Source: an uncultured Acidimicrobiales bacterium | GTDB lineage: Bacteria; Actinomycetota; Acidimicrobiia; Acidimicrobiales; Ilumatobacteraceae | Direction of reading: 5' to 3' | Assembly (NCBI GenBank): GCA_963791625.1 | Contig: CAWBTA010000005.1 | Span: 138,508-202,507, forward strand | Length of the DNA stretch: 64,000 bases | Part shown: positions 1-64,000 of the stretch, one piece after another | Layout: each line of letters opens with the position of its first letter | Numbering within the stretch: the stretch's first letter is position 1 | Position numbers and translations under genes: made by a program | The notes under the pieces: model-generated | The model's database searches: none | Told to the model about the DNA's origin: nothing | The model's input: only the letters and a program-made list of their open reading frames with translations

Positions 1-418
1 GGGGCGTCGTGGCTCGTTTCAGCGCCCGAATGGCTTTGTTCATAGCGGTCAGATCGGTCTTGGTGCAGCGCACCGCGGCGAGACGGGCGACCTCACACTC
101 GACCGCTATGCGGTAGTCGACGATGTCGTCGAGCTCGCTGAGATCGCGCCGCATCTGATCCATCCACTGGTTGTAGGGCACGACCAACTCGGTGACGAAC
201 CGACCGCCGGTGGCACCCCTTCGAGCGACGATGTAACCGTCTTCCTCCAAGAGGGCGAGCGCCTCACGCACACGCAACCGCCCGACTCCGAGCTGTTCGG
301 CCAGCAGCCGTTCGGGTGGCAACTGATCCCCTGGGCCAAGCTCGCCGCGGTGAATTCGTGCCCGCACGCCATCGGCGATGGCACGAGCGGTAGGACCGGA
401 AGGAACAAGCGACGCCAC
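1..418 (-). CDS. GntR-family (FadR/FCD-type) transcriptional regulator, 3' end beyond window start. The annotated ORF 106..441 is in the wrong frame.
   Basis: Manual minus-strand translation gives ...ARAIADGVRARIHRGELGPGDQLPPERLLAEQLGVGRLRVREALALLEEDGYIVARRGATGGRFV..., the GntR wHTH signature, followed by the start of an FCD domain. Transcribed divergently from the ABC transporter. Confidence 0.6.
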   Translation of the reverse strand, partial: MASLVPSGPTARAIADGVRARIHRGELGPGDQLPPERLLAEQLGVGRLRVREALALLEEDGYIVARRGATGGRFVTELVVPYNQWMDQMRRDLSELDDIVDYRIAVECEVARLAAVRCTKTDLTAMNKAIRALKRATTP

Positions 419-664
419 GCCATCCAGTGTGCCACCGCCACACGCTGGGGTGAGGTCTGCGGTCGAAGCGGTCCGGTAGGCAGATCCTTGGCCGGAGATA
501 CGCCTGCTGCATGCCCTCAGTGTGGGCCCCTCCCCGACGCCGCGGCAAGGACACATCGCCCACCGTTCCCGCCACACGATTCCGAAACTCAGGCTAACCG
601 GTTCACAGGAGCAATGATGTGCGACTAGAAGCTCCGGCGGTCGGGCTGAGTAGCGTGGCCGATC

Positions 665-1573
665 GTGGCTGCTGTTGAGGTACAAGACCTGGTGATGCGA
701 TACGGCGATGTAACGGCGGTCGAAGGCGTTTCGTTCACGGCTCAGTCCGGTCAGGTTACGGCCGTGCTCGGTCCGAACGGGGCGGGGAAGACGTCAACCA
801 TCGAAGCGTTGGAGGGGTACCGCCGGCCGACCAGTGGGAGCGTACGAGTCGCAGGGCTCGACCCGATCGCGCAGCACGACGAACTGGTGAACCGCATGGG
901 CGTCATGCTTCAGGACGGCGGCATCTACCCCTCGATCCGGGCCGGCGAGGCGGTGGAGTTGTTCTGCGCCTACCACGGCAACGTCAACGCACCGACCGAA
1001 CTCATCGAGCGAGTCGGTTTGGGCGACCGCCAGAAACGCACCTGGAAGCAGATGTCCGGCGGTGAACAGCAACGGCTGAAACTTGCGCTGGCCTTGGCCG
1101 GAAAACCCGAGGTCGTCTTTCTGGATGAGCCGACCGCCGGCGTGGACGCCGAGGGACGCATCGTCATCCGAAATGTCATTCGAACGCTGGCGGCCAAAGG
1201 CGTGGCGGTGGTTCTCACCACACACGAACTAGGCGAGGCGGAACGGCTCGCCGATCACGTCGTCATCCTGGACCGGGGCCGACGGGTGGCCGCTGGAACC
1301 CTTGCTGAGCTACGAGGCCAAGGCGGACCAGTAGAGATCCGTTTCGCCGCCGCCGCCGGGCTCGACGTTGGCTCGCTCGGCACCCATCTTGGTGCCACAG
1401 CCAGTGAACCGACGCCCGGCGAATATGTGGTCGACGCGGCACCCAGCCCCGACAATGTGGCCCGCCTCACCGGGTGGCTGGCGGAACGGAACCTGCCGCT
1501 CGCCGACCTGCGTGCCGGACGACAAAGCCTCGAAGATGTCTTTCTTCGCCTCACCGGGAACGGTGACGCATGA
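665..1573 (+). CDS. ABC transporter ATP-binding protein (ABC-2/DrrA-like)
   Basis: Walker A GPNGAGKTS, signature LSGGEQQRL, Walker B VVFLDEPTAGVD; GTG start. Confidence 0.9.
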   Translation: MAAVEVQDLVMRYGDVTAVEGVSFTAQSGQVTAVLGPNGAGKTSTIEALEGYRRPTSGSVRVAGLDPIAQHDELVNRMGVMLQDGGIYPSIRAGEAVELFCAYHGNVNAPTELIERVGLGDRQKRTWKQMSGGEQQRLKLALALAGKPEVVFLDEPTAGVDAEGRIVIRNVIRTLAAKGVAVVLTTHELGEAERLADHVVILDRGRRVAAGTLAELRGQGGPVEIRFAAAAGLDVGSLGTHLGATASEPTPGEYVVDAAPSPDNVARLTGWLAERNLPLADLRAGRQSLEDVFLRLTGNGDA

Positions 1574-2289
1574 ACGCCTTCACCGCCCAGGTGAAAGCCG
1601 AGACCCGCCTGCTTTTCCGCAACGGGGAGCAGTTGCTGCTCACACTCGGCATCCCGGTTGTGCTGCTCGTGTTCTTCTCCAGCGTCAGCATCGTCGACCT
1701 CGGAGCGGGCAAGCGAGTGCAGACGGTCGTCCCGGGCATTCTCGCCCTCGCCGTGATGTCTACGGCCATGGTCGGGTTAGGCATCGCCACCGGCTTCGAG
1801 CGCAAGTACGGCGTGCTCAAGCTGTTGGGAGCAACACCGCTTGGTCGTCCACGATTGCTGGCAGCCAAGGCCGCAACCATTGCGATCGTGGAAGTGGTGC
1901 AATTCGTTGTACTTGCAACTATTGGCTACGCACTCGGTTGGCGGCCGAGTTTGTCCATCGCTCTCGTGCTGGCCGCCGTGCTGCTCGGTACCGCGTGTTT
2001 CGCCGGCATCGGGCTCACGATGGCCGGACGACTGAAGGGTGAGGTCAACCTCGCCGCGGTGAACGGGCTCTATCTGTTGCTGTTGTTGTTCGGCGGGATG
2101 GTGGTGCCGCTCGACAAACTGCCCGGGCCGCTTCGAGCGGTCGGTCGTGTCCTGCCGTCCGGTGCGCTCAGCGAGGCAATGCGCCAAGCCGCTGGCGAAC
2201 TGGCCCGCACGTCACGACCGTGGATCATCCTGGTCGTATGGGCGTCCGTCGCGTGCACCGCTGCGGCCCGCCTCTTCCGCTGGGAATAG
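1570..2289 (+). CDS. ABC-2 family transporter permease
   Basis: Six predicted TM helices; start overlaps the ATPase stop (ATGA), indicating translational coupling. Confidence 0.8.
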   Translation: MNAFTAQVKAETRLLFRNGEQLLLTLGIPVVLLVFFSSVSIVDLGAGKRVQTVVPGILALAVMSTAMVGLGIATGFERKYGVLKLLGATPLGRPRLLAAKAATIAIVEVVQFVVLATIGYALGWRPSLSIALVLAAVLLGTACFAGIGLTMAGRLKGEVNLAAVNGLYLLLLLFGGMVVPLDKLPGPLRAVGRVLPSGALSEAMRQAAGELARTSRPWIILVVWASVACTAAARLFRWE

Positions 2290-2291
2290 CC

Positions 2292-3962
2292 TCAGCGAAC
2301 CACTTCGGTCAATTCGGCGTGGACGACGAGGCGTTGCTCGGTGGAGCCGATCGGATGGCACGCGATCAGGTTCATGTTGGCGGTGCCGTTGTCGACTAGG
2401 CCAAGGACATCCTCGGGTGCCACCACCCGACTACCGGTCACGCGGTAGGTCCAACTGATGCCGTCGTCGCTGACCGTGATGGCATCCCCCGCACGCAGCT
2501 CGCCTATCCGCAGGAAAGGTGCGCCGTGGGACGTTCGATGCCCCAGGATGTTCATGGTGCCCAACTCTCCGGGCATCGATGACAAGGACCAGTGCATGGG
2601 GCTGATGTCGAGTGTGTCGTCACTGAGACCATCGCCGAGCGGAGCATCGACACCAATGGCGCCGATGACCACCCGGCCGCTTACCGCGGGCAGGACATTG
2701 TTGACGGGCTTCAGCACGACGGGTGCTGGCGCTCCGGTGAACCAACCACTCACATCGGCCAGAAGATGCATCGGTTGCGAGGTGTACAGACTCACCCCGC
2801 GGAACGAGACCGGCGTGATCACATGGTTGGCGACCGTCTGGCGGCGGTAGCTGGCGTTGACGGTGGACGCCGTTGGCTTGGCCGAACCGGCAGCCCACAC
2901 CGACACGAACCCGGGGCCCTCTGCGTCAACCAGGGTGGTCGTCATGACCACCGCAGAAGCCCGTGTCGCAAGGCCACCGGTGTAGAGAACGGGTACGTCG
3001 ATCGTCCAGTCCTTGCGGGGCTTTAGTCGGTCCTCCACGGGGTTCAAAAGGCCGGCGGCGCGGGTATCGAGCAGGCGAGTGGGCGTGACGGGCACGAACA
3101 GGCCATCGCCAGAGGCGGGAGCGTCGTCGCCGGTGAAGTAGCCGTCGACATCAACGATGACATCCCCACCCGACTGACTGAACACATTGACGGCGCCCTC
3201 ACGCATCGGCACGATCACCTGATTGGCCACCGTGTCGCCCGAGCTTGCGACGTTCAGGTTCGAGGTGTTCGGTCGCTCACCCCCCGCCGCCCAAACGGTG
3301 AAGAACCCCGCCGCCGGTGTGGTGGTGACCGTGAGGTTGAGCACGACGGCGGCAGCCGATCGCGGAACGACGGCCGTCAGGTCGACCATCCGACGGTCGC
3401 CCGCCATGAAAGGGGTGCGACTGCTTCGCGTGTCAAACGCGTGGGTTGGTGCCAGCGGCACTAGGCGGCCAGCGGTGGCCAGGGTCGCAGCCTGGTAGAC
3501 GCCGAAGACATCAACGACAAGATCGGTGGAAACGGATGCGTAGACGGCGAAGCGGCCATCCCCATCAATGGGAACGGTGGCCAGGTTGGCAACAGTCTGG
3601 TCGGCCCGGCTGACGTTGAGGTTCGAACTCTGCGGACGATTGCGGTCGGCGGGATAGGCCGTCAGGAAGCCGGGTCCGTCGGGGTGCACGGCCGTCAGGT
3701 TCACGACCACGGCGGTAGCGCCGGTGGCCACGGACGGGTCCAGGGAGAAGACCATCGTCTTGTCAGCCGCAACTCGTTCGCCAGCAGAACGGGAATCAAA
3801 CAGCCTGGTGGGGGCCAGCGGAACAAAGCGCGACGTTGCCGAAGCCGGCGCTGCCACCGCTGGCTGAGAGGGACTCAGGACACCACCGAGCGAGACAGAA
3901 AGAACAGCAAGTGCGGTTCCGAACGGACAGGTTTTGCGAGCGAATCGGCCGGGCTTGAGCAC
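2292..3962 (-). CDS. Secreted protein: signal peptide, three tandem ~95-aa beta-rich repeats, and a C-terminal sortase catalytic domain
   Basis: N-terminal signal-like hydrophobic segment. Repeats begin F/LVPLxPTRLxDTRS and contain VxNLTV...GFxTxY/W...SNLN. The C-terminus has sortase motifs: ILGHRTSHGAPFLRIGELRAGDAITV (His/TxxxG), NLIACHP (TLxTC-type Cys), and Arg in RLVVHAEL. Confidence 0.7.
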   Translation of the reverse strand: MLKPGRFARKTCPFGTALAVLSVSLGGVLSPSQPAVAAPASATSRFVPLAPTRLFDSRSAGERVAADKTMVFSLDPSVATGATAVVVNLTAVHPDGPGFLTAYPADRNRPQSSNLNVSRADQTVANLATVPIDGDGRFAVYASVSTDLVVDVFGVYQAATLATAGRLVPLAPTHAFDTRSSRTPFMAGDRRMVDLTAVVPRSAAAVVLNLTVTTTPAAGFFTVWAAGGERPNTSNLNVASSGDTVANQVIVPMREGAVNVFSQSGGDVIVDVDGYFTGDDAPASGDGLFVPVTPTRLLDTRAAGLLNPVEDRLKPRKDWTIDVPVLYTGGLATRASAVVMTTTLVDAEGPGFVSVWAAGSAKPTASTVNASYRRQTVANHVITPVSFRGVSLYTSQPMHLLADVSGWFTGAPAPVVLKPVNNVLPAVSGRVVIGAIGVDAPLGDGLSDDTLDISPMHWSLSSMPGELGTMNILGHRTSHGAPFLRIGELRAGDAITVSDDGISWTYRVTGSRVVAPEDVLGLVDNGTANMNLIACHPIGSTEQRLVVHAELTEVVR

Positions 3963-4068
3963 GACGCCCAGCCTTGCCGTGCGTCATCTTGATGGAATCT
4001 AGGAGGATTCAGCGGGTGGTGTTGGTTCCATAAGGAAAGGGTCTCGGCCAGCACCGACGGTGAGAAAA

Positions 4069-4992
4069 TTAGCTCGAATGACTCTCGACTGCCGCTTCCG
4101 ACTGCGAGAATGCGTCGGCCACCTCACCATACGTGAGTTGTTGGGAGGCGAGTGGCACGACGTCTTCCAGCTTGCGGAATGCATGGTCGCCTTCGGAGCT
4201 GGGCATGAAGCGCTTGAAAAACAACCGGGCGATCAGGACCCACAAGAAGGCCGAGCCACCGACCTTCATGATGACGCCCGCGGTTTGCTGATCATTGGCC
4301 ACCGTCATACCGAAAGCCCGGATCGGATGGTCGTAGATCTTGTAGACGGCACGTTCGGCAAAGGTGAGCCATGCGGCTGGAACGGTCGGCACGACCGACA
4401 TGGCGAACAGGTACAGCATTTGGGCACCGGGACCACGGCGGAACTCGGGGATAGGGCCGCACAGGGGCATCCACATCATCAGCGAGGTGAAGACCAGCAC
4501 AAAATGCAAGAAGTAGTGCAGCACTCCGTTGGTGCTGGACAGGTTCACGATGTACGGAATGTGGGTCACCATGAGCCATCCGTTGAACGCCACACCGGCA
4601 ACTACCGGGCTGCTCATCGTGCGGATGCTGCGGTGCACCTTGCCGTCGCCGATAAGCAGGCGAGCCATCCATGTAGGCGTTGCGAGGAGCATGAGCGGCG
4701 GCACGAAGTACGACATGGCCATGTGCTGCACCATGTGCACGCTGTAGAGGTACTGCTCGGCCAGGTCGTGAACGGGATAGTCGGACACGAGCCACAACAG
4801 GCCGAGACCGCCAATGAAACAGTTGCGCTGGCGAGTCGTGATGGTGGGCGTGCCAGCCGGCACCATCTTCGGGCCAATCACACGAACGGTGTAGATGTAC
4901 GCCGCGGCCAGACCCGCAATGAGGAACCACACTTCGGGGTGCGCCCGAAAGTGCCAGATATCCGGGGAGGGGCTCAATTGTGCGGCCAGCAT
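4069..4992 (-). CDS. ctaG: Caa3-type cytochrome c oxidase assembly factor CtaG (Caa3_CtaG family)
   Basis: Polytopic membrane protein; position and similarity match the Bacillus-type CtaG family. Start chosen at internal ATG (MLAAQLSPSP...) preceded by AAGGAAGG; the annotated ORF is longer and overlaps ctaF. Confidence 0.7.
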   Translation of the reverse strand: MLAAQLSPSPDIWHFRAHPEVWFLIAGLAAAYIYTVRVIGPKMVPAGTPTITTRQRNCFIGGLGLLWLVSDYPVHDLAEQYLYSVHMVQHMAMSYFVPPLMLLATPTWMARLLIGDGKVHRSIRTMSSPVVAGVAFNGWLMVTHIPYIVNLSSTNGVLHYFLHFVLVFTSLMMWMPLCGPIPEFRRGPGAQMLYLFAMSVVPTVPAAWLTFAERAVYKIYDHPIRAFGMTVANDQQTAGVIMKVGGSAFLWVLIARLFFKRFMPSSEGDHAFRKLEDVVPLASQQLTYGEVADAFSQSEAAVESHSS

Positions 4993-5006
4993 GACGCCGC
5001 CTTCCT

Positions 5007-5351
5007 TTAGCTCGACCAGAGCTGGAACGTGGTGAGCGCGGCTACGTACACCACGACGGCAAGAATCAGCCCGGACCAGAACAGGCGGCCGAACATCTTG
5101 TCGTCGAACCGGAGGTGCATGAAGAACAACACCACGGTCACGAACTTCACGATCATGATGACAATGAGCAGAACGGTCGGCAGCCACGGGGCGAACGATG
5201 GGTGGATATACGACAGGCCAACTTCGACCGCAGTCATGATGGCCAGATAGACGGCCACCATCACATACTTCTTGTCGGTCCAACTGTGCTCGCCGGCGTG
5301 AGCGTGGGCCTCGACGGCGTGCTCGTTGTGCGCTTCTACTGCTGCGGTCAT
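5007..5351 (-). CDS. ctaF: Cytochrome c oxidase subunit IV, prokaryotic caa3 type (COX4_pro)
   Basis: 114 aa, 3 TM, motif FMHLRFD typical of the family; lies immediately downstream of ctaE. Confidence 0.7.
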   Translation of the reverse strand: MTAAVEAHNEHAVEAHAHAGEHSWTDKKYVMVAVYLAIMTAVEVGLSYIHPSFAPWLPTVLLIVIMIVKFVTVVLFFMHLRFDDKMFGRLFWSGLILAVVVYVAALTTFQLWSS

Positions 5352-5361
5352 GGCATCAACC

Positions 5362-6018
5362 TTAGGACGGGATCAGGTAGACGAGGGTGAAGATAACGAT
5401 CCACACGATGTCGACGAAGTGCCAGTACAGACCAATCAGTTCCACCACTTCAGCCTTACGACCGGGGATCTTGCCGCGCAGCGTCATACCCACGATCGAC
5501 AACAGCATGATGACACCGAGGCTGACGTGCACGCCGTGAAAGCCGGTGAGGGTGAAGAAGCTGGAGCCGAACAGGTTGGTGGTGAACCCGAGGCCCTTCA
5601 GGTAGAACGAGCGGAACTCGAACACCTGAGCGCCAACGAACAACGCTCCGAGAAACGCGGTAGTGCACAGCCAGATGCGCATGCGACGATCGTCGTTGCG
5701 TCCGGCCGCCGTTACCGCGAGCACCATGGTGAGCGAGCTCATCAGTAGCACGAACGACGACACCGAGGTGAACGGAATGTTGTAGAGCTCGTTCGGGTTC
5801 GGGCCTCGCTGCACCCGGCCGCGGTAGAGCATGTACGTGGAGATCAAACCACCGAACAGCAGGCAGTCGGAGCCAAGGAACAACCACATGGCCAGCTTGT
5901 TGTTGGACAAACCCGAGCTGCCGTGGGTGCCATGCTCGGCATGGCCGTCGTCGGCGTGCCCCTGATCGGCGTGATCGTCGCGGCCGTGGTCGGTCACGGT
6001 GTCGAGTACGTCAGACAT
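5362..6018 (-). CDS. ctaE: Cytochrome c oxidase subunit III
   Basis: Cox3 family; C-terminal LYWHFVDIVWIVIFTLVY. Confidence 0.9.
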   Translation of the reverse strand: MSDVLDTVTDHGRDDHADQGHADDGHAEHGTHGSSGLSNNKLAMWLFLGSDCLLFGGLISTYMLYRGRVQRGPNPNELYNIPFTSVSSFVLLMSSLTMVLAVTAAGRNDDRRMRIWLCTTAFLGALFVGAQVFEFRSFYLKGLGFTTNLFGSSFFTLTGFHGVHVSLGVIMLLSIVGMTLRGKIPGRKAEVVELIGLYWHFVDIVWIVIFTLVYLIPS

Positions 6019-7981
6019 GTAGGGCTACCTCGGTTGACGGGCCGGCGGGATTCTCGAAATCGCTGTCATCGGCGGTGGCCGGCTCGATGGCCCAGCCGTA
6101 GGCGGCCATCACGCAGATGGCACCGCCCGCAATGGCGAGGTACGTGCTGAAGATAACTCCAAGCGCAATGATGGGCAGCGAGACCGCCAACACGAGCGGC
6201 CAGTACGACGGCGACGGCATGTGGATGTGCTTGTCGGCGTGGGCGATCTGGTCGGCCAGAATCTCCTCACCCGTGGCAACCTTCACCATATTGCCGTTGG
6301 CATCCTCGGCGTACTTCCGGTGGAAGAACTCGTCCAGATGCGAAACGACCACAATGGAGTCGAAGTTGTGTTCCTTGGGCGGGCTGGTCGTCATCCACTC
6401 ATAGGTACGGGCATCCCACGGATCGAGCGGCGCGGTTCGGGGCTTCTTGCCGGTGATGCCATTGGTCTTGACGACGTTCCAGAGGAAGGTCGCGACCGCA
6501 ATGGCGATGATAAACGAGCCAATGGTTTCGACCAGGTTCCACGGACCAAAGCCGTAGCCGGCCTTGTAGGTATACATGCGGCGGGGCTGACCCTGAAGAC
6601 CGACGATGTGCATGGGCCCGAAGGTGAAATTGGTGCCGATGACCATGAGCCAGAAGTTGATCTTGCCCAACTTCTCATCGAGCATGCGACCAAAGATCTT
6701 GGGCCACCAGTAGTAGAAACCGGAGAACAACCCGAACACCGCGCCACCGAAAAGCACGTAGTGGAAGTGGGCGATGATGTAATACGTGTCGGTCTGCTGC
6801 GTGTCGGACGGGGACACCGCGTGGGTGACACCCGATAGTCCGCCGATGGTGAACTCAACGATGAGGCCGATGGCGAACAGCATGGCGGTGGTGAAGCGCA
6901 GCGTGCCACCCCACAGCGTGCCGACCCAGTTGATGATCTTCACGCCGGTCGGCACCGCGATGAACATGGTGGTGAGTGAGAACACCATCACCGAGATCGG
7001 ACCGAGGCCGGAGGCGAACATGTGGTGAGCCCACACGCCCCAGCCCATGAAGCCGATGGCTGCACCGGAGAACACCACGAACTTGTAACCGAACAGCGGC
7101 TTCTTCGCGAAGACCGGCAGCACTTCGGACACGATGCCGAAGCTGGGCAAGATGAGGATGTAGACCTCGGGGTGCCCGAAGAGCCAGAACAGGTGTTGCC
7201 AGAGCAGTGGGTCGGCACCGGCTTTCACGTCGAAGAACGTGGCCCCGAACCGACGTTGGAAGGTGAGGAGGAACAAAGCGACGGTGATGACCGGAATGGC
7301 GAACACCAGCAGGAACTGAACGACCAGGATCATCCAGGTGAACACCGGCATCATCATCATCTTCATGCCGGGCGCCCGCATGTTGAGGATGGTGACAATG
7401 AGGTTGATGGAACCGGTGAGGGAGGCGATACCGGTGATCTGGAGAGCGAGCGCCCAGAAGTCCATACCGTGGCTTGGCGAGAAGATGGGGCCGGTGTTGG
7501 GGGCGTAGGCGAACCAGCCACCGTCAGGCAATCCGCCGAGCAGCGGTGACAAATACAGGAAGATGCCACCGGACAGGAAGCACCAGAATCCGAAGGCATT
7601 CATGCGGGGGAATGCAACGTCTCGGGCACCAATCTGCAGTGGCACGAAGTAGTTGGCGAATGCGGCCGCCATCGGCATCACGAAGAGGAACACCATGGTT
7701 GTGCCGTGGGTGGTGAACAGCTCGTTGTAGAGCTGCGCGTTCACGAACTTGCCGTTGGGCTGTGCCAACTGAATGCGGATCAGGAGGGCCTCGATGCCAC
7801 CCACAAGGAAGAAGAACATGGCGGCTGCGCCGTACATGATGCCGAGCTTCTTGTGGTCGACGGTGAAGAGCCAGCTCTTCCAGCCCTTGGTTTGCACCGG
7901 GCGATGGAAGTTGCCAGCGGCCTGCTTGGGCGACACGAAGGAGGCGGGCGCCAGTTCTCGGGGACGTTCAATGATTGCCAT
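6011..7981 (-). CDS. ctaD: Cytochrome c oxidase subunit I with a C-terminal extension resembling the actinobacterial subunit IV TM hairpin
   Basis: All canonical ligands present (TTHGT, GHPEVY, WAHHMF, HFHYV). The ~80-aa C-terminal extension (SPSYWPLVLAVSLPIIALG...) resembles actinobacterial CtaF. Confidence 0.95.
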   Translation of the reverse strand: MAIIERPRELAPASFVSPKQAAGNFHRPVQTKGWKSWLFTVDHKKLGIMYGAAAMFFFLVGGIEALLIRIQLAQPNGKFVNAQLYNELFTTHGTTMVFLFVMPMAAAFANYFVPLQIGARDVAFPRMNAFGFWCFLSGGIFLYLSPLLGGLPDGGWFAYAPNTGPIFSPSHGMDFWALALQITGIASLTGSINLIVTILNMRAPGMKMMMMPVFTWMILVVQFLLVFAIPVITVALFLLTFQRRFGATFFDVKAGADPLLWQHLFWLFGHPEVYILILPSFGIVSEVLPVFAKKPLFGYKFVVFSGAAIGFMGWGVWAHHMFASGLGPISVMVFSLTTMFIAVPTGVKIINWVGTLWGGTLRFTTAMLFAIGLIVEFTIGGLSGVTHAVSPSDTQQTDTYYIIAHFHYVLFGGAVFGLFSGFYYWWPKIFGRMLDEKLGKINFWLMVIGTNFTFGPMHIVGLQGQPRRMYTYKAGYGFGPWNLVETIGSFIIAIAVATFLWNVVKTNGITGKKPRTAPLDPWDARTYEWMTTSPPKEHNFDSIVVVSHLDEFFHRKYAEDANGNMVKVATGEEILADQIAHADKHIHMPSPSYWPLVLAVSLPIIALGVIFSTYLAIAGGAICVMAAYGWAIEPATADDSDFENPAGPSTEVALHV

Positions 7982-7992
7982 GGTTGCCGCTC

Positions 7993-9249
7993 CTACTTCA
8001 ACGTCGTCAGGTAGGCGACCAGCTCATCAATCTGCGCCTCGGAGAGGTTGAGATTGGGCATGCCGCGGTAGAGCTTGTCTTTGTTCTGAATCGAGTACAT
8101 CGGTTTCACGGCCGGTGCGTTGCGCAGCCAGGCCTCAAGATCGGCCCGGTTGAGGCAACCATCAGGTGTCCCGGTGGGAAGACCAGCGGTTTTCGGAGCC
8201 GTCTTGGCGTCGCACGCCTCGCTGCGCAGACTGAGGTCGAACATCCCGCCGGCGAACACTGAACGGCTCATGAGGTGGGTGAGGTTCGGAGCGGCGCCGG
8301 AGACGAGCTGCTCGTCGGCCTTCGAGTTCTGCGGTTCGCCCTTGTCATCAACAAGACCGCCCACCTGATGGCAGCGAGCGCACTGGCTGATAAAGGTGGC
8401 CTCACCCTTCGATTCGAGCGTTTCGGCTGTCGGCTTCACGGCGGGCTTGAGCTGGTTGGCAACCCAGGTGGCGAAATCGGCTTCGGAAAGAGCCACCACA
8501 CGCTGACGCATGTTGGCGTGGGAGAGCCCGCAGAACTCGGTGCACTGACCCTCGTAAATGCCGGGCTCACTGGCTTCCATGTTCAGCGGTTGCACGCGGT
8601 TCGGAACGGCGTCACGCTTGCCGTTCAGCTTCGGGATCCAAAACGAGTGGATGACGTCTCGGGAGGTGACGCTGAGGCGCACCTTCTTACCGACGGGGAT
8701 GACCAGTTCGGTGGCGGTGACGATGCCTTCCATGCCTGGCGACTTGTACTGGAACTCCCACCACCACTGCTGACCAATGACGGTGACTTCGAACGCAGTA
8801 TCCTTCGGGCGGTTCGAGATGTCGAAGAGCGTGTTGACGGTTGGCACCGCAACAACAAGCAGGATGGCCGCGGACAGCGCTGTCAGGCTGATTTCGACCT
8901 TGGGGTTACCGTGGGACTGATGCGGAATCGAGTCGTGGCCCGGCCGCTCGCGGAACTTCCAGATGCAGTACACCACGGCGGCCATAACGATGAGACCAAC
9001 CACACCGGCCACTATGAAGATCGGCTCCTGCAGGTTGTCGATGCTGCGGGCGTACTTTCCGCTGGGCTCCCAGGTGTCCTGTGGCGCGTTCGTGGCGCAG
9101 CCGGTGAGGGCGAGCACGAGCCCGCCAAGCACGACCGCTGCGCTCCGCCGGGATGTACGGGCAACGGATGAGATCTCGTTTTCCACATTTCTCACAGTAG
9201 TCATGGTGTGCGAATCAGCCGCAGTTGGGATGTGGGTCGTGCGTCTCAT
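7993..9249 (-). CDS. ctaC: Cytochrome c oxidase subunit II fused to a cytochrome c domain (caa3-type CtaC)
   Basis: CuA centre CTEFCGLSHANM, heme c motif CARCH, lipoprotein-like signal with Cys; start may be 9204 instead. Confidence 0.9.
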   Translation of the reverse strand: MRRTTHIPTAADSHTMTTVRNVENEISSVARTSRRSAAVVLGGLVLALTGCATNAPQDTWEPSGKYARSIDNLQEPIFIVAGVVGLIVMAAVVYCIWKFRERPGHDSIPHQSHGNPKVEISLTALSAAILLVVAVPTVNTLFDISNRPKDTAFEVTVIGQQWWWEFQYKSPGMEGIVTATELVIPVGKKVRLSVTSRDVIHSFWIPKLNGKRDAVPNRVQPLNMEASEPGIYEGQCTEFCGLSHANMRQRVVALSEADFATWVANQLKPAVKPTAETLESKGEATFISQCARCHQVGGLVDDKGEPQNSKADEQLVSGAAPNLTHLMSRSVFAGGMFDLSLRSEACDAKTAPKTAGLPTGTPDGCLNRADLEAWLRNAPAVKPMYSIQNKDKLYRGMPNLNLSEAQIDELVAYLTTLK

Positions 9250-10346
9250 CGGACACCAAATGTTGCGTCAACGGTCTTGCCCGATTCGAGCTTCACCGTG
9301 ATCTTGTAGGGCTTGTCGGGGGTGGATGCCTTTGGGATGTTGATGGTGAGCACCTTCGACTTCCCGTTGCCGATGAACTCGGTGGCGTACTCGGCTTCTG
9401 CTTCCTTCGCGTTGCCGTCTTTGTCGGTCACCACCTTCACGCTCTCCACTACGAGCTGCGCCTTCTCTCCGGTGTCATTGCGGAACATGAGGCTGGTGTT
9501 GAGCGCTCGGGGTACGAGCAGTTGATCCAACACCGCGTCGTCGTGGCGGAACTCGATGCCAGCTTCCGTGACGTTTACCGAGGCCAGCGTGTTGGCCTTG
9601 TTGGCCACCGCGTTGGTGGCCTTCTTCTCACCCTCGGGAATGTTCTCCTCCGCTTTGTGCTCGCCACGGCTGATACCCACGATGCTGAAGGCCACAATGG
9701 CGACCATGCCAACGGTGAGCACGCCCGCCAGCTTTTGGCGGCTGAACGAAGTACGACTGGCCAACCCGACGGCCACCAGCAAGATGATGGTGCCGACAAC
9801 GGCGAACAGAATAATGGCGCCGGTCTCGTTGAGCGAAAGCATGATGCGGGAGAAGCCGAACATGATGGCGCCAATAATGAGTGCGCCGAGGGCCGGGAAC
9901 TCGATGGGGTGGAGGAATCGACTGCGAACGGACGCGTTGTACGCCGGGTCGGCTGAGGCCTTATCGGCCCAACCGGCGATCATCCACTCGAAGCCCGATG
10001 CGAGCAGCACCACGAACCCGACACCGAAGATGCGCTTGTCGGTGACCAGGCCGAGCGCCATGAGGGTGATGGCGATACCGGCCACGACGGGCCACACGCT
10101 GCTTGACACATGCGCCACGGCCGCGGCGGTGGAGTCGGCCGGTGCTTCGGAGTCACGGAATGCAATCAGCAGACCACCGAGGAACCCGCAGGCGAGCATG
10201 GCTGACACCATGACGATGGACTGCATGGTGTCGAGACCGAAGATATAGGTGCCAGGTGACAGCAGCCGGATGACCAATTCGAGGCTGAGGATGCCGCCCA
10301 GGATGGCCGTGACTGCGAAGAAAAACTTTGAGCCGGTAGTAACCAT
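9246..10346 (-). CDS. Polytopic membrane protein (~7 TM) with a C-terminal ~130-aa beta-rich periplasmic domain; candidate ligand-free subunit-II analogue of the pseudo-oxidase module
   Basis: Hydropathy; no metal-binding motif in the C-domain. Start set at the second ATG (MVTTGSKFFF) preceded by AGGGG. Lies between the Cox3-like gene and ctaC. Confidence 0.55.
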   Translation of the reverse strand: MVTTGSKFFFAVTAILGGILSLELVIRLLSPGTYIFGLDTMQSIVMVSAMLACGFLGGLLIAFRDSEAPADSTAAAVAHVSSSVWPVVAGIAITLMALGLVTDKRIFGVGFVVLLASGFEWMIAGWADKASADPAYNASVRSRFLHPIEFPALGALIIGAIMFGFSRIMLSLNETGAIILFAVVGTIILLVAVGLASRTSFSRQKLAGVLTVGMVAIVAFSIVGISRGEHKAEENIPEGEKKATNAVANKANTLASVNVTEAGIEFRHDDAVLDQLLVPRALNTSLMFRNDTGEKAQLVVESVKVVTDKDGNAKEAEAEYATEFIGNGKSKVLTINIPKASTPDKPYKITVKLESGKTVDATFGVR

Positions 10347-10354
10347 CATCGCCC

Positions 10355-10951
10355 CTATTTGGTCACGTAAACGAAGAACCACACGCCGGCGAATGCCACG
10401 GTGAGGAAGTGCCAGTACAGCGCAACCGACGACACGCCTTCGGTCTCGGTGGCCGAGAAGCGACCGCCGAGCGAACGGAACGCGGTGACAGCGGCAATGC
10501 CGAGTCCGATGATGACGGCGAACATGAATGCGCCGGTGGTCGTGTAGAACAACACGTTGAACGCCTTGCCATCCGCAGAAACGATCGGCATCTTCATCTG
10601 GCTGTAGATGAAGGCCTGAGCGTTCATGACCGCCACGCCGAACAGACCGGTGATGGCCAGCGCAATCGAGGCGTCACGTCGGTTGCCACGACGCATGGCG
10701 TAAACCGCCCACTGCGCCGTGATGGACGCAAGCATCATGGTGATGAGCATGGTGTTGGACGGAATCTCGGGGATGCGGACTTTCTTCGGCACCCACGTAG
10801 CGGTAGTGCCTCCGGCCAGATGGCGGTACTTGGCGTACAGCGCCAATAACCCACCGAAGAACATCAGCCCGGCCGCGCACGCAAAAGCGGTGGCGACCAG
10901 TTGGCTGCGGGTTCGGGCGGGGGCAGGCGCCGCAGGGAGAGCGAGGGCCAC
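10355..10951 (-). CDS. Heme-copper oxidase subunit III-like membrane protein (paralogue of ctaE)
   Basis: 5 TM; C-terminal ALYWHFLTVAFAGVWFFVYV matches the Cox3 signature; abuts the Cox1-like gene with no gap. Confidence 0.7.
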   Translation of the reverse strand: MALALPAAPAPARTRSQLVATAFACAAGLMFFGGLLALYAKYRHLAGGTTATWVPKKVRIPEIPSNTMLITMMLASITAQWAVYAMRRGNRRDASIALAITGLFGVAVMNAQAFIYSQMKMPIVSADGKAFNVLFYTTTGAFMFAVIIGLGIAAVTAFRSLGGRFSATETEGVSSVALYWHFLTVAFAGVWFFVYVTK

Positions 10952-12550
10952 TTACGCGTCCTTCCGGTCGTACAGGGGTTGTGCCGATGTGACGGTGAGT
11001 TGGTTGGTGCCCTCAACGGTCCATTCGAGCGATTGGCCTTCCCACGGGTCGATGCCGGTGGTGTCGCCCTTCGTGAAGCCGCGCAGGGCCAGGCCGATGG
11101 TGCCGAGCACCACCAGCGCCATCAGGCCGTAGCCGGCGGTTGCCAGAATGTTGAGGAACTGATGGGGCCCGCTGATTGAGAACGCCACTTCGTCGATGGG
11201 CTGATCGGAGAACGCTGCGATGCCTTCGGGGATACCGACCAGCGCCGCTGCAAGCAACCCGAGCAGCGCAAGAGGCGCCATCTTCTTGTCATCAATGCGG
11301 CGGCCCCACAGACGAGGACCCCAATAGGCCAGCGCACCGCAGCCGCCGAGCAGAACAGCGAACAGCATGGTGGAGGCCTGAGCCGCTGGGTAGATGGTGC
11401 TGTTGATGATGCGCAACCCGTCGGCCGACACGCCCTGCGGGTCCATCAGACCGAGGCGGCGGAACGGCATAAGCACACTCATCGCGGCGGCGAGCAGTCC
11501 GGCGACACCGGCGGCCAGAGCGAAGATAAGCGGTGCACCAAAGGTGGGTTTGCCGGACCGTACGGCCAGACCACTGAGACCGAGCACGAGCAGGAACGGG
11601 AGCACCGTGCTTAGGCTGACGAGAACCATCAGCGGGCGGTAGGTGGTGTTGGCATTGAAGCCGCGCTGCACGTCGGCGGCAAATGAGTTGAGGCCAGCAA
11701 ACCCAATGGCGACCAACATGACGGCTCGCATTGGCTGGCGGACCCGAGCGAACGTGGGCACCACATCACCGATAAACCCGAGCAGGGGCAGCGCAAACAG
11801 CGTGACGCCCGGGTGGGTGAAGGCCCAGTCGATGTAGCTCATGAACTTGGTGGAATCACCGAAGGGCACCTGGCCGTAGCGGTGACTGACATAGAGGTCG
11901 ACGAGGTTGGCAATCAGCACCGGCCAGCTCAACAGCATCACTGAGCAAGCGATGAGGTTGGCGAACGAAAACATCGGTACCCGGTCGAGGGTGAGGCCCG
12001 GCGCCCGCAGGGTGGTGACGGTAGCGACAACGCAGATCGACGCGATGAGAAGCCCAAGGATCACCACGACGAGGCCGGCGAGGAACAATTCGGCGTACCA
12101 GTTGCTACCGCCGCCGGGACCACCGTTGGCAAGAAACGCGCCCACGACCAACACCGAACCGCCAAGCCAGGTGACATAGGAGAGGGTGGCCGCCCTGGGG
12201 AAGGCAATGTTCGAGGCACCAACCTGAAGTGGCACGATGGCGATGGCCAGACCGAGCACGATAGGGGCAACGGCCAGGAACGCCAGACCGACGCGATACA
12301 ACGTGGACATTTGATAGGTGGCGTCAATCGGTAAAAATGTGGCCGAAGAGTCGATTCGATCGGCGGCCAGCAGCACCGCTACGACCATGAGGCCCAGCCC
12401 GGCGACCAGACCGGAACCGGCAAAAAGGCGGCCGATACGGCGGTGGTCAACCGTTGTCGTCCAGTCGGTGACACGGGCGACGACATCGGCCGGGACCGCG
12501 CCATTTGAGGCCGGGGTGTCGAGATGAGCTTCGGTCATGGTCATGGGCAA
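10952..12550 (-). CDS. Heme-copper oxidase subunit I homologue lacking the heme a/a3 and CuB ligands (pseudo-oxidase subunit I)
   Basis: Clear Cox1 fold markers (TTVDHRRIG, VPLQVGASNIAFPR, FTHPGV, C-terminal DPWEGQSLEWTVEG). Aligned to ctaD in this window: H(heme a)->R, Y244->T, HH(CuB)->AD, HFH->AQA. Only 5 His in 532 aa. Confidence 0.8.
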   Translation of the reverse strand: MPMTMTEAHLDTPASNGAVPADVVARVTDWTTTVDHRRIGRLFAGSGLVAGLGLMVVAVLLAADRIDSSATFLPIDATYQMSTLYRVGLAFLAVAPIVLGLAIAIVPLQVGASNIAFPRAATLSYVTWLGGSVLVVGAFLANGGPGGGSNWYAELFLAGLVVVILGLLIASICVVATVTTLRAPGLTLDRVPMFSFANLIACSVMLLSWPVLIANLVDLYVSHRYGQVPFGDSTKFMSYIDWAFTHPGVTLFALPLLGFIGDVVPTFARVRQPMRAVMLVAIGFAGLNSFAADVQRGFNANTTYRPLMVLVSLSTVLPFLLVLGLSGLAVRSGKPTFGAPLIFALAAGVAGLLAAAMSVLMPFRRLGLMDPQGVSADGLRIINSTIYPAAQASTMLFAVLLGGCGALAYWGPRLWGRRIDDKKMAPLALLGLLAAALVGIPEGIAAFSDQPIDEVAFSISGPHQFLNILATAGYGLMALVVLGTIGLALRGFTKGDTTGIDPWEGQSLEWTVEGTNQLTVTSAQPLYDRKDA

Positions 12551-12642
12551 CCCCGCGCGCCGCCGACCGACAAGCCGGTCGAGCGAAACAAGTAGTGAAT
12601 GTCGGTTAGGAGATTACCCATTCGATGGGCTCTAGCCCGAAA

Positions 12643-13812
12643 TCAAGTTCTGGTCAGAGGGATTTTTATGGTGACGATGGCGCCGCCTTCGGGGCGGTTG
12701 GCGGCGGTGGCGACGCCTCCGTGGGCGGCGACGATGGTCTGGACCAACGCCAGGCCGAGGCCGATTTCGCCGCGGGTGTCGCCCCGACGGAACCGCTCAA
12801 ACACGTGGGGCAACATTGCCTCATCGAATCCGGGGCCGTCATCCAGCACGCTCAGCACCCCGTCGCGACCGTCGATAGAGCTTTCCAGCGAGACGTTTTT
12901 TGACCGACGGACCGAGTTGCGCACCAGATTGTCGACGGCCTGACGCAGGAGAGACAGGTCGGCGTCCACCACCACGGCGGCGGTACCCGCAGCGGCGGTG
13001 ACGTTCACGTCGTCGGCTCGGACGGACGACGCGACTTCCTCGGCAAGCAGATCGAGACGTAGGGGTGCCAGGCGAGGCATGGCCTGGCCGCTCTCCAACC
13101 GAGCGAGATCGAGTAACTCATTCACGCCGGCGCTCGCTCGTTCGGCGGCCGCGCGTATCTCGGCCATGGACCGCACATATTCCTCCGATGACCGCGGGCG
13201 GGCCAACGACTGACTGGCGGAGGCGAGAATGACCGACAGAGGGGTGCGCATTTCGTGGGCGGCGTCGGCCAGGAAGCCGCGACGTTCCATCAGCGCCTGG
13301 CGGGCCGGACGGATGACACGGCCGGCCAACCACCAGCCAACCGCCCCCGACGCAAGAATCCAGAGCAGGCCGAGCGTCCAGATGAACGAGTGATACTCGC
13401 TCTTCTTCCGGTTATACGAGGCAAGATCGACAATGGTGGCGAGGCCTTCGCTCTTCTTCGAAATGCGCGCCGCGCCGAGGTAGTCGATGCCACCCTGTCG
13501 GAACTTTTCCGTCGTGAACCCACCCTCGCGGTCACCGATAAGCAGCCGAAGGGGCGGTTGGACGTTGGTCTTGGAGTAAGCCGTAACTTCGCCGTCGGCA
13601 CCGACCGTCCAGATGTTTCGATCGACCGGCTCGCGTTCGTTGTCGAACTCGACGAAGGCCTGCTCGATCCCATCGTGTGCTTCGTTGACCGCAGCGGAAT
13701 CCCACTTCGCATCGTTGGCTCGCAACGCAGCTCGGCTCAGGGGAACGACGGCCAGCAGGCTCAAAAGCGCACACAACGCGGTGGCGAGCCATCGCAGGCG
13801 CCGGAGATTCAT
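12643..13812 (-). CDS. Sensor histidine kinase (HisKA + HATPase_c) with periplasmic sensor domain
   Basis: H-box HEMRTPLSVI, N/G boxes DDGPGF, GLGLALV. Start set at internal ATG (MNLRRLRW) overlapping the RR stop (ATGA). Confidence 0.85.
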   Translation of the reverse strand: MNLRRLRWLATALCALLSLLAVVPLSRAALRANDAKWDSAAVNEAHDGIEQAFVEFDNEREPVDRNIWTVGADGEVTAYSKTNVQPPLRLLIGDREGGFTTEKFRQGGIDYLGAARISKKSEGLATIVDLASYNRKKSEYHSFIWTLGLLWILASGAVGWWLAGRVIRPARQALMERRGFLADAAHEMRTPLSVILASASQSLARPRSSEEYVRSMAEIRAAAERASAGVNELLDLARLESGQAMPRLAPLRLDLLAEEVASSVRADDVNVTAAAGTAAVVVDADLSLLRQAVDNLVRNSVRRSKNVSLESSIDGRDGVLSVLDDGPGFDEAMLPHVFERFRRGDTRGEIGLGLALVQTIVAAHGGVATAANRPEGGAIVTIKIPLTRT

Positions 13813-14477
13813 ACGGCGATACGGTACCCCACGCCTCGGACGGTCTCGATCGGAGCCGGGTTGCTGGGCAGGTCGAGCTTGCGACGCAGGTTGGCGACAT
13901 GCACATCGACCACGTTCGAGAGCCCGTCGTAGTTGGCGTCCCACACCGCTTCGAGCAGGTCCGAGCGGCGGACCACTTCACCGGGACGGACCATGAGTTC
14001 GTGAAGGAGGGAGAACTCGCGAGCGGTCATGGGAATGACGACGTTGCCGCGCCACACGGTATGGCTGGCAGGGTCGAGGCGGACATCACCGGCTTCCACC
14101 ATCGGTGAGCGGGTGGACGTCGGCCGACGAAGCAGCGCTCGCACGCGAGCAGACAATTCGGGAGAATCAAACGGTTTGGTGAGGTAGTCGTCGGCCCCTG
14201 CATCAAGGCCGCCGACCTTGTCCGACAGCGAATCCCGCGCGGTCAGCAGCAGTACGCGGGTGTCGGCCTGTTGCTCGCGCAACCAGCGACAGACATCAAG
14301 GCCGCTGCCGTCGGGCAGGCCGATGTCGAGCACGACCAGCGCGTACGAATTGAGCTCCAACGATTCGATGGCGCTGGCAACGGTGCGTTCCCAGTCGACC
14401 GCGTGACCTTCCTCGACCAGTCCCCGTTGAATGACCGCGCCGAGGGCGGCATCATCTTCCACGAGGAGTAAGCGCAT
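13809..14477 (-). CDS. OmpR-family response regulator
   Basis: Receiver MRLLLVEDD...D, C-terminal winged helix (RVGYRI); start at the second Met. Confidence 0.9.
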   Translation of the reverse strand: MRLLLVEDDAALGAVIQRGLVEEGHAVDWERTVASAIESLELNSYALVVLDIGLPDGSGLDVCRWLREQQADTRVLLLTARDSLSDKVGGLDAGADDYLTKPFDSPELSARVRALLRRPTSTRSPMVEAGDVRLDPASHTVWRGNVVIPMTAREFSLLHELMVRPGEVVRRSDLLEAVWDANYDGLSNVVDVHVANLRRKLDLPSNPAPIETVRGVGYRIAV

Positions 14478-14546
14478 GAACCGCAATGATCCCACGCGGA
14501 ACATGAAGTGAACATGAAGACGCCATTCACAGCAGCTTCATGAAGC

Positions 14547-15797
14547 GTGGCGCATAGTGCATCCATGGCAGACGAAAAGGCCCTCATTGCGCACCTGCTC
14601 CGGCGAACGGGTTTCGGACCGCATCCCGGGCAAGTGGATGAACTGAGCCCAGGCGGATATGCCGCGGCACTCGACAACGTGCTGACCGCGGCACCCCTCA
14701 CGGTTGACCCGCCGACCCTCGGCACCAAGGACGACGAGGCGTTCCTGATCCGATGGTGGCTGGAGATCCTGACCCGACCCGACGCTGGGCTCCACGAAAA
14801 GATGGTGTGGTTCTGGCACGGCCATCTCACCTCCAGTGTCGACAAGGCCGAACCCATTGCGGTCGCTCGGCAACACCAGTTGCTCCGATCGCAGGCCTTC
14901 GGCAACGCTCGCCAGTTGCTGCAGGACATCACCATGGATGCCGCCATGCTCGGCTGGCTTGATGGCAAAACCTCTACCGCGGAGGCGCCGAACGAGAACT
15001 ACGGACGCGAGCTCATGGAGTTGTTCGCGCTGGGTCGTGAGTTCAACGGCGCGCCGACCTACACCCCGGCCGACGTGCAGGCCGCGGCATATGCACTCTC
15101 GGGTTGGGAGGTGGACGACGACAACGCGGCAAAGGTGACGTTCAACACCGAACACGGCCCAACCAAGTCGGTCGACTTCTTGGGCAAGAGCGTTGCCAAT
15201 GCCAAGGATGTGGTGAACGTGGTCTGCGATCACCCGGCATTCGCACCGCTCATTGCCGGCAAGCTCTACCAGTACTTCCACGGCGTCCGCCCCGAGGCGT
15301 CGCTATTGACCTCGCTGGCCGACACGTTCCGAAACGGCAACTTGGAGATAAAGCCTCTGGTCGGCGCCATCTTGCGCGACCCGAGCTTTGTGGAGCATCG
15401 GATGACCCGGCCGCGTTTCCCGATCGAGTGGGTGCTGGCCGCTCACGCCGTGCTCGGACCAACGAAGGACGACGACCTCATCGACACCTTGTCGACGCTC
15501 GGACAGGTGCCGTTCCAGCCACCCAACGTTGCCGGTTGGCCGCTGTCACCCCGTTGGCTTTCGGCCGGTGCAGCCATGACCAGGGCGTCGTACGCGCTGG
15601 ATCGCTCGTCGGATACCGAAGTGACGGCCGACCCGGACCCGGTGGCCTGGATCCTGCGCCGGACCTCGCTCTTCGAGGTGTCAGACACCACCAAGAATGC
15701 GCTCGTCAAGGTCGCCGGCAAGATCGAAAGCAAGCGCGATCGAGCCTCCGCGCTGCATGCCCTGGCCCTGTCCAGCCCCGAATTCACCCTCGCCTGA
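14547..15797 (+). CDS. DUF1800 family protein
   Basis: N-terminal ...IAHLLRRTGFGPHPGQVDEL is typical of DUF1800; conserved partner of DUF1501. Confidence 0.8.
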   Translation: MAHSASMADEKALIAHLLRRTGFGPHPGQVDELSPGGYAAALDNVLTAAPLTVDPPTLGTKDDEAFLIRWWLEILTRPDAGLHEKMVWFWHGHLTSSVDKAEPIAVARQHQLLRSQAFGNARQLLQDITMDAAMLGWLDGKTSTAEAPNENYGRELMELFALGREFNGAPTYTPADVQAAAYALSGWEVDDDNAAKVTFNTEHGPTKSVDFLGKSVANAKDVVNVVCDHPAFAPLIAGKLYQYFHGVRPEASLLTSLADTFRNGNLEIKPLVGAILRDPSFVEHRMTRPRFPIEWVLAAHAVLGPTKDDDLIDTLSTLGQVPFQPPNVAGWPLSPRWLSAGAAMTRASYALDRSSDTEVTADPDPVAWILRRTSLFEVSDTTKNALVKVAGKIESKRDRASALHALALSSPEFTLA

Positions 15798-15813
15798 TCT
15801 CCTCCAAGGAACC

Positions 15814-17160
15814 ATGATGACGCTCAATCGCCGAGATTTCCTGACGAGCACATTGGCCGCCGGCGTGCTGGCTGCCTGCTCGAGCACCAAGAAGAACGCT
15901 TCGCCCGCCACCTCATCGGCGAGCTCGTCAGCAAGTTCGTCGGCGACTACCGCAGGCTCCGACGGTGCTGCCTCCACGACCCCTTCCAGTCCCGACGCCA
16001 CGCCAGAGTCAGCCGGAAAGGCGAAAAAGACGCCCAAGGCTGCGGACCTCGACAAGCGACGGCTGGTCATCATCGAGATGGACGGCGGCAACGACGGCCT
16101 GTCCACCCTCGTGCCCTACGGCATGACCGGCTACAAAGACGTGCGATCACGCATCGGCATCGATCCGAAAGAACTGCTCGCGCTGAACGATCAGATGGGC
16201 CTCATCAAGACCCTTGCGCCACTGCACCAGCGTGGACTTGCGGTGGTGCAAGGGATCGGCACGCCGAACCCTGACGGCTCGCATTTCGCCATGATGGATC
16301 GCTGGTGGACCGGCGATGTTCGCGGCGAAGGTAAGTTGACGACCGGGTTCCTTGGTCGCCTGGCCGATGCCATCGGTGATCCTTCTGCACGCGCGGTGGC
16401 GCTCTCTATCGGCAGCGGTAGCCACCCGGCGTTGCGATCGGAGAAGGCCGCAACGCTGTCAATCCCGAGGGCCGACATCGGCAATGCATTGGCTGGCGCT
16501 AAGGCTGATGACGTGACTCGCTACGCGTTCCAGCAGGCGCTGGCCGACATGGCCACCGAAGCCAATGGTGAACCCGTAGGACTGGCTATGGCACGGCATG
16601 GCAATCGGGACGCCGTGCGGTTCGCCAAGACCCTGCAGGAGCTTCCGGAGAACCAGAGCGAGGGCTACCCCGGCGGAACGCTCTCCGACGGTTTGCAGCT
16701 CGCGGCCCGCCTGCTGCACGCCGACCCGGCGATTCGCATTACCCATGTGCCGATGGGTGCCGACTTTGACACACACACCGACAACCCCGGCCGCCACCCC
16801 GGCCTCATGGAGAATCTGGCCAAAAGCATCGAGGCCTTCATGGCCGATCTTGAACGTCGCGGCATCGCCGACCAAGTGCTCATCGCCACCACGAGCGAGT
16901 TCGGTCGTACCGTCAAGGACAACGGATCGAACGGCCTCGACCACGGCACCGCCTCGTGCGCGTTGCTGCTCGGCCCGGTGAAGGCCGGCCTGCACGGTGA
17001 CCACCCGTCGCTCACCAAACTCGACGGAGATGGACAGCTCATTGCGACGGTCGGCTTCGACCAGTACTACGCCACCATCGCGGAAACCTGGTTCGGCGTG
17101 CCCGCCAGCGACGTCCTACCCGGCAACGTCAAACCGCTCCCCGACCTCCTCCAGGTCTAA
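15814..17160 (+). CDS. DUF1501 family protein with Tat signal and lipobox
   Basis: MMTLNRRDFLTSTLAAGVLAACSS (twin-Arg + LAAC), Ser/Thr-rich linker, DUF1501 core; AAGGA RBS before ATG 15814. Confidence 0.85.
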   Translation: MMTLNRRDFLTSTLAAGVLAACSSTKKNASPATSSASSSASSSATTAGSDGAASTTPSSPDATPESAGKAKKTPKAADLDKRRLVIIEMDGGNDGLSTLVPYGMTGYKDVRSRIGIDPKELLALNDQMGLIKTLAPLHQRGLAVVQGIGTPNPDGSHFAMMDRWWTGDVRGEGKLTTGFLGRLADAIGDPSARAVALSIGSGSHPALRSEKAATLSIPRADIGNALAGAKADDVTRYAFQQALADMATEANGEPVGLAMARHGNRDAVRFAKTLQELPENQSEGYPGGTLSDGLQLAARLLHADPAIRITHVPMGADFDTHTDNPGRHPGLMENLAKSIEAFMADLERRGIADQVLIATTSEFGRTVKDNGSNGLDHGTASCALLLGPVKAGLHGDHPSLTKLDGDGQLIATVGFDQYYATIAETWFGVPASDVLPGNVKPLPDLLQV

Positions 17161-17173
17161 TCGTTGGAGTTGG

Positions 17174-18115
17174 TCAGATGACCAACGCGTCGATGGCCAT
17201 GGCCATGAACAACACGGTGACGTACGTGATGCTGAAGCCGAAGAGGCGCATTGCCTTCTTCTCGGTCGGGTCCTTCGACAGGTCCCAGCAGCCCCAGAGG
17301 AAGAACGCACCGAGCGCGATCGCCGAGATGCCGTAGATCAAACCGAGGTGTGCAACGGGCCAGAACACGAGTGAAGCCACGACGACGCCGACGGTGTACA
17401 TCAGCATCTTGCGGGTGACCACGTCATAGGACTCGACGACGGGCAACATGGGCACATCGGCGGCCCGGTAGTCCTCGACGTAGCGGATGGCGAGCGCCCA
17501 GAAGTGCGGTGGCGTCCACAAGAACATGAGCACGAACAGCACGACTGGCGCCCAAGAGAGGTTGTTGGTGACGGCCGACCAGCCGATCAGCACGGGCGCG
17601 GCACCGGCTGCGCCGCCGATGACGATGTTCTGCTTGGAGGTGCGCTTGAGCCACAGTGTGTAGATGAAGATGTAGAACAATGCGGCGCCCAAGGCGAGGG
17701 CAGCCGAGAGCACGTTCACGAACACGGCCAGGATCAGGCAGGCGACGGCCTCCAACGAAATCGCAAACGTCAGCGCGGCGCGAGGTGTCACCAGGCCGGT
17801 AACCAACGGGCGGCCCTGCGTGCGCGGCATGAGCCGGTCGATGTCACGGTCCACGTACATGTTGACCGCATTGGCTCCGCCGGCCGACAACGTGCCTCCG
17901 ACAAACGTGGCCAGCATCAGCTTCCAAGACGGCCAGCCGCGGTTGGCGACGACCATGGTGGGAATGGTGGAGATAAGCAGCAGTTCAATGATCCGCGGTT
18001 TGGTGAGCGCGACATACGCACCGAGTTTGGAGGTGGGTATCCGCTTGCCGCCGTGCGACGCGATGCCCCCGGGCGTTAGCCGTGACGGCACAAGAGGTCG
18101 AGCACCAACGGACAT
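17174..18115 (-). CDS. ctaB: Protoheme IX farnesyltransferase (heme O synthase)
   Basis: UbiA fold; [11 protein letters not shown]..., [15 protein letters not shown]. Start at internal ATG with perfect AAGGAGG RBS; the upstream part of the annotated ORF is non-coding, and clpS lies opposite. Confidence 0.9.
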
Positions 18116-18238
18116 AACCTCCTTAGCGTACGGCCCGCAGCACCCGAAAGGCCATTGGAGCGCGGCGACAGCGGTCACGGCCGGACACGCTGCGCTTTCC
18201 CCTTTCGCTGCGCTCGGGAAGAATGGGTATTCGTGACC

Positions 18239-18538
18239 ATGCGCCTCGCCACCACTGCGCCGCTGGAGTCGCCGGTTTTCGAGAGCGACACCGACGTACG
18301 GCCCGACCGGCCGTGGATCGTGCTGGTCTGGAACGACCCCATCAACCTGATGAGCTACGTCACCCTGGTGCTGCAGCGGGTCTTCGGCTATTCCCTGGAA
18401 AAGGCCACATCGCTCATGCTGGATGTCCATGAAAAGGGCCGTGCCGTCGTTTCCTCGGGTAACCGTGAGAAGGCCGAGCTCGATGTCTACCGCCTGCACG
18501 AACACGGCCTGTGGGCCACCATGCAACAGGACGATTGA
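18239..18538 (+). CDS. clpS: ATP-dependent Clp protease adaptor ClpS
   Basis: [27 protein letters not shown]...[10 protein letters not shown] is the ClpS core. Confidence 0.9.
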
Positions 18539-19014
18539 TGTTCCGCAAGCGCCGAGTGGAGCGGACTGATCCACATACCTATGCCCTACGCCTCAGCGCA
18601 GACGAGCGCGAAGCCATCAGCTACCTGGTGCCCCAACTGCGCCAACTGTTGGAACAAGCCGGTCCGAACGACCCTCGCCTGCGTCGCCTGTTCCCCACCA
18701 CATATACCACCGACCCCGAAGCAGAGGCCGAGTACCAGCGGCTGATGCGAGACGATCTCATCAAGTCCCGCTTGTCCTCTTTGGAGATCGTGGAAACGAA
18801 CATCCAGGCCACGTCGTTGTCCGAGGGTGACATGGTGCGATGGATGCAGGCCATCAATGACGCTCGCCTGGTCCTCGGCACCATCCTTGACGTCAGCGAG
18901 GACGACGACCGCTATGAACTCGACGAGGATGACCCGCAAGCTCAAGCCTTCAACCTGTTCCACTACCTCGGTGGCCTGCTCGACGACATCGTCACGGCGC
19001 TGAGTCCGTCGTAA
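18538..19014 (+). CDS. DUF2017 domain protein (conserved clpS neighbour in Actinobacteria)
   Basis: Acidic ~160-aa protein; start overlaps the clpS stop (TGATG). Confidence 0.7.
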   Translation: MFRKRRVERTDPHTYALRLSADEREAISYLVPQLRQLLEQAGPNDPRLRRLFPTTYTTDPEAEAEYQRLMRDDLIKSRLSSLEIVETNIQATSLSEGDMVRWMQAINDARLVLGTILDVSEDDDRYELDEDDPQAQAFNLFHYLGGLLDDIVTALSPS

Positions 19015-19136
19015 ATCCAGTTACCTGCCGGTGCACTCCGGCCGGTAGCCTTGAAGCGTCTTCCCATTGAGAGCGAAACGACTGGCACGTACGGCGGCGC
19101 TTGCTGCTAGGGTTAGCACGCTTCCAACAGGAACAG

Positions 19137-19209
19137 GCCCCCATCGTCTAGCGGCCTAGGACACCACCCTTTCAAGGTGGCGGCACGGGTTCGAATCCCG
19201 TTGGGGGTG
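19137..19209 (+). tRNA. tRNA-Glu(TTC)
   Basis: Cloverleaf with anticodon loop cctTTCaag, T-arm GGTTCGAATCC, G1.U72 acceptor as in mycobacterial gluT; CCA not encoded. Confidence 0.85.
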
Positions 19210-19240
19210 CTCAGCAACGAGCGAATACGAAGCAAACACT

Positions 19241-19317
19241 GGTCCCGTGGTGCAGTTGGAGTGCACGCCGGCCTGTCAAGCCGGAGGCCGCGGGTTCAAG
19301 TCCCGTCGGGACCGCCA
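19241..19317 (+). tRNA. tRNA-Asp(GTC)
   Basis: GGTCCCG...cctGTCaag...GGTTCAAGTCC...CGGGACCGCCA; CCA encoded. Confidence 0.9.
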
Positions 19318-19335
19318 AATTTTTCCAGTGATCAT

Positions 19336-19411
19336 GGTTCAGTAGCTCAGTCGGCAGAGCACACGCCTGAAAAGCGTGGGGTCCGGGGATCGACGCCCCG
19401 CTGAACCACCA
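19336..19411 (+). tRNA. tRNA-Phe(GAA)
   Basis: GGTTCAGTAGCTCAGTCGG...cctGAAaag...GGGATCGACGCC...CTGAACCACCA. Confidence 0.9.
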
Positions 19412-19455
19412 CACGCAAGACGAAACGCCTTCCCACCGGGGAGGCGTTTCGTCGT

Positions 19456-20002
19456 TTACGAGCCGAAGGGGAAACCTAAATCCTCGGCGGTGGCCAGCGA
19501 GACGAAGTTGATGCCCTCGGCTTCGGCTAGGGCTTTGGCGGTGCCGCCGCGGTCGACGAGAGCCAGGATCAAGATGGGCTCGGCACCGAACTCACGTACC
19601 GCTCGGGCTGCGTCGAGGGCGCTGGTACCACGGGTGGCGGTGTCCTCGGTGATCACGACTTTGTCGCCGGGTTGCAGGGCACCGGCTATGCGACCACCCA
19701 TGCCGTGATCTTTTTCTTCCTTTCGGATGGAGAAGCTGCGAAGAAATCTTCCCCGCGTGGCTGCAACCGCAGCGATGCCGAACGCGAACAGGATCAGCAC
19801 CCATGGTGAGACCACCAATGGCCGTTGCCTCCGTGGGGATCAACGCAAGGGCCGCTTCGGCGATTAGCAGCATCCCTTCACCACGACACGCTGTCTGCTT
19901 GGTGTCCAGAAACCACGTACTGCGCGCGCCCGACTTCAGAATGAAATCGCCCCGCTTCACCGAATGGGTGAGCAGATGTGTCAAGAATTCCTCCGATGGC
20001 AT
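19456..20002 (-). pseudogene. pyrE: Orotate phosphoribosyltransferase carrying an apparent +/-1 frameshift
   Basis: The N-terminal half (MPSEEF...GGLTMGADPV) is in one frame. The C-terminal half (...[35 protein letters not shown]...) is in another. They switch at a short ttcgcgttcgg repeat (~19755). Confidence 0.55.
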
Positions 20003-20955
20003 GCCAGCGACCGTACTGTGTCGGTGTGCAGTTGCGAATCTTTACCGAACCTCAACAGGGGGCTTCCTACGAAGACATTCTCGCTATGGCCCAGATGGCC
20101 GAGGCGCTCGGGTTCAACGGGTTCTTCCGCTCCGATCACTACCTGGCCATGGGACCTGGCTCGGGCCTACCGGGCCCGACCGATGCGTGGGTGACGCTGT
20201 CGGGGCTGGCCCGCGAAACCCGAACCATCAGGCTCGGCACGCTGGTCTCGTCGGCAACCTTCCGGCTACCCGGCCCGCTTGCCATCACCGTGGCACAGGT
20301 TGATCAGATGAGCGGTGGCCGCATCGAATTCGGACTGGGAGCAGGATGGTTCGAGGCCGAACACCTGGCCTATGCCATTCCGTTCCCGCCACTGGGCGAA
20401 CGGTTTGATCGACTCCGCGAGCAGCTACAAATCATCACCGGGTTGTGGGAAACCGAGGTGGGCTCCAGCTTCGACTATGACGGAAAGCATTATCGCCTTG
20501 TCGGAGCGCCAGCCCTTCCGAAGCCTGTTCAGGAGCGGGTGCCCATCATCATTGGCGGTGGTGGCAAGCACCGAACGCCTCGTATGGCTGCCATGTTCGC
20601 CAATGAATACAACCTCGCCTTTCAACCCCTGATCCGATTTCGCGAGCAGCGAGATCGGGTACGGGCGGCATGCGACATCATCGGACGAGACCCCGATTCC
20701 GTCGTCTTTTCGGCAGCGCTAACGGTGTGCTGTGGCGAGCGCGTTGCTGACTTCAAACGCCGCGCCGCCGTATTGGGTCGCGAACCGGAGGAACTCAGGG
20801 AAAATGGAGCGGCTGGTCTTCCCCGTCAGGTTGCCGAAACGCTTCGCACGTGGGGAGAGGCGGGGGCCACCCGAATTTACCTCCAGATGATGGACATCCA
20901 CGATCTCGACCAACTCCAGGTCATTGCGGAACAGGTTGCCCCGCTGCTGGCCTGA
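19996..20955 (+). CDS. LLM-class (luciferase-like) F420-dependent oxidoreductase
   Basis: LLM fold motifs (VQLRIF..., GGRIEFGLGAGW..., IIGGGG); the true start may be GTG 20026, which avoids overlap with pyrE. Confidence 0.8.
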   Translation: MACQRPYCVGVQLRIFTEPQQGASYEDILAMAQMAEALGFNGFFRSDHYLAMGPGSGLPGPTDAWVTLSGLARETRTIRLGTLVSSATFRLPGPLAITVAQVDQMSGGRIEFGLGAGWFEAEHLAYAIPFPPLGERFDRLREQLQIITGLWETEVGSSFDYDGKHYRLVGAPALPKPVQERVPIIIGGGGKHRTPRMAAMFANEYNLAFQPLIRFREQRDRVRAACDIIGRDPDSVVFSAALTVCCGERVADFKRRAAVLGREPEELRENGAAGLPRQVAETLRTWGEAGATRIYLQMMDIHDLDQLQVIAEQVAPLLA

Positions 20956-21015
20956 TTGATAATTAATGGTTAAGCAGTCGGTTGCACAAACAGAAGCAGA
21001 GTCCGCGCACTATAC

Positions 21016-21444
21016 TTGACGTCTATGACAGATACAGCCCCGAAAAAGCGTGGCCCCAAGGCCGTTACCGCCGAGCATAAAGCAGCAATGGCTATCGGTC
21101 GCAATGAGAGCCGGTCGGTACGCCTTTACCTCGAAGCGCTTACCGCTAATCGACCAAAGCGCGGCCGCAAGCGAACCGCCGAATCCATCGCCAAGCGCCT
21201 TACTACAATTGAAGAAGAGTTCGTCGCTGCCGACGCGTTAACCCGCGTGCATCTCGTTCAGGAGCGTCTTGACCTGAATGAAGAGTTGGCCGGCATGGGT
21301 GAAACGGTCGATGTTGCAACCCTTGAAGCCGACTTCGTCGCTTCCGCAAAGGCCTATAGCGAGCGTAAGGGCATTTCTCATGCCGCTTGGCGTGCCGTCG
21401 GGGTCGACCCCTCCGTCTTAGCCAAAGCCGGTATTCACCGCTGA
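21016..21444 (+). CDS. Hypothetical basic protein with AT-hook-like motifs
   Basis: KKRGPK and RPKRGRKR near the N-terminus; preceded by an unusually AT-rich stretch (ttgataattaatggttaag...tatacttga) that looks like a promoter. Confidence 0.5.
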   Translation: MTSMTDTAPKKRGPKAVTAEHKAAMAIGRNESRSVRLYLEALTANRPKRGRKRTAESIAKRLTTIEEEFVAADALTRVHLVQERLDLNEELAGMGETVDVATLEADFVASAKAYSERKGISHAAWRAVGVDPSVLAKAGIHR

Positions 21445-21515
21445 TGGATTTCGATGGTTTCTCCGTGGGGCGGGTGCCTTCGGAGAGACCACCGGACCCG
21501 GTCTCGGATCCCGTC

Positions 21516-24762
<3,247 letters not shown>

Positions 24763-24780
24763 GAAAACTCTCGCCAACGC

Positions 24781-27264
24781 CTATCGAAGAACGAAATCGT
24801 CGTGCTCGATGTCGACCGTAAGGGTGTCGCCATCGCCGATCTTTCCTTCGAGAATGGCCATAGCGGCCCGGTCGCCGATCTCGCGTTGAATGACGCGCTT
24901 GAGCGGGCGGGCACCGAAGGCTTCATCGAAACCGTCATGCGCCAGCTTGGCCTCCGCCGCAGGCGTGACCACCATGGTGATGCGGCGGTCGGCCAGGCGT
25001 TGGCGGATGGATTTCAGCTGAATGCCGACGATGCGGGTGAGGTCGGCTTCGGTCAGTGACCGGAATCGGATGATGTCATCGATGCGGTTCACGAACTCAG
25101 GCCGGAAGTGAGTGATCGGGTCGCCCGGCAGGTTTGAGGTCATGATCAGCACGCAGTTGGTGAAGTTCACCGTACGCCCCTGGCCGTCGGTTAGGCGGCC
25201 GTCATCCAGCACCTGCAGCAGCACGTTGAAGACATCGGGGTGGGCCTTTTCGATCTCGTCGAGCAGCACCACCGAGTAAGGGCGACGACGCACAGCTTCG
25301 GTGAGTTGGCCACCCTCGTCGTAACCGACGTAGCCGGGAGGCGCTCCGATGAGGCGGCTGACCGCGTGCTTTTCCATGTACTCGCTCATGTCGATACGGA
25401 CCATGGCCCGCTGGTCGTCAAAGAGGTATTCGGCCAACGCCCGCGCCAACTCGGTCTTGCCGACGCCGGTGGGGCCGAGGAACATGAACGACCCGATCGG
25501 ACGATTCGGATCAGCGAGTCCGGCACGACTACGGCGAATGGCGTTGGAAACGGCGATGACAGCTTCATCCTGCCCGACCACACGCTCGTGCAACATGCCT
25601 TCGAGCTGCACCAGCTTGGCCATCTCGCCTTCCATCAATCGACTTACGGGCACGCCGGTTGATTTTGAAACGACCTCAGCGATGTCCTCGGCATCGACTT
25701 CTTCTTTCAGCATTCGGCTGCCCTTTTGCAGGTCATCGAGATGCGCAGATGCCTCCGCAATCCGGCGGTCGAGTTCGGGAATCCGCCCGAATCGGATCTC
25801 GGCAGCCTTGGCCAAATCGTTCTCCCGCTCGACCTGGGTACCGAGGTGCTCCCGCTCCTCTTTCAACGTGCGGATCGCGGCGATCGCTTCCTTCTCCCCT
25901 TCCCAGCGCCCTTTCATCTCGGCCGAGGTGTCCTTCAGATCTCGCAGCTCCTCGTTGATGTCATCGAGCCGGTCCTTCGAGGCCTGGTCGGTCTCCTTGT
26001 CCAACGCGAGGTGCTCGATCTCAAGTTGCATGATGCGACGTTCAATAACGTCGATCTCAGTTGGCAGGGAATCGATCTCGATACGCAGACGCGACGCCGC
26101 TTCATCGATGAGATCGATGGCCTTGTCGGGCAGGAATCGGTTAGTGATGTAACGATTCGACAACACCGCAGCCGACACAAGGGCGGAGTCCTGAATACGG
26201 ACGCCGTGATGCACCTCGTAACGTTCCTTCAGCCCGCGAAGAATGCCGATGGTGTCCTCCACGGAGGGTTCGCCGACGTACACCTGCTGGAAACGACGCT
26301 CGAGCGCAGAGTCCTTCTCGATGTACTTGCGATACTCGTCGAGCGTGGTGGCACCGATCATGCGCAACTCGCCGCGGGCCAGCATCGGCTTGATCATGTT
26401 GCCCGCGTCCATGGCCCCTTCAGCGGCGCCGGCGCCCACGATGGTGTGCAACTCGTCAACGAAGGTGATGACCTCGCCCTCCGCGTCAGTGATCTCTTTC
26501 AGCACGGCCTTCAGCCGTTCCTCGAACTCACCGCGGAACTTGGCGCCCGCGATCATCGAGCCGATATCGAGCGAAATAAGGCGCTTGTTCTTCAGACCCT
26601 CAGGCACGTCTCCGTCCGCGATGCGCTTGGCCAAACCTTCGACGATCGCGGTCTTACCGACGCCGGGTTCACCGATGAGCACCGGATTGTTTTTGGTTCG
26701 GCGAGACAGCACCTGGATGGTGCGGCGGATCTCCTCGTCGCGACCGATGACCGGGTCGATCTTGCCGTCACGGGCGCGCTGGGTCAGGTCCTGGCCGTAC
26801 TTCTCAAGGGCCTGAAAACTCTCCTCGGGATTCTGCGAAGTGACGCGATGCGAACCGCGAACTTCGGACAACGCTTGCAGCAGTTCCTCTTTGCCAACGC
26901 CCAATCGATCGGGCATGGCGAGCAGCAGGTGTTCAACCGACAGGTAGCTGTCGTGCAGTTCCTTCTGCGCAGCCAGAGCAGCATCGAACATCGCGGTCGC
27001 TTCCCGGCCGAGTCGAGCCGATTCGCCACCGAAAGCCTGCGGCAATTTTTCGACGGCTTCGTCAGCACGGTTGCGCAACATGAGTGGTGCAAGCCCCAGC
27101 TTTTGTACCGTCGGCAGCACCACCGATCCATCCTGGCGAAGAAGGGCAGCAAGAATGTGATCGGGCGTGAGTTCGGGGTTGCTCTTCGCTCGCGCCTGCT
27201 CCTGCGCAGCGGCGACGGCCTCCTGCGTTTTCTGCGTCCACTTGTTCGGATTCAGTGTTGCCAC
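24781..27264 (-). CDS. clpB: ATP-dependent chaperone ClpB
   Basis: Two AAA+ modules ([16 protein letters not shown]), coiled-coil M-domain, 827 aa. Confidence 0.95.
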
Positions 27265-27373
27265 AACTCTCCTTCAACCAACTCGACAGACCTGGCACAT
27301 TCAAATTTTGCCTACGCCCGTACCTCGGGAAAGGGTCCAGGGTCAGGACGGCCGAGGACGAAAGACTCGCGCG

Positions 27374-27769
27374 TCAATCGCGGCGCAGGATGCTGGGGAC
27401 CTGCCCGAAGACGGCGACGGATTGATGCAACGGGACGAGGTCGCGGCGCTGACGGCGGACGGCTTCGTCATCGGCGCGACGGGCATGTTCGCGAAGCGCG
27501 ACCACCTCATCCTGGAGCGCGGCGACTCGTTCTTCGAGGGCGAGAATGCGGGTGACGCCGGCGATGTTCATGCCCTCTTCCATGAGTTCATGGATGCGAC
27601 GCAGACGCTGCAGATCGGCGTTGGAGTAGCGCCTGTTTCCGCCAGATGTGCGGGCGGGTTCGAGCAGACCTTTGCGTTCGTAGATGCGAAGGGTCTGTGG
27701 ATGCACGCCCGCCAGTTCGGCTGCGACGGAGATGACGTAGACGGCTCGGGCATCGGATCGGAGTTCCAT
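27374..27769 (-). CDS. hspR: MerR-family heat-shock repressor HspR
   Basis: MerR HTH (YVISVAAELAGVHPQTLRIYERKGLL) as the last gene of the dnaK operon. Confidence 0.85.
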   Translation of the reverse strand: MELRSDARAVYVISVAAELAGVHPQTLRIYERKGLLEPARTSGGNRRYSNADLQRLRRIHELMEEGMNIAGVTRILALEERVAALQDEVVALREHARRADDEAVRRQRRDLVPLHQSVAVFGQVPSILRRD

Positions 27770-27772
27770 TGG

Positions 27773-28918
27773 CTACACCTCCAGGTGAGCTCGGGGGGAG
27801 GACGAAGTGACGAGACGGAGCGCTTCAACAGCAGTGAGCTCTTCAGCGGTTGGCTTGGCGGGCACGATCACGTCGACGGTGACGATCAGATCTCCCGTTG
27901 CCTTGGCGGTGCTGATGCCCTTGCCTTTCACGCGGTGTTTGGATCCGGGCTGTGTGCCGGAACGAAGGCGCAGCTTCACGGTGCTGCCGTCGAGCGTCGG
28001 TATGTCGATATCGGCACCTGCGACAGCTTCGGGGTACGTGATGGGAATACGCAGCAAAAGGTTCACGCCGTCTCGACTGAACAGCGCGTGCGGTGTGACA
28101 TGACATTCAACGAGCAGGTCGCCCGACGGGCCGCCATTGCGACCGGGGCCGCCACGGCCTTTCAGGCGAATGGTTGAACCGTCGGCCACGCCGGCAGGGA
28201 TACGCACGGCGACTTCACGTGGTCGACGTTCGATGCCTTTGCCGCGACATGTCGGGCAGGGCGTGTCGATAACGACGCCCTTGCCCTGGCACACAACGCA
28301 TGGCGACGAGAAGGAGAAGAACCCTTGGTTCTCATCGGTGACGCCGCGCCCGTTGCACACCCCGCACAGACGCGGCTGCGTGCCGGGCGCGGCGCCCGAA
28401 CCGCTACAGGTCGTGCACGACGCGTCAGAGGTGAGATGCAGCGTGGTGGTGAGCCCGTGCGCGGCGTCAACGAACTCAAGCGTGAGGCTGGCCGTGAGAT
28501 CTTCGCCGCGTTGCGGTCCGACCCCTCGGTTCCCGCCGGCCGCGCCACCGGGTCGGCGCTGACGGCCGAACAGACCGCCGAGCAGGTCGCCCATGCCGTC
28601 GGTGCCGACGTTGAAGTTGAAGCCACCCGGGCCGCCACCCGCGCCACCGCTACCCCCGGCGCCAAAGGGATTTCCCATCGGGCCGAGCCGGCGGACTTCG
28701 TCGTACTCCTTGCGCTTCGCGTCATCACCAAGCACGTCATAGGCAGCGGAGACATCCTTAAACTTCTCCTCGGCCTTGGCGTTGCCCGGGTTGGCGTCGG
28801 GATGCAGCTCGCGCGCGAGTTTGCGGTACGCCTTGGTGATCTCCTTGGCATCAGCCTTGTCAGAGACGCCCAGGGTCTTGTAGTAGTCCTTGTCGTACCA
28901 CTCTCGCTGCGGAGCCAC
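27773..28918 (-). CDS. dnaJ: Chaperone DnaJ
   Basis: J-domain with HPD, G-rich linker, four CxxCxGxG repeats. Confidence 0.95.
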   Translation of the reverse strand: MAPQREWYDKDYYKTLGVSDKADAKEITKAYRKLARELHPDANPGNAKAEEKFKDVSAAYDVLGDDAKRKEYDEVRRLGPMGNPFGAGGSGGAGGGPGGFNFNVGTDGMGDLLGGLFGRQRRPGGAAGGNRGVGPQRGEDLTASLTLEFVDAAHGLTTTLHLTSDASCTTCSGSGAAPGTQPRLCGVCNGRGVTDENQGFFSFSSPCVVCQGKGVVIDTPCPTCRGKGIERRPREVAVRIPAGVADGSTIRLKGRGGPGRNGGPSGDLLVECHVTPHALFSRDGVNLLLRIPITYPEAVAGADIDIPTLDGSTVKLRLRSGTQPGSKHRVKGKGISTAKATGDLIVTVDVIVPAKPTAEELTAVEALRLVTSSSPRAHLEV

Positions 28919-28921
28919 GAT

Positions 28922-29428
28922 CTACCCCTTGACCTTCACCATGGCCGCGCGAAGCACGCGACCCTTCCAGCGATAACCGGTACGAAGCACTTCGGCCACG
29001 ACGGGTTCACCGCCGTCACCTTCCTCGTGCACGACTGCGTCGGCGTCGGTCGGGTCAAAGGGCTTGCCGTCGAGGTCCATCACTTCGAGACCCTGCTTTT
29101 GCAGCACGCCGAGCAGCGCCGACCAGATCGGCTCAACACCGACCGTGCCATGGGAGAACGCGGCCTCGCATGCATCAAGGACGGGCAAGAGACTGTCTAC
29201 GAGCCGGCCCGTGGAACGGTCCACTTCGTCAGCCTGCTGACCAGCCACGCGCTTGCGATAATTCTCGAAGTCGGCCTGCAGACGCAGGGCGATGTCCTTG
29301 AACTGGTCGCGCTCAGAGAGGAGATCGGCGATATCGGCCTCGACCGGGTCGGCGGCCGACGACGCGTCCATCGCGTCGTCAGCAACCAACTCGACGTCTT
29401 CAACATCGACGTTGTTCGGTTCTGTCAC
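28922..29428 (-). CDS. grpE: Nucleotide exchange factor GrpE
   Basis: GrpE core ...FENYRKR... Confidence 0.9.
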
Positions 29429-31260
29429 TTTTCCTCGTCCACGATTTCGGCGTCGACGATCTCGTCGTCAGACGGTGCCGATGACTGACCCGACGCCGAC
29501 GTACCGGCCGCACCAGAATCACGCGCAGCAGCCTCATAGAGCTTTTGGCTGAAGCTCTGGCTGGCGGCCATGAGCTTGTCGGTAGCGTCCTTGATAGCTG
29601 CTTGATCGTTGCCATTGAGGGCAGCCTTCAGATCAGACAGCGGGGCCTCGACGGCAGCCTTTTCTTCCTCGGACACCTTGTCGCCCTGCTCCTTCAACAC
29701 CTTCTCGGTCTGGTACACGAGGGAGTCTGCGTTGTTGCGAGTTTCGGCCTCTTCACGACGACGCTTGTCATCCTCGGCATGCGCTTCGGCATCTTTGACC
29801 ATCTTGGCGATGTCATCCTTCGACAAGGTCGACTGACCGGTGATGGTGATGGACTGCTCTTTATTGGTGGCGCGGTCTTTAGCCGACACGTTCACGATGC
29901 CGTTGGCGTCGATGTCGAACGTGACCTCAATCTGGGGCACACCCCGGGGCGCGGGTGGCAAGTCAACCAGCTGGAACTTGCCGAGCGTCTTGTTGTAGTT
30001 GGCCATCTCGCGCTCACCCTGCAGCACGTGGATTTCCACTGACGGCTGCATGTCCTCCGCGGTGGTGAACACCTCAGTACGACGGGTGGGGATAGTGGTG
30101 TTGCGTTCGATGAGACGAGTCATCACGCCACCACGGGTCTCGATACCAAGAGCGAGCGGCGTGACGTCGAGAAGCAGTACGTCCTTCACGTCACCGCGCA
30201 AGACACCGGCCTGAACAGCTGCGCCAACGGCCACAACTTCGTCGGGGTTCACACTCTTGTTCGGCTCTTTGCCGGTGAGGCTCATAACGAGCTCCTGCAC
30301 GGCGGGCATACGGGTAGAGCCACCGACGAGGATGACGTGGGCAAGAGCGCCCTTCGACACACCGGCGTCGGCAAGGGCTTTCTCGAAGGGGATCTTGCAA
30401 CGCTCGATGAGGTCGGCGGTCATCTCCTGGAACTTGGCGCGGGTGAGCTGCTCGTCCATGTGGAGCGGACCCTGCGGAGTAGCGGTGATGAACGGCAGGT
30501 TGATCTGCGTTGACTGCACCTGCGAAAGCTCGATCTTGGCCTTCTCGGCCGCTTCCTTCAATCGCTGCACGGCCATCTTGTCGGCGGCCAGGTCGACACC
30601 GTGCGCAGCCTTGAACTGGGCGACCAGCCAGTCGATGATGCGCTGATCCCAGTCATCGCCACCGAGGTGGGTGTCACCGTTGGTGGACTTCACTTCGAAC
30701 ACGCCATCGCCGATTTCGAGCACCGACACGTCGAAGGTGCCGCCACCGAGGTCGAACACCAGAATGGTCTCATCATCGGTAGCCTTTTCGAGGCCATAGG
30801 CAAGGGCAGCAGCGGTGGGCTCGTTGATGATGCGGAGCACTTCGAGACCGGCGATCTGGCCAGCTTCCTTGGTGGCGGTGCGCTGAGCGTCGTCGAAGTA
30901 GGCGGGCACCGTGATAACCGCCTGGGTGACGGTCTCACCAAGGTAGGCCTCAGCGTCACGCTTGAGCTTCATGAGCGTGCGGGCGCTGATCTCCTGCGCG
31001 GTGTACTTCTTGCCATCAATCTCCTGGGACCAGTTGGTACCCATGTGACGTTTGATGGAGCGGAAGGTGCGATCACCGTTGGTGATGGCCTGACGCTTGG
31101 CCACTTCACCAACCAGCACTTCGCCGTTGCGAGCGAACGCAACGATGGACGGCGTGGTACGGCCACCTTCGGCATTGGGGATAACGACGGGCTCGCCGGC
31201 CTCAAGGACCGAAACGACGGAGTTGGTTGTACCGAGATCGATACCTACTGCTTTGGGCAT
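29425..31260 (-). CDS. dnaK: Chaperone DnaK (Hsp70)
   Basis: [16 protein letters not shown]. Start at internal ATG ([10 protein letters not shown]) with AGGAGG RBS; the upstream part of the annotated ORF is the leader. Confidence 0.95.
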
Positions 31261-31394
31261 GGGGGGCCTCCTGGCCAAGGGTTTGAGCGGTAAAGCGAGC
31301 GGTAGCTCGCAAGCGAAACAGATTGGGTATGCGGTTTGCTTCTGTTCAAAGGCTATGACGGCCTCCGGGTGTATGCAACGTGAACAACAGAAAA

Positions 31395-31415
31395 GTTGAG
31401 CGTATTCCACTCAAG
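31395..31415 (-). promoter_or_regulatory. HAIR-like HspR operator upstream of dnaK
   Basis: GTTGAGC-gtattcc-ACTCAAG matches CTTGAGT-N7-ACTCAAG at 12/14, ~135 bp upstream of the dnaK start. A weaker, looser palindrome lies at ~31283-31315. Confidence 0.5.
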
Positions 31416-31519
31416 GTAGGAATTCGTCTGGAGACGTTGCCGAAAGTTGAGAACTGCCATAAGTTTCCAGAGGACTCATAGCCAATCCCAGACGACGAGA
31501 CCACGGAGGGCGGCAAGAA

Positions 31520-32482
31520 ATGGCGTTGACACTCACCAAGGCGGTCTTTCTGGCCCTCCTCATCGTGCTGCTTGTCGGCATCCTTACCGCGGCGATTCGA
31601 GCAATTCTGAGCACCTGGAAGTTCATCGACGGCGAGGATCTCGCGGCCGGCATCGTGCTCACACTGGTGCTCCTGGTGCTCGACGTTGCTCTCTTGATCG
31701 CCGGCCTCATCCCGGCCGCGGTCATCGTGTTCGCCCTCATCCCGCTCGCCGTCGGGCTGTACTTCGAATCCGGCACTCTGAGCGGCGCCGACTTCGGCCA
31801 TGTGGTCAAACGGGATCTTCGTCGTACGACGTGGGAGGGGCCGGGCCACTACCTCGTCGCCCGCCACCGGACCGAGGTCCGCAAGATCATGCTGGTCGCT
31901 CACGCCATCAACGTGCCCAAGCGGCCTGAGAAGGCCAACGAGAGCGACAAGGTTCCACCCGCAAAAGAGGAGTTCTGGGCTCTGTCGAGCGATCGCATTC
32001 GGATGAACGTCTCGCTGCTCTGTAAGTACCAGCTCGATCCGACCGAGCGGGACGACCCGGAGTTCCATCACAAGCTGTTCGTAATGGGGACACCGGAGGC
32101 GATTCGAGAACGAGTTCGACCACTCGTGGAGATGGCTCTGCACGACGTCATGGGTCGTTACAGTGCGATGGATGCTGCCACCTGGAATCGTGAGCCGGTT
32201 CGGGAAGCGTTGGAGGCTCGCCTGGCACCACTGTTTTCGAGCGTCGGCCTAGCGCTCAAAGTTGTCGTGCTGGGCGCAGTCGTGCCCGAAGACGAAGTTC
32301 GCCGCTCCGAACTGCACATGCGAGAACTGGAGGAGTTGGAGAAGTCGATGGGCAAGACCGGCCTCGCGGTGCATCGCATCGATGCGCTCGAGAAGGCCGG
32401 TGTCGTTGTGGTGCCTTCCGATCCGTCGGTCCTCCTCGCCGCCGGGGGCCGAGTCCCCCCACCACCGCCCTCTTCCTCGTAG
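31520..32482 (+). CDS. Membrane protein with 3 TM and a C-terminal SPFH/band-7-like domain, Pro-rich tail
   Basis: Hydropathy; ...ALKVVVLGAVVPEDEV... resembles the SPFH core. Confidence 0.45.
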   Translation: MALTLTKAVFLALLIVLLVGILTAAIRAILSTWKFIDGEDLAAGIVLTLVLLVLDVALLIAGLIPAAVIVFALIPLAVGLYFESGTLSGADFGHVVKRDLRRTTWEGPGHYLVARHRTEVRKIMLVAHAINVPKRPEKANESDKVPPAKEEFWALSSDRIRMNVSLLCKYQLDPTERDDPEFHHKLFVMGTPEAIRERVRPLVEMALHDVMGRYSAMDAATWNREPVREALEARLAPLFSSVGLALKVVVLGAVVPEDEVRRSELHMRELEELEKSMGKTGLAVHRIDALEKAGVVVVPSDPSVLLAAGGRVPPPPPSSS

Positions 32483-32523
32483 CAGCGTGACGCGGATGAC
32501 CGCGGTCTGCCAACATCGCGGCC

Positions 32524-33267
32524 ATGCCTTCGACCCTTGTCATTGTCCGCCACGGTGAGAGCACCTGGAACCAAGAGAATCGCTTTACCGGCTGGCACGA
32601 CGTTGCCCTGACCGCCGAGGGCGAAACCCAAGCCTCTGCTGCCGGCGTTTCGATGCGTGACGCTGGCTTGTTCTTCGATGTCGGACACACATCTCTGCAG
32701 ACCCGCGCGGTCGTCACCGCCAACCTGGCCCTCGCTGCGCTGGGCCAGCCGTGGCTGCCGGTTCAGCGCTCATGGCGGTTGAACGAACGGCATTATGGAG
32801 CGCTTCAAGGACTGGATAAAAAGGAAACAACAGCCTTACACGGAGCCGAGCAAACAAATCTTTGGCGCCGCAGCTACGACGTCCCACCGCCCCCCGTCGA
32901 CACGAATTCGCCAGAGCATCCCCGCCACGATCCGCGGTACCGACTGCTGGCGCCCGATGTCCTTCCCGCCTCTGAGTGTTTGCGCGACGTCGTTGCCCGT
33001 GTGCTTCCGTACTGGCACGACACCATCGTTCCCCAGCTCCGAGCCGGCTTAACGGTGCTGGTAGCAGCCCACGGCAACTCGCTGCGGGCACTTTGGAAGC
33101 ACCTGGAAGGGGTCAGTGATGCCGACATTGCAGAACTGAACATTCCGACCGGATTTCCCAGGCGATACGTGTTTGATGACAACCTGACCGTGGTTGAGGC
33201 GGCGTATCTGGCCGATCCCGAGGTGGCCGCCAAAGCCGCAGCTGCCGTCGCCCAACAATCAAGATAA
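32524..33267 (+). CDS. gpmA: 2,3-bisphosphoglycerate-dependent phosphoglycerate mutase
   Basis: LVIVRHGESTWNQENRFTGW (catalytic RHG), HGNSLR. Confidence 0.9.
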   Translation: MPSTLVIVRHGESTWNQENRFTGWHDVALTAEGETQASAAGVSMRDAGLFFDVGHTSLQTRAVVTANLALAALGQPWLPVQRSWRLNERHYGALQGLDKKETTALHGAEQTNLWRRSYDVPPPPVDTNSPEHPRHDPRYRLLAPDVLPASECLRDVVARVLPYWHDTIVPQLRAGLTVLVAAHGNSLRALWKHLEGVSDADIAELNIPTGFPRRYVFDDNLTVVEAAYLADPEVAAKAAAAVAQQSR

Positions 33268-33399
33268 CCTCAATAGTTTATAAAGAACGCGAAAGCGTGG
33301 ACTTTCGGGAATCCATATGCCCCTTGTTCATGTACGGTCCTTTCTTTCGTTGACCGTCGAACAAGTGCAACCTCCAGACTGGAGGGTCAAAGGATTCAT

Positions 33400-34890
33400 A
33401 TGAGCCTGGCTGACCAGATCTCGGCGGCACGCACCAGCCCCGAATCGCTGCTGGTCATACCCTCCTCTCGTCGCGCCGTGCCGCCGCGTTTCAACCGGCT
33501 GCGTGCCCTCCTCATCGCGTTCGACACTGCTGCGCTGTTTGGTGCCTGGATCCTTGCCGCGCTCCTCCACTGGAGTCAACGTCCGCTCTGGGGAAACGTC
33601 CTCGTCGTCCTCGGCTCGGTGGCTTCCGGTTTGTGGCTTCTGAACGCCCACGACCTGTACTTGGCACGCATCTCCACTATTCGAACGGTGGAGCTTTCGC
33701 GGGTGAGCAGGTCGGTAGGGCTGATCGGCGTGGCCAATTATCTTGCCCGCAGTCTGATCGGTTACCGGTTCCAGCAACGCGACATCGTGGCCGGTATGGC
33801 GCTCACGATGGTGCTCATGTTTCTCGGCCGTGGTGCCTATCGCGCTTGGCTCACTGCCAGTCGACGAGATGGCCGCTTCCTGCGCGATGTACTCATTGTG
33901 GGCGCCGGACCCGAATCAGCCGACATTCTCGACGTGCTCGAAGATCACCCCGAGGCCGGCTACCGAGTTGTGGGCATCGTCGGTGATCGTGACGACGCCG
34001 TTTCTGCCGGGCTCGGTCATCTCTGGTGTGGCAGCCCCGAGGACACCCTTGACGTATTAGAGGGCCGCCGTGCCGGCGGCGTCATCATCTCCACCAGTTT
34101 GATCGAGAGCGAAGAACTGGGCGATCTCGTGCGCAGGTTGCAGGAGCGAAAAATACACATCCAACTTTCGAATGGAGTGAAAGGTACCGATTTCCGTCGG
34201 ATGCGTGCCACACCCATTGCCTACGAGCCCTTCTATTACATCGAGTCATCGGTGCTGGCTCGCGGTCAGGATCTCGCCAAGCGAGCGCTCGACCTCGTGA
34301 TGGCGACGTTCGGCATGATCCTGGCAGCGCCCTTGTTTGCGGTGGTCGGCCTCATCATAAAACTGCAGGACGGCGGGCCGGTCTTCTTCCGTCAGGTTCG
34401 CGTCGGGCAGGACGGCCACCACTTTCGCGTGCTGAAGTTCCGCACGATGGTCATCGACGCCGAGGCGCAACTGGCCGCCCTTGAAACCGCCAACGAACGA
34501 AACGGGCCGCTGTTCAAAATGGACCGTGACCCTCGCATCACCCGCATCGGACGTTTCCTGCGGAACTCAAGCCTCGACGAACTCCCCCAACTCGTCAACG
34601 TGTTGCGGGGCGAAATGAGCATGGTCGGACCGCGGCCTGCGCTCCCCGCGGAGGTCGCTAACTTCGATGACATCCTGCTGAACCGCACCAAGGTTCTCCC
34701 AGGCATTACCGGTCTGTGGCAGGTGGAAGCACGCGACAATCCGAACTTCTCCGCCTATCGACGGCTTGACCTCTTCTATGTCGACAACTGGTCGATTTCA
34801 CTCGACCTCATCATCATGATGGCCACCATCGAACAGGTTGTCGCCAAGCTCGTCTTCTCATTGTTCCGGCGAGGCGACGTACGCGATTAG
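33400..34890 (+). CDS. Polyprenyl-phosphate hexose-1-phosphate transferase (WbaP/bacterial sugar transferase family)
   Basis: N-terminal TMs, central Rossmann-like domain, C-terminal PF02397 signature (RVGQDGHHFRVLKFRTM...GPRP...LPGITGLWQV). Confidence 0.85.
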   Translation: MSLADQISAARTSPESLLVIPSSRRAVPPRFNRLRALLIAFDTAALFGAWILAALLHWSQRPLWGNVLVVLGSVASGLWLLNAHDLYLARISTIRTVELSRVSRSVGLIGVANYLARSLIGYRFQQRDIVAGMALTMVLMFLGRGAYRAWLTASRRDGRFLRDVLIVGAGPESADILDVLEDHPEAGYRVVGIVGDRDDAVSAGLGHLWCGSPEDTLDVLEGRRAGGVIISTSLIESEELGDLVRRLQERKIHIQLSNGVKGTDFRRMRATPIAYEPFYYIESSVLARGQDLAKRALDLVMATFGMILAAPLFAVVGLIIKLQDGGPVFFRQVRVGQDGHHFRVLKFRTMVIDAEAQLAALETANERNGPLFKMDRDPRITRIGRFLRNSSLDELPQLVNVLRGEMSMVGPRPALPAEVANFDDILLNRTKVLPGITGLWQVEARDNPNFSAYRRLDLFYVDNWSISLDLIIMMATIEQVVAKLVFSLFRRGDVRD

Positions 34891-34899
34891 GATTCCCGC

Positions 34900-35325
34900 A
34901 TGGCCAGCAAAAAAGCGTATCTCGATCACCTGCGGAATGTGCCGCTGTTCAGCAGCTGCTCCACGAAAGAACTTGAACGTATCGCCAAAGCCGCCGATGA
35001 AATTTCGGTACCCGAGGGTCATCTGCTGTGCGACCAAGGGCAAACCGGGCGCGAGGCGTTCATCATTCTTTCCGGGTCCGCGCTGGTGAAGCGCAACGGC
35101 AAGAAGATCACCATCGTCGGCCCCGGCGCCATGGTTGGCGAGCTCTCGCTGCTCGACCACGGCCCTCGCACCGCAACCGTGACGACCAACAGTGCAAGCA
35201 CGCTGCTGGTGATCGACCAGCGTCATTTCGCCGCGGTACTGGCCGACGTGCCGACGCTGTCGCGCAAGTTGCTTGCTTCGCTCGCGGGTCGTATCCGTGA
35301 CCTCGATCGGACCATGTTCGGCTGA
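34900..35325 (+). CDS. Cyclic-nucleotide-binding domain protein (stand-alone cNMP domain, no HTH)
   Basis: GxGAMVGELSLLDHGPRTATV matches the cNMP-binding phosphate-binding cassette. Confidence 0.7.
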   Translation: MASKKAYLDHLRNVPLFSSCSTKELERIAKAADEISVPEGHLLCDQGQTGREAFIILSGSALVKRNGKKITIVGPGAMVGELSLLDHGPRTATVTTNSASTLLVIDQRHFAAVLADVPTLSRKLLASLAGRIRDLDRTMFG

Positions 35326-35366
35326 ATCGGTGTGTGCTCGTCCGGCCGAGTAGTTTTCGGCCTGCT

Positions 35367-37631
35367 ATGAGTGCAGATTCCCATGCTCCTGCGGCTGCTC
35401 CGGCGGGCCCGCGCAAAATAAAGCCGTACCAACTCGTCGCCGGGTTTGGCGCCGCGTTCGGTCTCTTTACCGTGGTGTCGGGCATTGTCCCGTTACTCAC
35501 CAAGTGGCACGACAAGTCGGAAGTGAGCCGCGAGCCGTTCGTCGGCATTCCCGGCCCCATCCAATTGATGTTCTACCTGGTCACTCCGGTGCTGCTCGTG
35601 TACACCGCGTTGCTCTTCGCTGACCGCATCCGCAACTGGGAGCGGGGCGGGCCCGACAACCGTCGCACCACTCCGCAAAACGCCAAGCGGCGCCTGGCTG
35701 ACTTCCGCGCCGGCGTCTACATGAAGACGCTGCTGCGCGACCCGGCTGCCGGCGTCATGCATTCGCTGATGTACTTCGGCTTTCTCATCCTGCTCGCCGT
35801 CACCACGGTGTCCGAGATTGATCACCAGATGCCACCCGCAGGCAAGTTCCTGCACGGTGGTACCTATCAGGGCTTCGCGTTCATTGGCGACGTCGGCGGC
35901 ACCATGTTCCTGGCCGGCATCGTGTGGGCCATGGTGCGTCGCTACATTCAGCGGCCCTACCGCATCCGCGTGAAGTCTCGCCCCGAGCACGCCATCGGGC
36001 TTGGTCTGTTCCTTGTGCTCGGCCTGTCGGGGTTCGGCGCCGAGATGTTCCGCATTGCCGAGCAGTGGCACAACGGCAAGGACATGAGCTTCGAGAAGTG
36101 GAGCTTCATCGGCTACCCACTGGCATCAGCAGTGAAGAACCTAAGCAGCCTTCGCGGCTGGCACCAGGGCTTCTGGGTGCTGCACGTGGTGTGTTTCTTT
36201 GCCTTCTTGATCATGTTGCCCATCACCATGTTGCGCCACATGATCACTTCGCCCATCAACATGTACCTCAAGGATCGTGAACGTCCGAAGGGCGCCATGA
36301 AGGCCATGCCGAACCTGACCGAAACCGAGCTCGAAACGTTCGGTGCGTCGGTGGTGGAAGACTTCACGTGGAAGCAGTTGATGGATACCGACGCATGCAC
36401 CATGTGCGGTCGCTGCACCAGCGTGTGCCCGGCCAACGCGACGGGCAAGAAACTCGACCCGCGCGAAATCGTCCTCAAGACCGGCGCGGTCATGGCCGGC
36501 TCAGCGCAACACGCCCACGTGTCGTCGCCCATCAGCGGCTACGCCAAAGTGTCGTCCAGCTCGCTGTTCGAGCTCATCTCGGCCGAAGAAGTATGGGCCT
36601 GTACGTCGTGCCGGGCGTGCGATGAGATCTGCCCGGTCAACATCGAAATCCTCGACAAGATCCTCGACATGCGGCGCTATCTCACGCTGATGGAATCCGA
36701 CTTCCCCGCCGAACTCGGTGGCGCGTTCCGCGGCATGGAGAACCAGGGCAACCCGTGGGGCATGAGCCAGGGCGAGCGCGCCGACTGGGCCAAAGACTTC
36801 CCCGACGTGCAGGTCGTCAGCCCGGGTGAGCCAATCACCACCGAGTACCTCTACTGGGTGGGTTGCGCCGGATCATTCGACGACAAGAACAAGAAGGTCA
36901 GCCAGGCCATGGCCAAGCTGATGAAGCGCGCCGGCGTCGACGTGGCCATCCTCGGACCCTCAGAAATGTGCACGGGTGATTCGGCCCGTCGCTCGGGCAA
37001 CGAGTACCTGTTCCAGATGCTGGCTATGCCGAACATCGAGATGATGAACGGCATGGGCGTGCGCAAGATCATCACCCAGTGCCCACACTGCTTCAACACC
37101 ATCAAGAACGAGTACCCGCAGTTCGGCGGCAACTACGAAGTGGTGCACCACAGCCAGTTCCTTGAGCACCTGATCGCCACCGGCAAGCTCGACGTCTCGA
37201 CGGCGTCGCTCGAGGAGCGCATCGTCTATCACGACAGCTGCTACCTCGGACGTCACAACGACATCTACACCGCGCCCCGCAAGGTCATTGGTTCGTTGAA
37301 GGGCATCGACATCATCGAGATGCCCCGCAACGGCACCAAGGGCATGTGCTGCGGCGCTGGCGGTGCGCGCATGTGGATGGAAGAAAATGTCGGCACCAAG
37401 GTGAACGACGAGCGAGCGCTCGAAGCGATTTCCACCGGCGCCTCGCGCGTCGCCACGGCCTGCCCATTCTGTTACATCATGATGGACGACGGCGTGAAGG
37501 CGGCAGGCAAGGAGGAGCACGAGGTCAAGGTGGCCGACATCTCGCTCCACCTGCTCGAAGCCATTGAGCGGGGCGAGGCCATGGCGTCTTCACCCGAAGC
37601 GCCACTCGCAAGTCCGGTTGCCGGAGAGTGA
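35367..37631 (+). CDS. Membrane-anchored Fe-S/CCG-domain oxidoreductase (HdrD/GlpC-like, Rv0338c-type)
   Basis: N-terminal ~6 TM domain; two 4Fe-4S motifs ([24 protein letters not shown]); two CCG-type Cys-rich domains (CPHCFNT..., CPFCYIM...). Confidence 0.8.
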
Positions 37632-38506
37632 AGGGCATCATCCTGGCCGGGGGTTCCGGTACGCGACTGCACCCGGTGACCCGATCGGTCTCCAAGCAGT
37701 TGCTGCCCGTGTACGACAAGCCGATGATCTACTACCCGCTGTCGGTGCTGATGCTGGCCGGCATCCGAGAGATTCTGATCATCTCCACGCCGCACGACCT
37801 TCCTCTGTTCGAGCGGCTGTTCGGAACCGGAGCCGACATTGGTGTGCAGTTCTCCTACGCCGAGCAGGCAGCGCCCAACGGCCTGGCCGAGGCGTTCATC
37901 ATCGGCCGGGAGTTCATCGGTGCCGACGACGTGTGCCTGGTGCTGGGGGACAACATCTTCCACGGCGAGGGCCTGTCGAAGATCCTGCGGTCCGCGGCCC
38001 ACGACATTGCCGACCACGGGGGCTGCCAGCTCTTCGGCTATACCGTCTCGGACCCCGAGCGGTACGGCGTCGCCGAGGTCGATCACGACATGCGCATCCT
38101 GTCCATTGAGGAAAAACCGTCGGCGCCCAAGAGCAACATGGCCGTCACCGGGCTGTACTTCTACGACAACACCGTTGTCGATATCGCTGCAAACTTGGAG
38201 CCGTCACGTCGAGGTGAGCTGGAGATCACCGATGTCAATCGCCACTACGTCGAGGCTGGCAAGGCGCATCTGCAAAAGCTTGGGCGCGGTATGGCCTGGC
38301 TCGATACCGGCACCCACGATTCGCTGCTGGAGGCCGCCACGTTCGTGCAGGTCTTGGAGCATCGCCAGGGCGTGCAGATCGCCTGTATCGAAGAGATCGC
38401 CTTCGAGAACCGCTGGATCACATCCGACCAGCTGTCGACCCTGGCCGAAGCCCTGGGTAAGTCCAGCTACGGCCAGTATCTCCGCCGCGTCGCGGCCGCA
38501 GTCTGA
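37628..38506 (+). CDS. rmlA: Glucose-1-phosphate thymidylyltransferase
   Basis: [18 protein letters not shown]...[14 protein letters not shown]; the GTG start overlaps the upstream stop (GTGA). Confidence 0.9.
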
Positions 38507-38518
38507 CGGTATCGTCCT

Positions 38519-39118
38519 CTAGAGATACAGGTCTGCGACGCAGAAGGTGATGTTGGGGCAGTCAAGGGTGAGCTCGTCTTCGGCCCCATGCACGGTGTGT
38601 ACCCAAAGGTCTCCAGCGCGCCGATGCCGTATGACGAAAGGCTCCTCCGGATCCGAACTCACCATCAGGTAGTTCTTCAACGTCGGAATACTTGAGTACT
38701 GACCCAGTTTCACCGTTCGATCGATCCCCTGCGTCGACGGCGATAGCACCTCCACGATGAGACAGGGACTGGTCTCGAATCGATCGTTCTCCCCGCTGCA
38801 GGTGACCATCACATCCGGGTAGAACACGCTGCCCGTGGTAACAACGAGAAGGGCCAAATCAGCCACGAACGCCTCGCACCCTTGGTGGCGCGCAGCCGCG
38901 TGGAGCAAGGCGTGAATGTTCGACGAGATCCGAGCGTGTGAGCGGGAGCCGCCGGTCATGGCGTAAACCACACCGCCAACGAACTCATGACGGAGTTCCT
39001 GGGTGTCTTGCCACCCCCAGTACTCCTCAAGCGTCATGTGGTACGGGTGCCCGTACATCTTCTCCAAAGCGCTCACGCCATTCATCCTACTGGCTTCGCC
39101 TCGTGCACTGAGGTGCAC
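38519..39118 (-). CDS. Uma2-family (DUF820) endonuclease
   Basis: PD-(D/E)xK-like core ...PDVMV...LIVEVLSPST...D...K...Y typical of Uma2. Confidence 0.7.
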   Translation of the reverse strand: MHLSARGEASRMNGVSALEKMYGHPYHMTLEEYWGWQDTQELRHEFVGGVVYAMTGGSRSHARISSNIHALLHAAARHQGCEAFVADLALLVVTTGSVFYPDVMVTCSGENDRFETSPCLIVEVLSPSTQGIDRTVKLGQYSSIPTLKNYLMVSSDPEEPFVIRHRRAGDLWVHTVHGAEDELTLDCPNITFCVADLYL

Positions 39119-39377
39119 GGGGTCAGGCCCGATAGGTTGTAGGCGTGCTGCACGCGGTTTGGGATGACGGGCTGGTCATCTTCGGGTATCGAGGGCGAGT
39201 GCTCGACCGCAAGACGGTTGAATCTTTCGCGTCCACTCTCTTCATTGGGCTCGACGATCAGCAGTCGAACGTACTGGAACTGGCGGCTCCGGGCCGACGT
39301 GGGCCACTTGAAGTGCACTCACTCCGCATCGAAATTCACGACGCGACCGAGGCCTTTCTGCAGCGCGCCTGGGTGCC

Positions 39378-42071
39378 GTGGCGCAGCCTCAGCCCGTCGC
39401 TGGCGTGGTTCGCGGCGCGGCCCGGTTGAGTCAGGATGTGGCGCAGGCCGGTCTGGTGTTGCCGTCGCTCATGGTTGACACCGACGGACACGGTGTGGCG
39501 AGCTGGCAGCCCGTCATCAACGACCAGATCGGTGGTCGACTGGCCGACCTCACCCGCACGATGCCGACCGTCGTCGGTGCCCTTCGTCCGTCGCTCGAAG
39601 CCTGGCAGATCACCTCCATGGTCACCACCGCGTTCACCGACGACGCCGTTCGCCTCACGTTGGCCGAAACACCAGTCGCCGATCCTTCGCCCAACAGCCG
39701 CAGTGCCGACGATGTGGTGGCGCGCCGCTTCCTGGGAGCGCTGGCCTCGCGCGACTCTGGCGTCGGAGCGCGGTCGCCGGCGGAACATGCCGCGTTGCAG
39801 CATCTCGCCCAATCGGTGACCCGCTGGACATCGCCGGGAGTCGGACGGTCGGCTACAACCGACATTGCGGTCATGCTGCGCGTCGTCGAGCCGAATGATC
39901 TCGACATCCAGGAAGGCAACGAGCTGGCCGACCTCGATCCCGAGGAATTGCCGTGGCTGGTGGAGATGGTGCTGGCTCCACTCAGCGACCAGAGTCTGTT
40001 GATTCCTGCAGCCGATGTGCTGGCGGATTCGAACAAGGCCGCGTTGTTGAACCTCACCCCGGCCGAAGTCGGGCGCGCCATCAACTTGGCCAAGCGCAGG
40101 GTCGTGCGGGCCGCGCCGTCGTTGGCTGCAGCCTTGGCCGATGATCACGCGACAACCGCTGCACTGCCGCTGGCCGAGATCATCACGTTTCTGCGCGCCG
40201 ATGCGTCACGCCTCGAACTGGCCAAGGTGCGGGTGCTGCTGCCGACCTGGTGGGCGAAGAAGCCGCGCACCAAGGTGAAGGGGGAGGCGAAACCAAGCGA
40301 TGCGCCAGTCACATCCGGCGGGCTCGATGTGGCCTCCATCGTCACCGTCGACTGGCAGGTGGCGCTCGACGGCGAGACGCTCACGTCTTCGGAATTGACC
40401 CGTTTGGCGGAGGCGAAGCAGGAGCTTGTCTACATCCGCAACAAGTGGGTTCGCTTTGACCCCGACAGCATCGCCCAGGTGCTCACGGCGCTGACCCGGG
40501 TGAAACGCGAGCGGTCTACGTTAAGCGCTATTGAAGTCGTACAGATCGGCGCCGATGCCGACCTCGAAGTGTCAGGTGAAGGATGGGTCGAAGAGCTGCT
40601 GGCCGGTCTGCCCGACGACCGCATTACGCCCCTTCCCGAACCCGTTGGTTTCGTCGGGAATCTTCGGCCGTATCAGCAGCGCGGCCTTGGTTGGCTGGCA
40701 TTCCTCCAGCGCATCGGTCTGGGCGGTTGCCTGGCCGACGACATGGGCCTTGGTAAGACGGCACAGCTCCTGGCCCTGCTCGCCCACGAGCGCCAAGGCG
40801 GCACGACGGTGTGGCCGACGCTCGTTGTCTGTCCGCTCTCGGTCGTGCGGAACTGGGAGACGGAATCCGCTCGATTCACACCCGGGTTGAAGGTGCTGGT
40901 CCTGCATGGTCCCGGTCGCCCGAAAGGTGATGAACTGGCGGCGGCCGTTCGCGGTCACGACCTCGTGGTCACCACGTACGCCACCGCCACACGCGATGCC
41001 GTGGCGCTCGCGGCGATTCGTTGGGATCGCCTCGTTGCCGACGAGGCGCAGAACGTGAAGAACCCGAGTACCACCGCCGCACGCGCGCTACGTCGGATTC
41101 CTGCCCGACAAAAGGTTGCCCTCACCGGCACCCCGGTGGAAAATCGGTTGTCCGAACTGTGGGCCGTGTGCGATCTGGTCAACCCGGGTCTGCTCGGCAA
41201 CGCCACCAAGTTCCGTCAGCACTTCGCGGTGCCGATTGAGCGGAACCGTGACGTGGAGCGGACGGACGAATTGCGGGCGATGGTGCAGCCGTTCATGTTG
41301 CGTCGCTCAAAGGCTGACCGCTCGCTCGTGCCCGACCTGCCACCCAAGTTGGAACAAGTTGCGTATGCAACGTTGACGAGAGAGCAGGCAACGCTCTATC
41401 AGTCGGTCGTTGACGTGCTGCTCTCCACGCTCGATCATCTCGATGGCATTGACCGGCGTGGCGCGATCCTGGCGGCGATTACGCGGCTGAAGCAGATCTG
41501 CAATCACCCGGCTCACTACCTGGCCGATGGCAGCGTGCTGGCGGGGCGGAGCGGCAAGCTCGCTCGCTTCGACGAGTTGGTCGGCGACCTGCTCGACGCC
41601 GACGAGAAGATGCTGGTCTTCACGCAGTATCGGGAGATGGGTCTCATCCTCGCTCGACATCTTCGCGAGCACCTGAGGCTCGATGTGCCCTTCCTGCATG
41701 GCGGCGTGTCAAAGACGAAGCGCGACAAAATGGTCGACCAGTTCCAAGAGGGTGCCGGCGGGCCCATTCTGCTCGTGTCGCTGAAGGCGGGTGGCAGCGG
41801 TCTCAACCTCACTGCTGCCAGCCAGGTGGTGCACTACGACCGCTGGTGGAATCCGGCCGTCGAAAATCAGGCCAGTGATCGGGCTTGGCGCATCGGTCAG
41901 ACGCGCACCGTGCTCGTGCACAAGATGGTGTGCCAGGGCACGGTGGAAGAACGCATCGATGCACTGATCGAAGGCAAGAAGGACCTGGCCGACCGTGTGG
42001 TCGGCTCCGGCGAAGGTTGGATCACCGAACTGACCACGTCGGAAATCCGAGATCTGCTGGTGCTGCGATGA
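39378..42071 (+). CDS. SNF2-family helicase (HelZ-like)
   Basis: SNF2_N motifs (LADDMGLGKTAQ, DEAQNVKN), helicase C (motif VI QASDRAWRIGQTR), long N-terminal domain. Confidence 0.9.
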   Translation: MAQPQPVAGVVRGAARLSQDVAQAGLVLPSLMVDTDGHGVASWQPVINDQIGGRLADLTRTMPTVVGALRPSLEAWQITSMVTTAFTDDAVRLTLAETPVADPSPNSRSADDVVARRFLGALASRDSGVGARSPAEHAALQHLAQSVTRWTSPGVGRSATTDIAVMLRVVEPNDLDIQEGNELADLDPEELPWLVEMVLAPLSDQSLLIPAADVLADSNKAALLNLTPAEVGRAINLAKRRVVRAAPSLAAALADDHATTAALPLAEIITFLRADASRLELAKVRVLLPTWWAKKPRTKVKGEAKPSDAPVTSGGLDVASIVTVDWQVALDGETLTSSELTRLAEAKQELVYIRNKWVRFDPDSIAQVLTALTRVKRERSTLSAIEVVQIGADADLEVSGEGWVEELLAGLPDDRITPLPEPVGFVGNLRPYQQRGLGWLAFLQRIGLGGCLADDMGLGKTAQLLALLAHERQGGTTVWPTLVVCPLSVVRNWETESARFTPGLKVLVLHGPGRPKGDELAAAVRGHDLVVTTYATATRDAVALAAIRWDRLVADEAQNVKNPSTTAARALRRIPARQKVALTGTPVENRLSELWAVCDLVNPGLLGNATKFRQHFAVPIERNRDVERTDELRAMVQPFMLRRSKADRSLVPDLPPKLEQVAYATLTREQATLYQSVVDVLLSTLDHLDGIDRRGAILAAITRLKQICNHPAHYLADGSVLAGRSGKLARFDELVGDLLDADEKMLVFTQYREMGLILARHLREHLRLDVPFLHGGVSKTKRDKMVDQFQEGAGGPILLVSLKAGGSGLNLTAASQVVHYDRWWNPAVENQASDRAWRIGQTRTVLVHKMVCQGTVEERIDALIEGKKDLADRVVGSGEGWITELTTSEIRDLLVLR

Positions 42072-42721
42072 GTGTTGGCCCGACCCTCGGTCACATTGGC
42101 CGTCTGCTCGCCGCCCTAGCTGACAGCGGGCGCCTGGTGCGTGGCCATGAGCTGGTGGAAGACGGTCGTGTGCGCGACCTCATCATTGCGGCCGAACGCA
42201 TTGAAGCCGTTGTATGGGGTTCGCGCCACGACCCCTATGAGGTCATCATCCATGTGCCATCGGGTGGTGAGTTGCCGACGGATCCTCGCCAGCTCCGGTT
42301 TTCCTGCACCTGCCCCGACTGGGGCGACCCCTGCAAGCACGCTGTTGCCGTAGCGTTGTCGGCCGCCAACGAGTTGGATGGCAACCATCGACTGCTGAAG
42401 ACGCTGCTGGGCGATGCCGCTATCGCGCCCGGCCAGGAAGACCCACTCGACGTAGCAGCCCGCGAGCGATCAGTTGTCGTTGCAACCACCGTCTCGCCGC
42501 CGCGTGAACGACCGACATGGGCGCAGGATCTCACGGAGGGAAGGCCGCCTACGACCGTTGAAGGTTGGCTCGGCGAGGACCCCGGTCGCCAACCCGCCGT
42601 CCCTCCCCTCGAGGAAGACCCGACGGAACTCTTCTTGTCGCTCGGCGCACTTCACGTAGGTGACGGTCCGGACCTGGCACCGTCACTCCAGCTGTTGATC
42701 TATCGCCTGACCGAGGGCTAA
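42068..42721 (+). CDS. SWIM zinc-finger protein (partner of the SNF2 helicase)
   Basis: CTCPDWGDPCKHAVAV matches the SWIM CxCxnCxH finger; ATGA overlap with the helicase stop. Confidence 0.8.
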   Translation: MSVGPTLGHIGRLLAALADSGRLVRGHELVEDGRVRDLIIAAERIEAVVWGSRHDPYEVIIHVPSGGELPTDPRQLRFSCTCPDWGDPCKHAVAVALSAANELDGNHRLLKTLLGDAAIAPGQEDPLDVAARERSVVVATTVSPPRERPTWAQDLTEGRPPTTVEGWLGEDPGRQPAVPPLEEDPTELFLSLGALHVGDGPDLAPSLQLLIYRLTEG

Positions 42722-43890
42722 CCCCGTGACGCGGCGACCGCGTCGAGATAGGCCTGACTCGCGGGCAGCTTCGGCGAGCCCGTGCCGCGCCAGTCGTACA
42801 ACTCGGAGAAGAGCCACACATACTTGTCGGTACTCTTGCGGGCGGCAGTCAGAATGCTCTGCAGTTGCTCGGGCGTGTACGGGCCCTCTGAGCGCCTGAT
42901 GTTGCCGTCCATGGTCTGACTCGCAACCAGAACGGTGGACTTGTACGTGGCTGCCGTGACTGCGCCGGAAGGGACCAGGGGCCCCTTGCTGTCGGCCAAG
43001 CCGGACTTCTGCCAGGCGTACGCCTTTTGAAAGTCCTGCGGTGTGCGCTGGTAGTAGCTCTCGCCACCGTCGATCAGCGTGGCCTTTGACCCTGCCACCG
43101 ATTCGACCATCCCGACGAAGAACGGACCAGCCAGCTCGTTCGCCCACGCCACGTCGTTGCCACCCATGTTCGACTGCCGGTAGGACGCCTTGTCGGAAAT
43201 GGCAGCGCCGCGCAGGGAGAAGATCACGCCGGTTGGCCAGGCTTCTTTGATTGCATCTGCAACTTGTTTACCGCGTGCTTGCGATTTCGCCTTGGCATCG
43301 TCGGGCAGTGACCATGGCCGAACCGGCGCCTTCGAGTAGTCGACCGGCGTCGGGATGGTGTCGTAGTCCCACGGATTCGGCCCCTTGCCGTAGTACTCGG
43401 TGTCGACCATGACGCCATCGAACATGCCCGTGGTCTGTGCCGCTTTGGCGTAGATGGCCAGGTTGGATGCGATGGTGGTCCACGCCGCGTCGTTCTTTAC
43501 GTCGTAGGGGGAGGGCTTTCCGGCCTCGCCATCGTCGTAGATCCGGCAAAGCAGAAAGTTGTGCACCACCTTGGTCAACTTGGGCATCGCCGCCATATCT
43601 GCCTGCGCTGCGGCTTCATCGATGGGCTTCACGCTGCAAGGGTTGACGGCTGGCAAGATCGTGATTCCGTCAAAAGGAAGCGCATCGATCTTGGCCGCGT
43701 TCTTCGCCGTGACATCAACCTTGGCGGCGTCGAAGCCGTGCTCGATCAGGAGCGGTTTGACATTCGGTGGTGGCGTGACCGGCGACGGAGTTGCGGTCTT
43801 CTTTCCGCATCCGCTCAGCACCCCAACAATCAGCGCCACGACCACTCCTGCGTGCCACAATGTCCGACGCGAAGCTCGCCTAGGCGTCAT
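42718..43890 (-). CDS. Conserved hypothetical lipoprotein
   Basis: Signal peptide with lipobox VLSGCG; start taken at the internal Met (MTPRRASRR...); no assignable catalytic motif. Confidence 0.55.
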   Translation of the reverse strand: MTPRRASRRTLWHAGVVVALIVGVLSGCGKKTATPSPVTPPPNVKPLLIEHGFDAAKVDVTAKNAAKIDALPFDGITILPAVNPCSVKPIDEAAAQADMAAMPKLTKVVHNFLLCRIYDDGEAGKPSPYDVKNDAAWTTIASNLAIYAKAAQTTGMFDGVMVDTEYYGKGPNPWDYDTIPTPVDYSKAPVRPWSLPDDAKAKSQARGKQVADAIKEAWPTGVIFSLRGAAISDKASYRQSNMGGNDVAWANELAGPFFVGMVESVAGSKATLIDGGESYYQRTPQDFQKAYAWQKSGLADSKGPLVPSGAVTAATYKSTVLVASQTMDGNIRRSEGPYTPEQLQSILTAARKSTDKYVWLFSELYDWRGTGSPKLPASQAYLDAVAASRG

Positions 43891-43980
43891 TGTCTGTTCG
43901 GCACCCGCCGCCGGTTGCTCCGTCACGATGTGAACGTTAGACGGAATCATCATGTCGGCGGGAGCGCCGATCTTCGGTCT

Positions 43981-44544
43981 CTAGTGGAAGTTTTCGTGAT
44001 AGCGGCTGGGAGTCGGGCCACGTTGGCCCTGGTACTTCGAGCCGGATGCGCCTGAGCCGTACGGTTTGTCGGCCGGTGTGGTCATGGTGAGGAAGCTGAT
44101 CTGGCCCACCTTCATACCGGGGTACAGCGTGATGGGCAGATTGGCGACGTTCGCGAGCTCCAAGGTGACGTGACCGTCAAAACCGGCATCGATAAATCCG
44201 GCAGTGGAATGGATAAGCAGGCCCAACCGGCCCAAGCTGGACTTGCCTTCGATGCGGCCGACGAGATCGTCCGGGACGCCCACACGCTCAAGGGTGGCCC
44301 CGAGTACGAACTCGCCAGGGTGCAGGATGAAAACGCCGTCCTCGGCCACTTCGACTTCTTCGGTCAAGAAGCGCATGTCCTGCTTGAGGTCGATGATGCC
44401 GGCCGAATGGTTGCGAAAGATGCGGAAGAACCGGTCGAGCTTCACATCAACGGAAGACGGTTGAATGCACGACTCATCGAGTGGATCGAGCACGATGCGC
44501 CCGGCCGCCAACTGTTCACGAAGAGACCGATCAGACAGGATCAC
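43981..44544 (-). CDS. dcd: dCTP deaminase (dUTPase-fold)
   Basis: [18 protein letters not shown]..., [15 protein letters not shown]. Confidence 0.9.
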
Positions 44545-44661
44545 GAGCGAGACGTTAGTTATGTTTGGTCGACGGAATGCAATGCTCTGGGCTGGTCGCT
44601 CAGATCGGGCAGGATGATGACTGCCGCTTGTTCGGAGTTGGTTCGCAGAGGGGGATAGAAC

Positions 44662-45531
44662 GTGAGTTCAGTGTGTGTCATCGGGAACCCGGCCGCGGGC
44701 GACGGGTCTGCTGAGGCCGTTGCCAATGCCGTGGTGGCGGCAGCCGTTGCTGCCTGCCATGATGTCACGCTGTCGCTGCCCGAATCTGAGGCCGGTACCA
44801 ACGCTGCGCTTCGCAATGCACTGCAAACCGAGGTCGACCGGGTCATCGTTGTAGGCGGCGACGGCATTGTGCACCTCGCGGTCAACGCGCTGGCCACGAC
44901 GGGCGTTGTGCTGGGCATCGTCCCCATCGGCACCGGTAACGATGCTGCTCGCGCGCTTGGCCTTCCCGCTTCGCCTGCTGCAGCAATTGAAGCGGCCCTG
45001 CAACCCGCGGTCGACGTGGATGCCATACAAACCGAGCACGGATGGGCGCTCACGGTTGCCACGGCAGGTTTCGGCGTAGCCGTGAACAAACGAGCAAACC
45101 GGCTGCGATGGCCACGGGGCGCTGCGCTCTACAAACGAGCCACGATCGAAGAGTTGCCGGGTCTGCGCCCTCTGCCTCTCACACTCATCGTCGACGGGGT
45201 TTCGCATGATGTCTCGGTGACGCTGATCGCGGTCGGCAACGGCGCCTACTTTGGCGGAAATATGAAGATCTGCCCCGCGGCCGATCCGTTCGACGGACTG
45301 CTCGACGTCACCGTCGTCGGCAAACTCGGCCGTGTTGAACTGCTGCGCTTCTTCCCCACCGTGTTCACGGGAACCCATCTCTCGCACCCGCAGGTAAGCA
45401 CGTACCGGGGTCGTGTCATCGAACTGAGGGGCCCCGCCGAGTTCTGGGCCGACGGCGAACCGATGGGTCTACTGCCCGCCACCTTTAAGGCGATTCCGCG
45501 GGCCTTACGAATCGTGGGCGTGTCACGCTAA
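44662..45531 (+). CDS. Diacylglycerol-kinase-family lipid kinase (YegS/DagK catalytic domain)
   Basis: [11 protein letters not shown]..., [16 protein letters not shown]. Confidence 0.85.
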
Positions 45532-45553
45532 CCTGCGTAGTTGTTGCAGTTCT

Positions 45554-45627
45554 GCGGGTGTAGTTCAGAGGCAGAACATCAGCTTCCCAAGCTGAGAACG
45601 CGGGTTCGATTCCCGTCACCCGCTCCA
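45554..45627 (+). tRNA. tRNA-Gly(CCC); island integration target
   Basis: GCGGGTGTAGTTCAGAGGCAGAACA...cttCCCaag...GGGTTCGATTCCCGTCACCCGCTCCA; its 3' 43 nt are repeated at 63627-63669. Confidence 0.9.
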
Positions 45628-45729
45628 TTGAATTCCCAGTTCAGAGTGGTACTGCGCTCTCCGAGTCGGCGCTCCGCAAATGCGTCGTCGTGCCAGTTCC
45701 GTGCCACATCCGTGCCATAACGGATACGA

Positions 45730-46910
45730 TCGTCGCCATGGCGTCGCACCAGTTGGGGCAAGCGTGCGCAAGCTTCCGTCGGGGCGATTCCAGGCGCGCT
45801 ACTGCATCGATCTACGTCTGGCACATCGGCGCCGGCGACGTTCCGCACGAAGACGCGAGGCCGACGCGTACCTCGCCTCGCGTGCGCGCCGATATCGACC
45901 GCGGCGTGTGGCTCGACCCGGGCGCCGGCAAGGTGACGGTCGCCGAGTACTCGTCGCGCTGGCTCGCGCGAGCGACCGCAGCTTCGGCCGCGCACCGTCG
46001 AGCTGTACGAGGGTCTGTTGCGCACTCACATCTCCCGGCGCTCGGCGCGACGCGAGATGAGCCAGCTCACGCCGGCCGCGAGTGCGTGAGTGGCGCGCGA
46101 CGATGATCTGCGCGCGGGCAAGCCCGGCGCCTCGACGGTGGCGAAGTGCTACCGACTGCTACACGCAATCTTCGCTACCGCGGTGGAGGACGGCATCGTG
46201 CCGCGCAACCCGTGCATCATCAAGGGCGCGTCGACGAGCGGCCCGCCGAGCGCCCGGTCGCGTCGATAGCCCAGGTGTTCGAGATCGCCGACGCGATCGA
46301 GCCGCGAGTTCCGGGCGATGGTGATGCTCGGCACGTTCTGCGGCCTGCGCCTCGGCGAGATCCGCGCCCTCGGCGTGCGTCATGTCGATCTGCTGCATCG
46401 CACCGTTCGGGTGGAGGAGCAGATACCAGGAGCTCTCGAACGGCGAGCTCGTGCTCGGGCCGCCGAAGTCCGACGCCGGCGTGCGCACGGTCGCGATCCC
46501 GCCGGTGATCATGCCCGAGCTCGAGGCGCACCTCGCGTCGTTCGCGGCGTCGGGGCCGACGGCCTGCTGTTCAGCGACCACGAACGGCGCACCACTGCGT
46601 CGAGCGACGCTTCTACACGGCGTGGAGCCGAGCGATGAAGGCGGTCGGCATCACCGGGCTGCGCTTCCACGACCTCCGCCACACCGGCAACACCCTCGCG
46701 GCCATGACCGGCGCGAGCACGAAGGAACTGATGTCGCGGATGGGCCAGTCGTCGCCACGCGCGGCGCTGATCTACCAGCACGCAACACAGGACCGCGACG
46801 AAGCAATCGCCAACGGCCTGAGTTCGCTCATCGAAGCCCAACGCCCCGACCCCACGCCGCCGACCCCGGTCGTACCGATCAGGATTGGTCTGACTCACGG
46901 ACAGCCTTAA
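45730..46910 (+). pseudogene. Tyrosine recombinase/integrase, broken by at least six frameshifts and an in-frame stop
   Basis: Fragments across three frames read collinearly as an integrase: ASVRKLPSGRFQARY / VRADIDRGVWLDPGAGKVTVAEYSSRWLA / RTVELYEGLLRTHI / GKPGASTVAKCYRLLHAIFATAVEDGIVPRNPCIIKG / RPVASIAQVFEIADAIEPR / MVMLGTFCGLRLGEIRALGVRHVDLLHRTVRVEE / LSNGELVLGPPKSDAGVRTVAIPPVIMPELEAHLASFA / GLRFHDLRHTGNTLAAMTGASTKELMSRMGQSSPRAALIYQH. Confidence 0.7.
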
Positions 46911-46931
46911 CTTGCGAGAGCGACCAGGGCC

Positions 46932-48011
46932 TCATCGACTTCGCTGCGATGTCGTGGATCGCAGGCGGCCCAACGTGCTTCGTCGGCGTCGAGATCGGCG
47001 ATGAATTGGAACCGGGGTCGGACGCGGGCTTCCCAGCCGGGAATGTCGACGGGCCGGGTGAGGGCACGGAAGCGAGTCAGGGTGGAAGTCGCGTTCGTGA
47101 CGTGGCCGCAGTGTGTCGGCCGGATCGAGCGGCTTGTCGCCGCGGTGATCATCGACAACATCTCCCCAGACCTTGAGGACCCACAGTCGACGGACGAGCG
47201 CCTCGTCGATGGATCGATTCGCAAACTGTTGCAAGTCGTACAGATCTCGGCCGAGTGACGTTCGTCGGTAGCGCGCTGTGTTTCTCGGCGCACGTCTTCC
47301 GGCTTCGGCGACAACGGGCACAAGCGGAAGCGCGAAACCGTAGTGACGGTGAATCGGTAGCGGAACAAACCGAGTAGCTCCGGCTCAAGAGCGATAGGCC
47401 GTCGAGCAAACTCGACACTTGCCGCGATCGTGGGCGAGCCCAAGGTCGGATGACTGATCTTCATGTCCCAGTGACGGCCATCGCCACGGCTTGGCTCAAG
47501 GCGATACTGAAACCCACCTTATCTGGTTGCCGTCGATGATGGCGCATACGGCGAGCACGACATCTTCATCAGGTGCCGCTAAGTCGAGGTCGGTTGAAAA
47601 CCGCCCATCATTTCCGAGCCGGCACTTTCGCAAGCTCGTCCCGCCCTTGAACGTGAGGCTGCCGTCATCGAAGACGCCCGCTTCGACGAGCAGGTAGAGA
47701 AGATGGTCTTGCGCGACGTCGAGCAGCGCTGCGTCGTAGGCGTCGGCCCGGCCCATTCCGTGGCGGGCGATCAGCGGGCGCGTGAGCTCGGCCACCGCTA
47801 CGCCTTCCCGATGACAGCTTGCAGCGGAGCAACCAGAGCGTCGATCAAGTTGTACTCGGCAACCCAAACCGGATCGGCGGTGTTGATTGCCGGATGAGCG
47901 AATGGGTTTTTCCGGCTTGGCCTTGTTCGAGCAACCCGTCTTTGAGCAGCGACATGCCCCGCTCGCGTTCACCACCAGCGTGGGAGCAAGTACGCGGCCC
48001 TGTTCGCCCAC
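46932..48011 (-). pseudogene. AbiEii/AbiGii-family nucleotidyltransferase toxin, fragmented
   Basis: N-terminal piece ...YDAALLDVAQDHLLYLLVEAG...LTFKGGTSLRKC...GRFSTDLDL (NTase motif); C-terminal piece in another frame ...RDLYDLQQFANRSIDEALVRRLWVLKVWG... Confidence 0.5.
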
Positions 48012-48735
48012 GCCGCCGTCGGTTGCCCATTGAGCAAGGCAGCCAGCCGGTCGTCATCGCAGTCATAAACGAGACGCGGGTGAGGTGAGCGACGAGATCG
48101 GCCCACGAAGCGAACGAGGACGGACGGATGGCGAGTTGAGCGACAAGAGCTTCGGGACCGAACGCAGGAAGGGCGCTCGCCCAGCGCAACAGATCTAGCT
48201 TGCGATCGATCAAGAACTTCGACGACGGAGCCAGCATTTTGTGCGACTTCGCAGCCGATTCAAATCGCACGATCGACACATACCGGCGAAGCCCGTCGGG
48301 TAGCCGCGTCGACGATGGAATCCAGACACTCACCGGTGAGCCGGGATCGCGATCGAGGTAACCGAGATGCCAAGCAGCCGTCGCGCCGCAGAGCATGAAC
48401 CCGGAATCGGGATCACGAGCACGCCAAGCACGCAGACCAATGTACGGATCGAGGACCTCACCAACACCCGGTGGCACGAACGCCCACACGCCATGAAAGG
48501 GCAGCGTGACCAACCATCCGAGCCGACGCAACTCATGCACGGCCGAATCAACCGTCCGATCCATTCCCACCTCGACGAGCCGTTGCGCCAAGTCATCACG
48601 TGTCACGACAGTCGGCATGTCTCGCGACAGGCTCGGGCCACGAGCCCTGCCGCCCACGTCGGCACGTGTTGATCCGGCCCGGTGGGGCTTTCCAAGATGG
48701 CGACGGTTGAACTCATAGCGGATATTGTACCCCAT
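47845..48735 (-). CDS. AbiEi-family antitoxin/transcriptional regulator; 3' end abnormally long, running into abiEii
   Basis: VVTRDDLAQRLVEVGMDRTVDSAVHELRRLGWLVTLPFHGVWAF (AbiEi_4 wHTH) ...FMLCGATAAWHLGYLD...; the 166-nt overlap with the toxin fragment suggests a further frameshift. Confidence 0.55.
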   Translation of the reverse strand: MGYNIRYEFNRRHLGKPHRAGSTRADVGGRARGPSLSRDMPTVVTRDDLAQRLVEVGMDRTVDSAVHELRRLGWLVTLPFHGVWAFVPPGVGEVLDPYIGLRAWRARDPDSGFMLCGATAAWHLGYLDRDPGSPVSVWIPSSTRLPDGLRRYVSIVRFESAAKSHKMLAPSSKFLIDRKLDLLRWASALPAFGPEALVAQLAIRPSSFASWADLVAHLTRVSFMTAMTTGWLPCSMGNRRRRGRTGPRTCSHAGGERERGMSLLKDGLLEQGQAGKTHSLIRQSTPPIRFGLPSTT

Positions 48736-49220
48736 TGGTAACTATTCCGCACTGAGTTCAACCAGTTCGGCCAACGGCGCTGGTACCCGGCCGCTCCCCA
48801 ATCGGGGGAGAAGACCGGGACCATTTCCTTCCCCAGAGGGGTCGGCAGTGCGACAGTAGCCCTCAGCGGCCTCGAAGGAACCCGAATTTCGAGGTCCAAC
48901 TCCGGAAAGGCCGGGGTTGAAAGTGCCAATTTGGTACTGTTTCTCGTCTGTTGGTGGCCAGCAAGAAAAACTGCCACTGGCAGCCACGGACGTGAACAAG
49001 GCCGTCACCGACGTGACCGGCGACGGGAGCGGCTTGCACTCGGATGCGGCCAGTCCCTGGACATGGGCAGGCCGAGCGGCCTGCGCTGTTATCTCACGCC
49101 GGCAGGGTCCGCAATCGGGCGGCTCGGATGCGACATATCGCCGGTTATCGGGCGGGCGGCTTCCGCTGAACCGTGCCTCGCAATCGCTCGACAGCCTGGC
49201 TCCGCAACGATGAAAGGTGA

Positions 49221-49634
49221 TCAGTCCAGCACGGCCGTCGCCTCGACCTCGACGAGGATGTCGGGCTCCGCAAGAGAAGCGACGCCGATGAGCGTTGTCG
49301 GCTTCACCAGATCACGGCCAAGCCTCGTGGTGGCTCGTCGGATGCCTTCGCCGAGCGCCGCCCCCTTGTCCGGGCCCCAATCGACGATGTAGATCGTCAG
49401 CTTGGCCACATCATCGAACGATCCGCCGACCGCGGCCATGGCCCGATCGACGTTCATGTAAGCCTGCTCGACCTGAGCGGCGAGGTCGCCACCACCGACC
49501 GGGTTGCCATCGGCATCGCGGGCCACCTGGCCAGCGAGAAACACGATCTTCGATCCCTGCGCAATCGACAGCTGACGATAGGACGCAGGTTTGGGGAGCC
49601 CGTCTGGGTTCATCATCGCGACAGTCATGTGCAT
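49221..49634 (-). CDS. RidA/YjgF-family protein
   Basis: ...FLAGQVARDADGNPVGGGDLAAQVEQAYMNVDRAMAAVGGSFDDVAKLTIYIVDW...VEVEATAVLD. Confidence 0.75.
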   Translation of the reverse strand: MHMTVAMMNPDGLPKPASYRQLSIAQGSKIVFLAGQVARDADGNPVGGGDLAAQVEQAYMNVDRAMAAVGGSFDDVAKLTIYIVDWGPDKGAALGEGIRRATTRLGRDLVKPTTLIGVASLAEPDILVEVEATAVLD

Positions 49635-50121
49635 TCCCTCATCGAAGTCGGCACCCGCAACGAAGTATTGCCGGTGTGGGATGCCAGCCAACGTTCATCG
49701 GCGAGCCGCTGGATGGCCGGGCGGACGACGCTGAGGAGGCCCCGGGCTTTGAGGTGGCTCGTCGACCTCCAGGAGCCTGGCGAGGTCGCATCAGCGGCCG
49801 CAGCCGAAGACCCGGCGAGCCACACAGAGTCGGCAACGTCCAATCTCTGGCTGGCGATCTGCTGGGTACACGTCACACATTCCGGCCCTTACGCCGCACT
49901 TGGAGCGCGTGTCGTCGAGACGAGAAGGCCGCCGCAGCCGACGAGCCGTGTCCCGGTTCTGAGGACAGCCAGGACTGTGTGATATTCGTCACACACTGTC
50001 GTGCCGTTGTGTACCGCTGTGAACCGTGGCGTACAACCACGTACCACTGCGTACTGTCTGGTCCGACGGCCCCGGAAACCAGCGTGTTGTCGATTGAATG
50101 ACCGGGTGTAAGTAGGTCGTC

Positions 50122-50393
50122 GTGAGCGCGTTGACGACACCGCTGATGACGATGCTTCGACGGTACTTACCGTCGAAGAGGCCGCCGACGTGCTGCGCAT
50201 CGGCCGCTCGCTGGCGTACCAACTGGCGAACCAGTACCTGTCGTCTCGCGGCATGATCGGCATGCCGGCCTACCGCCTTGGCAACTGCATCCGTGTGCCG
50301 CGCTGGGCGCTGATCGAACTGGCGACGACTGGTCGCGTCGTGCGACTCGCCGAAGCCAACGTGCCGAAGGCGAGCCAGACGAATGCGGCGTGA
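50122..50393 (+). pseudogene. Excisionase/Xis-like HTH DNA-binding protein, likely frameshifted near its 5' end
   Basis: Core LTVEEAADVLRIGRSLAYQLANQYL...IRVPRWALIELATTGRVVRL. The plausible start (VSALTTPLMT at GTG 50122) is in a different frame from the HTH core. Confidence 0.45.
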
Positions 50394-50883
50394 CCCGACC
50401 ATCAGCAACGGGCGGTCCGTCACCGTATTGCCAGGCGCTGTGCACCTTCGTCGTGTCGTCGGGCCGACGGCGTGGGTCGTTCTCGAAACGCTCCTGCACG
50501 ACGCCGAGCCGACGGGCAGCGATGAGTACGTTGCTCGCCGGTCGATCCGCGACCTGGCCGCGGAGATAGGGCTTGCGAAGGACACCGTCGCACGCGCCAT
50601 CCGCGCACTGCGGGAGGTCGGGTTGATCAAGCACGCCCAATGTCGGACCGGCGCTGGCACGTTCGATCCCGGTCGCTACGCGATCAGCTTGCCGAACGAT
50701 CGTCATCACCACGTCCGCCGTCATCACGCCGCGGTCGCGCACCGCGTCTCGTTCGACGCCGCGTGCAACTACCGCGGAACTCTCGCTCGCGTTCGAGGGC
50801 TGAGGGATCTTCTGATGAACGACGCGACTCAAACGATGAAAGCAAAGGACAGACAAGTGCCCGCGCGTTGGAGTGTGTCGTGA
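50383..50883 (+). CDS. Winged-HTH protein of the mobile element (possible replication/transfer regulator)
   Basis: VARRSIRDLAAEIGLAKDTVARAIRALREVGLI; overlaps both neighbouring genes by 4 nt. Confidence 0.45.
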   Translation: MRRDPTISNGRSVTVLPGAVHLRRVVGPTAWVVLETLLHDAEPTGSDEYVARRSIRDLAAEIGLAKDTVARAIRALREVGLIKHAQCRTGAGTFDPGRYAISLPNDRHHHVRRHHAAVAHRVSFDAACNYRGTLARVRGLRDLLMNDATQTMKAKDRQVPARWSVS

Positions 50884-52185
50884 TGTTGCGGGTCACGACG
50901 TTGTACGCCGGTACGGCCGCGACCACGGCGGCCTACTACACCGCGTATCTCACCGAAGGCCGACGGCGAGTTGCCGGGAAAGTGGATGGGTCGGCAGGCC
51001 GCAGCGTTCGGACTGAGTGACACGGTGAGCACCGAGCAGTTAGAGGCGTTACTTAGCGGCCGTGACCCAATCGGTGGGACACCGCTCGGCAACGTGCTGG
51101 TCGATCGCACGAGGGCCGATGGCACGGTCGTGCGCGCCGTCGCCGGTTTCGACGCGACGTTGTCGGCACCGAAGTCGTTGTCGGCGTGGTGGGCGCTTAC
51201 CGGCGATGATCGGCTCGCCGAGTGTCACGACGTCGCGGTCGCGGCCGTGGTGCACCAGCTCGAACGTTTCGGCGCGACTACCCGCGTCAGGCACAGCGGC
51301 GGACGGCTGCACCCCGACACCCAAGGTTTGACGATCGCGGCGTTTCGCCAGTCGACCAGCCGGGCTGATGACCCGCAGCTGCACACGCACCTCGTGATTT
51401 CCAGCAAGGTGCAGACCGACGACGGCCGATGGCTCGCGCTCGACGCCCGCATGTTGAAGGGTCACCAACGCGCCTTCGGTGGGCTCTATCAGAGCGTGCT
51501 GCGCGCCGAACTCACGCACCGGTTCGGCGTAGTGTTCGGCGACATCGTGAACGGCCAGGCCGAGATCGCCGGTGTTCCGGAAGTGCTCATCGACCGATTC
51601 TCGAAACGGACCGCCGAGGTCGACCGTGCCGTTGTCGACAAGCTCGCCTTGTTCTGGAAACGAGAGGGGCGCGATCCAACATCGGTCGAACGAGCGGCGA
51701 TCACTCGCGGCTGTGACCGAAGCGGAAGAAGAACTCGGCGAGGCGCGCCACGCGAGGTACCAAGCGAACATCGAGCTGGGTGGGTCGTAATGTACTCACA
51801 AGACGCGGAGCACGACGCCGACTCGGTGAAGCCGATCAGGGCGTCGGCACTGCCATCGCCAACGTCGATCGTGCCGAATGAAGCAGCAAAGCCGACTGCC
51901 AAAGCGCTCGCAGCCGCCGAGCAAGCTGCTGGGAAAGCAAACGATGCCATCCGACGACACGAGTACGCCGAGCGCTACGGCTACCCGGCCCGCCTCGACA
52001 GTGCGACGCGGATGGTCGAGACCCTCCACACCTGGCACGGCTGGGCCACCGGCCACGAAGTGACAACAGACCGAACAATCGACCTCGCCAACGAGCTAAC
52101 GACTGCGTCGGGTCCGTGTATCGCCAGACTCGCCGAGCCGCTCGAATCTTGGCTCCGTGACCGCGGCACTCGAGTTCTGCTGTGA
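50883..52185 (+). pseudogene. MobF/TrwC-family relaxase (relaxase domain only), frameshifted
   Basis: N-terminus MLRVTTLYAGTAATTAAYYTAYL in one frame; core FDATLSAPKSLSAWWAL...FRQSTSRADDPQLHTHLVISSK...IDRFSKRTAEV in another; no helicase domain follows. Confidence 0.65.
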
Positions 52186-52813
52186 GCTGCGCGCAGCGCC
52201 ACAGCGCCGACCTCGTGCGATCAACTTCGGAATCGATCTCTAAGCGGCGGACCCAGATCCAGCTTGCAGGGAAGGTGCTTCCGAGGGTTTACAGGCGTTC
52301 GATGGCACGTGCGACGCCAATCGGGCGCCACTGCCTGCGCTACTGCATGTCGTTAACGAAATGCTCTGAGATGAAAATACGCTATCCCGATCTGGCACTA
52401 GGAGGTCGAGATCCAGGGGAGTTGCCTGGACCATGGTGCTCTGAGTTCCTGCCTCTCAAAATCGGCCGTGTTTCTGCCAGTGAAACACATGTTCGATCAT
52501 GTGTGAAACAATTCAAGCATCTATCGCATGTGACGCGCCATAGTCTGCTACACTGACTCACATGCAACAAGACATCGGCCTTTCGGTCGTTCAGGACCCG
52601 GCCGATCCCATGGTGCCGTTGGGTGGCCGAGCGAGGACCGCAACCCGGGCCCGGGCTCGATACGCCCTACCAACTGATCGCCTCAAGTTTCAAGCACAAG
52701 TTGATGCGCTACGCTCTTTGCAGCGCTGTCGAAGAACCGGCAGGAGCCGGTAAGTAGTGAGCAGCTTGCTGCCTACTTGAGGGTTGCGGTGAGTACCGCC
52801 GGCCTCAATAAAC

Positions 52814-53539
52814 GTGTTCTTCGTTGAGTCAGGCCTTCTTGAGAAGTCGGCCAAGGGGCGCTACTTACCGACAGACGCTGTGATGGAGTTTCAGCGAAAG
52901 CATTCATTCGATCCGCAACAAGCTGGCGCTGTTCTCAAACCGGTACTGACCCAAACCTGGTACGCAGACGTCGTGCGCCAGCGTTTGCTGTTTGGCCCTG
53001 CTGACGTCGATGACCTAGTCAAGGTGCTGGCCGACGACGCTGGCGCCGATGCTTCATTCAAGTCACAGCTCGAATCCCTGATTGATTGGCTGGCACTAGC
53101 GGACGTGATAGCCGTCGCCGCCGATCGGCAAGTGCGGATCGTAGGCGACGAAGCCCGCGGTACCGTGTCGACTGAGACGACCCCTGCGGTGCCGCCAGTA
53201 GCACGGCTTCTAGCCAGTGACGATGCGGACGTGGCGGGTGCAAGCCCGATACCGAGGACCTCGCGCCGCTCGGGCGAGCAGCCTCCTGCCAACCATTCGT
53301 CTGAGCCCCCGGTCTTGAGCCTGGCTTTCGACCTTCGACTATCGGCATCGGATCTGGCCCGCCTCACAGCCGAACAAATCCGGCAGATATTCGAAGGGGT
53401 CGGCCAAATAGCCGCCATCCGAGCCACGCTCGGCGACTCCCTGAACCTCTCGCGAAATGCGAAAGGAGGTGATTTATATGGACAACTCCAACCAAAACGT
53501 ACTGCCCCTGTTCAAGACAGGGATGCGCTGTTCCGGTAG
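52814..53539 (+). CDS. Hypothetical protein (island cargo)
   Basis: ORF with typical high-GC codon usage; no recognisable motif. A strong SD (AAAGGAGGTGA) plus ATG at 53478 lies inside its 3' end. Confidence 0.35.
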   Translation: MFFVESGLLEKSAKGRYLPTDAVMEFQRKHSFDPQQAGAVLKPVLTQTWYADVVRQRLLFGPADVDDLVKVLADDAGADASFKSQLESLIDWLALADVIAVAADRQVRIVGDEARGTVSTETTPAVPPVARLLASDDADVAGASPIPRTSRRSGEQPPANHSSEPPVLSLAFDLRLSASDLARLTAEQIRQIFEGVGQIAAIRATLGDSLNLSRNAKGGDLYGQLQPKRTAPVQDRDALFR

Positions 53540-54189
53540 GCGGCGTGTACGAGGACCAATTCGGAACGACCTCGTTTCACGACGCCCATCGGACGTTTCC
53601 CCCTTGTATCGGGCGGAAGGGCGAAGCAGCCCTTCGGCGCCTGATCAAGGCAGCCTGACGGTCAGTCAGATACGGGTGGCGCGGGCTGCAACCTGCGCCA
53701 CCCACCCAGCATAGCGCTCTGCCGGGAGAACACCAGCGCCAGCGACGCCATCTCGCGGTAGCCGTTGCACAATCGGCCCGTGTCGAGGTTCGAAACGCCT
53801 ACGGCTGTCGAGGTCCGGCGCTAGCTCGCTGTGGGCTGACTAAGGCGCCTTACGAGACTGTTGGTGGGCCTTTTTGCGGCAGTCGTTGGTTAGGACACTT
53901 TGTCCATCGAGGCAACTAAGTGGTCGGTGGAACCTGTAGAGGGTTCTCATTCCTGGAGCTTCTCGTTGAACCCGTCGGCGTCGTCGATGAGGACGCCTTC
54001 GAGCACCCGGTGGACCAGACCCGCAAAAGCCGACCTCGGCCAAACGATGCCTTTACCTCCGCCATCGTCACAGGATCGAGCGAAATCCACCCGAGTGCAA
54101 CCTACGAACACCGTCCGCATGGTGGGATTTCCTCGCGCCTTCCTTGTCGAACGGGCAATGTTCCCGGCAAACGCCGAAATCAGTCTGCG

Positions 54190-55345
54190 ATGTCAATGCC
54201 AATCTCGGCGATCAATAATGCTTCGAGCGGCAAACCTTGTGGCGATGAGCGAGACCGGGACGCCGGCGACATGTTCCGTCTCTTCGACAAACCTCATCGT
54301 CGCTGAGGTCAACTGATCGAACCGCCGAGCGCTTCGGTTGCTGGCGTCGATGTAATCGGCGAACGTCAACGCAATGTCTGTGAGCGAGTTGAGCTCGCTC
54401 GATCGGCGCTAGCAACGCCCAGTCAAACTCGGCGACGTGTTCTCGGCTTGCCGCTGACGGAGCCTTTCTCCATCTGTTCGAGCTCACCGCGATCGAGACC
54501 CGAACGGTCGGCGATCTCGCCAAAAGTGATCTGGGCAGACATCGGTCCCGACGTGCCATCTGTTCCATCTTGAACGCGGATCGGGTAGGTACGGAAGACG
54601 CCGATAACCTTCCGCACCCGTCGGTGGGCCGATGCCGGCTTCGGCGAGGCAACCCGACGATGTCGTGTCCCTTGAGGTGACATGGGGATACGGTCCGTGC
54701 AGGAGGCTTAGCGCTGTCCCCTGGGTTCCTTCCTGGAGGAGGATCTTCTGCCCGGCCCGATAGGCCTCGTCGAGAACCTCGCCGCTCGGGCGGAGGGGTA
54801 CGGGGCGCAGTTCAGGCATGTCGGCAGCGCGCCTCATCGTAGGCAGTCGCCGAACCCCTCGATCCAGTTGGCCGCCTCGGTTCAAAATCCGTTTGTGCGG
54901 TCGTGGCACCAACGCCCTTTCCCGTTGATCCGATTCGGGCCACGATGCCCTGTTCCAGCTCCCGGTCCCAGGCTTCAATGATGATAGCGTTCGGGGTCGA
55001 TGGCGAGCCGATCAGACTCGACGCTACTATCGGCGATTTCGCGAAGGAGAACATCCAGATCCAGCACGGCACCAGGACCAATCACAATCCTGGCGCGTTT
55101 GATTCGCCCGCGTGCCGGATGGAAGCGATCGATGTGTGAACCCCGACCCAGGGGCACTTTATGTCCGGCGTTAAGGCCCGCCGACCCGCACGAGAATGTC
55201 GTATTCAGGCGCGAGGAAGAACGCAATGTTTCCCTTGCCTTCGCTTCCCGTACTGACCTCCCACCAGTAGGTCGACGAGCTGCTCACAACCACGCGGCAA
55301 CAACCCCACTCGTGCCGCACATCGCGTTACGATTGTCTGCCCGCG
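54190..55345 (-). pseudogene. Divergent adenylosuccinate-synthetase-like (PurA/PurZ-like) gene, multiply frameshifted
   Basis: Collinear fragments: VGGQYGSEGKGN / LNAGHKV...IGPGAVLDLDVLLREI / [14 protein letters not shown] / [24 protein letters not shown]...GIGP / [12 protein letters not shown]...GKPRTRRR / ELNSLTDIALTFADYID. About 30% identity to the host purA at 22820-24094. Confidence 0.6.
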
Positions 55346-55393
55346 CTCCGAGCGGTACGTGTCGATTACTACGTCTGCCTCGGTACCAAGTTC

Positions 55394-55870
55394 CTAGTCA
55401 CCTGACTCCGTCGGATCGGCTTGCACCTGGGTGTACGAGCCGAGCTCCGCAATGCCGCTCGCACCCCGCTGGTTCTCCACATACCGGTCGGCAAGAACGC
55501 CCACGGGTGGAGTGAGGTGGACATGAACTACGTCGTGGCCAAAGGCCTCGTGGATATGACGCAGTTGGTTGGGGATGCGGATCGAGTCGACCACGATTAA
55601 GCCATCAAAGACCGAGCCGCTCGGTGTTTCGCAGCAAGGGCATCCGCAACCCATCGGCCGTCGGTTCGCCGATCAAGGTCCTCACCGTACTGCTGTAGGG
55701 CTTGGCGCTCTTGCAGAAGAATCACATTATCGTTTCGTGCGTGAGCGTTCATAAAGCGAACGACGAGTGCTGACGTGATCAGCACCGAACTTCACGGCGA
55801 GTGCCTGTGCGAGTTCCGATTTGCCAGGACGCGACAGGCCCTGACAGGACAACTATGCGCGGCCTCTATG
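55394..55870 (-). pseudogene. Small P-loop (nucleotide/nucleoside) kinase, frameshifted
   Basis: Walker A GLSRPGKSELAQALAVKFGADHVSTR, then in other frames ...LIVVDSIRIPNQLRHIHEAFGHDVVHVHLTPPVGVLADRYVE... Confidence 0.45.
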
Positions 55871-56601
55871 TCGACTCCCTCACTGTCGAGTTCGTCGGCT
55901 CACGGGCACCGCGGCAACGTGTAGACCGTCACACCCACGCCATGTCGGCATAGCTCTTCATCGACGACATCGGCGACAAGTTCCCGATACCCTTAACACT
56001 TGACCCGTTCCGATTCTCGGCATGTGTACGGTGGCATCCAGCCGCAAGGCCGCCCGACGAACCTCACGAAGACCGTCGCGGAAGCCCCCCTGGTACCGTA
56101 TGATGCTGCCTCATCGCTCGCCCCGAATCCTTCTTGGGCGACGACGCTCGCCACGAAGACGCTCTCATCAGCACTCAGGATGTGCGCGTTTCCGAGTTGC
56201 AGATTCGTGGGCGATGCAATTGTCCAGTTGTGGAATGCGTCAGCGTTACGCGTTTGTACTGAGTTGACAGTTGACCCGCAAACCCTCTCTTGCCCCAGGC
56301 GCGCGCTCGATCATCGACGACGTGCACAATAAGTCGGGCGTGGCCGTCAGCGGGAGGCTCCGATGCGTTGCCAGTGACATACGCCAGGTGCGTGGAGTCG
56401 TCCGCGTTTCTGTTCAAAAGAGGATGTACGAGGGCGAGCACACGGGGATATCGGCGACCCGGATACGCCGGGGTGCCGACTGCCTGTACGTGGAATGCCC
56501 CAGGTTTTCCCCAAGATCATCAACGGACTTCGACGTGAAACCTAGCCGCCGTGCAGGAGGCGAGCGAGCGAGAGTCGATCTGTTCGCCACGCTCGACCGG
56601 C

Positions 56602-57273
56602 TCACTCCAGGTTCTTGAGGCCGTCGCATAGTGTCGAGCGTGGTAAGGCAGATGGTTCATCGACGCGATCCGAGACACGCGAGGTAGCGATGCACGCGAC
56701 CTGATGTGTGGTCCCAGAAACCACGCGCCGCAGTATCGCCTCGGTCGAAACATCGAACTGCGCCCGCATCTGCATGATCACATCGATGTCGAGCGGCTCG
56801 GAATCGATGTCGTCGATTGGAAGGGCGATGTTCGGCATGAGAAGTTCCGAGGCAGCGATGTTGCAAAGCAGTTCGAGTTGCCAGTCGTCGCTGTCCTCAT
56901 CGGGTACGGCTCCGAGCCCCGTCCGGTAGCGAACAGCCGACGCCGCGTCGGCAAAGAACGAGTGCGCTATCTCGTGCGCTATCGAGAACCGAAGGCGCCC
57001 TCGTGGCCGCCGAGGGTTGTACTCGATGGTTGAACCGCTGGACCCAGCCACTATTCGCGGGTCGGTGACCGTGTCAAGAGGTACGACGTCAAGTCCAAGC
57101 AGCCGAGCCAGCTGGAGCGGATCGAAGGGTGGCCCGGTCCAGCCGTCTGCTGCGGCTCGAAACACAGCGTCTCGTGCTCGGTCGACTATCGCAGCAATCG
57201 GATCCTTCCCCTGCGCGAACTCGCGAACAGATTCGTTGGTCCACTGATCGCCCATTCGCGCAAGCCTACGCAT
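56602..57273 (-). CDS. ImmA/IrrE-family metallo-endopeptidase
   Basis: HExxH motif SIAHEIAHSFF within a COG2856-type domain. Confidence 0.8.
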   Translation of the reverse strand: MRRLARMGDQWTNESVREFAQGKDPIAAIVDRARDAVFRAAADGWTGPPFDPLQLARLLGLDVVPLDTVTDPRIVAGSSGSTIEYNPRRPRGRLRFSIAHEIAHSFFADAASAVRYRTGLGAVPDEDSDDWQLELLCNIAASELLMPNIALPIDDIDSEPLDIDVIMQMRAQFDVSTEAILRRVVSGTTHQVACIATSRVSDRVDEPSALPRSTLCDGLKNLE

Positions 57274-57391
57274 TGTGGTAGCTCAATCACTGCCAGGCGG
57301 GACGCCACCCATTGCATTATTCGGTTTGGTGGCACCCGAAGACCTGAATCGATTTGCCTGCGGACCGCAGCCTTCCGGTTACTGTCAGTCC

Positions 57392-57957
57392 ATGGACGTC
57401 ACCGATCTAGAGATGCTACATCCGCGACTGTTCCATATGGCAGACGCGAACAGTTGGGACGGGATACGGACACACGGCCTGTTGTCCACATCTCGCCGCC
57501 CGATCTCTTTGAGGTCGAGGAACCGCGGCGCAGCTCGATCGAATCCGATCGTCGACCGGAAGCTGTTCAGCTCAGCCACGCGAGACACGGTGTTGTGAAA
57601 ATTCGGGACAACAAGCCGATGACAACTCCGGCGCTGGAGAAGTGTCTCCAAGACGGCATGACACCAACCGATTGGTATCGAAATCTCACCGGCGTTCTTT
57701 TCCGGCTGACGGCCGAGCGAGTCGAGACTCTTCTTGACGCACGCACAACCGCGGCCGCCCCCACCTCGTACTCACGCTCGACACGTCTTCGCTGCTCCAA
57801 GCCCACCTTCCTCGGATATCGCTTAGCCCGATCAACAGCGGTGCGACCCTGTACAAGCCTCCACCACGAGGAGCAGCGACGTTTCGCTCCGTCGCTGCCT
57901 ATCCATGGGACGAGGACCGGCGGCGGCGTGCCGCCGAGGACGCTATTGTCGAACTGA
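57392..57957 (+). pseudogene. Unknown frameshifted gene divergent from immA (N-terminus loosely DarT/DUF4433-like)
   Basis: MDVTDLEMLHPRLFHMADANSWDGIRTHGLLSTSR then a frame switch to ...TDWYRNLTGVLFRLTAERVETLL... Confidence 0.25.
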
Positions 57958-58155
57958 CAGTCGACGAGGGGGTCACGACATTATGCAATCTCATCGCTGC
58001 GCACTTGCGCAACCCGGACGGTTCGGTCGAGGACTTAGGATGAACACCCAACACGCTCGTCCGTACGATCGCCCAATGTTCGACGTGCCCGGCTCGTTCG
58101 TCGCGCCGCCGTCCATCGGCGCCGAAGTCCAACATCACGAATCCACGACCATCTG

Positions 58156-58560
58156 ATGGCCGTTGCTCCGCGGACGGACGAGGTGGGGCTCCAGCAACTC
58201 GTGTTTGAGTTTCACGTCGCGTTCGGGCTCCCCCGAGCAGACCGACCAACGATTGACGTCCCCGATGACCTTGCTGCGCTGCGGAACGCTCTGCTCAAGG
58301 AAGAGAGTGCCGAGTTGATTACAGCTTGCGAGCAGCGGACCTAGTAGCGATTGCTGACGGAATTGCCGACGTTCTCTACGTTGTCTTCGGGACTGCAGTG
58401 ACGTACGGATTGGATGCTACCAGCCTCGTTCGAGAGGTTCACCGGTCAAACATGTCCAAGCTTGGTCCTGACGGACTTCCTATACTCCGTGAAGACGGCA
58501 AGGTCATCAAGGGCCGAACTATTCTCGGCCAGACTTCAATTCGCTTCTGTTCGACACCTC
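58156..58560 (+). pseudogene. MazG-like / HisE-like all-alpha NTP pyrophosphohydrolase, interrupted by a stop/frameshift
   Basis: LQQLVFEFHVAFGLPRADRPT...LRNALLKEESAELITA | DLVAIADGIADVLYVVFGTAVTYGLD...VHRSNMSKLGPDG..REDGKVIKG across two frames. Confidence 0.55.
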
Positions 58561-58595
58561 GCACTAATTGTCAATCGCGGACCAGCCGAAACACC

Positions 58596-58663
58596 CGTTA
58601 TCCCTGGTCACGAAAACACGGCAAGCCGAATTCCCAAGCCGGCGAACGCCGGTCCGTGTGCCC
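58596..58663 (+). repeat. Degenerate internal copy of the att/tRNA-3' region (relic att of a tandem insertion)
   Basis: GGTCACGAAAAC-CG--AAG---AATTCCCAAGC-----AACGC-GGT-CG....CCCGCTCC aligns with the 63599-63669 attR context, including 30 bp of flanking sequence, with a deletion inside the T-arm. Confidence 0.5.
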
Positions 58664-59129
58664 GCTCCCATTGTCTTCCCTGGCCAAAGGGAATTTTTGT
58701 GGGCCGCTGATGAGTCGCCCGATCATGGCCGTAGACGGGAACGGCTCGCAGTCGGCGCAGCTACGATGAAAGTGTGACAGTTGACCTTGACACGCTGCCT
58801 TCTCAGCTTGCCCGCACCATCCGGGCGGCACGTCTGCGCCGTGGCGTGATACTCCGAAACCGTGCAGCTCGACCGGGCCTGACCCGATCATAGCGAATGC
58901 GTGCCGGTCTAAGTTGGCCGGCCGACCCAACTGGTTACTTCTCGACAAGCTCACTCCACCCTGAAGCCCGAACAGTGCCCTAAAGGCGTAGACCTGATTA
59001 CCTGAAGATCCCTGGCACTTTCCTGCTTCACGCCTGGCCAAACCGTTCTCTGTATTCGACCTCTCGAGCGGCGTTTCCAGTGTCGGCTGAGCGACCGAAT
59101 AGCGCCAAGTACGCGAAGGGCCAAGGGCA

Positions 59130-59416
59130 CCCTCCAGCAGTAGCGCAAGATTGCAGCGCAGCTTGTGAATGGCGACCGCCAGAATGAAGCCAAAGTCGAT
59201 GTTCACGTCGTCGTAGCACATGAACTTGAAGAACGAGTGGACGGTGTTCAGCAGAAGAAGGGGCAGTACGGCTATTGCAGAACGGTCGCCGAGGTAGGCG
59301 AACGCTCCGACAGCACAGCTCAGGAGAACAAGCATCCACCGAATCATCTCGCTGCCCTCGACTCGCCGTGAGAGGAAGAAGCAACTGGCTGCCATGCCTA
59401 GGAGGCTGCTGAGCAA
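59130..59416 (-). CDS. Small 2-TM membrane protein in low-GC cargo
   Basis: MIRWMLVLLSCAVGAFAYLGDRSAIAVLPLLLLNTVHSFF...; the annotated ORF continues into the att relic, which is unlikely to be coding. Confidence 0.3.
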
Positions 59417-59538
59417 TCGTCTTTGGCCGACGGGAATGGTGGCTGACGGTCGATTTGGTCGGTGGGGCAGTTCAGCCTGATCTTGTGCGGCTCGACGGTG
59501 GAAACGGTCGCGGCCTGATGACTCGCTGTCGAAGCGGT

Positions 59539-61245
59539 GGCCAGCGCTCGGTCGGGTGCCTCGTGAGCGTGCTGTGGGGTGGTTCAGGCCCGGTTCAGGC
59601 CGTGGCGATGATCCAACCGCCGTCGTGGGTGAGGCCGAGGTTGAGGAGTCGTTTCAGATTCACTGCGGCGCAGCGTTGCGACCACGCGATCCGGTTCTTG
59701 GTGATTCCTCGGTATCTCAAGCGTCGGTGGTTGTCTTTGACGAGCCATGCGATGGTCCGCTCTATCATCGGGCGATGCTGGCGATACACCGTGTCGAACC
59801 CGACCGTTCGGGCCTGGAGACGGGCGTCCGCGAGGAGTTGATGGTGTTCGTGCAGGCTGATCGAACGTCCGCCTTTCGCGGTGGTGCATGACTTGCGGAG
59901 CGGGCATGTGCGGCAGTGTTTCCCGAACGTCGCCGTCCTGGCCGGGCTGATCGTGACCGTGATGTTGGCCGGGCACGTGACCGTCCCCGAGGTCAGATCA
60001 ATGTTGAAATCATCGAGAGTGAACCCGCCCTCAACGGCAGGTTGGAGCGGACGGGGCTTGATGACCGGAGCCATCTGCTTCTTCGCGAGGTGGTCGCGGA
60101 GTTCGCCTGAGGAATACGCGCTGTCACCGAGCACTTCGGTCCCGGCCGGTTCACCATCGAGCAGTCCGGGTGCGGCTTGGGTGTCGCCGTCGTTGCCGGG
60201 GCCGAGGTCGCAACCGGTGATCAGACCGGTGTCGGGTTCGGCTGCGACGTGAGCTTTATAACCGTCACGCTGCGAACGGCGGGTCTTGTGCGCATGGCGT
60301 GTCTCCGGGTCGACCGTGGAAATCGTGCGGTCTTTCGCAGTGCCACGACTGATCCGCCACCGGCCGGGCCGGTCACCCGGCTCCACATCCTGGCCGGCAA
60401 CCAAAGCCAACAGGGCGACCGCGTCTTCCTGCACATCAGACAAAACGAGTCCGCCGTCTTGGAGATCCTCAACCGCGCCCAGCAACGTCAACGCGTCATC
60501 GACGAGTTCGGTAACGAGCCGTTCGCGGTCGACCGGATCGGCCCAATCACACGACGGACGGCCAGGCTCGAGATTGTGATGCCGCACCCGAACACCTGCG
60601 ATTTCGGGGATCAGTTTGCGGACCTTTCGGATCTGCGCTGCGAGCATCGTGACCGTGTCTTGGCGGGCGACCGTGTCGTCTAACACCGTCGAATCAAGAG
60701 CGCGTCGATGCTTACCTTTCAACACGCCAGTCTCAGCGATCACCGCACGCACGGCGTCGAAAATGCGTTGCGGAGCCTCGGACTGGCGGAGCTTGTTGCG
60801 CCACAACACCAGCACTGTCGAGTGGAACGCCTCATCCATCAACGACAAACCCGTCGCCATCTTCCAACGGATATCGGTCTCCAAACGTCCGACCGCTTCA
60901 CGGTCAGAGAGGCCTTCCAACGCCTGCAAGACCATCACGGACGCGATCACATCCGCCGGGACCGACGGGCGGCCGCGCTTCACGGGGAACAGATCAGCAA
61001 ACATCTCATCCGGGAACAACCGGTGCCGATGCTCAGCCAACAACGCGTACACAGTGCCCGGTTTCAGGAGATGGCCACACACATCCTTCGCGTCGAAAAA
61101 GGCACGATCGGAAGTCGAAGATCCCTGCATCCCCCCATTCTTTTCGATCCACGCCAACTTCGCGAATCCGACGACCAAGCAGGATTGCTCAGCAGTCTCC
61201 TAGTTGAACTACGGCAAATTGGACATTGGCGGACGATCGCTGGCC
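59539..61245 (-). mobile_element. IS1182-family insertion sequence (approximate ends)
   Basis: Imperfect terminal inverted repeats GGCCAGCGCTCG (59539-59550) and CGATCGCTGGCC (61234-61245) flank the transposase. Confidence 0.4.
59595..61178 (-). CDS. IS1182-family (IS5 superfamily) transposase, intact
   Basis: 527 aa with the N-terminal HTH region typical of IS1182 (...PADVIASVMVLQALEGLSDREAV...) and a DDE domain. Confidence 0.85.
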   Translation of the reverse strand: MVVGFAKLAWIEKNGGMQGSSTSDRAFFDAKDVCGHLLKPGTVYALLAEHRHRLFPDEMFADLFPVKRGRPSVPADVIASVMVLQALEGLSDREAVGRLETDIRWKMATGLSLMDEAFHSTVLVLWRNKLRQSEAPQRIFDAVRAVIAETGVLKGKHRRALDSTVLDDTVARQDTVTMLAAQIRKVRKLIPEIAGVRVRHHNLEPGRPSCDWADPVDRERLVTELVDDALTLLGAVEDLQDGGLVLSDVQEDAVALLALVAGQDVEPGDRPGRWRISRGTAKDRTISTVDPETRHAHKTRRSQRDGYKAHVAAEPDTGLITGCDLGPGNDGDTQAAPGLLDGEPAGTEVLGDSAYSSGELRDHLAKKQMAPVIKPRPLQPAVEGGFTLDDFNIDLTSGTVTCPANITVTISPARTATFGKHCRTCPLRKSCTTAKGGRSISLHEHHQLLADARLQARTVGFDTVYRQHRPMIERTIAWLVKDNHRRLRYRGITKNRIAWSQRCAAVNLKRLLNLGLTHDGGWIIATA

Positions 61246-62148
61246 GCCCAATTGTAGTGTTGTCGAGAAGAGCGTGGCTGAGACGAGAGCACAAGCGAAG
61301 ATCAGCGGTATTGGCGAACCGATTGGCTGGACCGGTCTAAGAGTGCGTTCCTTTAGTCGGTCGAGAGGCGATTCCGAACCACGGCGGCCGACAACAGCTG
61401 CGGTGAGATAGGCAACGTGGGGTTTGGATGCTTTTGCTGCTTCGAAGGTCTCGAATGAATACCCCTCAAGAGTCCAAGTCATGCCGACAAAGAGGATGCC
61501 GAGCCAATAGCCAAAAGACGTGCCAGCGATGGTAGGAATCGTCCCGACGCCTCCGAGGTGCAAGCCTGTGCCCAAACGAAGACCGTATCCGATTCCAACC
61601 AAACCGAGCGTGACCCAAGTTAGACGATCGGTTGGTCGGCCCGCTGCGCCGACCTCGCGGCTGTATTCTCGGACTGACTCATAGGCGACCGTTGATGCAG
61701 CCACCACCGCCGCAGCGACGATAAGGGCCCCGCGGAGGTCGCCGTCCTTCAGCGCAATCCAGCTCACTGGGAGCGCCAGTACGCGCCAACATAGGGCGAT
61801 CAGACCGGAGCGCACGGCCGCCGTACTCGGATTTAGTCTGCCGTGAGCCCGACTACTCGGGTGATGCTTGTCGTTCTCTGATTGCCTCAAGTCATTAATG
61901 GCGTAGCGGGCTTGGTAAAGCACGAACTCCAAGATCAGCGTAAAGAACGCGATTCTCCGGAAGCGAACATGGCCGTCGCTCAAAACAGACGCCAAGACGA
62001 ACGCCAGAGCGTGAATGGGTGCCTTGCTCAGTACTTCCAGTGGACGGGGAAGCAAAATGTAGCGATAAAGGAGCCTGTCGGCTGCTGGGAATCCAGCGCG
62101 AGTTCGATTGAGTTCATTCGGAAGCCGCTTGACGAGGCGTTGCCACAT
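61189..62148 (-). CDS. Polytopic membrane protein (low-GC cargo); 3' end overlaps the IS terminus
   Basis: ~8 predicted TM; GC content clearly below that of flanking chromosome. Confidence 0.4.
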   Translation of the reverse strand: MWQRLVKRLPNELNRTRAGFPAADRLLYRYILLPRPLEVLSKAPIHALAFVLASVLSDGHVRFRRIAFFTLILEFVLYQARYAINDLRQSENDKHHPSSRAHGRLNPSTAAVRSGLIALCWRVLALPVSWIALKDGDLRGALIVAAAVVAASTVAYESVREYSREVGAAGRPTDRLTWVTLGLVGIGYGLRLGTGLHLGGVGTIPTIAGTSFGYWLGILFVGMTWTLEGYSFETFEAAKASKPHVAYLTAAVVGRRGSESPLDRLKERTLRPVQPIGSPIPLIFACALVSATLFSTTLQLGGQRSSANVQFAVVQLGDC

Positions 62149-62788
62149 TCGAAGACTTCGAATATATCCGGATCGATATGATAAGAATGACGGCCATCAA
62201 GCCATACAAGCCTCCTGCTGCGAGTCGTACTACGGGTTGTCGATCAGGTTGACGGCAAGCACACCGACTCCGATGGCGATGCTGGCAGCCGGGAGCCACT
62301 GCAGGTGGGAGAGCGCACGGTGCCGCACCGACAGCGATCTTCCGCTGCTTAATGGTTGCAGAATGTGTACCAGTCCGAGGTGTAACCGCATCGTCCGGAA
62401 CATGGACGAGCGTGCGGATTTCCGAGGCCACTGATCGCAAGTATCGGCTACGCATCGTGGCAACAGTTCCCTGGACGAGGAGCACGGCCAAGACAAGGAC
62501 GGGAAGGGTGGGAACGAATGCCATGACGTACGGCGAAATCGAGGAACAGTCAGTCTTTGTCGACCCAACCTTCAGCCAATCGAAGAGAGGATGCTTCGGG
62601 CTGCATACCTGTGTCAAGAGCGCTGCGATAACGGAGAGGACGGTAATGCCGACGCCCATTACCGCCGCATTCGAGGACAGAAAGTAGCGCTCGTCGTTCG
62701 CTGCCGACTCGTAATCTCGCAGAAGCAGGTCGAGACGCTCGCGATCGTCCGCCGAGGAACTCGCTTGTCCCATCACTGACACCGGCAC
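62114..62788 (-). CDS. Membrane protein (low-GC cargo), C-terminal portion uncertain
   Basis: N-terminal half has convincing TM segments; the rest may be spurious extension. Confidence 0.3.
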   Translation of the reverse strand: MPVSVMGQASSSADDRERLDLLLRDYESAANDERYFLSSNAAVMGVGITVLSVIAALLTQVCSPKHPLFDWLKVGSTKTDCSSISPYVMAFVPTLPVLVLAVLLVQGTVATMRSRYLRSVASEIRTLVHVPDDAVTPRTGTHSATIKQRKIAVGAAPCALPPAVAPGCQHRHRSRCACRQPDRQPVVRLAAGGLYGLMAVILIISIRIYSKSSNVATPRQAASE

Positions 62789-63626
62789 CCCTGTCTGTCT
62801 GTTGAATTCGAACTATAGGCAACAAGCGGTGAGGCGACGACCGATATGAGTCAGATTACTCATGTTAACGGCAGGAAAGTTGCACCGATTCATATCTTTG
62901 TATCAACCGGTCCGGAAGAGTTGAGGTGAGCGTCACCGCAGGCTGCAACTGCCGGGGTGGCCAAGAAATTTGAGACTGGTTGTTGTCCATCGATGGAGTG
63001 TTGTCCCGAACGCTCGGACTGGAGATTCGTGGCGCTTTCGGCGATAGGGCCCCTCGCCACCGCCAGGCTCGTAAGCAGCGCCAGATCGCAGCGACCGCTT
63101 TCGTCAAGGGGCGATGGCCGAAGGGTGACGGCATTGGTGACGCGTCTGCTGGTGCAACATGATCGAGAGCCGTCAGGCCGACCCGCGTCGCCTTGCCTGT
63201 TGGCACAAGGCGGATGCGTCGGCGAGGTGGCTCGCGGTCCTGATTGGTCATGGCGGCTCCGTGTCCGACGGCCAGACTTGCTGTGGACCTAGTTCGGGTC
63301 GGGTGGGCGATGCCACCCATCCCTTTCACGCCACCGTCAAACCGACCGCATTCACGACTCAGTTCCACACCGAAGTGTCAAGCACCCAGCGGACCGCGGC
63401 CCAAAACGGTCAACCACGTACGGGAGCCTTAGTGTCAGGCATGTAACGGAAATGCACACAGAACTGCAACACATCAGCTGAAACGCCAGGGTACGTTCGC
63501 GTGCCATCTGCGTGCCACAACGGAGCGAGACGGGCCAATGTCGGGCGGACGGGGCAACACGAGGAAACATGGCTTGACCAGGCCAAACGCCCGTTTCGCC
63601 AGGTCACGAAAACGCGAAAAGGCAAA

Positions 63627-63669
63627 TTCCCAAGCTGAGAACGCGGGTTCGATTCCCGTCACCCGCTCC
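63627..63669 (+). repeat. attR: direct repeat of the tRNA-Gly 3' half (43 bp, identical to 45584-45626)
   Basis: TTCCCAAGCTGAGAACGCGGGTTCGATTCCCGTCACCCGCTCC present at both sites. Confidence 0.85.
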
Positions 63670-63732
63670 GAAAACATCAGGTGGGACTTGGCTGCCGGAC
63701 GTTGGATCCCGCTTGATGCATCTACTCGGCAG

Positions 63733-63757
63733 AACTCGGCACGAGTTTCGTGCCGAG
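63733..63757 (+). terminator. Perfect 9-bp stem hairpin just outside attR
   Basis: CTCGGCACG-agttt-CGTGCCGAG; no U-tract, so the function is uncertain. Confidence 0.3.
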
Positions 63758-64000
63758 TAGAACGGATGGGTACCGTCCGATGTTCGATCTGTGAACTCGA
63801 TTCCAATAGTCCTAGGGGTTGCGATGGACCCAGGAGTGCCACTCCCACACCTCGTCCGCAACCGCAGCACGGCGGTAGTGCTCTTAAGCGGCCTCGACGG
63901 CTTTCGGGTTCAGCCTTGACGAGTGAAAATGTGCTCCCCGTTCGCGAGCGCCGAGTGATCTTTCGGGGAAGGGTCCACCCATGCGCGGCGGATTGCGATC

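Follow-up and report, generated by a model that had tools for sequence, protein, structure and literature searches.

Three tightly packed genes on the minus strand (12544-9246) of the window, the 64,000-nucleotide stretch of DNA analysed here, encode a paralogous membrane core of an A-family heme-copper oxidase, made up of a subunit I (pCox1), a subunit III (pCox3) and a protein carrying a subunit IV-like hairpin (X). The triad is under purifying selection, and in several lineages of the Acidimicrobiia it is packed into the array ctaB-pCox1-pCox3-X-ctaC-ctaD-ctaE-ctaF-ctaG. As a family it has no conserved residues for heme a, heme a3, CuB, Mg or the D- and K-channels, the window copy keeping H284. 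Neither a curated family in Pfam or NCBIfam nor a paper in the searchable literature describes such a triad, and within these sources the statement in an earlier note, made from the sequence alone, that this is not a described feature is upheld.

All three reading frames were found at the coordinates given in the earlier note, on the minus strand. The pCox1 gene (10952-12544) most likely starts at ATG 12544 and encodes 530 amino acids; this start is preferred over TTG 12550 of the raw open reading frame because the invariant methionine of the family and a 530-residue homologue (P0001) agree on it. The TAA stop of pCox1 is followed without any gap (0 nt) by the GTG start of pCox3 (10355-10951; 198 amino acids), confirming that the two genes abut, and X (9246-10349; 367 amino acids) likely starts at ATG 10349, 5 nt past the pCox3 stop. 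The X stop and the ctaC start overlap in ATGA. Such tight packing is not restricted to the window, as the median intergenic distances across 46-74 loci range from -8 to +13.5 nt.

Downstream of the triad and on the same strand follow ctaC, ctaD, ctaE, ctaF and ctaG, so the proposed co-directional run into the cta genes holds. The ctaC product (7993-9249) is a genuine subunit II of the caa3 type, fused to a cytochrome c domain (Pfam COX2, COX2_TM and Cytochrom_C matches; NCBIfam CoxB 198 bits, cutoff 147.7). The ctaD product (6011-7981) is a genuine subunit I, in which no ligand is missing and 17 of 17 functional residues are present (Pfam COX1 E 9e-156; NCBIfam CtaD_CoxA 682.8 bits, cutoff 670.75), and it carries a fused C-terminal subunit IV-like tail of two helices, matched by Cyt_c_ox_IV at residues 589-633. 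A genuine subunit III is encoded by ctaE (5362-6018; Pfam COX3 E 1.6e-15) and a prokaryotic subunit IV of the COX4_pro type by ctaF (5007-5351; Pfam COX4_pro E 1.8e-10). The caa3 assembly factor gene ctaG (4069-4992) has its start inferred at Met98 of the open reading frame 4069-5283, residues 128-357 of which match Pfam Caa3_CtaG (E 1.9e-39), with an NCBIfam caa3_CtaG match as well. The gene for heme o synthase, ctaB (17174-18115, minus strand; NCBIfam NF003349 395 bits, cutoff 246), lies farther upstream, and between it and pCox1 a response regulator and a histidine kinase are encoded.

It is clear that pCox1 belongs to the subunit I family. It matches Pfam COX1 (PF00115) with an E-value of 5.4e-29 (101.8 bits, cutoff 34.8), it shares 23% identity with the CtaD encoded 4 kb downstream (BLASTP E 5e-32), and the subunit I motifs quoted in the earlier note are all present. 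The scores against the NCBIfam models are low: 151.8 bits for CtaD_CoxA (TIGR02891), below the equivalog cutoff of 670.75, and 129 for cyt_aa3_Actin with a cutoff of 880. The AlphaFold model (pLDDT 87, pTM 0.89) has 12 transmembrane helices, and in Foldseek it reached a TM-score of 0.83 to both the caa3 subunit 2yev_A (E 1e-19) and actinobacterial CtaD. The Pfam search, structure prediction and structural comparison that the earlier note had suggested thus confirmed the subunit I fold, and the loss of ligands was read from alignments.

The ligand positions were called from BLASTP and two MAFFT alignments and are given in R. sphaeroides numbering. The six ligand positions are H102, H284, H333, H334, H419 and H421, and the only ligand histidine kept in the window copy is H284, the first CuB histidine, on which BLASTP and both MAFFT alignments agree. 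No alignment placed a histidine at any of the other five positions, so that the earlier claim of five substituted histidines and a substituted cross-link tyrosine holds, and the canonical histidines that would have refuted it are missing at these five in every alignment. The individual replacements fared less well. The heme a histidine aligns with Tyr85 and not with Arg86, so a change from His to Arg is not supported; HFH aligns with Q-A-S and not with AQA; HH becomes A-D by BLASTP and Q-R in the family alignment; and the loss of tyrosine in the change from HPEVY to HPGVT is correct, Y288 being Thr here and Y, F, I or L without a partner histidine in the family.

In all, 16 of 17 functional residues are gone from the window copy. 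Besides the ligands, it lacks N121, D132 and N139 of the D-channel, E286, T359 and K362 of the K-channel, D412 of the Mg site, and R481 and R482 at the heme propionates. Not one of these 17 catalytic, cofactor and channel positions is conserved among 62 members of the pCox1 family, and the same 17 are invariant in 52 co-located CtaD sequences. Glutamine replaces H284 in 58 of the 62 members (only two have His there) and H333 in 61 of 62, the other four ligand positions being occupied by Y/F, V/A/T or V/L/I; at the heme a His102 position, Tyr was found in 72 of 120 sequences. Channel residues have mostly given way to small or hydrophobic ones (D132 to S/A, K362 to V, N121 to I/V/L). In Iamia, pCox1 has histidines at both axial positions of the low-spin heme, a bis-His arrangement seen in 1 of 68 members, and a few members might therefore still bind one heme.

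The family has conserved polar residues of its own in or near the membrane, among them the glutamines at the H284 and H333 positions, Q80, R65 and an NGGPGGG loop. Constraint on pCox1 is loosest in TM6-TM9 and the adjoining loops, i.e. the former catalytic core, and strongest in loops 2-3, 3-4 and 4-5, TM12 and the C-terminus, which fits a scaffold retained around a dead core.

The second protein, pCox3, is a divergent subunit III paralogue in a short five-helix form. It matches Pfam COX3 (PF00510; E 3.1e-14, 53.9 bits, cutoff 23.8) and aligns with CtaE in hhalign (probability 98%, E 7e-15), and it scores only 74 bits against NCBIfam aa3_CtaE_Actin, the cutoff of which is 190. The residues E134, H161, H164, H200 and D203 (numbering of the window CtaE), invariant in the co-located CtaE set, are replaced in the pCox3 family by I, F, L, Y and T, respectively, the window copy having His at the H200 position. 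Like pCox1, the pCox3 family has conserved residues of its own.

As the earlier note had described, X combines seven predicted transmembrane helices with a C-terminal beta domain. Its N-terminus carries an invariant M-x-TTGSK motif, and the loop between TM4 and TM5, inferred to be cytoplasmic, is conserved as W-x-D-R-A-S-x-D-x-x-Y-N. The proposal that X could stand in for subunit II holds only in part. The C-terminal domain has a cupredoxin fold, but it lacks copper ligands: of the residues that bind CuA (two Cys, two His and Met), the window domain contains no Cys, and the family conserves neither His nor Cys nor Met. X gave no Pfam COX2 match (PF00116/PF02790), and the hhalign probability against CtaC was about 1%, which is not significant. 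Iamia, Microthrixaceae and many other lineages have an X without this domain. The cupredoxin domain is thus lineage-specific, and the conserved part of X is the 7-TM core with a subunit IV-like hairpin. This TM3-4 hairpin, with its S-x-W-P motif, aligns with the CtaD tail in hhalign (probability 95%, E 5e-8, 44 columns). Against Pfam Cyt_c_ox_IV, 10 of 26 members gave hits, the best with E 0.0018 and all below the Pfam cutoff, and the X profile has a weak similarity to C. glutamicum CtaF (7q21_F; E 0.026, residues 6-113). Since the hairpin resembles the CtaD tail and pCox1 has no tail of this kind, X could supply it in trans.

Relatives were found in at least 568 species-level genomes, and all named ones are of the Acidimicrobiia type, including cultured Iamia. 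Starting from the triad, 87 loci were collected (81 from genomes and 6 more). All sufficiently long loci among the 81 show the order ctaB-pCox1-pCox3-X-ctaCDEF(G), and the 6 further loci, including that of the cultured Iamia sp. SCSIO 61187, agree. When cta operons were instead searched from the CtaD side, the triad was present in 48 of 48, and in none of the 87 + 48 loci was it found away from a cta operon. A survey of such co-occurrence had been suggested in the earlier note.

In 48 of 51 loci a ctaB homologue ends no more than 600 nt upstream of pCox1; in the window a 4.6-kb insertion has moved ctaB away. The two-component system, which does lie next to the triad here as had been noted, is not conserved elsewhere and is a local, lineage-specific insertion, ctaB being the conserved upstream neighbour. 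In Iamia-type loci, ctaA is divergent.

More than 130 independent loci carry the triad with intact reading frames, and its overall dN/dS of 0.06-0.14 (0.08-0.10 for pCox1, 0.06-0.14 for pCox3) is within the range of ctaC, ctaE and ctaF. pCox1 evolves approximately twice as fast as the neighbouring CtaD. In a mirror-tree analysis pCox1 and X were the tightest co-varying pair (r 0.90, partial 0.77), and the co-variation of each of the two with CtaC (partial 0.70) is no weaker than that of CtaD, CtaE and CtaF; these correlations had no significance test and one phylogenetic control only, and we regard them as merely suggestive.

Compared with known A-family cores, such as the Thermus thermophilus caa3 oxidase (2YEV) and the oxidase of the actinobacterial bcc-aa3 supercomplex, the triad has the same 12-TM fold of subunit I, pCox1 and pCox3 being homologous in sequence to CtaD and CtaE, respectively, and, less certainly, the subunit IV-like hairpin. 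The loop motifs TxDHK/RxIG, VPLQxGAxxxAFPR, RAPGM and DPWxxxxLEW are also common to pCox1 and these cores. It differs by the absence of conserved heme a/a3, CuB and Mg ligands, cross-link Tyr, D/K-channel residues and propionate arginines, and by scores far below the NCBIfam equivalog cutoffs for both pCox1 and pCox3. CyoA, subunit II of the E. coli cytochrome bo3 quinol oxidase, is likewise a cupredoxin that has lost CuA, but X has no detectable sequence similarity to CyoA or Cox2, has seven transmembrane helices and not two, and often lacks the domain altogether. Compared with CtaF (PF12270), to which the likeness is weak and below cutoff, X has three extra transmembrane helices, the TM4-TM5 loop and, in the window, the cupredoxin domain. 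Genome mining has uncovered gNOR and other recent families of the heme-copper oxidase superfamily in which the active site is altered (Murali et al., PNAS 2024, PMC11214002); in the triad, five or all six ligand histidines are missing and both heme sites are gone. Inactive paralogous partners encoded next to an active protein occur elsewhere, as with CydB beside CydA in cytochrome bd and NifEN beside NifDK. The likeness to the triad, a duplicated subunit without cofactor sites serving as partner or scaffold, is one of analogy without homology, and association has not been shown for the triad.

We propose that pCox1, pCox3 and X, produced together with the caa3 oxidase, would form a pseudo-oxidase subcomplex free of cofactors, held together by the subunit contacts that the real enzyme also uses. 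Judged from the residues lost, this subcomplex should be unable to reduce O2 or to pump protons through the canonical channels; its lack of cofactors and of activity is itself inferred. It may then act as a non-catalytic structural partner of the caa3 oxidase, either a lateral partner or a supercomplex spacer, and keep the active enzyme stable, hold it in position or regulate it. The function is an inference, and we consider this reading as likely to be wrong as right. There is no direct evidence for expression, for assembly or for contact with the caa3 oxidase; co-transcription would equally fit a role in biogenesis or an unrelated but co-regulated function; and a purely passive scaffold leaves the strongly conserved glutamine pair at the former CuB ligand positions unexplained. 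To our knowledge no heme-copper oxidase has or needs such a partner, so the proposed role is without precedent.

Among the alternatives, a scaffold for biogenesis remains possible. By analogy with NifEN for NifDK, the triad would be a transient assembly platform or chaperone outside the mature enzyme, holding CtaC, CtaE, other subunits or the delivery factors for heme a and copper until CtaD is metallated. The triad does lie between genes of the heme a pathway (ctaB in 48 of 51 loci, divergent ctaA in the Iamia type) and the structural genes, the assembly factor gene ctaG closes the array, and regions of subunit contact have been kept while the core was lost. Against it, the triad has no conserved His, Cys or Met with which it could even briefly hold heme or copper, and its short or overlapping junctions to the structural genes point to comparable amounts of product, which would be unusual for a chaperone. 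Bacillus has the order ctaB-ctaCDEF-ctaG without such a module, and position alone therefore says little for a biogenesis role. It appears unlikely that the Cox1 fold has been re-used for an independent membrane function, as a merely co-regulated channel for ions or small molecules, a transporter or a sensor. The conserved polar residues of pCox1 and the TTGSK motif and TM4-TM5 loop of X would be in keeping with it, but the canonical proton-channel residues have mostly been replaced by small or hydrophobic ones and the triad is never found away from the cta operon in the loci searched. With the two-component system being a local insertion, the positional argument for a sensor is removed; the roles as sensor, scaffold or channel put forward in the earlier note remain proposals.

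Even less credible is a cryptic redox enzyme that would use non-canonical ligands (Tyr, Gln, Arg, or bis-His in some members) or a quinone in an unknown reaction. The frequent Tyr at the His102 position, the bis-His arrangement in Iamia and H284 in the window could be taken in its favour, but none of these is conserved family-wide, both propionate-binding arginines are lost, and the cupredoxin domain, missing from many members, lacks copper ligands. Finally, a decaying duplicate or an assembly artefact, i.e. an error-ridden copy of ctaD and ctaE, could be suspected from the low identity to CtaD and the lost catalytic residues. A pseudogene is rejected by the intact frames, the low dN/dS, the strict synteny, the invariant residues of its own and the confident fold, which all but rules this explanation out; the claim of a three-gene ligand-less paralogue stands on conservation, dN/dS and gene order.

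The partner reading also has a bolder form, in which the caa3 oxidase of the Acidimicrobiia would be an asymmetric pair with the pseudo-oxidase present stoichiometrically and obligatory for stability, supercomplex architecture or regulation; we consider it less likely than not on present evidence. RefSeq labels pCox1 as "cbb3-type oxidase subunit I", and databases present it as a functional oxidase. What emerges is a pseudo-oxidase, previously undescribed in the sources searched, that accompanies the real oxidase throughout the Acidimicrobiia, and if the bolder reading were true it would give the heme-copper oxidase superfamily its first known pseudoenzyme subcomplex.

The module and the genuine oxidase genes of the window all lie on the minus strand, where the ligand-less subunit I homologue pCox1 (10952-12550), the divergent Cox3 homologue pCox3 (10355-10951) and the third membrane protein X (9246-10382), together called the triad, lead into ctaC (7993-9249), ctaD (6011-7981), ctaE (5362-6018), ctaF (5007-5351) and ctaG (4069 to about 4992). 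The latter five were identified with Pfam and NCBIfam; ctaC encodes a COX2 and a cytochrome c domain, showing that the oxidase is of the caa3 type, ctaD carries a fused Cyt_c_ox_IV-like tail, and ctaF is of the COX4_pro type. Family alignments place the real start of pCox1 at the ATG at 12544 (530-aa homologue) and that of X at the ATG at 10349 (367-aa homologue). The TAA of pCox1 is followed without a gap by the GTG of pCox3, the pCox3 stop and the X start are 5 nt apart, and the stop of X overlaps the start of ctaC in an ATGA. A promoter and terminator scan of 3900-13000 was uninformative, with counts not above those in shuffles. The fused tail of CtaD comprises its C-terminal about 110 residues (6011-6350), which form two helices and match Pfam Cyt_c_ox_IV, the actinobacterial subunit IV; together with the separate COX4_pro-type ctaF after ctaE this gives the real enzyme two kinds of subunit IV element.

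pCox1 passes the Pfam COX1 threshold (E 5.4e-29) and reaches 151.8 bits against a cutoff of 670.75 in the NCBIfam model CtaD_CoxA; its identity to the neighbouring CtaD is 23%. For the ligand analysis, 62 pCox1 sequences were aligned with 52 CtaD sequences from the same loci, and 17 functional positions were inspected (numbered as in R. sphaeroides subunit I). Among them are all six histidine ligands and the Tyr of the cross-link, the D-channel residues N121, D132 and N139, the K-channel residues T359 and K362, E286, the Asp of the Mg site and the heme-propionate-binding R481 and R482. All 17 are invariant in CtaD and none is conserved in pCox1. The only ligand histidine left in the pCox1 of the window is that at the H284 position, which is Gln in 58 of the 62 members; 61 of the 62 likewise have Gln at the H333 position. 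It is clear that the ligand-less oxidase module reported in the earlier note is real, and its core interpretation as a cofactor-less paralogue of the oxidase core is supported. The substitutions listed there residue by residue are slightly misaligned (the heme a His falls on Tyr85 and not on Arg86), an error that leaves the conclusion of ligand loss unchanged. We have no explanation for the conserved Gln pair within the dead active site, which occupies two former CuB-ligand positions (residues 248 and 295 in the numbering of the 532-aa ORF, at about 11807 and 11666 in the window).

An AlphaFold model of pCox1, built from a 26-sequence alignment, is confident (pLDDT 87, pTM 0.89), has 12 TM helices and reaches a TM-score of 0.83 against solved structures of subunit I. 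Compared with CtaD, the conservation of pCox1 is most relaxed in TM6-TM9 and the surrounding loops, the region of the former binuclear centre, and best in loops 2-3, 3-4 and 4-5, TM12 and the C-terminal segment. The pCox1 of the cultured Iamia sp. SCSIO 61187 (CP050948.1; 6808-8337 of our locus excerpt L082) has His at both axial positions of the low-spin heme, equivalent to H102 and H421, and still lacks the CuB ligands, the heme a3 ligands and the propionate arginines. Both axial histidines occur in only 1 of 68 pCox1 sequences, and retention of a low-spin heme site in the family was set aside on this ground. We take the Iamia pair as a relic, possibly of stepwise decay, or as chance; alternatively, this member may still bind one heme.

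Both Pfam (E 3e-14) and hhalign (probability 98%) identify pCox3 as a homologue of CtaE, but the Glu, His and Asp residues that never vary in the CtaE set are gone, and pCox3 has conserved positions of its own. X of the window, with seven TM helices, matches no family in Pfam or NCBIfam. A profile of 26 homologues gave weak matches in the PDB to CtaF of C. glutamicum (E 0.026) and to a type-1 copper domain (E 0.054), while Pfam Cyt_c_ox_IV and Cupredoxin_1 are weakly matched by 10 and 8 of the 26 members, respectively. In profile-profile comparison, residues 78-121 of X (TM3-4), a segment opened by an S-x-W-P motif, resemble the C-terminal tail of the neighbouring CtaD with a probability of 95% (E 5e-8). 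pCox1 lacks this subunit-IV-like tail of the real CtaD, so X could supply it in trans. A similarity of residues 68-108 to the N-terminal helices of Cox3 in the PDB (E 0.35-1.3) was not significant and was disregarded.

The earlier note had proposed the third protein as a possible stand-in for subunit II. A true subunit II can be rejected because X has no sequence similarity to CtaC and no copper ligands, its cupredoxin domain having no conserved His, Cys or Met, and because this domain is missing in many lineages. About half of the best matches are short forms of 260-295 aa, in which a short acidic tail replaces it; these are found in Iamia sp. SCSIO 61187, a Microthrixaceae genome and four other long contigs. 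X is better described as a 7-TM protein resembling subunit IV, in which the cupredoxin domain is optional. The Lys and Arg pattern of its loops suggests an N-in, C-out topology, which would make the cupredoxin extracellular and put the TM4-TM5 loop, which is highly conserved, in the cytoplasm. The N-terminus of X is near-invariant (M-x-T-T-G-S-K-F/L-F/W; window 10325-10349) in homologues otherwise 30% identical, which is unusual for an N-terminal tail and for which we have no explanation. In one related locus (L041, 4344-6785) X and ctaC form a single 813-aa ORF without a stop between them, either a real fusion or a sequencing error; if real, it would tie the pseudo-module directly to the real subunit II.

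Among 81 genome loci, the order pCox1-pCox3-X-ctaC-ctaD-ctaE-ctaF is present in every one that is long enough, usually closed by ctaG, and the medians of the intergenic distances lie between -8 and +13.5 nt. In 48 of 51 loci the heme o synthase gene ctaB ends less than 600 nt before pCox1 on its upstream side; in the window ctaB is located at 17174-18115. All six short-X loci show a divergent ctaA followed by ctaB-pCox1-pCox3-X-ctaCDEF, with ctaG after ctaF in five. In an independent reverse test from the oxidase side, metagenome contigs were scanned with the CtaD of the window: the full triad was found in 48 of the 49 loci that have 4.7 kb or more of upstream sequence, and shorter loci contain as much of it as their length permits. 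The single exception (contig L154) is no cta operon lacking the triad but an orphan ctaD with neither ctaC nor ctaE beside it, a paralogue of 696 aa (6923-9013) that is 69% identical to the CtaD of the window. In a mirror-tree analysis of 39 loci, co-variation is tightest between pCox1 and X (r 0.90; 0.77 after ctaB-distance control), and each of the two shows a co-variation with CtaC (0.70) no weaker than that of the genuine subunits. This points to a partnership but is only suggestive, as no significance estimate and a single phylogenetic control are available.

The two-component system that the earlier note had placed beside the module turned out to be an incidental neighbour. The gap between ctaB and pCox1 in the window is a 4.6-kb block (12643-17160) holding a response regulator (13809-14504) and a histidine kinase (12643-13944), both on the minus strand, and a DUF1800/DUF1501 gene pair on the plus strand (14547-15797 and 15697-17160). 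The insertion is common only to close relatives of the window and looks lineage-specific. The regulator and kinase occur upstream of pCox1 only in the close relatives L002 and L038, in the latter at the same place as in the window, whereas elsewhere ctaB abuts pCox1; a functional link to the triad as a conserved feature was therefore rejected. On the far side, genes for ClpS and a DUF2017 protein (18239-19005, plus strand) adjoin ctaB divergently, as in nearly all related loci, and in Iamia-type loci the heme a synthase gene ctaA sits between ClpS and ctaB, which is not the case in the window. Elsewhere in the window, 2292-3962 (minus strand) encodes a secreted protein of 556 aa in which three repeats of about 120 aa with a P-T-R-L-F-D-[ST]-R motif lead up to a sortase domain at the C-terminus (class E as the best match, below cutoff), and a DDE transposase gene (DDE_Tnp_1, DUF772; 59595-61178, minus strand) indicates an insertion sequence near the window end.

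A word-indexed protein search with pCox1 returned 486 relatives, with identities as low as 35% (E 1e-78), and a scan with one genome per species showed that at least 568 genomes encode one. The best 80 of these are almost all labelled Acidimicrobiia, Acidimicrobiales, Ilumatobacteraceae or unclassified Actinomycetota; a few metagenome-assembled genomes labelled Bifidobacterium look like binning or taxonomy errors. An exhaustive HMM search with the X profile gave 1168 clusters (50% identity) at E up to 1e-3 and 615 at E up to 1e-10. Against two close relatives, dN/dS was 0.08-0.10 for pCox1, 0.06-0.14 for pCox3 and 0.12-0.14 for X, with 0.075-0.10 for ctaC, ctaE and ctaF and 0.03 for ctaD.

Collectively, the module is a conserved, selected and operon-embedded paralogue of the oxidase core, without residues for heme, copper or magnesium and without the canonical proton-channel residues. 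Beyond this we can only infer. The three proteins would be produced together with CtaCDEF, would form a pseudo-oxidase subcomplex through retained contacts of the I-III-IV type, and may be partners of the active enzyme without catalytic activity of their own, although their function is unknown. Taken as a whole, this reading of the subcomplex as a structural partner of the caa3 oxidase is functionally untested, and we consider it as likely to be wrong as right.

The alternatives appear weaker. A transient assembly scaffold would fit the placement of the triad, with ctaB on one side and the structural genes on the other, but the family offers no conserved residue as a ligand, and we find this unlikely. 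An independent channel, transporter or sensor would agree with the family-specific polar residues; it is likewise doubtful, since the triad was never seen apart from the cta operon in the loci examined. Still less probable is a cryptic redox protein, for which no candidate ligand is conserved family-wide. Gene decay, in the form of a pseudogene or a copy ridden with sequencing errors, is refuted by the dN/dS values, the intact frames and the family-specific conserved residues, and is all but excluded.

Few membrane enzymes have been studied as much as the heme-copper oxidases. A 2024 survey of the superfamily described gNOR, with one His replaced, as the first family departing from otherwise completely conserved active-site histidines (PMC11214002); the pCox1 family, unlike gNOR, has lost all cofactor sites and yet is under purifying selection. 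Its closest relatives are A-family oxidase subunits, to which the module is homologous while failing every functional criterion of membership. We found no description of a ligand-less subunit I family in the full-text literature searched, which mostly leaves out subscription journals, so that an earlier mention is possible, and neither Pfam nor NCBIfam has a curated model for pCox1, pCox3 or X. In RefSeq the proteins of Iamia sp. SCSIO 61187 (locus tags HC251_00710 to HC251_00720) are named "cbb3-type cytochrome c oxidase subunit I" (pCox1), "cytochrome c oxidase subunit 3" (pCox3) and "hypothetical protein" (X), and IMG names pCox1 "heme/copper-type cytochrome/quinol oxidase subunit 1". With such names, metabolic reconstructions of environmental Acidimicrobiia genomes may wrongly count a second, even high-affinity, oxidase.

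The high interest of the module rests on its being unexpected for the superfamily, widespread, mis-annotated and directly testable, the existence of cultured carriers such as Iamia making experiments feasible. We conclude that it is a pseudoenzyme version, without cofactors, of the heme-copper oxidase core; all cta operons examined, from several lineages of Acidimicrobiia, have it next to the active oxidase. Should it prove to be a structural partner of that enzyme, it would represent a new principle of oxidase organisation.

Follow-up and report, generated by a model that had tools for sequence, protein, structure and literature searches.

We describe a composite genomic island at the 3′ end of a tRNA-Gly(CCC) gene in the window (the 64,000-nucleotide stretch of Acidimicrobiales DNA analysed here), and we consider it about 70% probable, from sequence comparisons, that this island is a genuine structural rearrangement in which the frameshifts are consensus errors. 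The large-scale damage is real: the relaxase lacks its helicase core, an insertion sequence (IS) has entered, and an integrase is missing from the distal unit. The frameshifts, on the other hand, most likely arose when the deposited sequence was base-called or assembled. We propose that site-specific integration into the tRNA-Gly(CCC) 3′ end would have built the composite island, with a proximal unit (45.6–58.6 kb) that would have come to abut an integrase-less distal unit (58.7–63.6 kb) at a decayed att by tandem accretion; afterwards, the IS would have entered the distal unit and the relaxase would have lost its helicase core. The roughly 40 small frameshifts would then be uncorrected indel errors of the consensus, not mutations of the organism, confined to a hard-to-assemble, strain-variable region.

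Insertion site and neighbouring chromosome

The following features delimit the island:
45554..45627, + strand: tRNA-Gly(CCC) (ARAGORN; Rfam RF00005, 69.9 bits)
45584-45626, + strand: attL core, the tRNA 3′ 43 nt (repeat analysis)
45628..45745, + strand: left arm, conserved with its counterparts in L016 and L018
63494..63626, + strand: right arm, with two CGTGCCA repeats and a GACCAGG...CCAGGTC hairpin
63627..63669, + strand: attR core, repeating the 3′ 43 nt of the tRNA exactly (repeat analysis)

The first-pass annotation had proposed an att-bounded island in the tRNA-Gly 3′ end, with the last 43 nt of the tRNA duplicated at 63627-63669, and the repeats bear this out: the two cores are direct repeats that agree at 43/43 nt, and the same 43-bp pair also flanks an intact relative (L018). 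The locus is a tRNA-integrating genomic island, since both the bounding tRNA-end repeat and a tRNA-adjacent tyrosine recombinase are present. The chromosome beside it had also been called intact; this holds on the left side, the only one on which it could be checked, because the window contains just 330 bp of right flank. The left flank (1-45.5 kb) is tiled by long ORFs, and 12 kb of it is 87-93% identical to orthologous DNA of two relatives; in that 12-kb alignment we found no frame-breaking intragenic indel. Flank and an independent assembly of the same strain agree at 1650/1651 nt. The 330-bp right flank has no counterpart in the recovered relatives (L001, L002, L003, L016, L018). All five of these carry inserted DNA after the same tRNA, and in L001 and L003 this comprises truly degraded remnants, so decay does happen at this locus. 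There is evidence that elements have integrated repeatedly at this tRNA-Gly, making it a hotspot, and that they accrete there in tandem.

A family of integrative mobilizable elements

The island is a member of a widespread Acidimicrobiia family of ~15-kb integrative mobilizable elements (IMEs). The family backbone consists of the integrase gene (int) by the tRNA, followed by cargo that varies, Xis, a winged-helix protein of 139 aa and a MobF/TrwC relaxase of ~1090 aa (1092 aa); there are no mating-pore genes. The intact relative L018, which sits at the same DAGK plus tRNA-Gly locus, spans 15.2 kb, carries the identical 43-bp core at each end and matches the island in gene order. Window and intact relative are 85% identical across the left end and int, 85.6% across xis, the 139-aa gene and TrwC residues 1-287, and 86% at the right end; the right arm aligns with the L018 right end at 86% identity over 176 nt, ungapped. 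The left arm contains three direct CGTGCCA repeats (45686-45719), and the motif CGTGCCAYA is over-represented both there and near attR; we interpret the CGTGCCA repeats as putative arm-type integrase binding sites.

All related elements have a further conserved feature where the int module gives way to the variable cargo:
48785..48847, no strand assigned: conserved 63-nt block

This block is 89-92% identical in L012-L018, whereas the adjoining DNA is unrelated; it folds as two hairpins, for which RNAalifold predicts 20 pairs, including 3 that show compensatory changes. Six-frame Pfam scans of the island found no T4SS, VirB4, VirD4 or FtsK family, and the same is true of the intact relative. 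With a relaxase present and mating-pore, T4SS and FtsK functions absent from these scans, the element is an IME. We also considered a self-transmissible ICE or an actinomycete AICE, and rejected both: the six-frame Pfam scans revealed neither a T4SS nor an FtsK/SpoIIIE-like TraB plus Rep. To our knowledge, such elements have not been experimentally characterised in the uncultured Acidimicrobiia host lineage.

Integrase, cargo and relaxase of the proximal unit

The proximal unit contains the following genes:
45745..46904, + strand: tyrosine integrase, ~385 aa, delimited by frameshift-aware alignment; not an open frame as deposited
46910..47795, − strand: AbiEii nucleotidyltransferase toxin (Pfam PF08843 fragment); 5 frameshifts, no stops
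47801..48846, − strand: AbiEi antitoxin (Pfam PF09407)
49221..49628, − strand: RidA/L-PSP cargo gene, 135 aa (Pfam PF01042); no lesion detected
50122..50390, + strand: Xis-like HTH_17 gene, 90 aa (Pfam PF12728); one T missing at ~50143
50383..50800, + strand: 139-aa winged-helix backbone gene; one +1 insertion at ~50700
50883..52185, + strand: MobF/TrwC relaxase remnant (Pfam PF08751, E=5.5e-63); +1 insertion at ~50953
54625..54786, − strand: adenylosuccinate synthetase-like fragment (Pfam PF00709, profile positions 198-250 of 416)
56602..57273, − strand: IrrE/ImmA-like M78 metallopeptidase ORF, 223 aa, with a HEIAH motif (Pfam PF06114)
57386..58010, + strand: DUF7002 gene (Pfam PF22531 match across three frames)
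58207..58451, + strand: MazG-like (PRA-PH) gene (Pfam PF01503 matches in two frames); at least 1 frameshift

Frame correction brings AbiEii to 95% identity with the intact protein P0244, and its deviations at conserved sites are no more numerous than those of P0244 itself. Compared with the L003 ORF, AbiEi of the window shows 6 frame changes of the insertion type; its deposited product (296 aa, 47845-48735) has an altered C-terminus and matches one exact record, which is on the 347-kb source contig, as is the exact record for the RidA/L-PSP product. Restoring one base to Xis yields a 90-aa product that is verbatim P0514 and that is present, again verbatim, in two independent short-read assemblies. 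Deleting one base from the winged-helix gene restores exactly 139 aa, and 125/139 residues are identical to the L011/L018 gene. DUF7002 has two -1 frameshifts (~57501 and ~57749) and no stops, as judged by frameshift-aware alignment to five references.

The relaxase has undergone a larger change: residues 1-287, which make up the relaxase domain, are fused to about 924-1072, so that the helicase core (residues about 288-923) is missing through an internal deletion of ~1.9 kb; intact relatives have ~1090 aa. The relaxase domain of the window copy keeps its conserved residues. We reject a functional relaxase for this copy, given the absence of the helicase core.

Internal junction, distal unit and insertion sequence

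Beyond the proximal unit lie the following:
58580..58705, + strand: internal relic junction (family right arm, decayed att core, family left arm)
58598..62788, − strand: long distal-unit ORF without a family match, split by the IS and by a frame change near 62114-62148
59398..61203, − strand: insertion sequence, 1806 bp (Pfam DUF772, DDE_Tnp_1, DDE_Tnp_1_6)

A degenerate third att copy had been placed at 58596-58663 with ~30 bp of flanking context, and read as a trace of two tandem integrations. The copy is real: 58580-58669 aligns to 63576-63664 with a local score of 45, whereas 100 shuffles scored 15.2 +/- 1.3 and at most 19, and the second-best real hit scored 15. Its flanks had been undersized, since they extend over ~50 nt of family right arm on the left (with the hairpin GACCAG...CTGGTC) and ~40 nt of family left arm on the right of a core at 58630-58669. 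A right arm joined to a left arm is the remnant expected of two related elements in tandem; the relic is a true end-to-end junction, which supports an accretion-type tandem array. The internal att keeps ~30 of 43 positions, with indels, and recombination there would be unlikely given such decay.

The distal unit (58.7-63.6 kb) lacks an integrase and contains one IS. G+C is low (0.56-0.58) at 61-63 kb, the region of the long distal ORF. The IS has a DDE transposase with an uninterrupted ORF (59595-61178), its terminal inverted repeats are imperfect and 36 nt long, and it is bounded by a duplicated target, CTAG being found at both ends; when we excised it in silico and kept one CTAG, the frame of the long ORF was restored across the insertion site. 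From its domain architecture and the length of its transposase, we take this IS to be IS1182/IS5-like.

Frameshifts lack the signature of relaxed selection

Frameshifts were counted by frameshift-aware protein-to-DNA alignment against intact homologs, which upheld the original impression that nearly every recognisable island gene is broken: integrase (16), AbiEii (5), AbiEi (6), Xis (1), the 139-aa gene (1), TrwC (1, plus the deletion), DUF7002 (2) and the MazG-like gene (at least 1). In the integrase the 16 frameshifts of the deposited sequence are given as 13 of +1, 1 of +2 and 3 of -1; the same 16 sites were obtained with 12 different intact references, and DNA alignment to L016, L012 and L011 reproduces the indels. 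The frame-corrected integrase is 89% identical to intact 385-aa integrases and retains 88/88 invariant positions and 157/157 positions conserved at >=90% among 59 intact homologs; at those 157 positions, intact control integrases have 0-5 deviations. In M. smegmatis there are 4.1 substitutions per indel (PMC4938668), a ratio at which ~19 conserved-site changes would be expected in the integrase; we observed 0 (P(0)=4e-9). Neither the integrase nor any other frame-corrected gene contains an in-frame stop. Furthermore, Xis differs from its counterpart in the independently assembled L022 by 12 synonymous and 0 non-synonymous changes.

Another observation concerns the sequence context of the island indels (24 insertions and 8 deletions). 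Only 1/19 single-base insertions falls inside a homopolymer of >=3, as compared to the 79% of natural small indels that mutation accumulation in M. smegmatis places in simple repeats (P=1e-11; PMC4938668). The inserted base equals its neighbour in 8/19 cases, against 9.3 expected for random insertion. We therefore rejected a natural indel spectrum for the island, its single-base insertions lying mostly outside homopolymers. The excess of insertions taken alone is only weakly abnormal (P=0.04), because the indel spectrum of MutSL-less actinobacteria is itself insertion-biased, at 2.1:1 (PMC4938668). The indels hit the non-coding arm too, and their distribution is patchy: they are over-dispersed (p=0.02), and the last 295 nt of int contain no indels (P=0.003).

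Weighing the explanations

The first-pass annotation took the pattern for true decay of a domesticated element and not for sequencing noise, the element being an old, inactivated resident that gathered frameshifts by neutral drift over evolutionary time; we find this very unlikely. It would explain the contrast between the many damaged genes and the clean flank, it is in keeping with the natural-type large lesions (helicase deletion, IS, decayed internal att) and with the degraded remnants at this tRNA in related genomes, and the window's integrase branch has more first- and second-position changes (22:23:58) than an intact pair (19:5:90); however, misalignment around 22 indels inflates that excess, as does the position of the window as outgroup among the three sequences compared. 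Neutral decay predicts the opposite of what we observed for conserved residues, stops, the Xis ratio (dN=0 over 12 substitutions), indel context and the uneven indel density within a single gene, and so frameshift decay is unsupported; evolutionary pseudogenes are rejected on the same grounds, since stops, loss of conserved residues and a dN/dS approaching 1 are all absent. The perfect 43-bp attR also argues against long drift, as the flanks of relatives differ by ~10%. Nor is "domesticated" supported, because no retained host-beneficial function was identified. A real but very recent burst of indels alone, such as Ku/LigD end joining of repeated breaks or mutagen exposure, which disabled the genes before substitutions could build up, would reconcile real frameshifts with perfect residue conservation, and would fit both the untemplated-looking single-base insertions and their confinement to foreign DNA; mycobacterial LigD-dependent end joining does add single nucleotides. 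Yet this account, which we regard as unlikely, needs ~40 independent events in ~13 kb and zero in 45 kb of flank, with chance having to spare a few uninterrupted stretches (48.1-48.6 kb, the final 295 nt of int, and the transposase); the insertion sites (inserted base removed) share no common sequence motif, which makes a single site-specific nuclease unlikely, and we know of no targeted process of this type, which we also count against it. We consider it very unlikely that the insertions are real products of a process that targets integrated foreign DNA, either repeated breakage with untemplated end-filling or silencing of a resident mobile element by host frameshift mutagenesis; such a process would leave the chromosome untouched and would act too fast for accompanying substitutions.

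It is also conceivable, if quite unlikely, that the whole arrangement, tandem junction and relaxase deletion included, was stitched together by mis-assembly from several related elements of co-occurring strains, and that no single genome contains such a structure. Samples of the same kinds do yield related elements of 85-94% identity side by side, consensus problems are clear in the region, and identity to relatives varies by segment, int 46818-46880 being identical to L016. Against this, the relic core has many substitutions relative to the tRNA, unlike a join of two clean sequences; in L003, an independent MAG, the xis and winged-helix genes are likewise connected to the segment just right of the relic (89% identity); the inverted repeats of the IS are proper ones, and an ORF is regained when the IS is taken out; and the two outer att cores show no mismatch and lie in the right orientation. 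We hence favour a real rearrangement whose frameshifts, which combine a non-natural indel spectrum with no signature of relaxed selection, are probably consensus errors. Some few of the indels could nevertheless be genuine mutations, for example the loss of a T from TT in Xis.

Two observations sit uneasily with errors as the source: random 1-nt insertions would be technically hard to explain if the source is a plain short-read assembly, and some special cause is needed for errors limited to the island when 45 kb of adjoining flank is flawless. Candidates for the latter are low or mixed coverage, gap filling and failed polishing. We sought an independent assembly of the exact island and found none.

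Discussion

The element itself is of an ordinary kind, and the lesson is mainly one of data quality: localised consensus errors can mimic the "wholesale pseudogenisation" of a mobile element, and such regions would inflate counts of pseudogenes and "dead" mobile elements from draft and metagenome-assembled genomes. Such errors can be distinguished from real decay without reads, through retention of conserved residues, the synonymous to non-synonymous ratio relative to relatives, and the sequence context of indels. The analysis also delimits a widespread, uncharacterised tRNA-Gly-targeting family of mobilizable elements in Acidimicrobiia, and provides for it an intact 15.2-kb reference, a conserved backbone and probable arm sites.

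In IDEEL-type checks, interrupted ORFs mark residual indel errors of long-read or gap-filled assemblies; as an error indicator they are described in PMC9426551. The genes here are likewise split by single-base indels and, once repaired, match full-length homologs; the difference is that the errors would be limited to one 13-kb island next to a flawless flank. The cargo resembles the AbiE type IV toxin-antitoxin/abortive-infection pair in that AbiEi_1 and AbiEii domain genes adjoin on the same strand, although both window genes have frame changes as deposited. With tRNA-targeting IMEs the island shares a tyrosine integrase at the tRNA 3′ end, flanking tRNA-end direct repeats, Xis, a MobF/TrwC relaxase and variable cargo, as well as, in the six-frame Pfam scan, the lack of a T4SS or FtsK-like translocase; it differs in that the relaxase of the window copy has no helicase core. 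In Streptococcus thermophilus, ICESt1 and ICESt3 form tandem accretion arrays of an integrative element and an att-flanked, integrase-less remnant. Like these ICE/CIME arrays, the island has three direct att copies, the internal one between a right arm and a left arm, and one unit without recombination or transfer genes; unlike them, its internal att is badly decayed and its integrase lies in the tRNA-proximal unit.

Two related elements at a tRNA-Gly hotspot

The island begins at the 3' end of a tRNA gene:

45554-45627, + strand: tRNA-Gly(CCC), called by ARAGORN and Rfam

The 3'-terminal 43 nt of this tRNA (45584-45626) are perfectly repeated at 63627-63669, as the first-pass annotation had claimed; the degenerate third att copy that it described is also borne out, since 58580-58669 aligns to 63576-63664 with a local score of 45, against 15.2 ± 1.3 (maximum 19) for 100 shuffles and 15 for the next-best real match. 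Left of the core of this third copy (the relic), about 50 nt match the right arm of the element family, including its conserved GACCAGG...CCTGGTC hairpin; right of it, ~40 nt resemble the left arm of related elements on two other contigs (L016 and L018) more closely than they resemble that of the window. Judged by these arms, the relic is a true junction, of the pattern expected from head-to-tail integration of two related elements, and the earlier proposal of tandem integration is supported. A scan of metagenomes with a 26-mer across the attL junction matched two unrelated JGI contigs (L020 and L021, from Ga0105048 and Ga0105047), with only 56 nt in common: the tRNA 3' end and the first 15-16 nt of the window's island (ATTGAATTCCCAG...), at L020 1031-1086 and L021 103-158. 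Either the same element family resides in distant hosts, or the tRNA trailer is conserved and the true crossover is longer than 43 bp.

A DAGK/YegS-type kinase gene lies upstream of the tRNA. Its homologs in three Actinomycetota/Acidimicrobiia MAGs are 89-91% identical, the flanks of these MAGs share 87-93% DNA identity with the window, and foreign DNA follows the same tRNA-Gly in all three, which marks the site as an integration hotspot. After this tRNA, the related MAGs L003 (10966-20867) and L001 (4069-13969) carry different integrase-less remnants, neither with an attR copy within 10 kb: that of L003 contains pentapeptide-repeat genes, an intact 347-aa AbiEi, a second AbiEii-like pair and xis/winged-helix genes; in that of L001, AbiEii is truncated and frameshifted. 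The locus is a long-lived hotspot, and decay in the relatives is real.

A stitched integrase query retrieved thousands of intact integrases of ~385 aa (BLASTP; the best 83-85% identical), and a conserved backbone is seen across the contigs that bear them. One of these elements is complete: on the JGI contig L018, identical 43-bp cores at 568 and 15742, with 15.2 kb between them, enclose int (407 aa), DUF1016, NERD, two unknowns, an HTH_17 Xis (90 aa), a 139-aa gene, a TrwC/MobF relaxase of 1092 aa (a family that is large in Acidimicrobiia) and a 351-aa gene before attR. Mating-pore and FtsK-like genes are absent from both the L018 element and the window, so the family is best termed integrative mobilizable elements. 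Identity between the window and L018 is 85% over the left end and int, 85.6% over 49961-51709 (xis, the winged-helix 139-aa gene and TrwC residues 1-287) and 86%, gap-free, over the final 176 nt through attR inclusive. Direct CGTGCCA repeats, found in both arms of the window element and conserved in relatives, are putative arm-type integrase sites.

At 48785-48847 is a 63-nt block that is 89-92% conserved in every related element (L012 2165-2227; L018 3047-3109; L003 about 14520-14582), always at the boundary of the integrase module and the variable cargo, with unrelated cargo DNA around it. It folds into two hairpins, with three compensatory pairs among four sequences, and has no match in Rfam; possible roles are those of a regulatory RNA, of a terminator, or of a site where recombination exchanges the cargo. 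Further along, the island's middle part (52.2-56.6 kb), which is poorly characterised, contains an adenylosuccinate synthetase-like fragment (54200-55400, - strand; Pfam profile positions 198-250 of 416), which is unusual cargo for such an element, and other ORFs without family matches.

The proximal-unit relaxase has suffered a deletion, at 51.70-51.75 kb: residues 1-287 are fused to ~924-1072, so that the helicase core is absent, and no further relaxase remnant lies downstream of this TrwC. The distal unit (58.7-63.6 kb) is without integrase, Xis or relaxase. It is made up of a long ORF that matches no family and lies in DNA of low G+C (the sole dip, at 61-63 kb, in a window of ~0.62 G+C overall); the ORF is interrupted by an insertion sequence:

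59.40-61.20 kb, within the distal ORF: IS of 1806 bp, 36-nt inverted repeats, CTAG at both ends

Excision of this IS in silico, with one CTAG kept, restores the reading frame of the distal ORF, and the IS's own 1.6-kb transposase ORF is unbroken.

Frameshifts in the deposited sequence

Stop-masked six-frame Pfam scans found most recognisable domains of the island (45.6-63.6 kb) divided among reading frames; a GC3 frame plot gave too weak a signal at ~62% G+C. Frameshifts were mapped with a purpose-written, frameshift-tolerant protein-to-DNA dynamic-programming aligner, which replaced plain tblastn because the latter read through junctions at low identity. The integrase has 16 frameshifts (13 of +1, one of +2, three of -1), identical with each of 12 intact references, and after frame correction it has no in-frame stop and 89% identity. 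Alignment of its DNA with three intact relatives, which are mutually indel-free, returned the same single-base insertions, and insertions are present in the non-coding arm too. In a relative-rate test on this DNA with L011 as outgroup, the window itself fell as the outgroup of the three, and the differences counted are inflated by misalignment around indels. In AbiEii there are five frameshifts, four of them insertions, and no stop, and an intact protein is matched at 95% identity; AbiEi differs from L003 by six insertion-type changes; one frameshift each is seen in Xis, the 139-aa gene and TrwC against intact homologs, and the DUF7002 gene has two -1 shifts. The small indels number roughly 40, for example an extra T at 45811, A at 45825 and AT at 46106-46107, and a T lost at 50143. 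The frameshifts reported earlier are therefore present in the deposited sequence.

The flanking chromosome had also been described as intact, and this holds for the left flank; the right flank extends only 330 bp past attR within the window, so intactness is judged on the left. An unbroken series of long ORFs covers 1-45.5 kb. In a control comparison of 12 kb of this flank with L003 and L001, at comparable divergence, indels fell only at gene ends or between genes. An independent Logan contig of the same strain (run ERR11593397), located via its dCTP deaminase product and covering 1.65 kb of flank only, agrees at 1650 of 1651 nt. This flank is also variable at a second position, 1.6 kb upstream of the tRNA: a 411-aa ORF without a Pfam family (42718-43953, - strand) is precisely missing from L001 and L003, in which flank homology continues on either side, and L011 has a 408-aa no-family gene there. 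We rejected an IS as the identity of this 1.2-kb gene, which has no Pfam family, no terminal inverted repeats and a similar-sized counterpart in L011. The flank also holds a compact tRNA cluster unrelated to the island (Glu-TTC, Asp-GTC, Phe-GAA; 19137-19411, + strand) and an ARAGORN call of tRNA-Ile(GAT) (16143-16237, - strand), whose length (95 nt, anticodon at position 32) and location within a 487-aa ORF on the + strand (15697-17160) suggest a false positive.

Are the frameshifts a mark of decay?

The answer from four independent tests, of conserved residues, dN/dS, indel spectrum and indel distribution, is no. The corrected integrase retains 88 of 88 invariant positions and 157 of 157 positions conserved at ≥90% among 59 intact homologs, at which intact family members themselves deviate 0-5 times. 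Mutation accumulation in MutSL-less Mycobacterium smegmatis yielded 856 substitutions against 207 small indels (PMC4938668); at that ratio, 16 indels would be accompanied by ~66 substitutions and ~19 conserved-position changes (probability of none, 4e-9), and the assumption of a single substitution per indel still gives P=0.009. Conserved residues are similarly retained in AbiEii and the relaxase domain. Two MEGAHIT contigs (L022 and L023) carry a related element at 93-94% DNA identity, whose Xis differs from the window's at 12 codons, all 12 synonymous and third-position: restoring one missing base in the window yields an identical 90-aa protein.

The spectrum comprises 24 insertions and 8 deletions. 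Of the 19 single-base insertions, just one falls within a homopolymer of at least three, against 79% of natural small indels in simple repeats in M. smegmatis mutation accumulation (PMC4938668; P=1e-11), and 8 of the 19 inserted bases are the same as a neighbour, where random insertion predicts 9.3 ± 2.2. Indel density lies between 1.5% (int) and 0.3% (xis-TrwC), is over-dispersed (p=0.02) and drops to nil in the final 295 nt of int (P=0.003), and such unevenness counts against decay because neutral drift of a dead element should hit evenly. In contrast, AbiEii of L001, an independent short-read MAG, is N-terminally truncated, 61% identical and frameshifted once, and looks like an ordinary pseudogene. 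Neither relaxed selection nor a natural indel spectrum, the two marks of an evolutionary pseudogene that we tested, was found in the island genes. The first-pass annotation's view of genuine decay rather than sequencing noise is thus not borne out, and its term "domesticated" is unsupported, since no retained host function was identified.

Origin of the frameshifts

At large scale the structure is genuine: two elements of the family form a composite at a tRNA-Gly hotspot, into which an IS has inserted and whose relaxase carries a deletion. We attribute the small frameshifts, at a probability of about 0.7, to indel errors left in the deposited consensus; the conspicuous pseudogenisation most probably does not reflect biology. 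Such errors are recognised in long-read or gap-filled assemblies, with interrupted ORFs as their usual indicator (PMC9426551), and a strain-variable island that is 85-94% identical to co-occurring elements would be the kind of site where polishing or gap filling fails. They would sit in the public record and not arise in the window, since the exact truncated products (296-aa AbiEi and 399-aa TrwC) are on record, once, from one NCBI/ENA contig of 347,274 bp. Exact look-up of repaired products found only Xis, from the 94%-identical relative and not the same strain; the repaired 139-aa and 433-aa products were absent from the searched collection, a 30-mer spanning two insertions had no match in a metagenome scan, and these look-ups and scans found no independent assembly of the same island.

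An indel-only mutational burst of unspecified origin, confined to the element, would also leave the substitution record clean, and we consider it unlikely: it has no known precedent, and neither a restriction site nor a common motif was seen at the insertion sites. Slightly less probable is wholesale chimeric mis-assembly; in the independent MAG L003, xis and winged-helix genes lie within ~90 nt of a segment that has 89% identity to window 58755-58891, so the DNA directly right of the relic is part of the elements of this lineage and was not created by assembly. Ordinary long-term decay, which does occur at this locus in relatives, is the least credible here, given the four tests. As a separate observation, approximately the last 63 nt of the integrase gene (46818-46880) are 100% identical to L016 and L012, the remainder being ~85% identical, which suggests recombination between elements or a consensus of mixed reads. 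If consensus error is the explanation and integrase and Xis are really intact, the element may still excise, against the earlier expectation.

Comparison with known systems

From its sequence, the window element would work like tRNA-targeting integrative mobilizable elements, whose structure it shares, and the array appears, by analogy, similar in structure to ICE/CIME-type accretion. It differs from self-transmissible ICEs and AICEs in having no transfer machinery, and the window copy departs from integrative mobilizable elements in having no functional relaxase. The element belongs to a known kind; its host is a poorly studied phylum-level lineage.

What the first reader, a model, noticed from the sequence alone, without database searches (positions are those of the whole stretch)
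53900..58560. Relic nucleotide-metabolism cargo: PurA/PurZ-like synthetase, P-loop kinase and MazG-like pyrophosphatase, flanked by an ImmA/IrrE protease
A second adenylosuccinate-synthetase homologue inside the island is only ~30% identical to the host purA and diverges in the IMP/aspartate loop ([14 protein letters not shown] versus [11 protein letters not shown]). It sits next to a small Walker-A kinase and ~3 kb from a MazG/HisE-like NTP pyrophosphohydrolase. A PurA paralogue plus a MazG-like dNTP pyrophosphatase is the hallmark of the phage PurZ/MazZ pathway, which makes 2-aminoadenine (Z) nucleotides and is known in actinobacteriophages. It could also mark a nucleotide-depletion defence module. 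All three genes are frameshifted, so this is a fossil. Its presence in an integrase/relaxase-type element is still unusual.
Basis: inference. Interest (0 to 1): 0.6.

Follow-up and report, generated by a model that had tools for sequence, protein, structure and literature searches.

The report
Broken PurZ-like / DarT-like gene cassette
The "second purA" is a frameshift-riddled copy of a widespread but uncharacterised mobile gene cassette, which joins an enzyme closely resembling the phage enzyme that starts 2-aminoadenine (Z-base) synthesis to a DNA-ADP-ribosylating-toxin-like protein and its likely antidote; it is not a leftover phage Z-genome pathway.

Summary

**Gene models**
- The "P-loop kinase" and the "PurA-like" gene are one gene. 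It encodes a ~545-aa NMP-kinase::short-PurA fusion.
- The ImmA/IrrE gene encodes an M78 peptidase::macrodomain fusion.

**The cassette**
- Intact relatives form a conserved operon, M78::macro → kinase::PurZ-like → DUF7002, in at least 584 species-level genomes of many phyla.
- Actinomycetota add a DR2231-type MazG and often a PurB paralogue.

**The PurZ-like domain**
- It has PurZ signatures: GSEGKG (Ser in place of Asp13), PNAGH, GSTG, and the loop insertion after RV.
- In a neighbour-joining (NJ) tree it groups with phage PurZ/PurZ0.
- It scores below the curated cut-offs for both PurZ and archaeal PurA.
- No DatZ, DpoZ, DutZ or MazZ homologue accompanies it in any bacterial locus.

**The partners**
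- DUF7002 folds like DarT.
- The macrodomain is of the TARG1/SCO6735 type.

**Interpretation**
- The best reading is cargo of an 18-kb tRNA-Gly integrative element: a DarTG-like conflict or defence module coupled to guanine→2-aminoadenine nucleotide conversion. The function is untested.
- "Fossil" is not established. Against a 95.7 %-identical intact copy, the lesions are 47 insertions and 5 deletions, about one indel per substitution. That spectrum fits long-read consensus error in a metagenome-assembled genome (MAG) as well as it fits decay.

The parts
54193..55868 (-). Single gene for an NMP-kinase::PurZ-like fusion (kinase domain ~55320-55868, short-PurA/PurZ-like domain 54193-55300). In this sequence it is interrupted by ~25 frameshifting indels and one TAG.
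   Evidence: The best homologue, P0001, is 92 % identical and intact at 548 aa.
55865..57273 (-). M78 (ImmA/IrrE, CapP-like) peptidase::macrodomain gene. The N-terminal M78 ORF 56602-57273 is intact with HEIAH. The linker and macrodomain part, 55865-56601, is broken by at least 10 indels.
   Evidence: (capP 1.8e-19). The macrodomain profile matches BT1257, SCO6735, ALC1 and TARG1 at E = 7e-48.
57392..58043 (+). DUF7002 (DarT-like ADP-ribosyltransferase fold) pseudogene, spread over three frames and transcribed divergently from the M78 gene.
   Evidence: PF22531, 2.7e-18. (three tblastn segments in frames 2, 1, 3).
58156..58567 (+). PRA-PH / MazG-like (DR2231-type) NTP pyrophosphohydrolase gene with at least 2 frameshifts.
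   Evidence: DR2231, E = 2e-19. Similarity to S-2L MazZ is only weak.
45584..45626 (+). attL: the 3' end of tRNA-Gly(CCC) (gene 45554-45627). It is one copy of a perfect 43-nt direct repeat.
63627..63669 (+). attR: the second perfect copy of the 43-nt repeat. It bounds an ~18-kb integrated element that holds the cassette.
58580..58675 (+). Internal degenerate copy of the element end plus att (60 nt at 80 % to 63576-63635, then ~70 % to att), immediately after the MazG gene. The cassette therefore sits at the right end of an inner, older element.
45690..46910 (+). Tyrosine integrase of the element, split over at least 4 reading frames (motifs LPSGRFQARY ... GLRLGEIRAL ... HDLRHTGNT ... LIYQH).
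   Evidence: from reading the translations directly; no family search was run.
50971..52185 (+). TrwC-type relaxase. Only the N-terminal domain is in frame.
   Evidence: PF08751, 1.2e-63.

Best explanation
**What it is (shown).** The locus is one copy of a conserved, horizontally mobile cassette carried as cargo by an 18-kb tRNA-Gly integrative, mobilisable element in an uncultured Acidimicrobiia genome.
- The core is three translationally coupled genes:
  1. an M78 (ImmA/CapP-like) peptidase fused to a TARG1/SCO6735-type macrodomain;
  2. an adenylate-kinase-like NMP kinase fused to a short adenylosuccinate-synthetase homologue whose active site is of the PurZ type;
  3. DUF7002, a DarT-like ADP-ribosyltransferase fold.
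- Actinomycetota versions add a DR2231-type MazG and often a PurB paralogue.
- In the window, DUF7002 and MazG lie on the opposite strand to M78::macro and kinase::PurZ-like, transcribed divergently, and no PurB paralogue is present.

**How it most likely works (inferred).** It is a conflict or anti-phage module of the DarTG kind.
- DUF7002 ADP-ribosylates nucleic acid.
- The macrodomain reverses that modification.
- The fused CapP-like protease couples release of the toxin to a stress or infection signal.
- The fusion enzyme, helped by MazG and PurB where present, diverts guanine (deoxy)nucleotides. The proposed route is (d)GMP + Asp + GTP → N6-succino-2-amino-(d)AMP → 2-amino-(d)AMP → the diphosphate. 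This would deplete dGTP and/or make Z nucleotides that poison replication.

**State of the window copy.** As deposited it cannot encode the macrodomain, the fusion enzyme, DUF7002 or MazG. Whether that reflects real decay or uncorrected assembly error is unresolved. I put assembly error slightly ahead (~55 %).

**Confidence.** The identity of the cassette and its parts is near certain. The mechanism is about 40 % likely. The overall figure given reflects both.
For: **Architecture and spread**
- Intact homologues are 545-aa fusions.
- The same gene order recurs in Mycobacterium sp. 050272, M. setense and M. gordonae.
- At least 584 loci were confirmed in species-level genomes. Of the 80 fetched, 71 have M78::macro and 70 have DUF7002. 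They span Actinomycetota, Acidobacteriota, Planctomycetota, Chloroflexota, Verrucomicrobiota, Myxococcota, Pseudomonas and one Nitrosopumilus MAG.
- Nothing else in the flanks is conserved.

**PurZ-type site**
- Ser in GSEGKG is invariant, and PNAGH, GSTG and PIRV + insertion + SGP are present. The position of E. coli R303 is not conserved. Asp of TFxD is kept.
- PurZ criteria come from PMC12884076 and PMC8342488.
- NJ clade with PurZ/PurZ0 at 100 %. PHROG "2-aminooxy adenylosuccinate synthetase" at 1.5e-68.
- The same fusion sits next to family-A DNA polymerases in phage replication modules.

**Other components**
- PurB paralogue: TIGR00928, 349 bits against a cut-off of 326.
- Kinase: adenylate-kinase fold, with a weak match to the PADLOC dCTPase model (2.5e-8).
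- Macrodomain: E = 7e-48 to BT1257/SCO6735. SCO6735 cleaves thymidine-linked ADP-ribosyl-DNA (PMC9411070, title).

**Defence-like context**
- A CapH + CapP pair lies upstream in L189, and a Shedu SduA_C domain lies next to the cassette in L190.
- Neighbours include SLFN, HNH, T5orf172, restriction-modification (R-M) genes, dCTP-deaminase-like genes and integrases.

**Lesions**
-.
Against: - No biochemical or genetic data exist for any member. The only paper found (PMC12522546) merely notes that an adenylosuccinate-synthetase domain co-occurs with this ART-like family.
- PADLOC has no model for the PurZ-like domain, DUF7002, MazG or the lyase.
- By whole-sequence and fold scores the synthetase domain is closer to archaeal PurA than to PurZ:
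  - NCBIfam 294 vs 207 bits, both below cut-off;
  - PDB E = 5.6e-45 vs 2e-25;
  - TM 0.88 vs 0.76-0.82.
- The tree used one archaeal sequence and NJ only.
- The kept Asp in TFxD and the variable R303 position do not say whether the substrate is ribo or deoxy.
- The macrodomain's catalytic residues were not checked.
- Defence genes among the neighbours are present but not overwhelming.
- 10 of 80 loci lack DUF7002 and 9 lack M78::macro, so the trio is not obligatory.
Confidence: 0.55

Rival explanations
1. The locus is a decayed remnant of a phage PurZ/MazZ Z-genome pathway, whose purpose was to replace A by Z in a phage genome, left behind in an island.
For: - PurZ-type active-site signatures and NJ placement.
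- A MazG-fold gene lies nearby.
- Some phage contigs carry the same kinase::PurZ fusion beside a family-A polymerase.
- About 20 viral contigs pair PurZ with their own PurB.
Against: - No DatZ, DpoZ, DutZ/DmtZ or MazZ homologue occurs within 10 kb in the window or in any of the 80 bacterial loci. Nearly all standalone viral PurZ contigs have them.
- The MazG is DR2231-like, and the guanine determinants of MazZ (I56, D60) align to Tyr and Gly.
- The conserved partners are M78::macro and a DarT-like protein.
- The carrier element has an integrase, a relaxase and AbiE, and no phage structural genes were seen.
Confidence: 0.08
2. The genes are not pseudogenes in the organism. The frameshifts are uncorrected consensus errors in a low-coverage, strain-variable island of a long-read metagenome assembly.
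For: - Against an intact copy that is 95.7 % identical over 4.3 kb, there are 52 indels: 47 insertions and 5 deletions, mostly 1-2 nt.
- Inside the fusion gene there are ~30 indels against ~31 substitutions.
- The transition/transversion (Ts/Tv) count is 57:51.
- A quarter of the mismatches lie within 5 nt of an indel.
- Only 2 stop codons come from substitutions.
- Indels are clustered: 0-9 per 250 bp.
- The contig belongs to an uncultured Acidimicrobiia MAG.
- A core SNF2 gene also has a frameshift.
- Bacterial pseudogenes normally show a deletion bias and far fewer indels than substitutions (general knowledge).
Against: - Core genes over 45 kb are almost all intact.
- Inside the island, the M78 N-domain (672 bp), the IS transposase (1.6 kb) and three ORFs at 61-63 kb are clean.
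- The integrase, the relaxase and possibly AbiEii are also broken, as expected for a dead element.
- An internal att copy is ~30 % diverged, which shows real age.
Confidence: 0.55
3. Self-modification. The mobile element uses the kinase::PurZ-like enzyme, MazG and PurB to make dZTP and partly replace A by Z in its own or the host's DNA to escape restriction. The DarT-like/macrodomain pair acts only as an addiction module.
For: - The actinobacterial form encodes the steps that Z phages borrow from the host, namely PurB and an NMP kinase, plus an NTP pyrophosphohydrolase.
- The cassette sits on integrative elements.
- Expressing the Z-cluster in E. coli does put Z into chromosome and plasmid DNA (PMC8342488).
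Against: - There is no Z-selective polymerase or dATPase.
- Z-cluster expression is toxic.
- Most phyla lack the MazG and PurB genes.
- The tight coupling of the three core genes suggests one joint function.
Confidence: 0.12
4. Signalling system. The DarT-like enzyme and the fusion enzyme make an ADP-ribosylated or 2-aminoadenine nucleotide signal. The macrodomain senses it and switches on the fused M78 protease as the effector.
For: - Macrodomains bind ADP-ribose derivatives.
- Fusion of a sensor domain to a protease resembles other nucleotide-signalling defence systems (general knowledge).
- The three genes are translationally coupled.
Against: - No direct evidence exists.
- The macrodomain's closest relatives are hydrolases that act on ADP-ribosylated DNA or protein.
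- No protease target is encoded in most loci.
Confidence: 0.1
5. Ordinary metabolism. The gene is a spare or alternative adenylosuccinate synthetase for purine salvage.
For: Sources annotate it as "adenylosuccinate synthetase". Its overall sequence and fold are closest to archaeal PurA.
Against: - The catalytic Asp13 is invariably Ser.
- It scores below every PurA cut-off.
- The host already has bona fide purA and purB.
- Its distribution is patchy and horizontally mobile, and it always travels with conflict-type partners.
Confidence: 0.04

Closest known systems
Phage PurZ / PurZ0 (succino-amino-deoxyadenylate synthase of Z-genome phages)
   Same: - Short PurA scaffold.
- Ser in place of Asp13, plus PNAGH and GSTG.
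- Insertion after the conserved Arg-Val, and loss of a conserved R303 equivalent.
- Like PurZ0, it keeps the Asp of the guanine-recognising (N/T)KxD-type motif, which suggests a GTP donor.
- NJ clade with PurZ/PurZ0.
   Different: - Fused to an N-terminal NMP kinase.
- 31-39 % identity only.
- Below the NCBIfam PurZ cut-off (207 vs 300 bits).
- Found mainly in cellular genomes without DatZ, DpoZ, DutZ or MazZ, and partnered instead with M78::macro and a DarT-like protein.
Archaeal short adenylosuccinate synthetase (P. horikoshii PH0438, PDB 2D7U/5K7X)
   Same: Best whole-sequence and fold match (E = 5.6e-45; TM 0.88). It shares the same two deletions relative to bacterial PurA.
   Different: The archaeal enzyme has GDEGKG, TNAGH, GTTG and [11 protein letters not shown], which form the IMP-type site. 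The cassette enzyme differs at all four motifs and scores 294 bits against a cut-off of 368.
DarTG toxin-antitoxin / anti-phage system
   Different: - No sequence-level match to DarT; the family is Pfam DUF7002.
- The macrodomain is fused to an M78 peptidase rather than to DarG's C-terminal toxin-binding domain.
- A kinase::PurZ-like enzyme sits between the two genes.
- Neither the target nor any toxicity has been tested.
Lmac_3114 ART-like family (BMC Genomics 2025, PMC12522546)
   Same: The motifs are the same (Hxx, FFW, xxE) and the family is DarT-like. That paper reports an adenylosuccinate-synthetase domain in 60 % of neighbourhoods. It is almost certainly the same family as DUF7002.
   Different: That paper interprets the synthetase as ordinary purine metabolism. 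The section read does not mention PurZ-type residues, the kinase fusion, the M78::macrodomain partner, or the MazG and PurB accessories.
CapH/CapP regulators of CBASS and other defence systems
   Same: The M78 domain matches the PADLOC capP model (1.8e-19 for the window, 4e-16 for L002). One relative (L189) has a separate capH-like XRE plus capP-like pair directly upstream of the cassette.
   Different: In the cassette protein the peptidase is fused to a macrodomain, and most loci encode no XRE partner.
Defensive kinase-dCTP deaminase (nucleotide-depletion immunity) and DR2231/MazZ NTP pyrophosphohydrolases
   Same: - A kinase-like domain is fused to a nucleotide-converting enzyme.
- The kinase domain weakly matches the PADLOC dCTPase model (2.5e-8).
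- dCTP-deaminase-like genes neighbour the cassette in 5-6 loci.
- The MazG has the all-alpha HisE/MazG fold.
   Different: - The converting domain here is PurZ-like, not a deaminase.
- The MazG is closest to the dUTPase-like DR2231. It shares only 26 % identity over 47 residues with S-2L MazZ, and the guanine determinants are not conserved.

Membership tests
PurZ (succino-amino-deoxyadenylate synthase) | Ser replaces the catalytic Asp13 of PurA in the P-loop (100 % of phage PurZ/PurZ0 sequences, PMC12884076) | tested here: met
   GSEGKG is invariant in 20 family members and in 11 viral fusions, and is present in the window.
PurZ (succino-amino-deoxyadenylate synthase) | Insertion after the conserved Arg-Val that reshapes the loop over C2', with no conserved equivalent of E. 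coli R303 (PMC8342488) | tested here: met
   The family has PIRV followed by a 5-8-residue insertion and then SGP. The window reads [16 protein letters not shown]. The R303 column is T/K/N/R.
PurZ (succino-amino-deoxyadenylate synthase) | Score above the curated NCBIfam cut-off (NF038379) | tested here: not met
   207 bits against a cut-off of 300.
PurZ (succino-amino-deoxyadenylate synthase) | Groups with phage PurZ/PurZ0 rather than with PurA in a phylogeny | tested here: met
   In the NJ tree (345 columns, 200 bootstraps) the family plus all phage PurZ/PurZ0 exclude P. horikoshii PurA at 100 %. Caveats: one archaeal sequence only, and a distance method.
PurZ (succino-amino-deoxyadenylate synthase) | Genomic association with the Z-cluster (DatZ, MazZ/DUF550 or DutZ/DmtZ, DpoZ) | tested here: not met
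   No homologue was found in the window or in the 80 bacterial loci. They are present in nearly all standalone viral PurZ contigs.
PurZ (succino-amino-deoxyadenylate synthase) | Uses dGMP + Asp to make succino-2-amino-dAMP | not testable with these tools
   This needs enzymology.
Housekeeping PurA | Asp13, the [11 protein letters not shown]-type IMP loop, and a score above the curated equivalog cut-offs | tested here: not met
   Ser occupies position 13 and the loop differs. TIGR00184 scores 205 against 396, and NF002223 scores 177 against 402. The host's own purA at 22820-24094 passes with 577 against 402.
Archaeal-type short PurA (NF003295) | Score above the curated cut-off | tested here: not met
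   294 bits against 368, even though this is the best-scoring model and the best fold match.
MazZ (dGTP-specific MazG of Z phages) | Homology to MazZ-1 with the guanine determinants I56 and D60 conserved (PMC8342488) | tested here: not met
   BLASTP against S-2L MazZ gives 26 % identity over 47 aa (E = 0.007). I56 and D60 align to Tyr and Gly. The best solved relative is DR2231 (2e-19). No cassette-type MazG occurs in the viral PurZ contigs.
DarT (DNA ADP-ribosyltransferase) | DarT-type ART fold | tested here: met
DarT (DNA ADP-ribosyltransferase) | Sequence membership in the DarT family | tested here: not met
   Only Pfam DUF7002 matches. The profile search of PDB sequences finds no DarT.
DarT (DNA ADP-ribosyltransferase) | NAD+-dependent ADP-ribosylation of ssDNA bases; toxicity neutralised by the partner hydrolase | not testable with these tools
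   Conserved His, FFW and Glu are compatible with activity, but the activity itself is unknown.
DarG-type antitoxin | TARG1/ALC1-class macrodomain encoded with the transferase | tested here: met
   The profile matches 2fg1, 2afc, 5e3b (SCO6735), ALC1 and TARG1, with E from 7e-48 to 2e-12.
DarG-type antitoxin | C-terminal DarT-binding domain | not tested
   The architecture here is M78 peptidase + ~65-aa linker domain + macrodomain. No comparison with the DarG C-terminal domain was made.
CapP (ImmA/IrrE protease that controls defence operons) | Match to the capP model, with HExxH | tested here: met
   PADLOC capP scores 1.8e-19 (window ORF) and 4e-16 (L002). HEIAH is present.
CapP (ImmA/IrrE protease that controls defence operons) | Adjacent CapH-type XRE repressor as substrate | tested here: not met
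   No HTH gene lies next to the cassette in the window or in most loci. L189 has a separate capH/capP pair upstream.

The most novel reading that the evidence does not exclude
Cells, not only phages, make 2-aminoadenine nucleotides. In this reading a large, cross-phylum bacterial (and occasionally archaeal) clade of kinase-fused PurZ enzymes works inside a DarT-like/macrodomain immune cassette. It would convert (d)GMP into Z nucleotides as an effector, either by draining dGTP or poisoning replication, or by supplying Z-marked DNA as a substrate for the ADP-ribosyltransferase. It would also make this clade the closest cellular relative of phage PurZ, which would revise the proposed archaeal PurA → PurZ0 → PurZ history.
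Probability: 0.2. Interest if true: 0.85.

Novelty: new variant of a known kind. Interest (0 to 1): 0.66.

Why it matters
In the papers read here, PurZ is treated as a phage invention derived from archaeal PurA, and Z-base DNA as a purely viral trait. This work shows a well-conserved PurZ-signature enzyme, fused to an NMP kinase, in at least 584 species-level cellular genomes. It sits in a fixed operon with a DarT-like transferase and a protease-macrodomain protein.

If the enzyme really acts on guanine nucleotides, three consequences follow:
- It would add a new chemistry to nucleotide-based immunity or toxin-antitoxin systems.
- It would link base replacement with DNA ADP-ribosylation.
- It would provide cultured, tractable sources for direct tests (M. 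gordonae DSM 44160, M. setense, Sorangium cellulosum So ce26, Pseudomonas sp. ICMP22404).

For the scan itself there is also a caution. Dense frameshifts in a MAG island should not be read as a fossil without read support.

Tried and rejected
- **Reductive genome.** A Mycobacterium leprae-like reductive genome as the cause of the frameshifts was rejected. Core genes are intact, and the host PurA is 65 % identical to Ilumatobacter/Acidimicrobiia sequences.
- **Intact copy in JGI metagenomes.** The best M78 match was only 55 % identical.
- **Plasmid database.** Megablast of the island found nothing.
- **Source contig.** An exact look-up through the host PurA found nothing on record.
- **PurB remnant.** A search of the island at E ≤ 10 found none. 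Only the housekeeping purB at 21516-22823 matches.
- **AlphaFold-database Foldseek.** The library was unavailable.
- **Frame plot.** A GC3 plot to map frameshift density gave too weak a signal to use.
- **Biopython bootstrap.** The run timed out and was replaced by a numpy distance/NJ bootstrap.
- **Literature.** Searches combined adenylosuccinate synthetase or PurA-like with anti-phage, defence island, ImmA, macrodomain and DUF7002. No functional study turned up.
- **"Host purA + lyase" pair at 21.5-24.1 kb.** I considered that it might be a second cassette. This was rejected, because both genes pass the curated equivalog cut-offs for PurA and PurB.

Full report
**1. What is in the sequence**

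On the minus strand between 54193 and 55868, three reading frames together spell a protein. Its C-terminal 350 residues match Pfam Adenylsucc_synt (E = 6e-40), and its N-terminal ~190 residues match P-loop kinase models.
- The protein is ~30-32 % identical to the purA at 22820-24094.
- It reads [16 protein letters not shown] where that gene has [11 protein letters not shown].

Four more elements complete the locus:
- Upstream on the same strand is an intact 223-aa M78/ImmA ORF (56602-57273) with HEIAH.
- Between that ORF and the kinase lie broken fragments of a further domain (55865-56601).
- On the plus strand, transcribed divergently, is a DUF7002 gene in three frames (57392-58043).
- Next comes a PRA-PH/MazG-like gene with at least two frameshifts (58156-58567).

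The purA at 22820-24094 and the lyase overlapping it at 21516-22823 pass the curated NCBIfam equivalog cut-offs for PurA (577 against 402 bits) and PurB (430 against 326). They are the housekeeping genes.

**2. The gene models change when intact relatives are used**

A protein search returned thousands of homologues (6,970 of the 8,000 candidates scored at E ≤ 1e-10), which include ordinary PurA enzymes. The best 120 are mostly ~545-aa proteins with a kinase domain fused to the synthetase domain. The closest is 92 % identical and intact.

In Mycobacterium sp. 050272, M. setense and M. gordonae the neighbourhood is fixed:
- a PurB-like lyase on the opposite strand;
- then PRA-PH;
- then a 480-aa M78 protein;
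- then the kinase::synthetase fusion, whose start overlaps the M78 stop by 4 nt;
- then DUF7002.

I fetched 80 of them:
- 71 have the M78 protein directly upstream and 70 have DUF7002 directly downstream.
- They span Actinomycetota, Acidobacteriota, Planctomycetota, Chloroflexota, Verrucomicrobiota, Myxococcota, Pseudomonas and a Nitrosopumilus MAG.
- Unbiased clustering of all flanking ORFs found nothing else conserved. PRA-PH (16 loci by tblastn) and the lyase (9 loci) occur only in Actinomycetota. An ECF-like sigma factor appears in 10 loci, apparently all Acidobacteriota. A dCTP-deaminase-like gene appears in 6 loci and a deoxynucleoside kinase in 3-4.

The unit is therefore a three-gene core with lineage-specific nucleotide-metabolism accessories.

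Close relatives of the window copy have the order M78::X → fusion → DUF7002 → PRA-PH (L189, L190; Ilumatobacteraceae L016, L018). In the window, and apparently in its 95.7 %-identical relative L001, the DUF7002-MazG pair lies inverted on the other side. No lyase remnant is present.

**3. The synthetase domain**

The papers on PurZ give explicit criteria:
- Asp13 is kept in 99 % of PurA sequences and replaced by Ser in 100 % of 147 phage PurZ/PurZ0 sequences (PMC12884076).
- PurZ has an insertion after the conserved Arg-Val that presses on C2'.
- PurZ lacks a functional equivalent of E. coli R303.
- PurZ has changed the guanine-recognising Asp of the donor site to Asn or Gln (PMC8342488).

I aligned E. 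coli and host PurA, P. horikoshii PurA, phiVC8 and S-2L PurZ, two PurZ0 proteins, a Bacillus phage homologue and 24 family members. The motifs compare as follows:

| Site | Cassette family | PurA (bacterial and archaeal) |
|---|---|---|
| P-loop | GSEGKG (Ser invariant) | GDEGKG |
| NAGH motif | PNAGH | (H/T)NAGH |
| GTTG motif | GSTG | GTTG |
| Loop after Arg-Val | PIRV + 5-8 residues + SGP | [11 protein letters not shown] |
| E. coli R303 column | variable | conserved Arg |

Unlike PurZ, but like PurZ0 and PurA, the family keeps the Asp in TFxD. That suggests a GTP donor. The basis is PurZ0 biology as I recall it, which one search supports indirectly.

An NJ tree (345 columns, 200 bootstraps) gives two results:
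- The family is monophyletic at 100 %.
- The family joins all phage PurZ/PurZ0 at 100 %, to the exclusion of P. horikoshii PurA.

Whole-sequence and fold measures lean the other way:
- NCBIfam scores archaeal PurA at 294 bits (cut-off 368) and PurZ at 207 bits (cut-off 300).
- The PDB search gives E = 5.6e-45 for P. horikoshii PurA and 2e-25 for PurZ.
- Foldseek TM is 0.88 for archaeal PurA and 0.76-0.82 for PurZ/PurZ0.

My reading is an archaeal-PurA-like scaffold with a PurZ-type substrate pocket. It is a separate clade of the "Ser group", not a member of the curated PurZ family. The predicted substrate is a guanine nucleotide. Whether it is ribo or deoxy remains open.

**4. Link to phages**

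In IMG/VR, ~55 contigs carry a standalone PurZ-like gene. Almost all also have DpoZ-like polymerase, DutZ/DmtZ or gp66 homologues, and ~20 have their own PurB-like gene immediately downstream.

Ten "viral" loci (nine contigs, since L132 and L157 are the two ends of one) carry the kinase::PurZ fusion:
- Two have the full bacterial trio.
- At least two (L126, and L132/L157) place the fusion inside a replication module, next to a family-A DNA polymerase and an SNF2 helicase; L132/L157 also has a Pam3-gp34-like gene.

So the fusion is also used by phages in a DNA-replication setting. This supports a deoxynucleotide-synthesis activity.

By contrast, neither the window nor any of the 80 bacterial loci has a DatZ, DpoZ, DutZ or MazZ homologue within 10 kb.

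The cassette MazG is closest to Deinococcus DR2231 (E = 2e-19). It shares only 26 % identity over 47 residues with S-2L MazZ, and the guanine determinants I56 and D60 align to Tyr and Gly.

The phage Z pathway borrows PurB and GMP kinase from the host. The actinobacterial cassette encodes its own:
- a PurB paralogue (TIGR00928, 349 bits against 326);
- an adenylate-kinase-fold domain.

**5. The two partner proteins**

*The M78 protein.*
- The C-terminal ~160 residues form a macrodomain of the ALC1/TARG1 class. A family profile hits BT1257 (7e-48), S. coelicolor SCO6735 (1e-44), ALC1 and TARG1.
- SCO6735 removes thymidine-linked ADP-ribose from DNA (PMC9411070).
- The N-terminal domain matches PADLOC capP.

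*DUF7002.*
- It has no sequence match among solved structures.
- An AlphaFold2 model from 35 sequences is confident (pLDDT 95, pTM 0.91).
- Invariant residues include His15, Arg53, Arg70-Asp71, the FFW motif, Tyr118, Asn147 and Glu188.

A 2025 survey of Legionella ART families describes the same family as "Lmac_3114": DarT-like, with motifs Hxx, FFW and xxE. It notes an adenylosuccinate-synthetase domain in 60 % of neighbourhoods and reads that as a link to purine or NAD supply (PMC12522546). I found no functional study.

**6. Context**

A perfect 43-nt direct repeat of the 3' end of tRNA-Gly (45584-45626 and 63627-63669) bounds an ~18-kb integrated element. Its contents are:
- a tyrosine integrase split over at least four frames (45690-46910);
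- an AbiEi antitoxin and a TrwC relaxase that is in frame only over its N-terminal domain;
- the cassette;
- an intact DDE transposase (59595-61178).

Right after the MazG gene there is a degenerate copy of the element end plus att (58580-58675), ~70-80 % identical to the attR side. The cassette therefore lies at the end of an inner, older element.

Other loci place the cassette beside the following:
- a serine recombinase, Prim-Pol, SLFN, HNH and T5orf172 (L002);
- a Shedu SduA_C domain (L190);
- a CapH/CapP pair (L189);
- R-M genes, PDC-S19 and integrases.

This is suggestive of defence islands and mobile elements, but it is not a quantitative enrichment test.

**7. Mechanism**

Shown:
- domain identities;
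- operon conservation and gene coupling;
- PurZ-type residues;
- the DarT-like fold;
- the macrodomain class;
- the mobile context.

Inferred:
- The DarT-like protein and the macrodomain act as a DarTG-like writer/eraser pair on nucleic acid.
- The CapP-like peptidase links the eraser to a stress or infection cue.
- The fusion enzyme converts (d)GMP to the N6-succino-2-amino nucleotide. PurB (cassette or host) then gives 2-amino-(d)AMP and the kinase domain gives the diphosphate. MazG supplies monophosphates.
- The outcome is either dGTP depletion or Z-nucleotide poisoning of replication. It parallels the defensive kinase-dCTP deaminase, whose PADLOC model the kinase domain weakly matches (2.5e-8).

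I put ~40 % on a defence or toxin-antitoxin role of this kind. The rest is split among self-modification of the element's DNA, a signalling system, and something unforeseen.

**8. Is it a fossil?**

A Logan contig (L001, seen in 5 samples) aligns to window 52045-56397 at 95.7 % identity and encodes an intact fusion gene. Relative to it, the window shows the following:
- 52 indels, of which 47 are insertions and 5 deletions, mostly 1-2 nt;
- 108 substitutions, with Ts/Tv = 57:51;
- inside the fusion gene, ~30 indels against ~31 substitutions;
- only two stop codons arising by substitution;
- 34 non-synonymous against 14 synonymous codon differences;
- 25 % of mismatches within 5 nt of an indel, where 11 % is expected;
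- clustered indels, 0-9 per 250 bp.

Natural bacterial pseudogenes are deletion-biased and have far fewer indels than substitutions (general knowledge). This spectrum looks more like residual long-read consensus error. The contig is from an uncultured Acidimicrobiia MAG, and a core SNF2 gene also carries a frameshift.

Several points argue against a purely technical origin:
- Chromosomal genes are almost all intact.
- The M78 N-domain, the transposase and three ORFs at 61-63 kb are clean.
- The integrase and the relaxase are also broken.
- The internal att is truly diverged.

I leave it at ~55 % artefact and ~45 % real decay. Only the reads can decide.

**9. Verdict**

- The PurZ-like call is supported at residue and tree level, but family membership by curated thresholds fails.
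- The "PurZ/MazZ phage pathway relic" reading is not supported.
- The locus belongs to a widespread, uncharacterised cassette whose only published mention is a neighbourhood note.
- The window copy adds little by itself, but the family it points to is worth experimental work.

Noticed in passing
window 45584-45626 and 63627-63669; 58580-58675: A perfect 43-nt direct repeat of the tRNA-Gly 3' end bounds an ~18-kb island. A degenerate third copy, with 60 nt of homologous element end, lies inside it at 58.6 kb. This suggests a composite or tandem element.
   Followed up: partly
window 45690-46910 (+): The tyrosine integrase next to attL is split over at least four reading frames. Recognisable motifs include HDLRHTGNT and LIYQH.
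   Followed up: partly
window 46907-48735 (-): An AbiEi antitoxin ORF (47845-48735, PF09407) is followed by two shorter ORFs (47496-48011, 46907-47464). These may be a frameshifted AbiEii toxin.
   Followed up: no
window ~39145-42071 (+): A core SNF2-family helicase is split by one frameshift near 39415. The first 90 residues are in another frame, and relatives are 975 aa against the 897-aa ORF here. So indel lesions are not confined to the island.
   Followed up: partly
window 21516-24094 (-): The housekeeping purA and purB are adjacent, with a 4-nt overlap. Both pass the curated equivalog cut-offs.
   Followed up: yes
L126 7189-11581; L157 810-10748 with L132 (same IMG/VR contig): Phage contigs carry the kinase::PurZ fusion inside a replication module, next to a family-A DNA polymerase and an SNF2 helicase; L157/L132 also has a Pam3-gp34-like gene. 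These may be Z-genome phages that use a fused enzyme.
   Followed up: partly
L141, L144, L147, L148, L150-L154, L156, L160, L164, L167-L169, L186: About 20 IMG/VR contigs have a PurB-like lyase gene ~350 nt downstream of a standalone PurZ-like gene. Many Z phages may therefore bring their own PurB.
   Followed up: no
L026-L029, L031, L034, L036, L046, L069, L074 (~7.5-8.4 kb in each locus): A ~220-aa sigma-70/ECF-like factor is conserved just upstream of the M78::macro gene in 10 loci, apparently all Acidobacteriota. It may be a dedicated regulator.
   Followed up: no
L010, L011, L017, L022, L064, L073; L019, L024, L037, L051: dCTP-deaminase-like genes (PF22769) and deoxynucleoside-kinase genes (PF01712) recur next to the cassette. 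They are further deoxynucleotide-pool accessories.
   Followed up: no
L002 9252-9450 and the equivalent region in all loci (alignment A2, columns ~20-90): A conserved ~65-residue segment between the M78 and macrodomain parts (CTAIGFTAKG ... VGxPPYPG ... PRVLG) has no family assignment.
   Followed up: no
L119 8082-9113 (phiVC8 PurZ annotation): The GenBank note on phiVC8 PurZ already names a Solibacter usitatus (Acidobacteria) protein as its most similar sequence. This fits the bacterial family being a close cellular relative of PurZ.
   Followed up: no
window 59595-61178 (-): An intact 527-aa DDE transposase (DDE_Tnp_1, DUF772) lies in the outer part of the island. It is free of frameshifts, unlike the neighbouring genes.
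   Followed up: no
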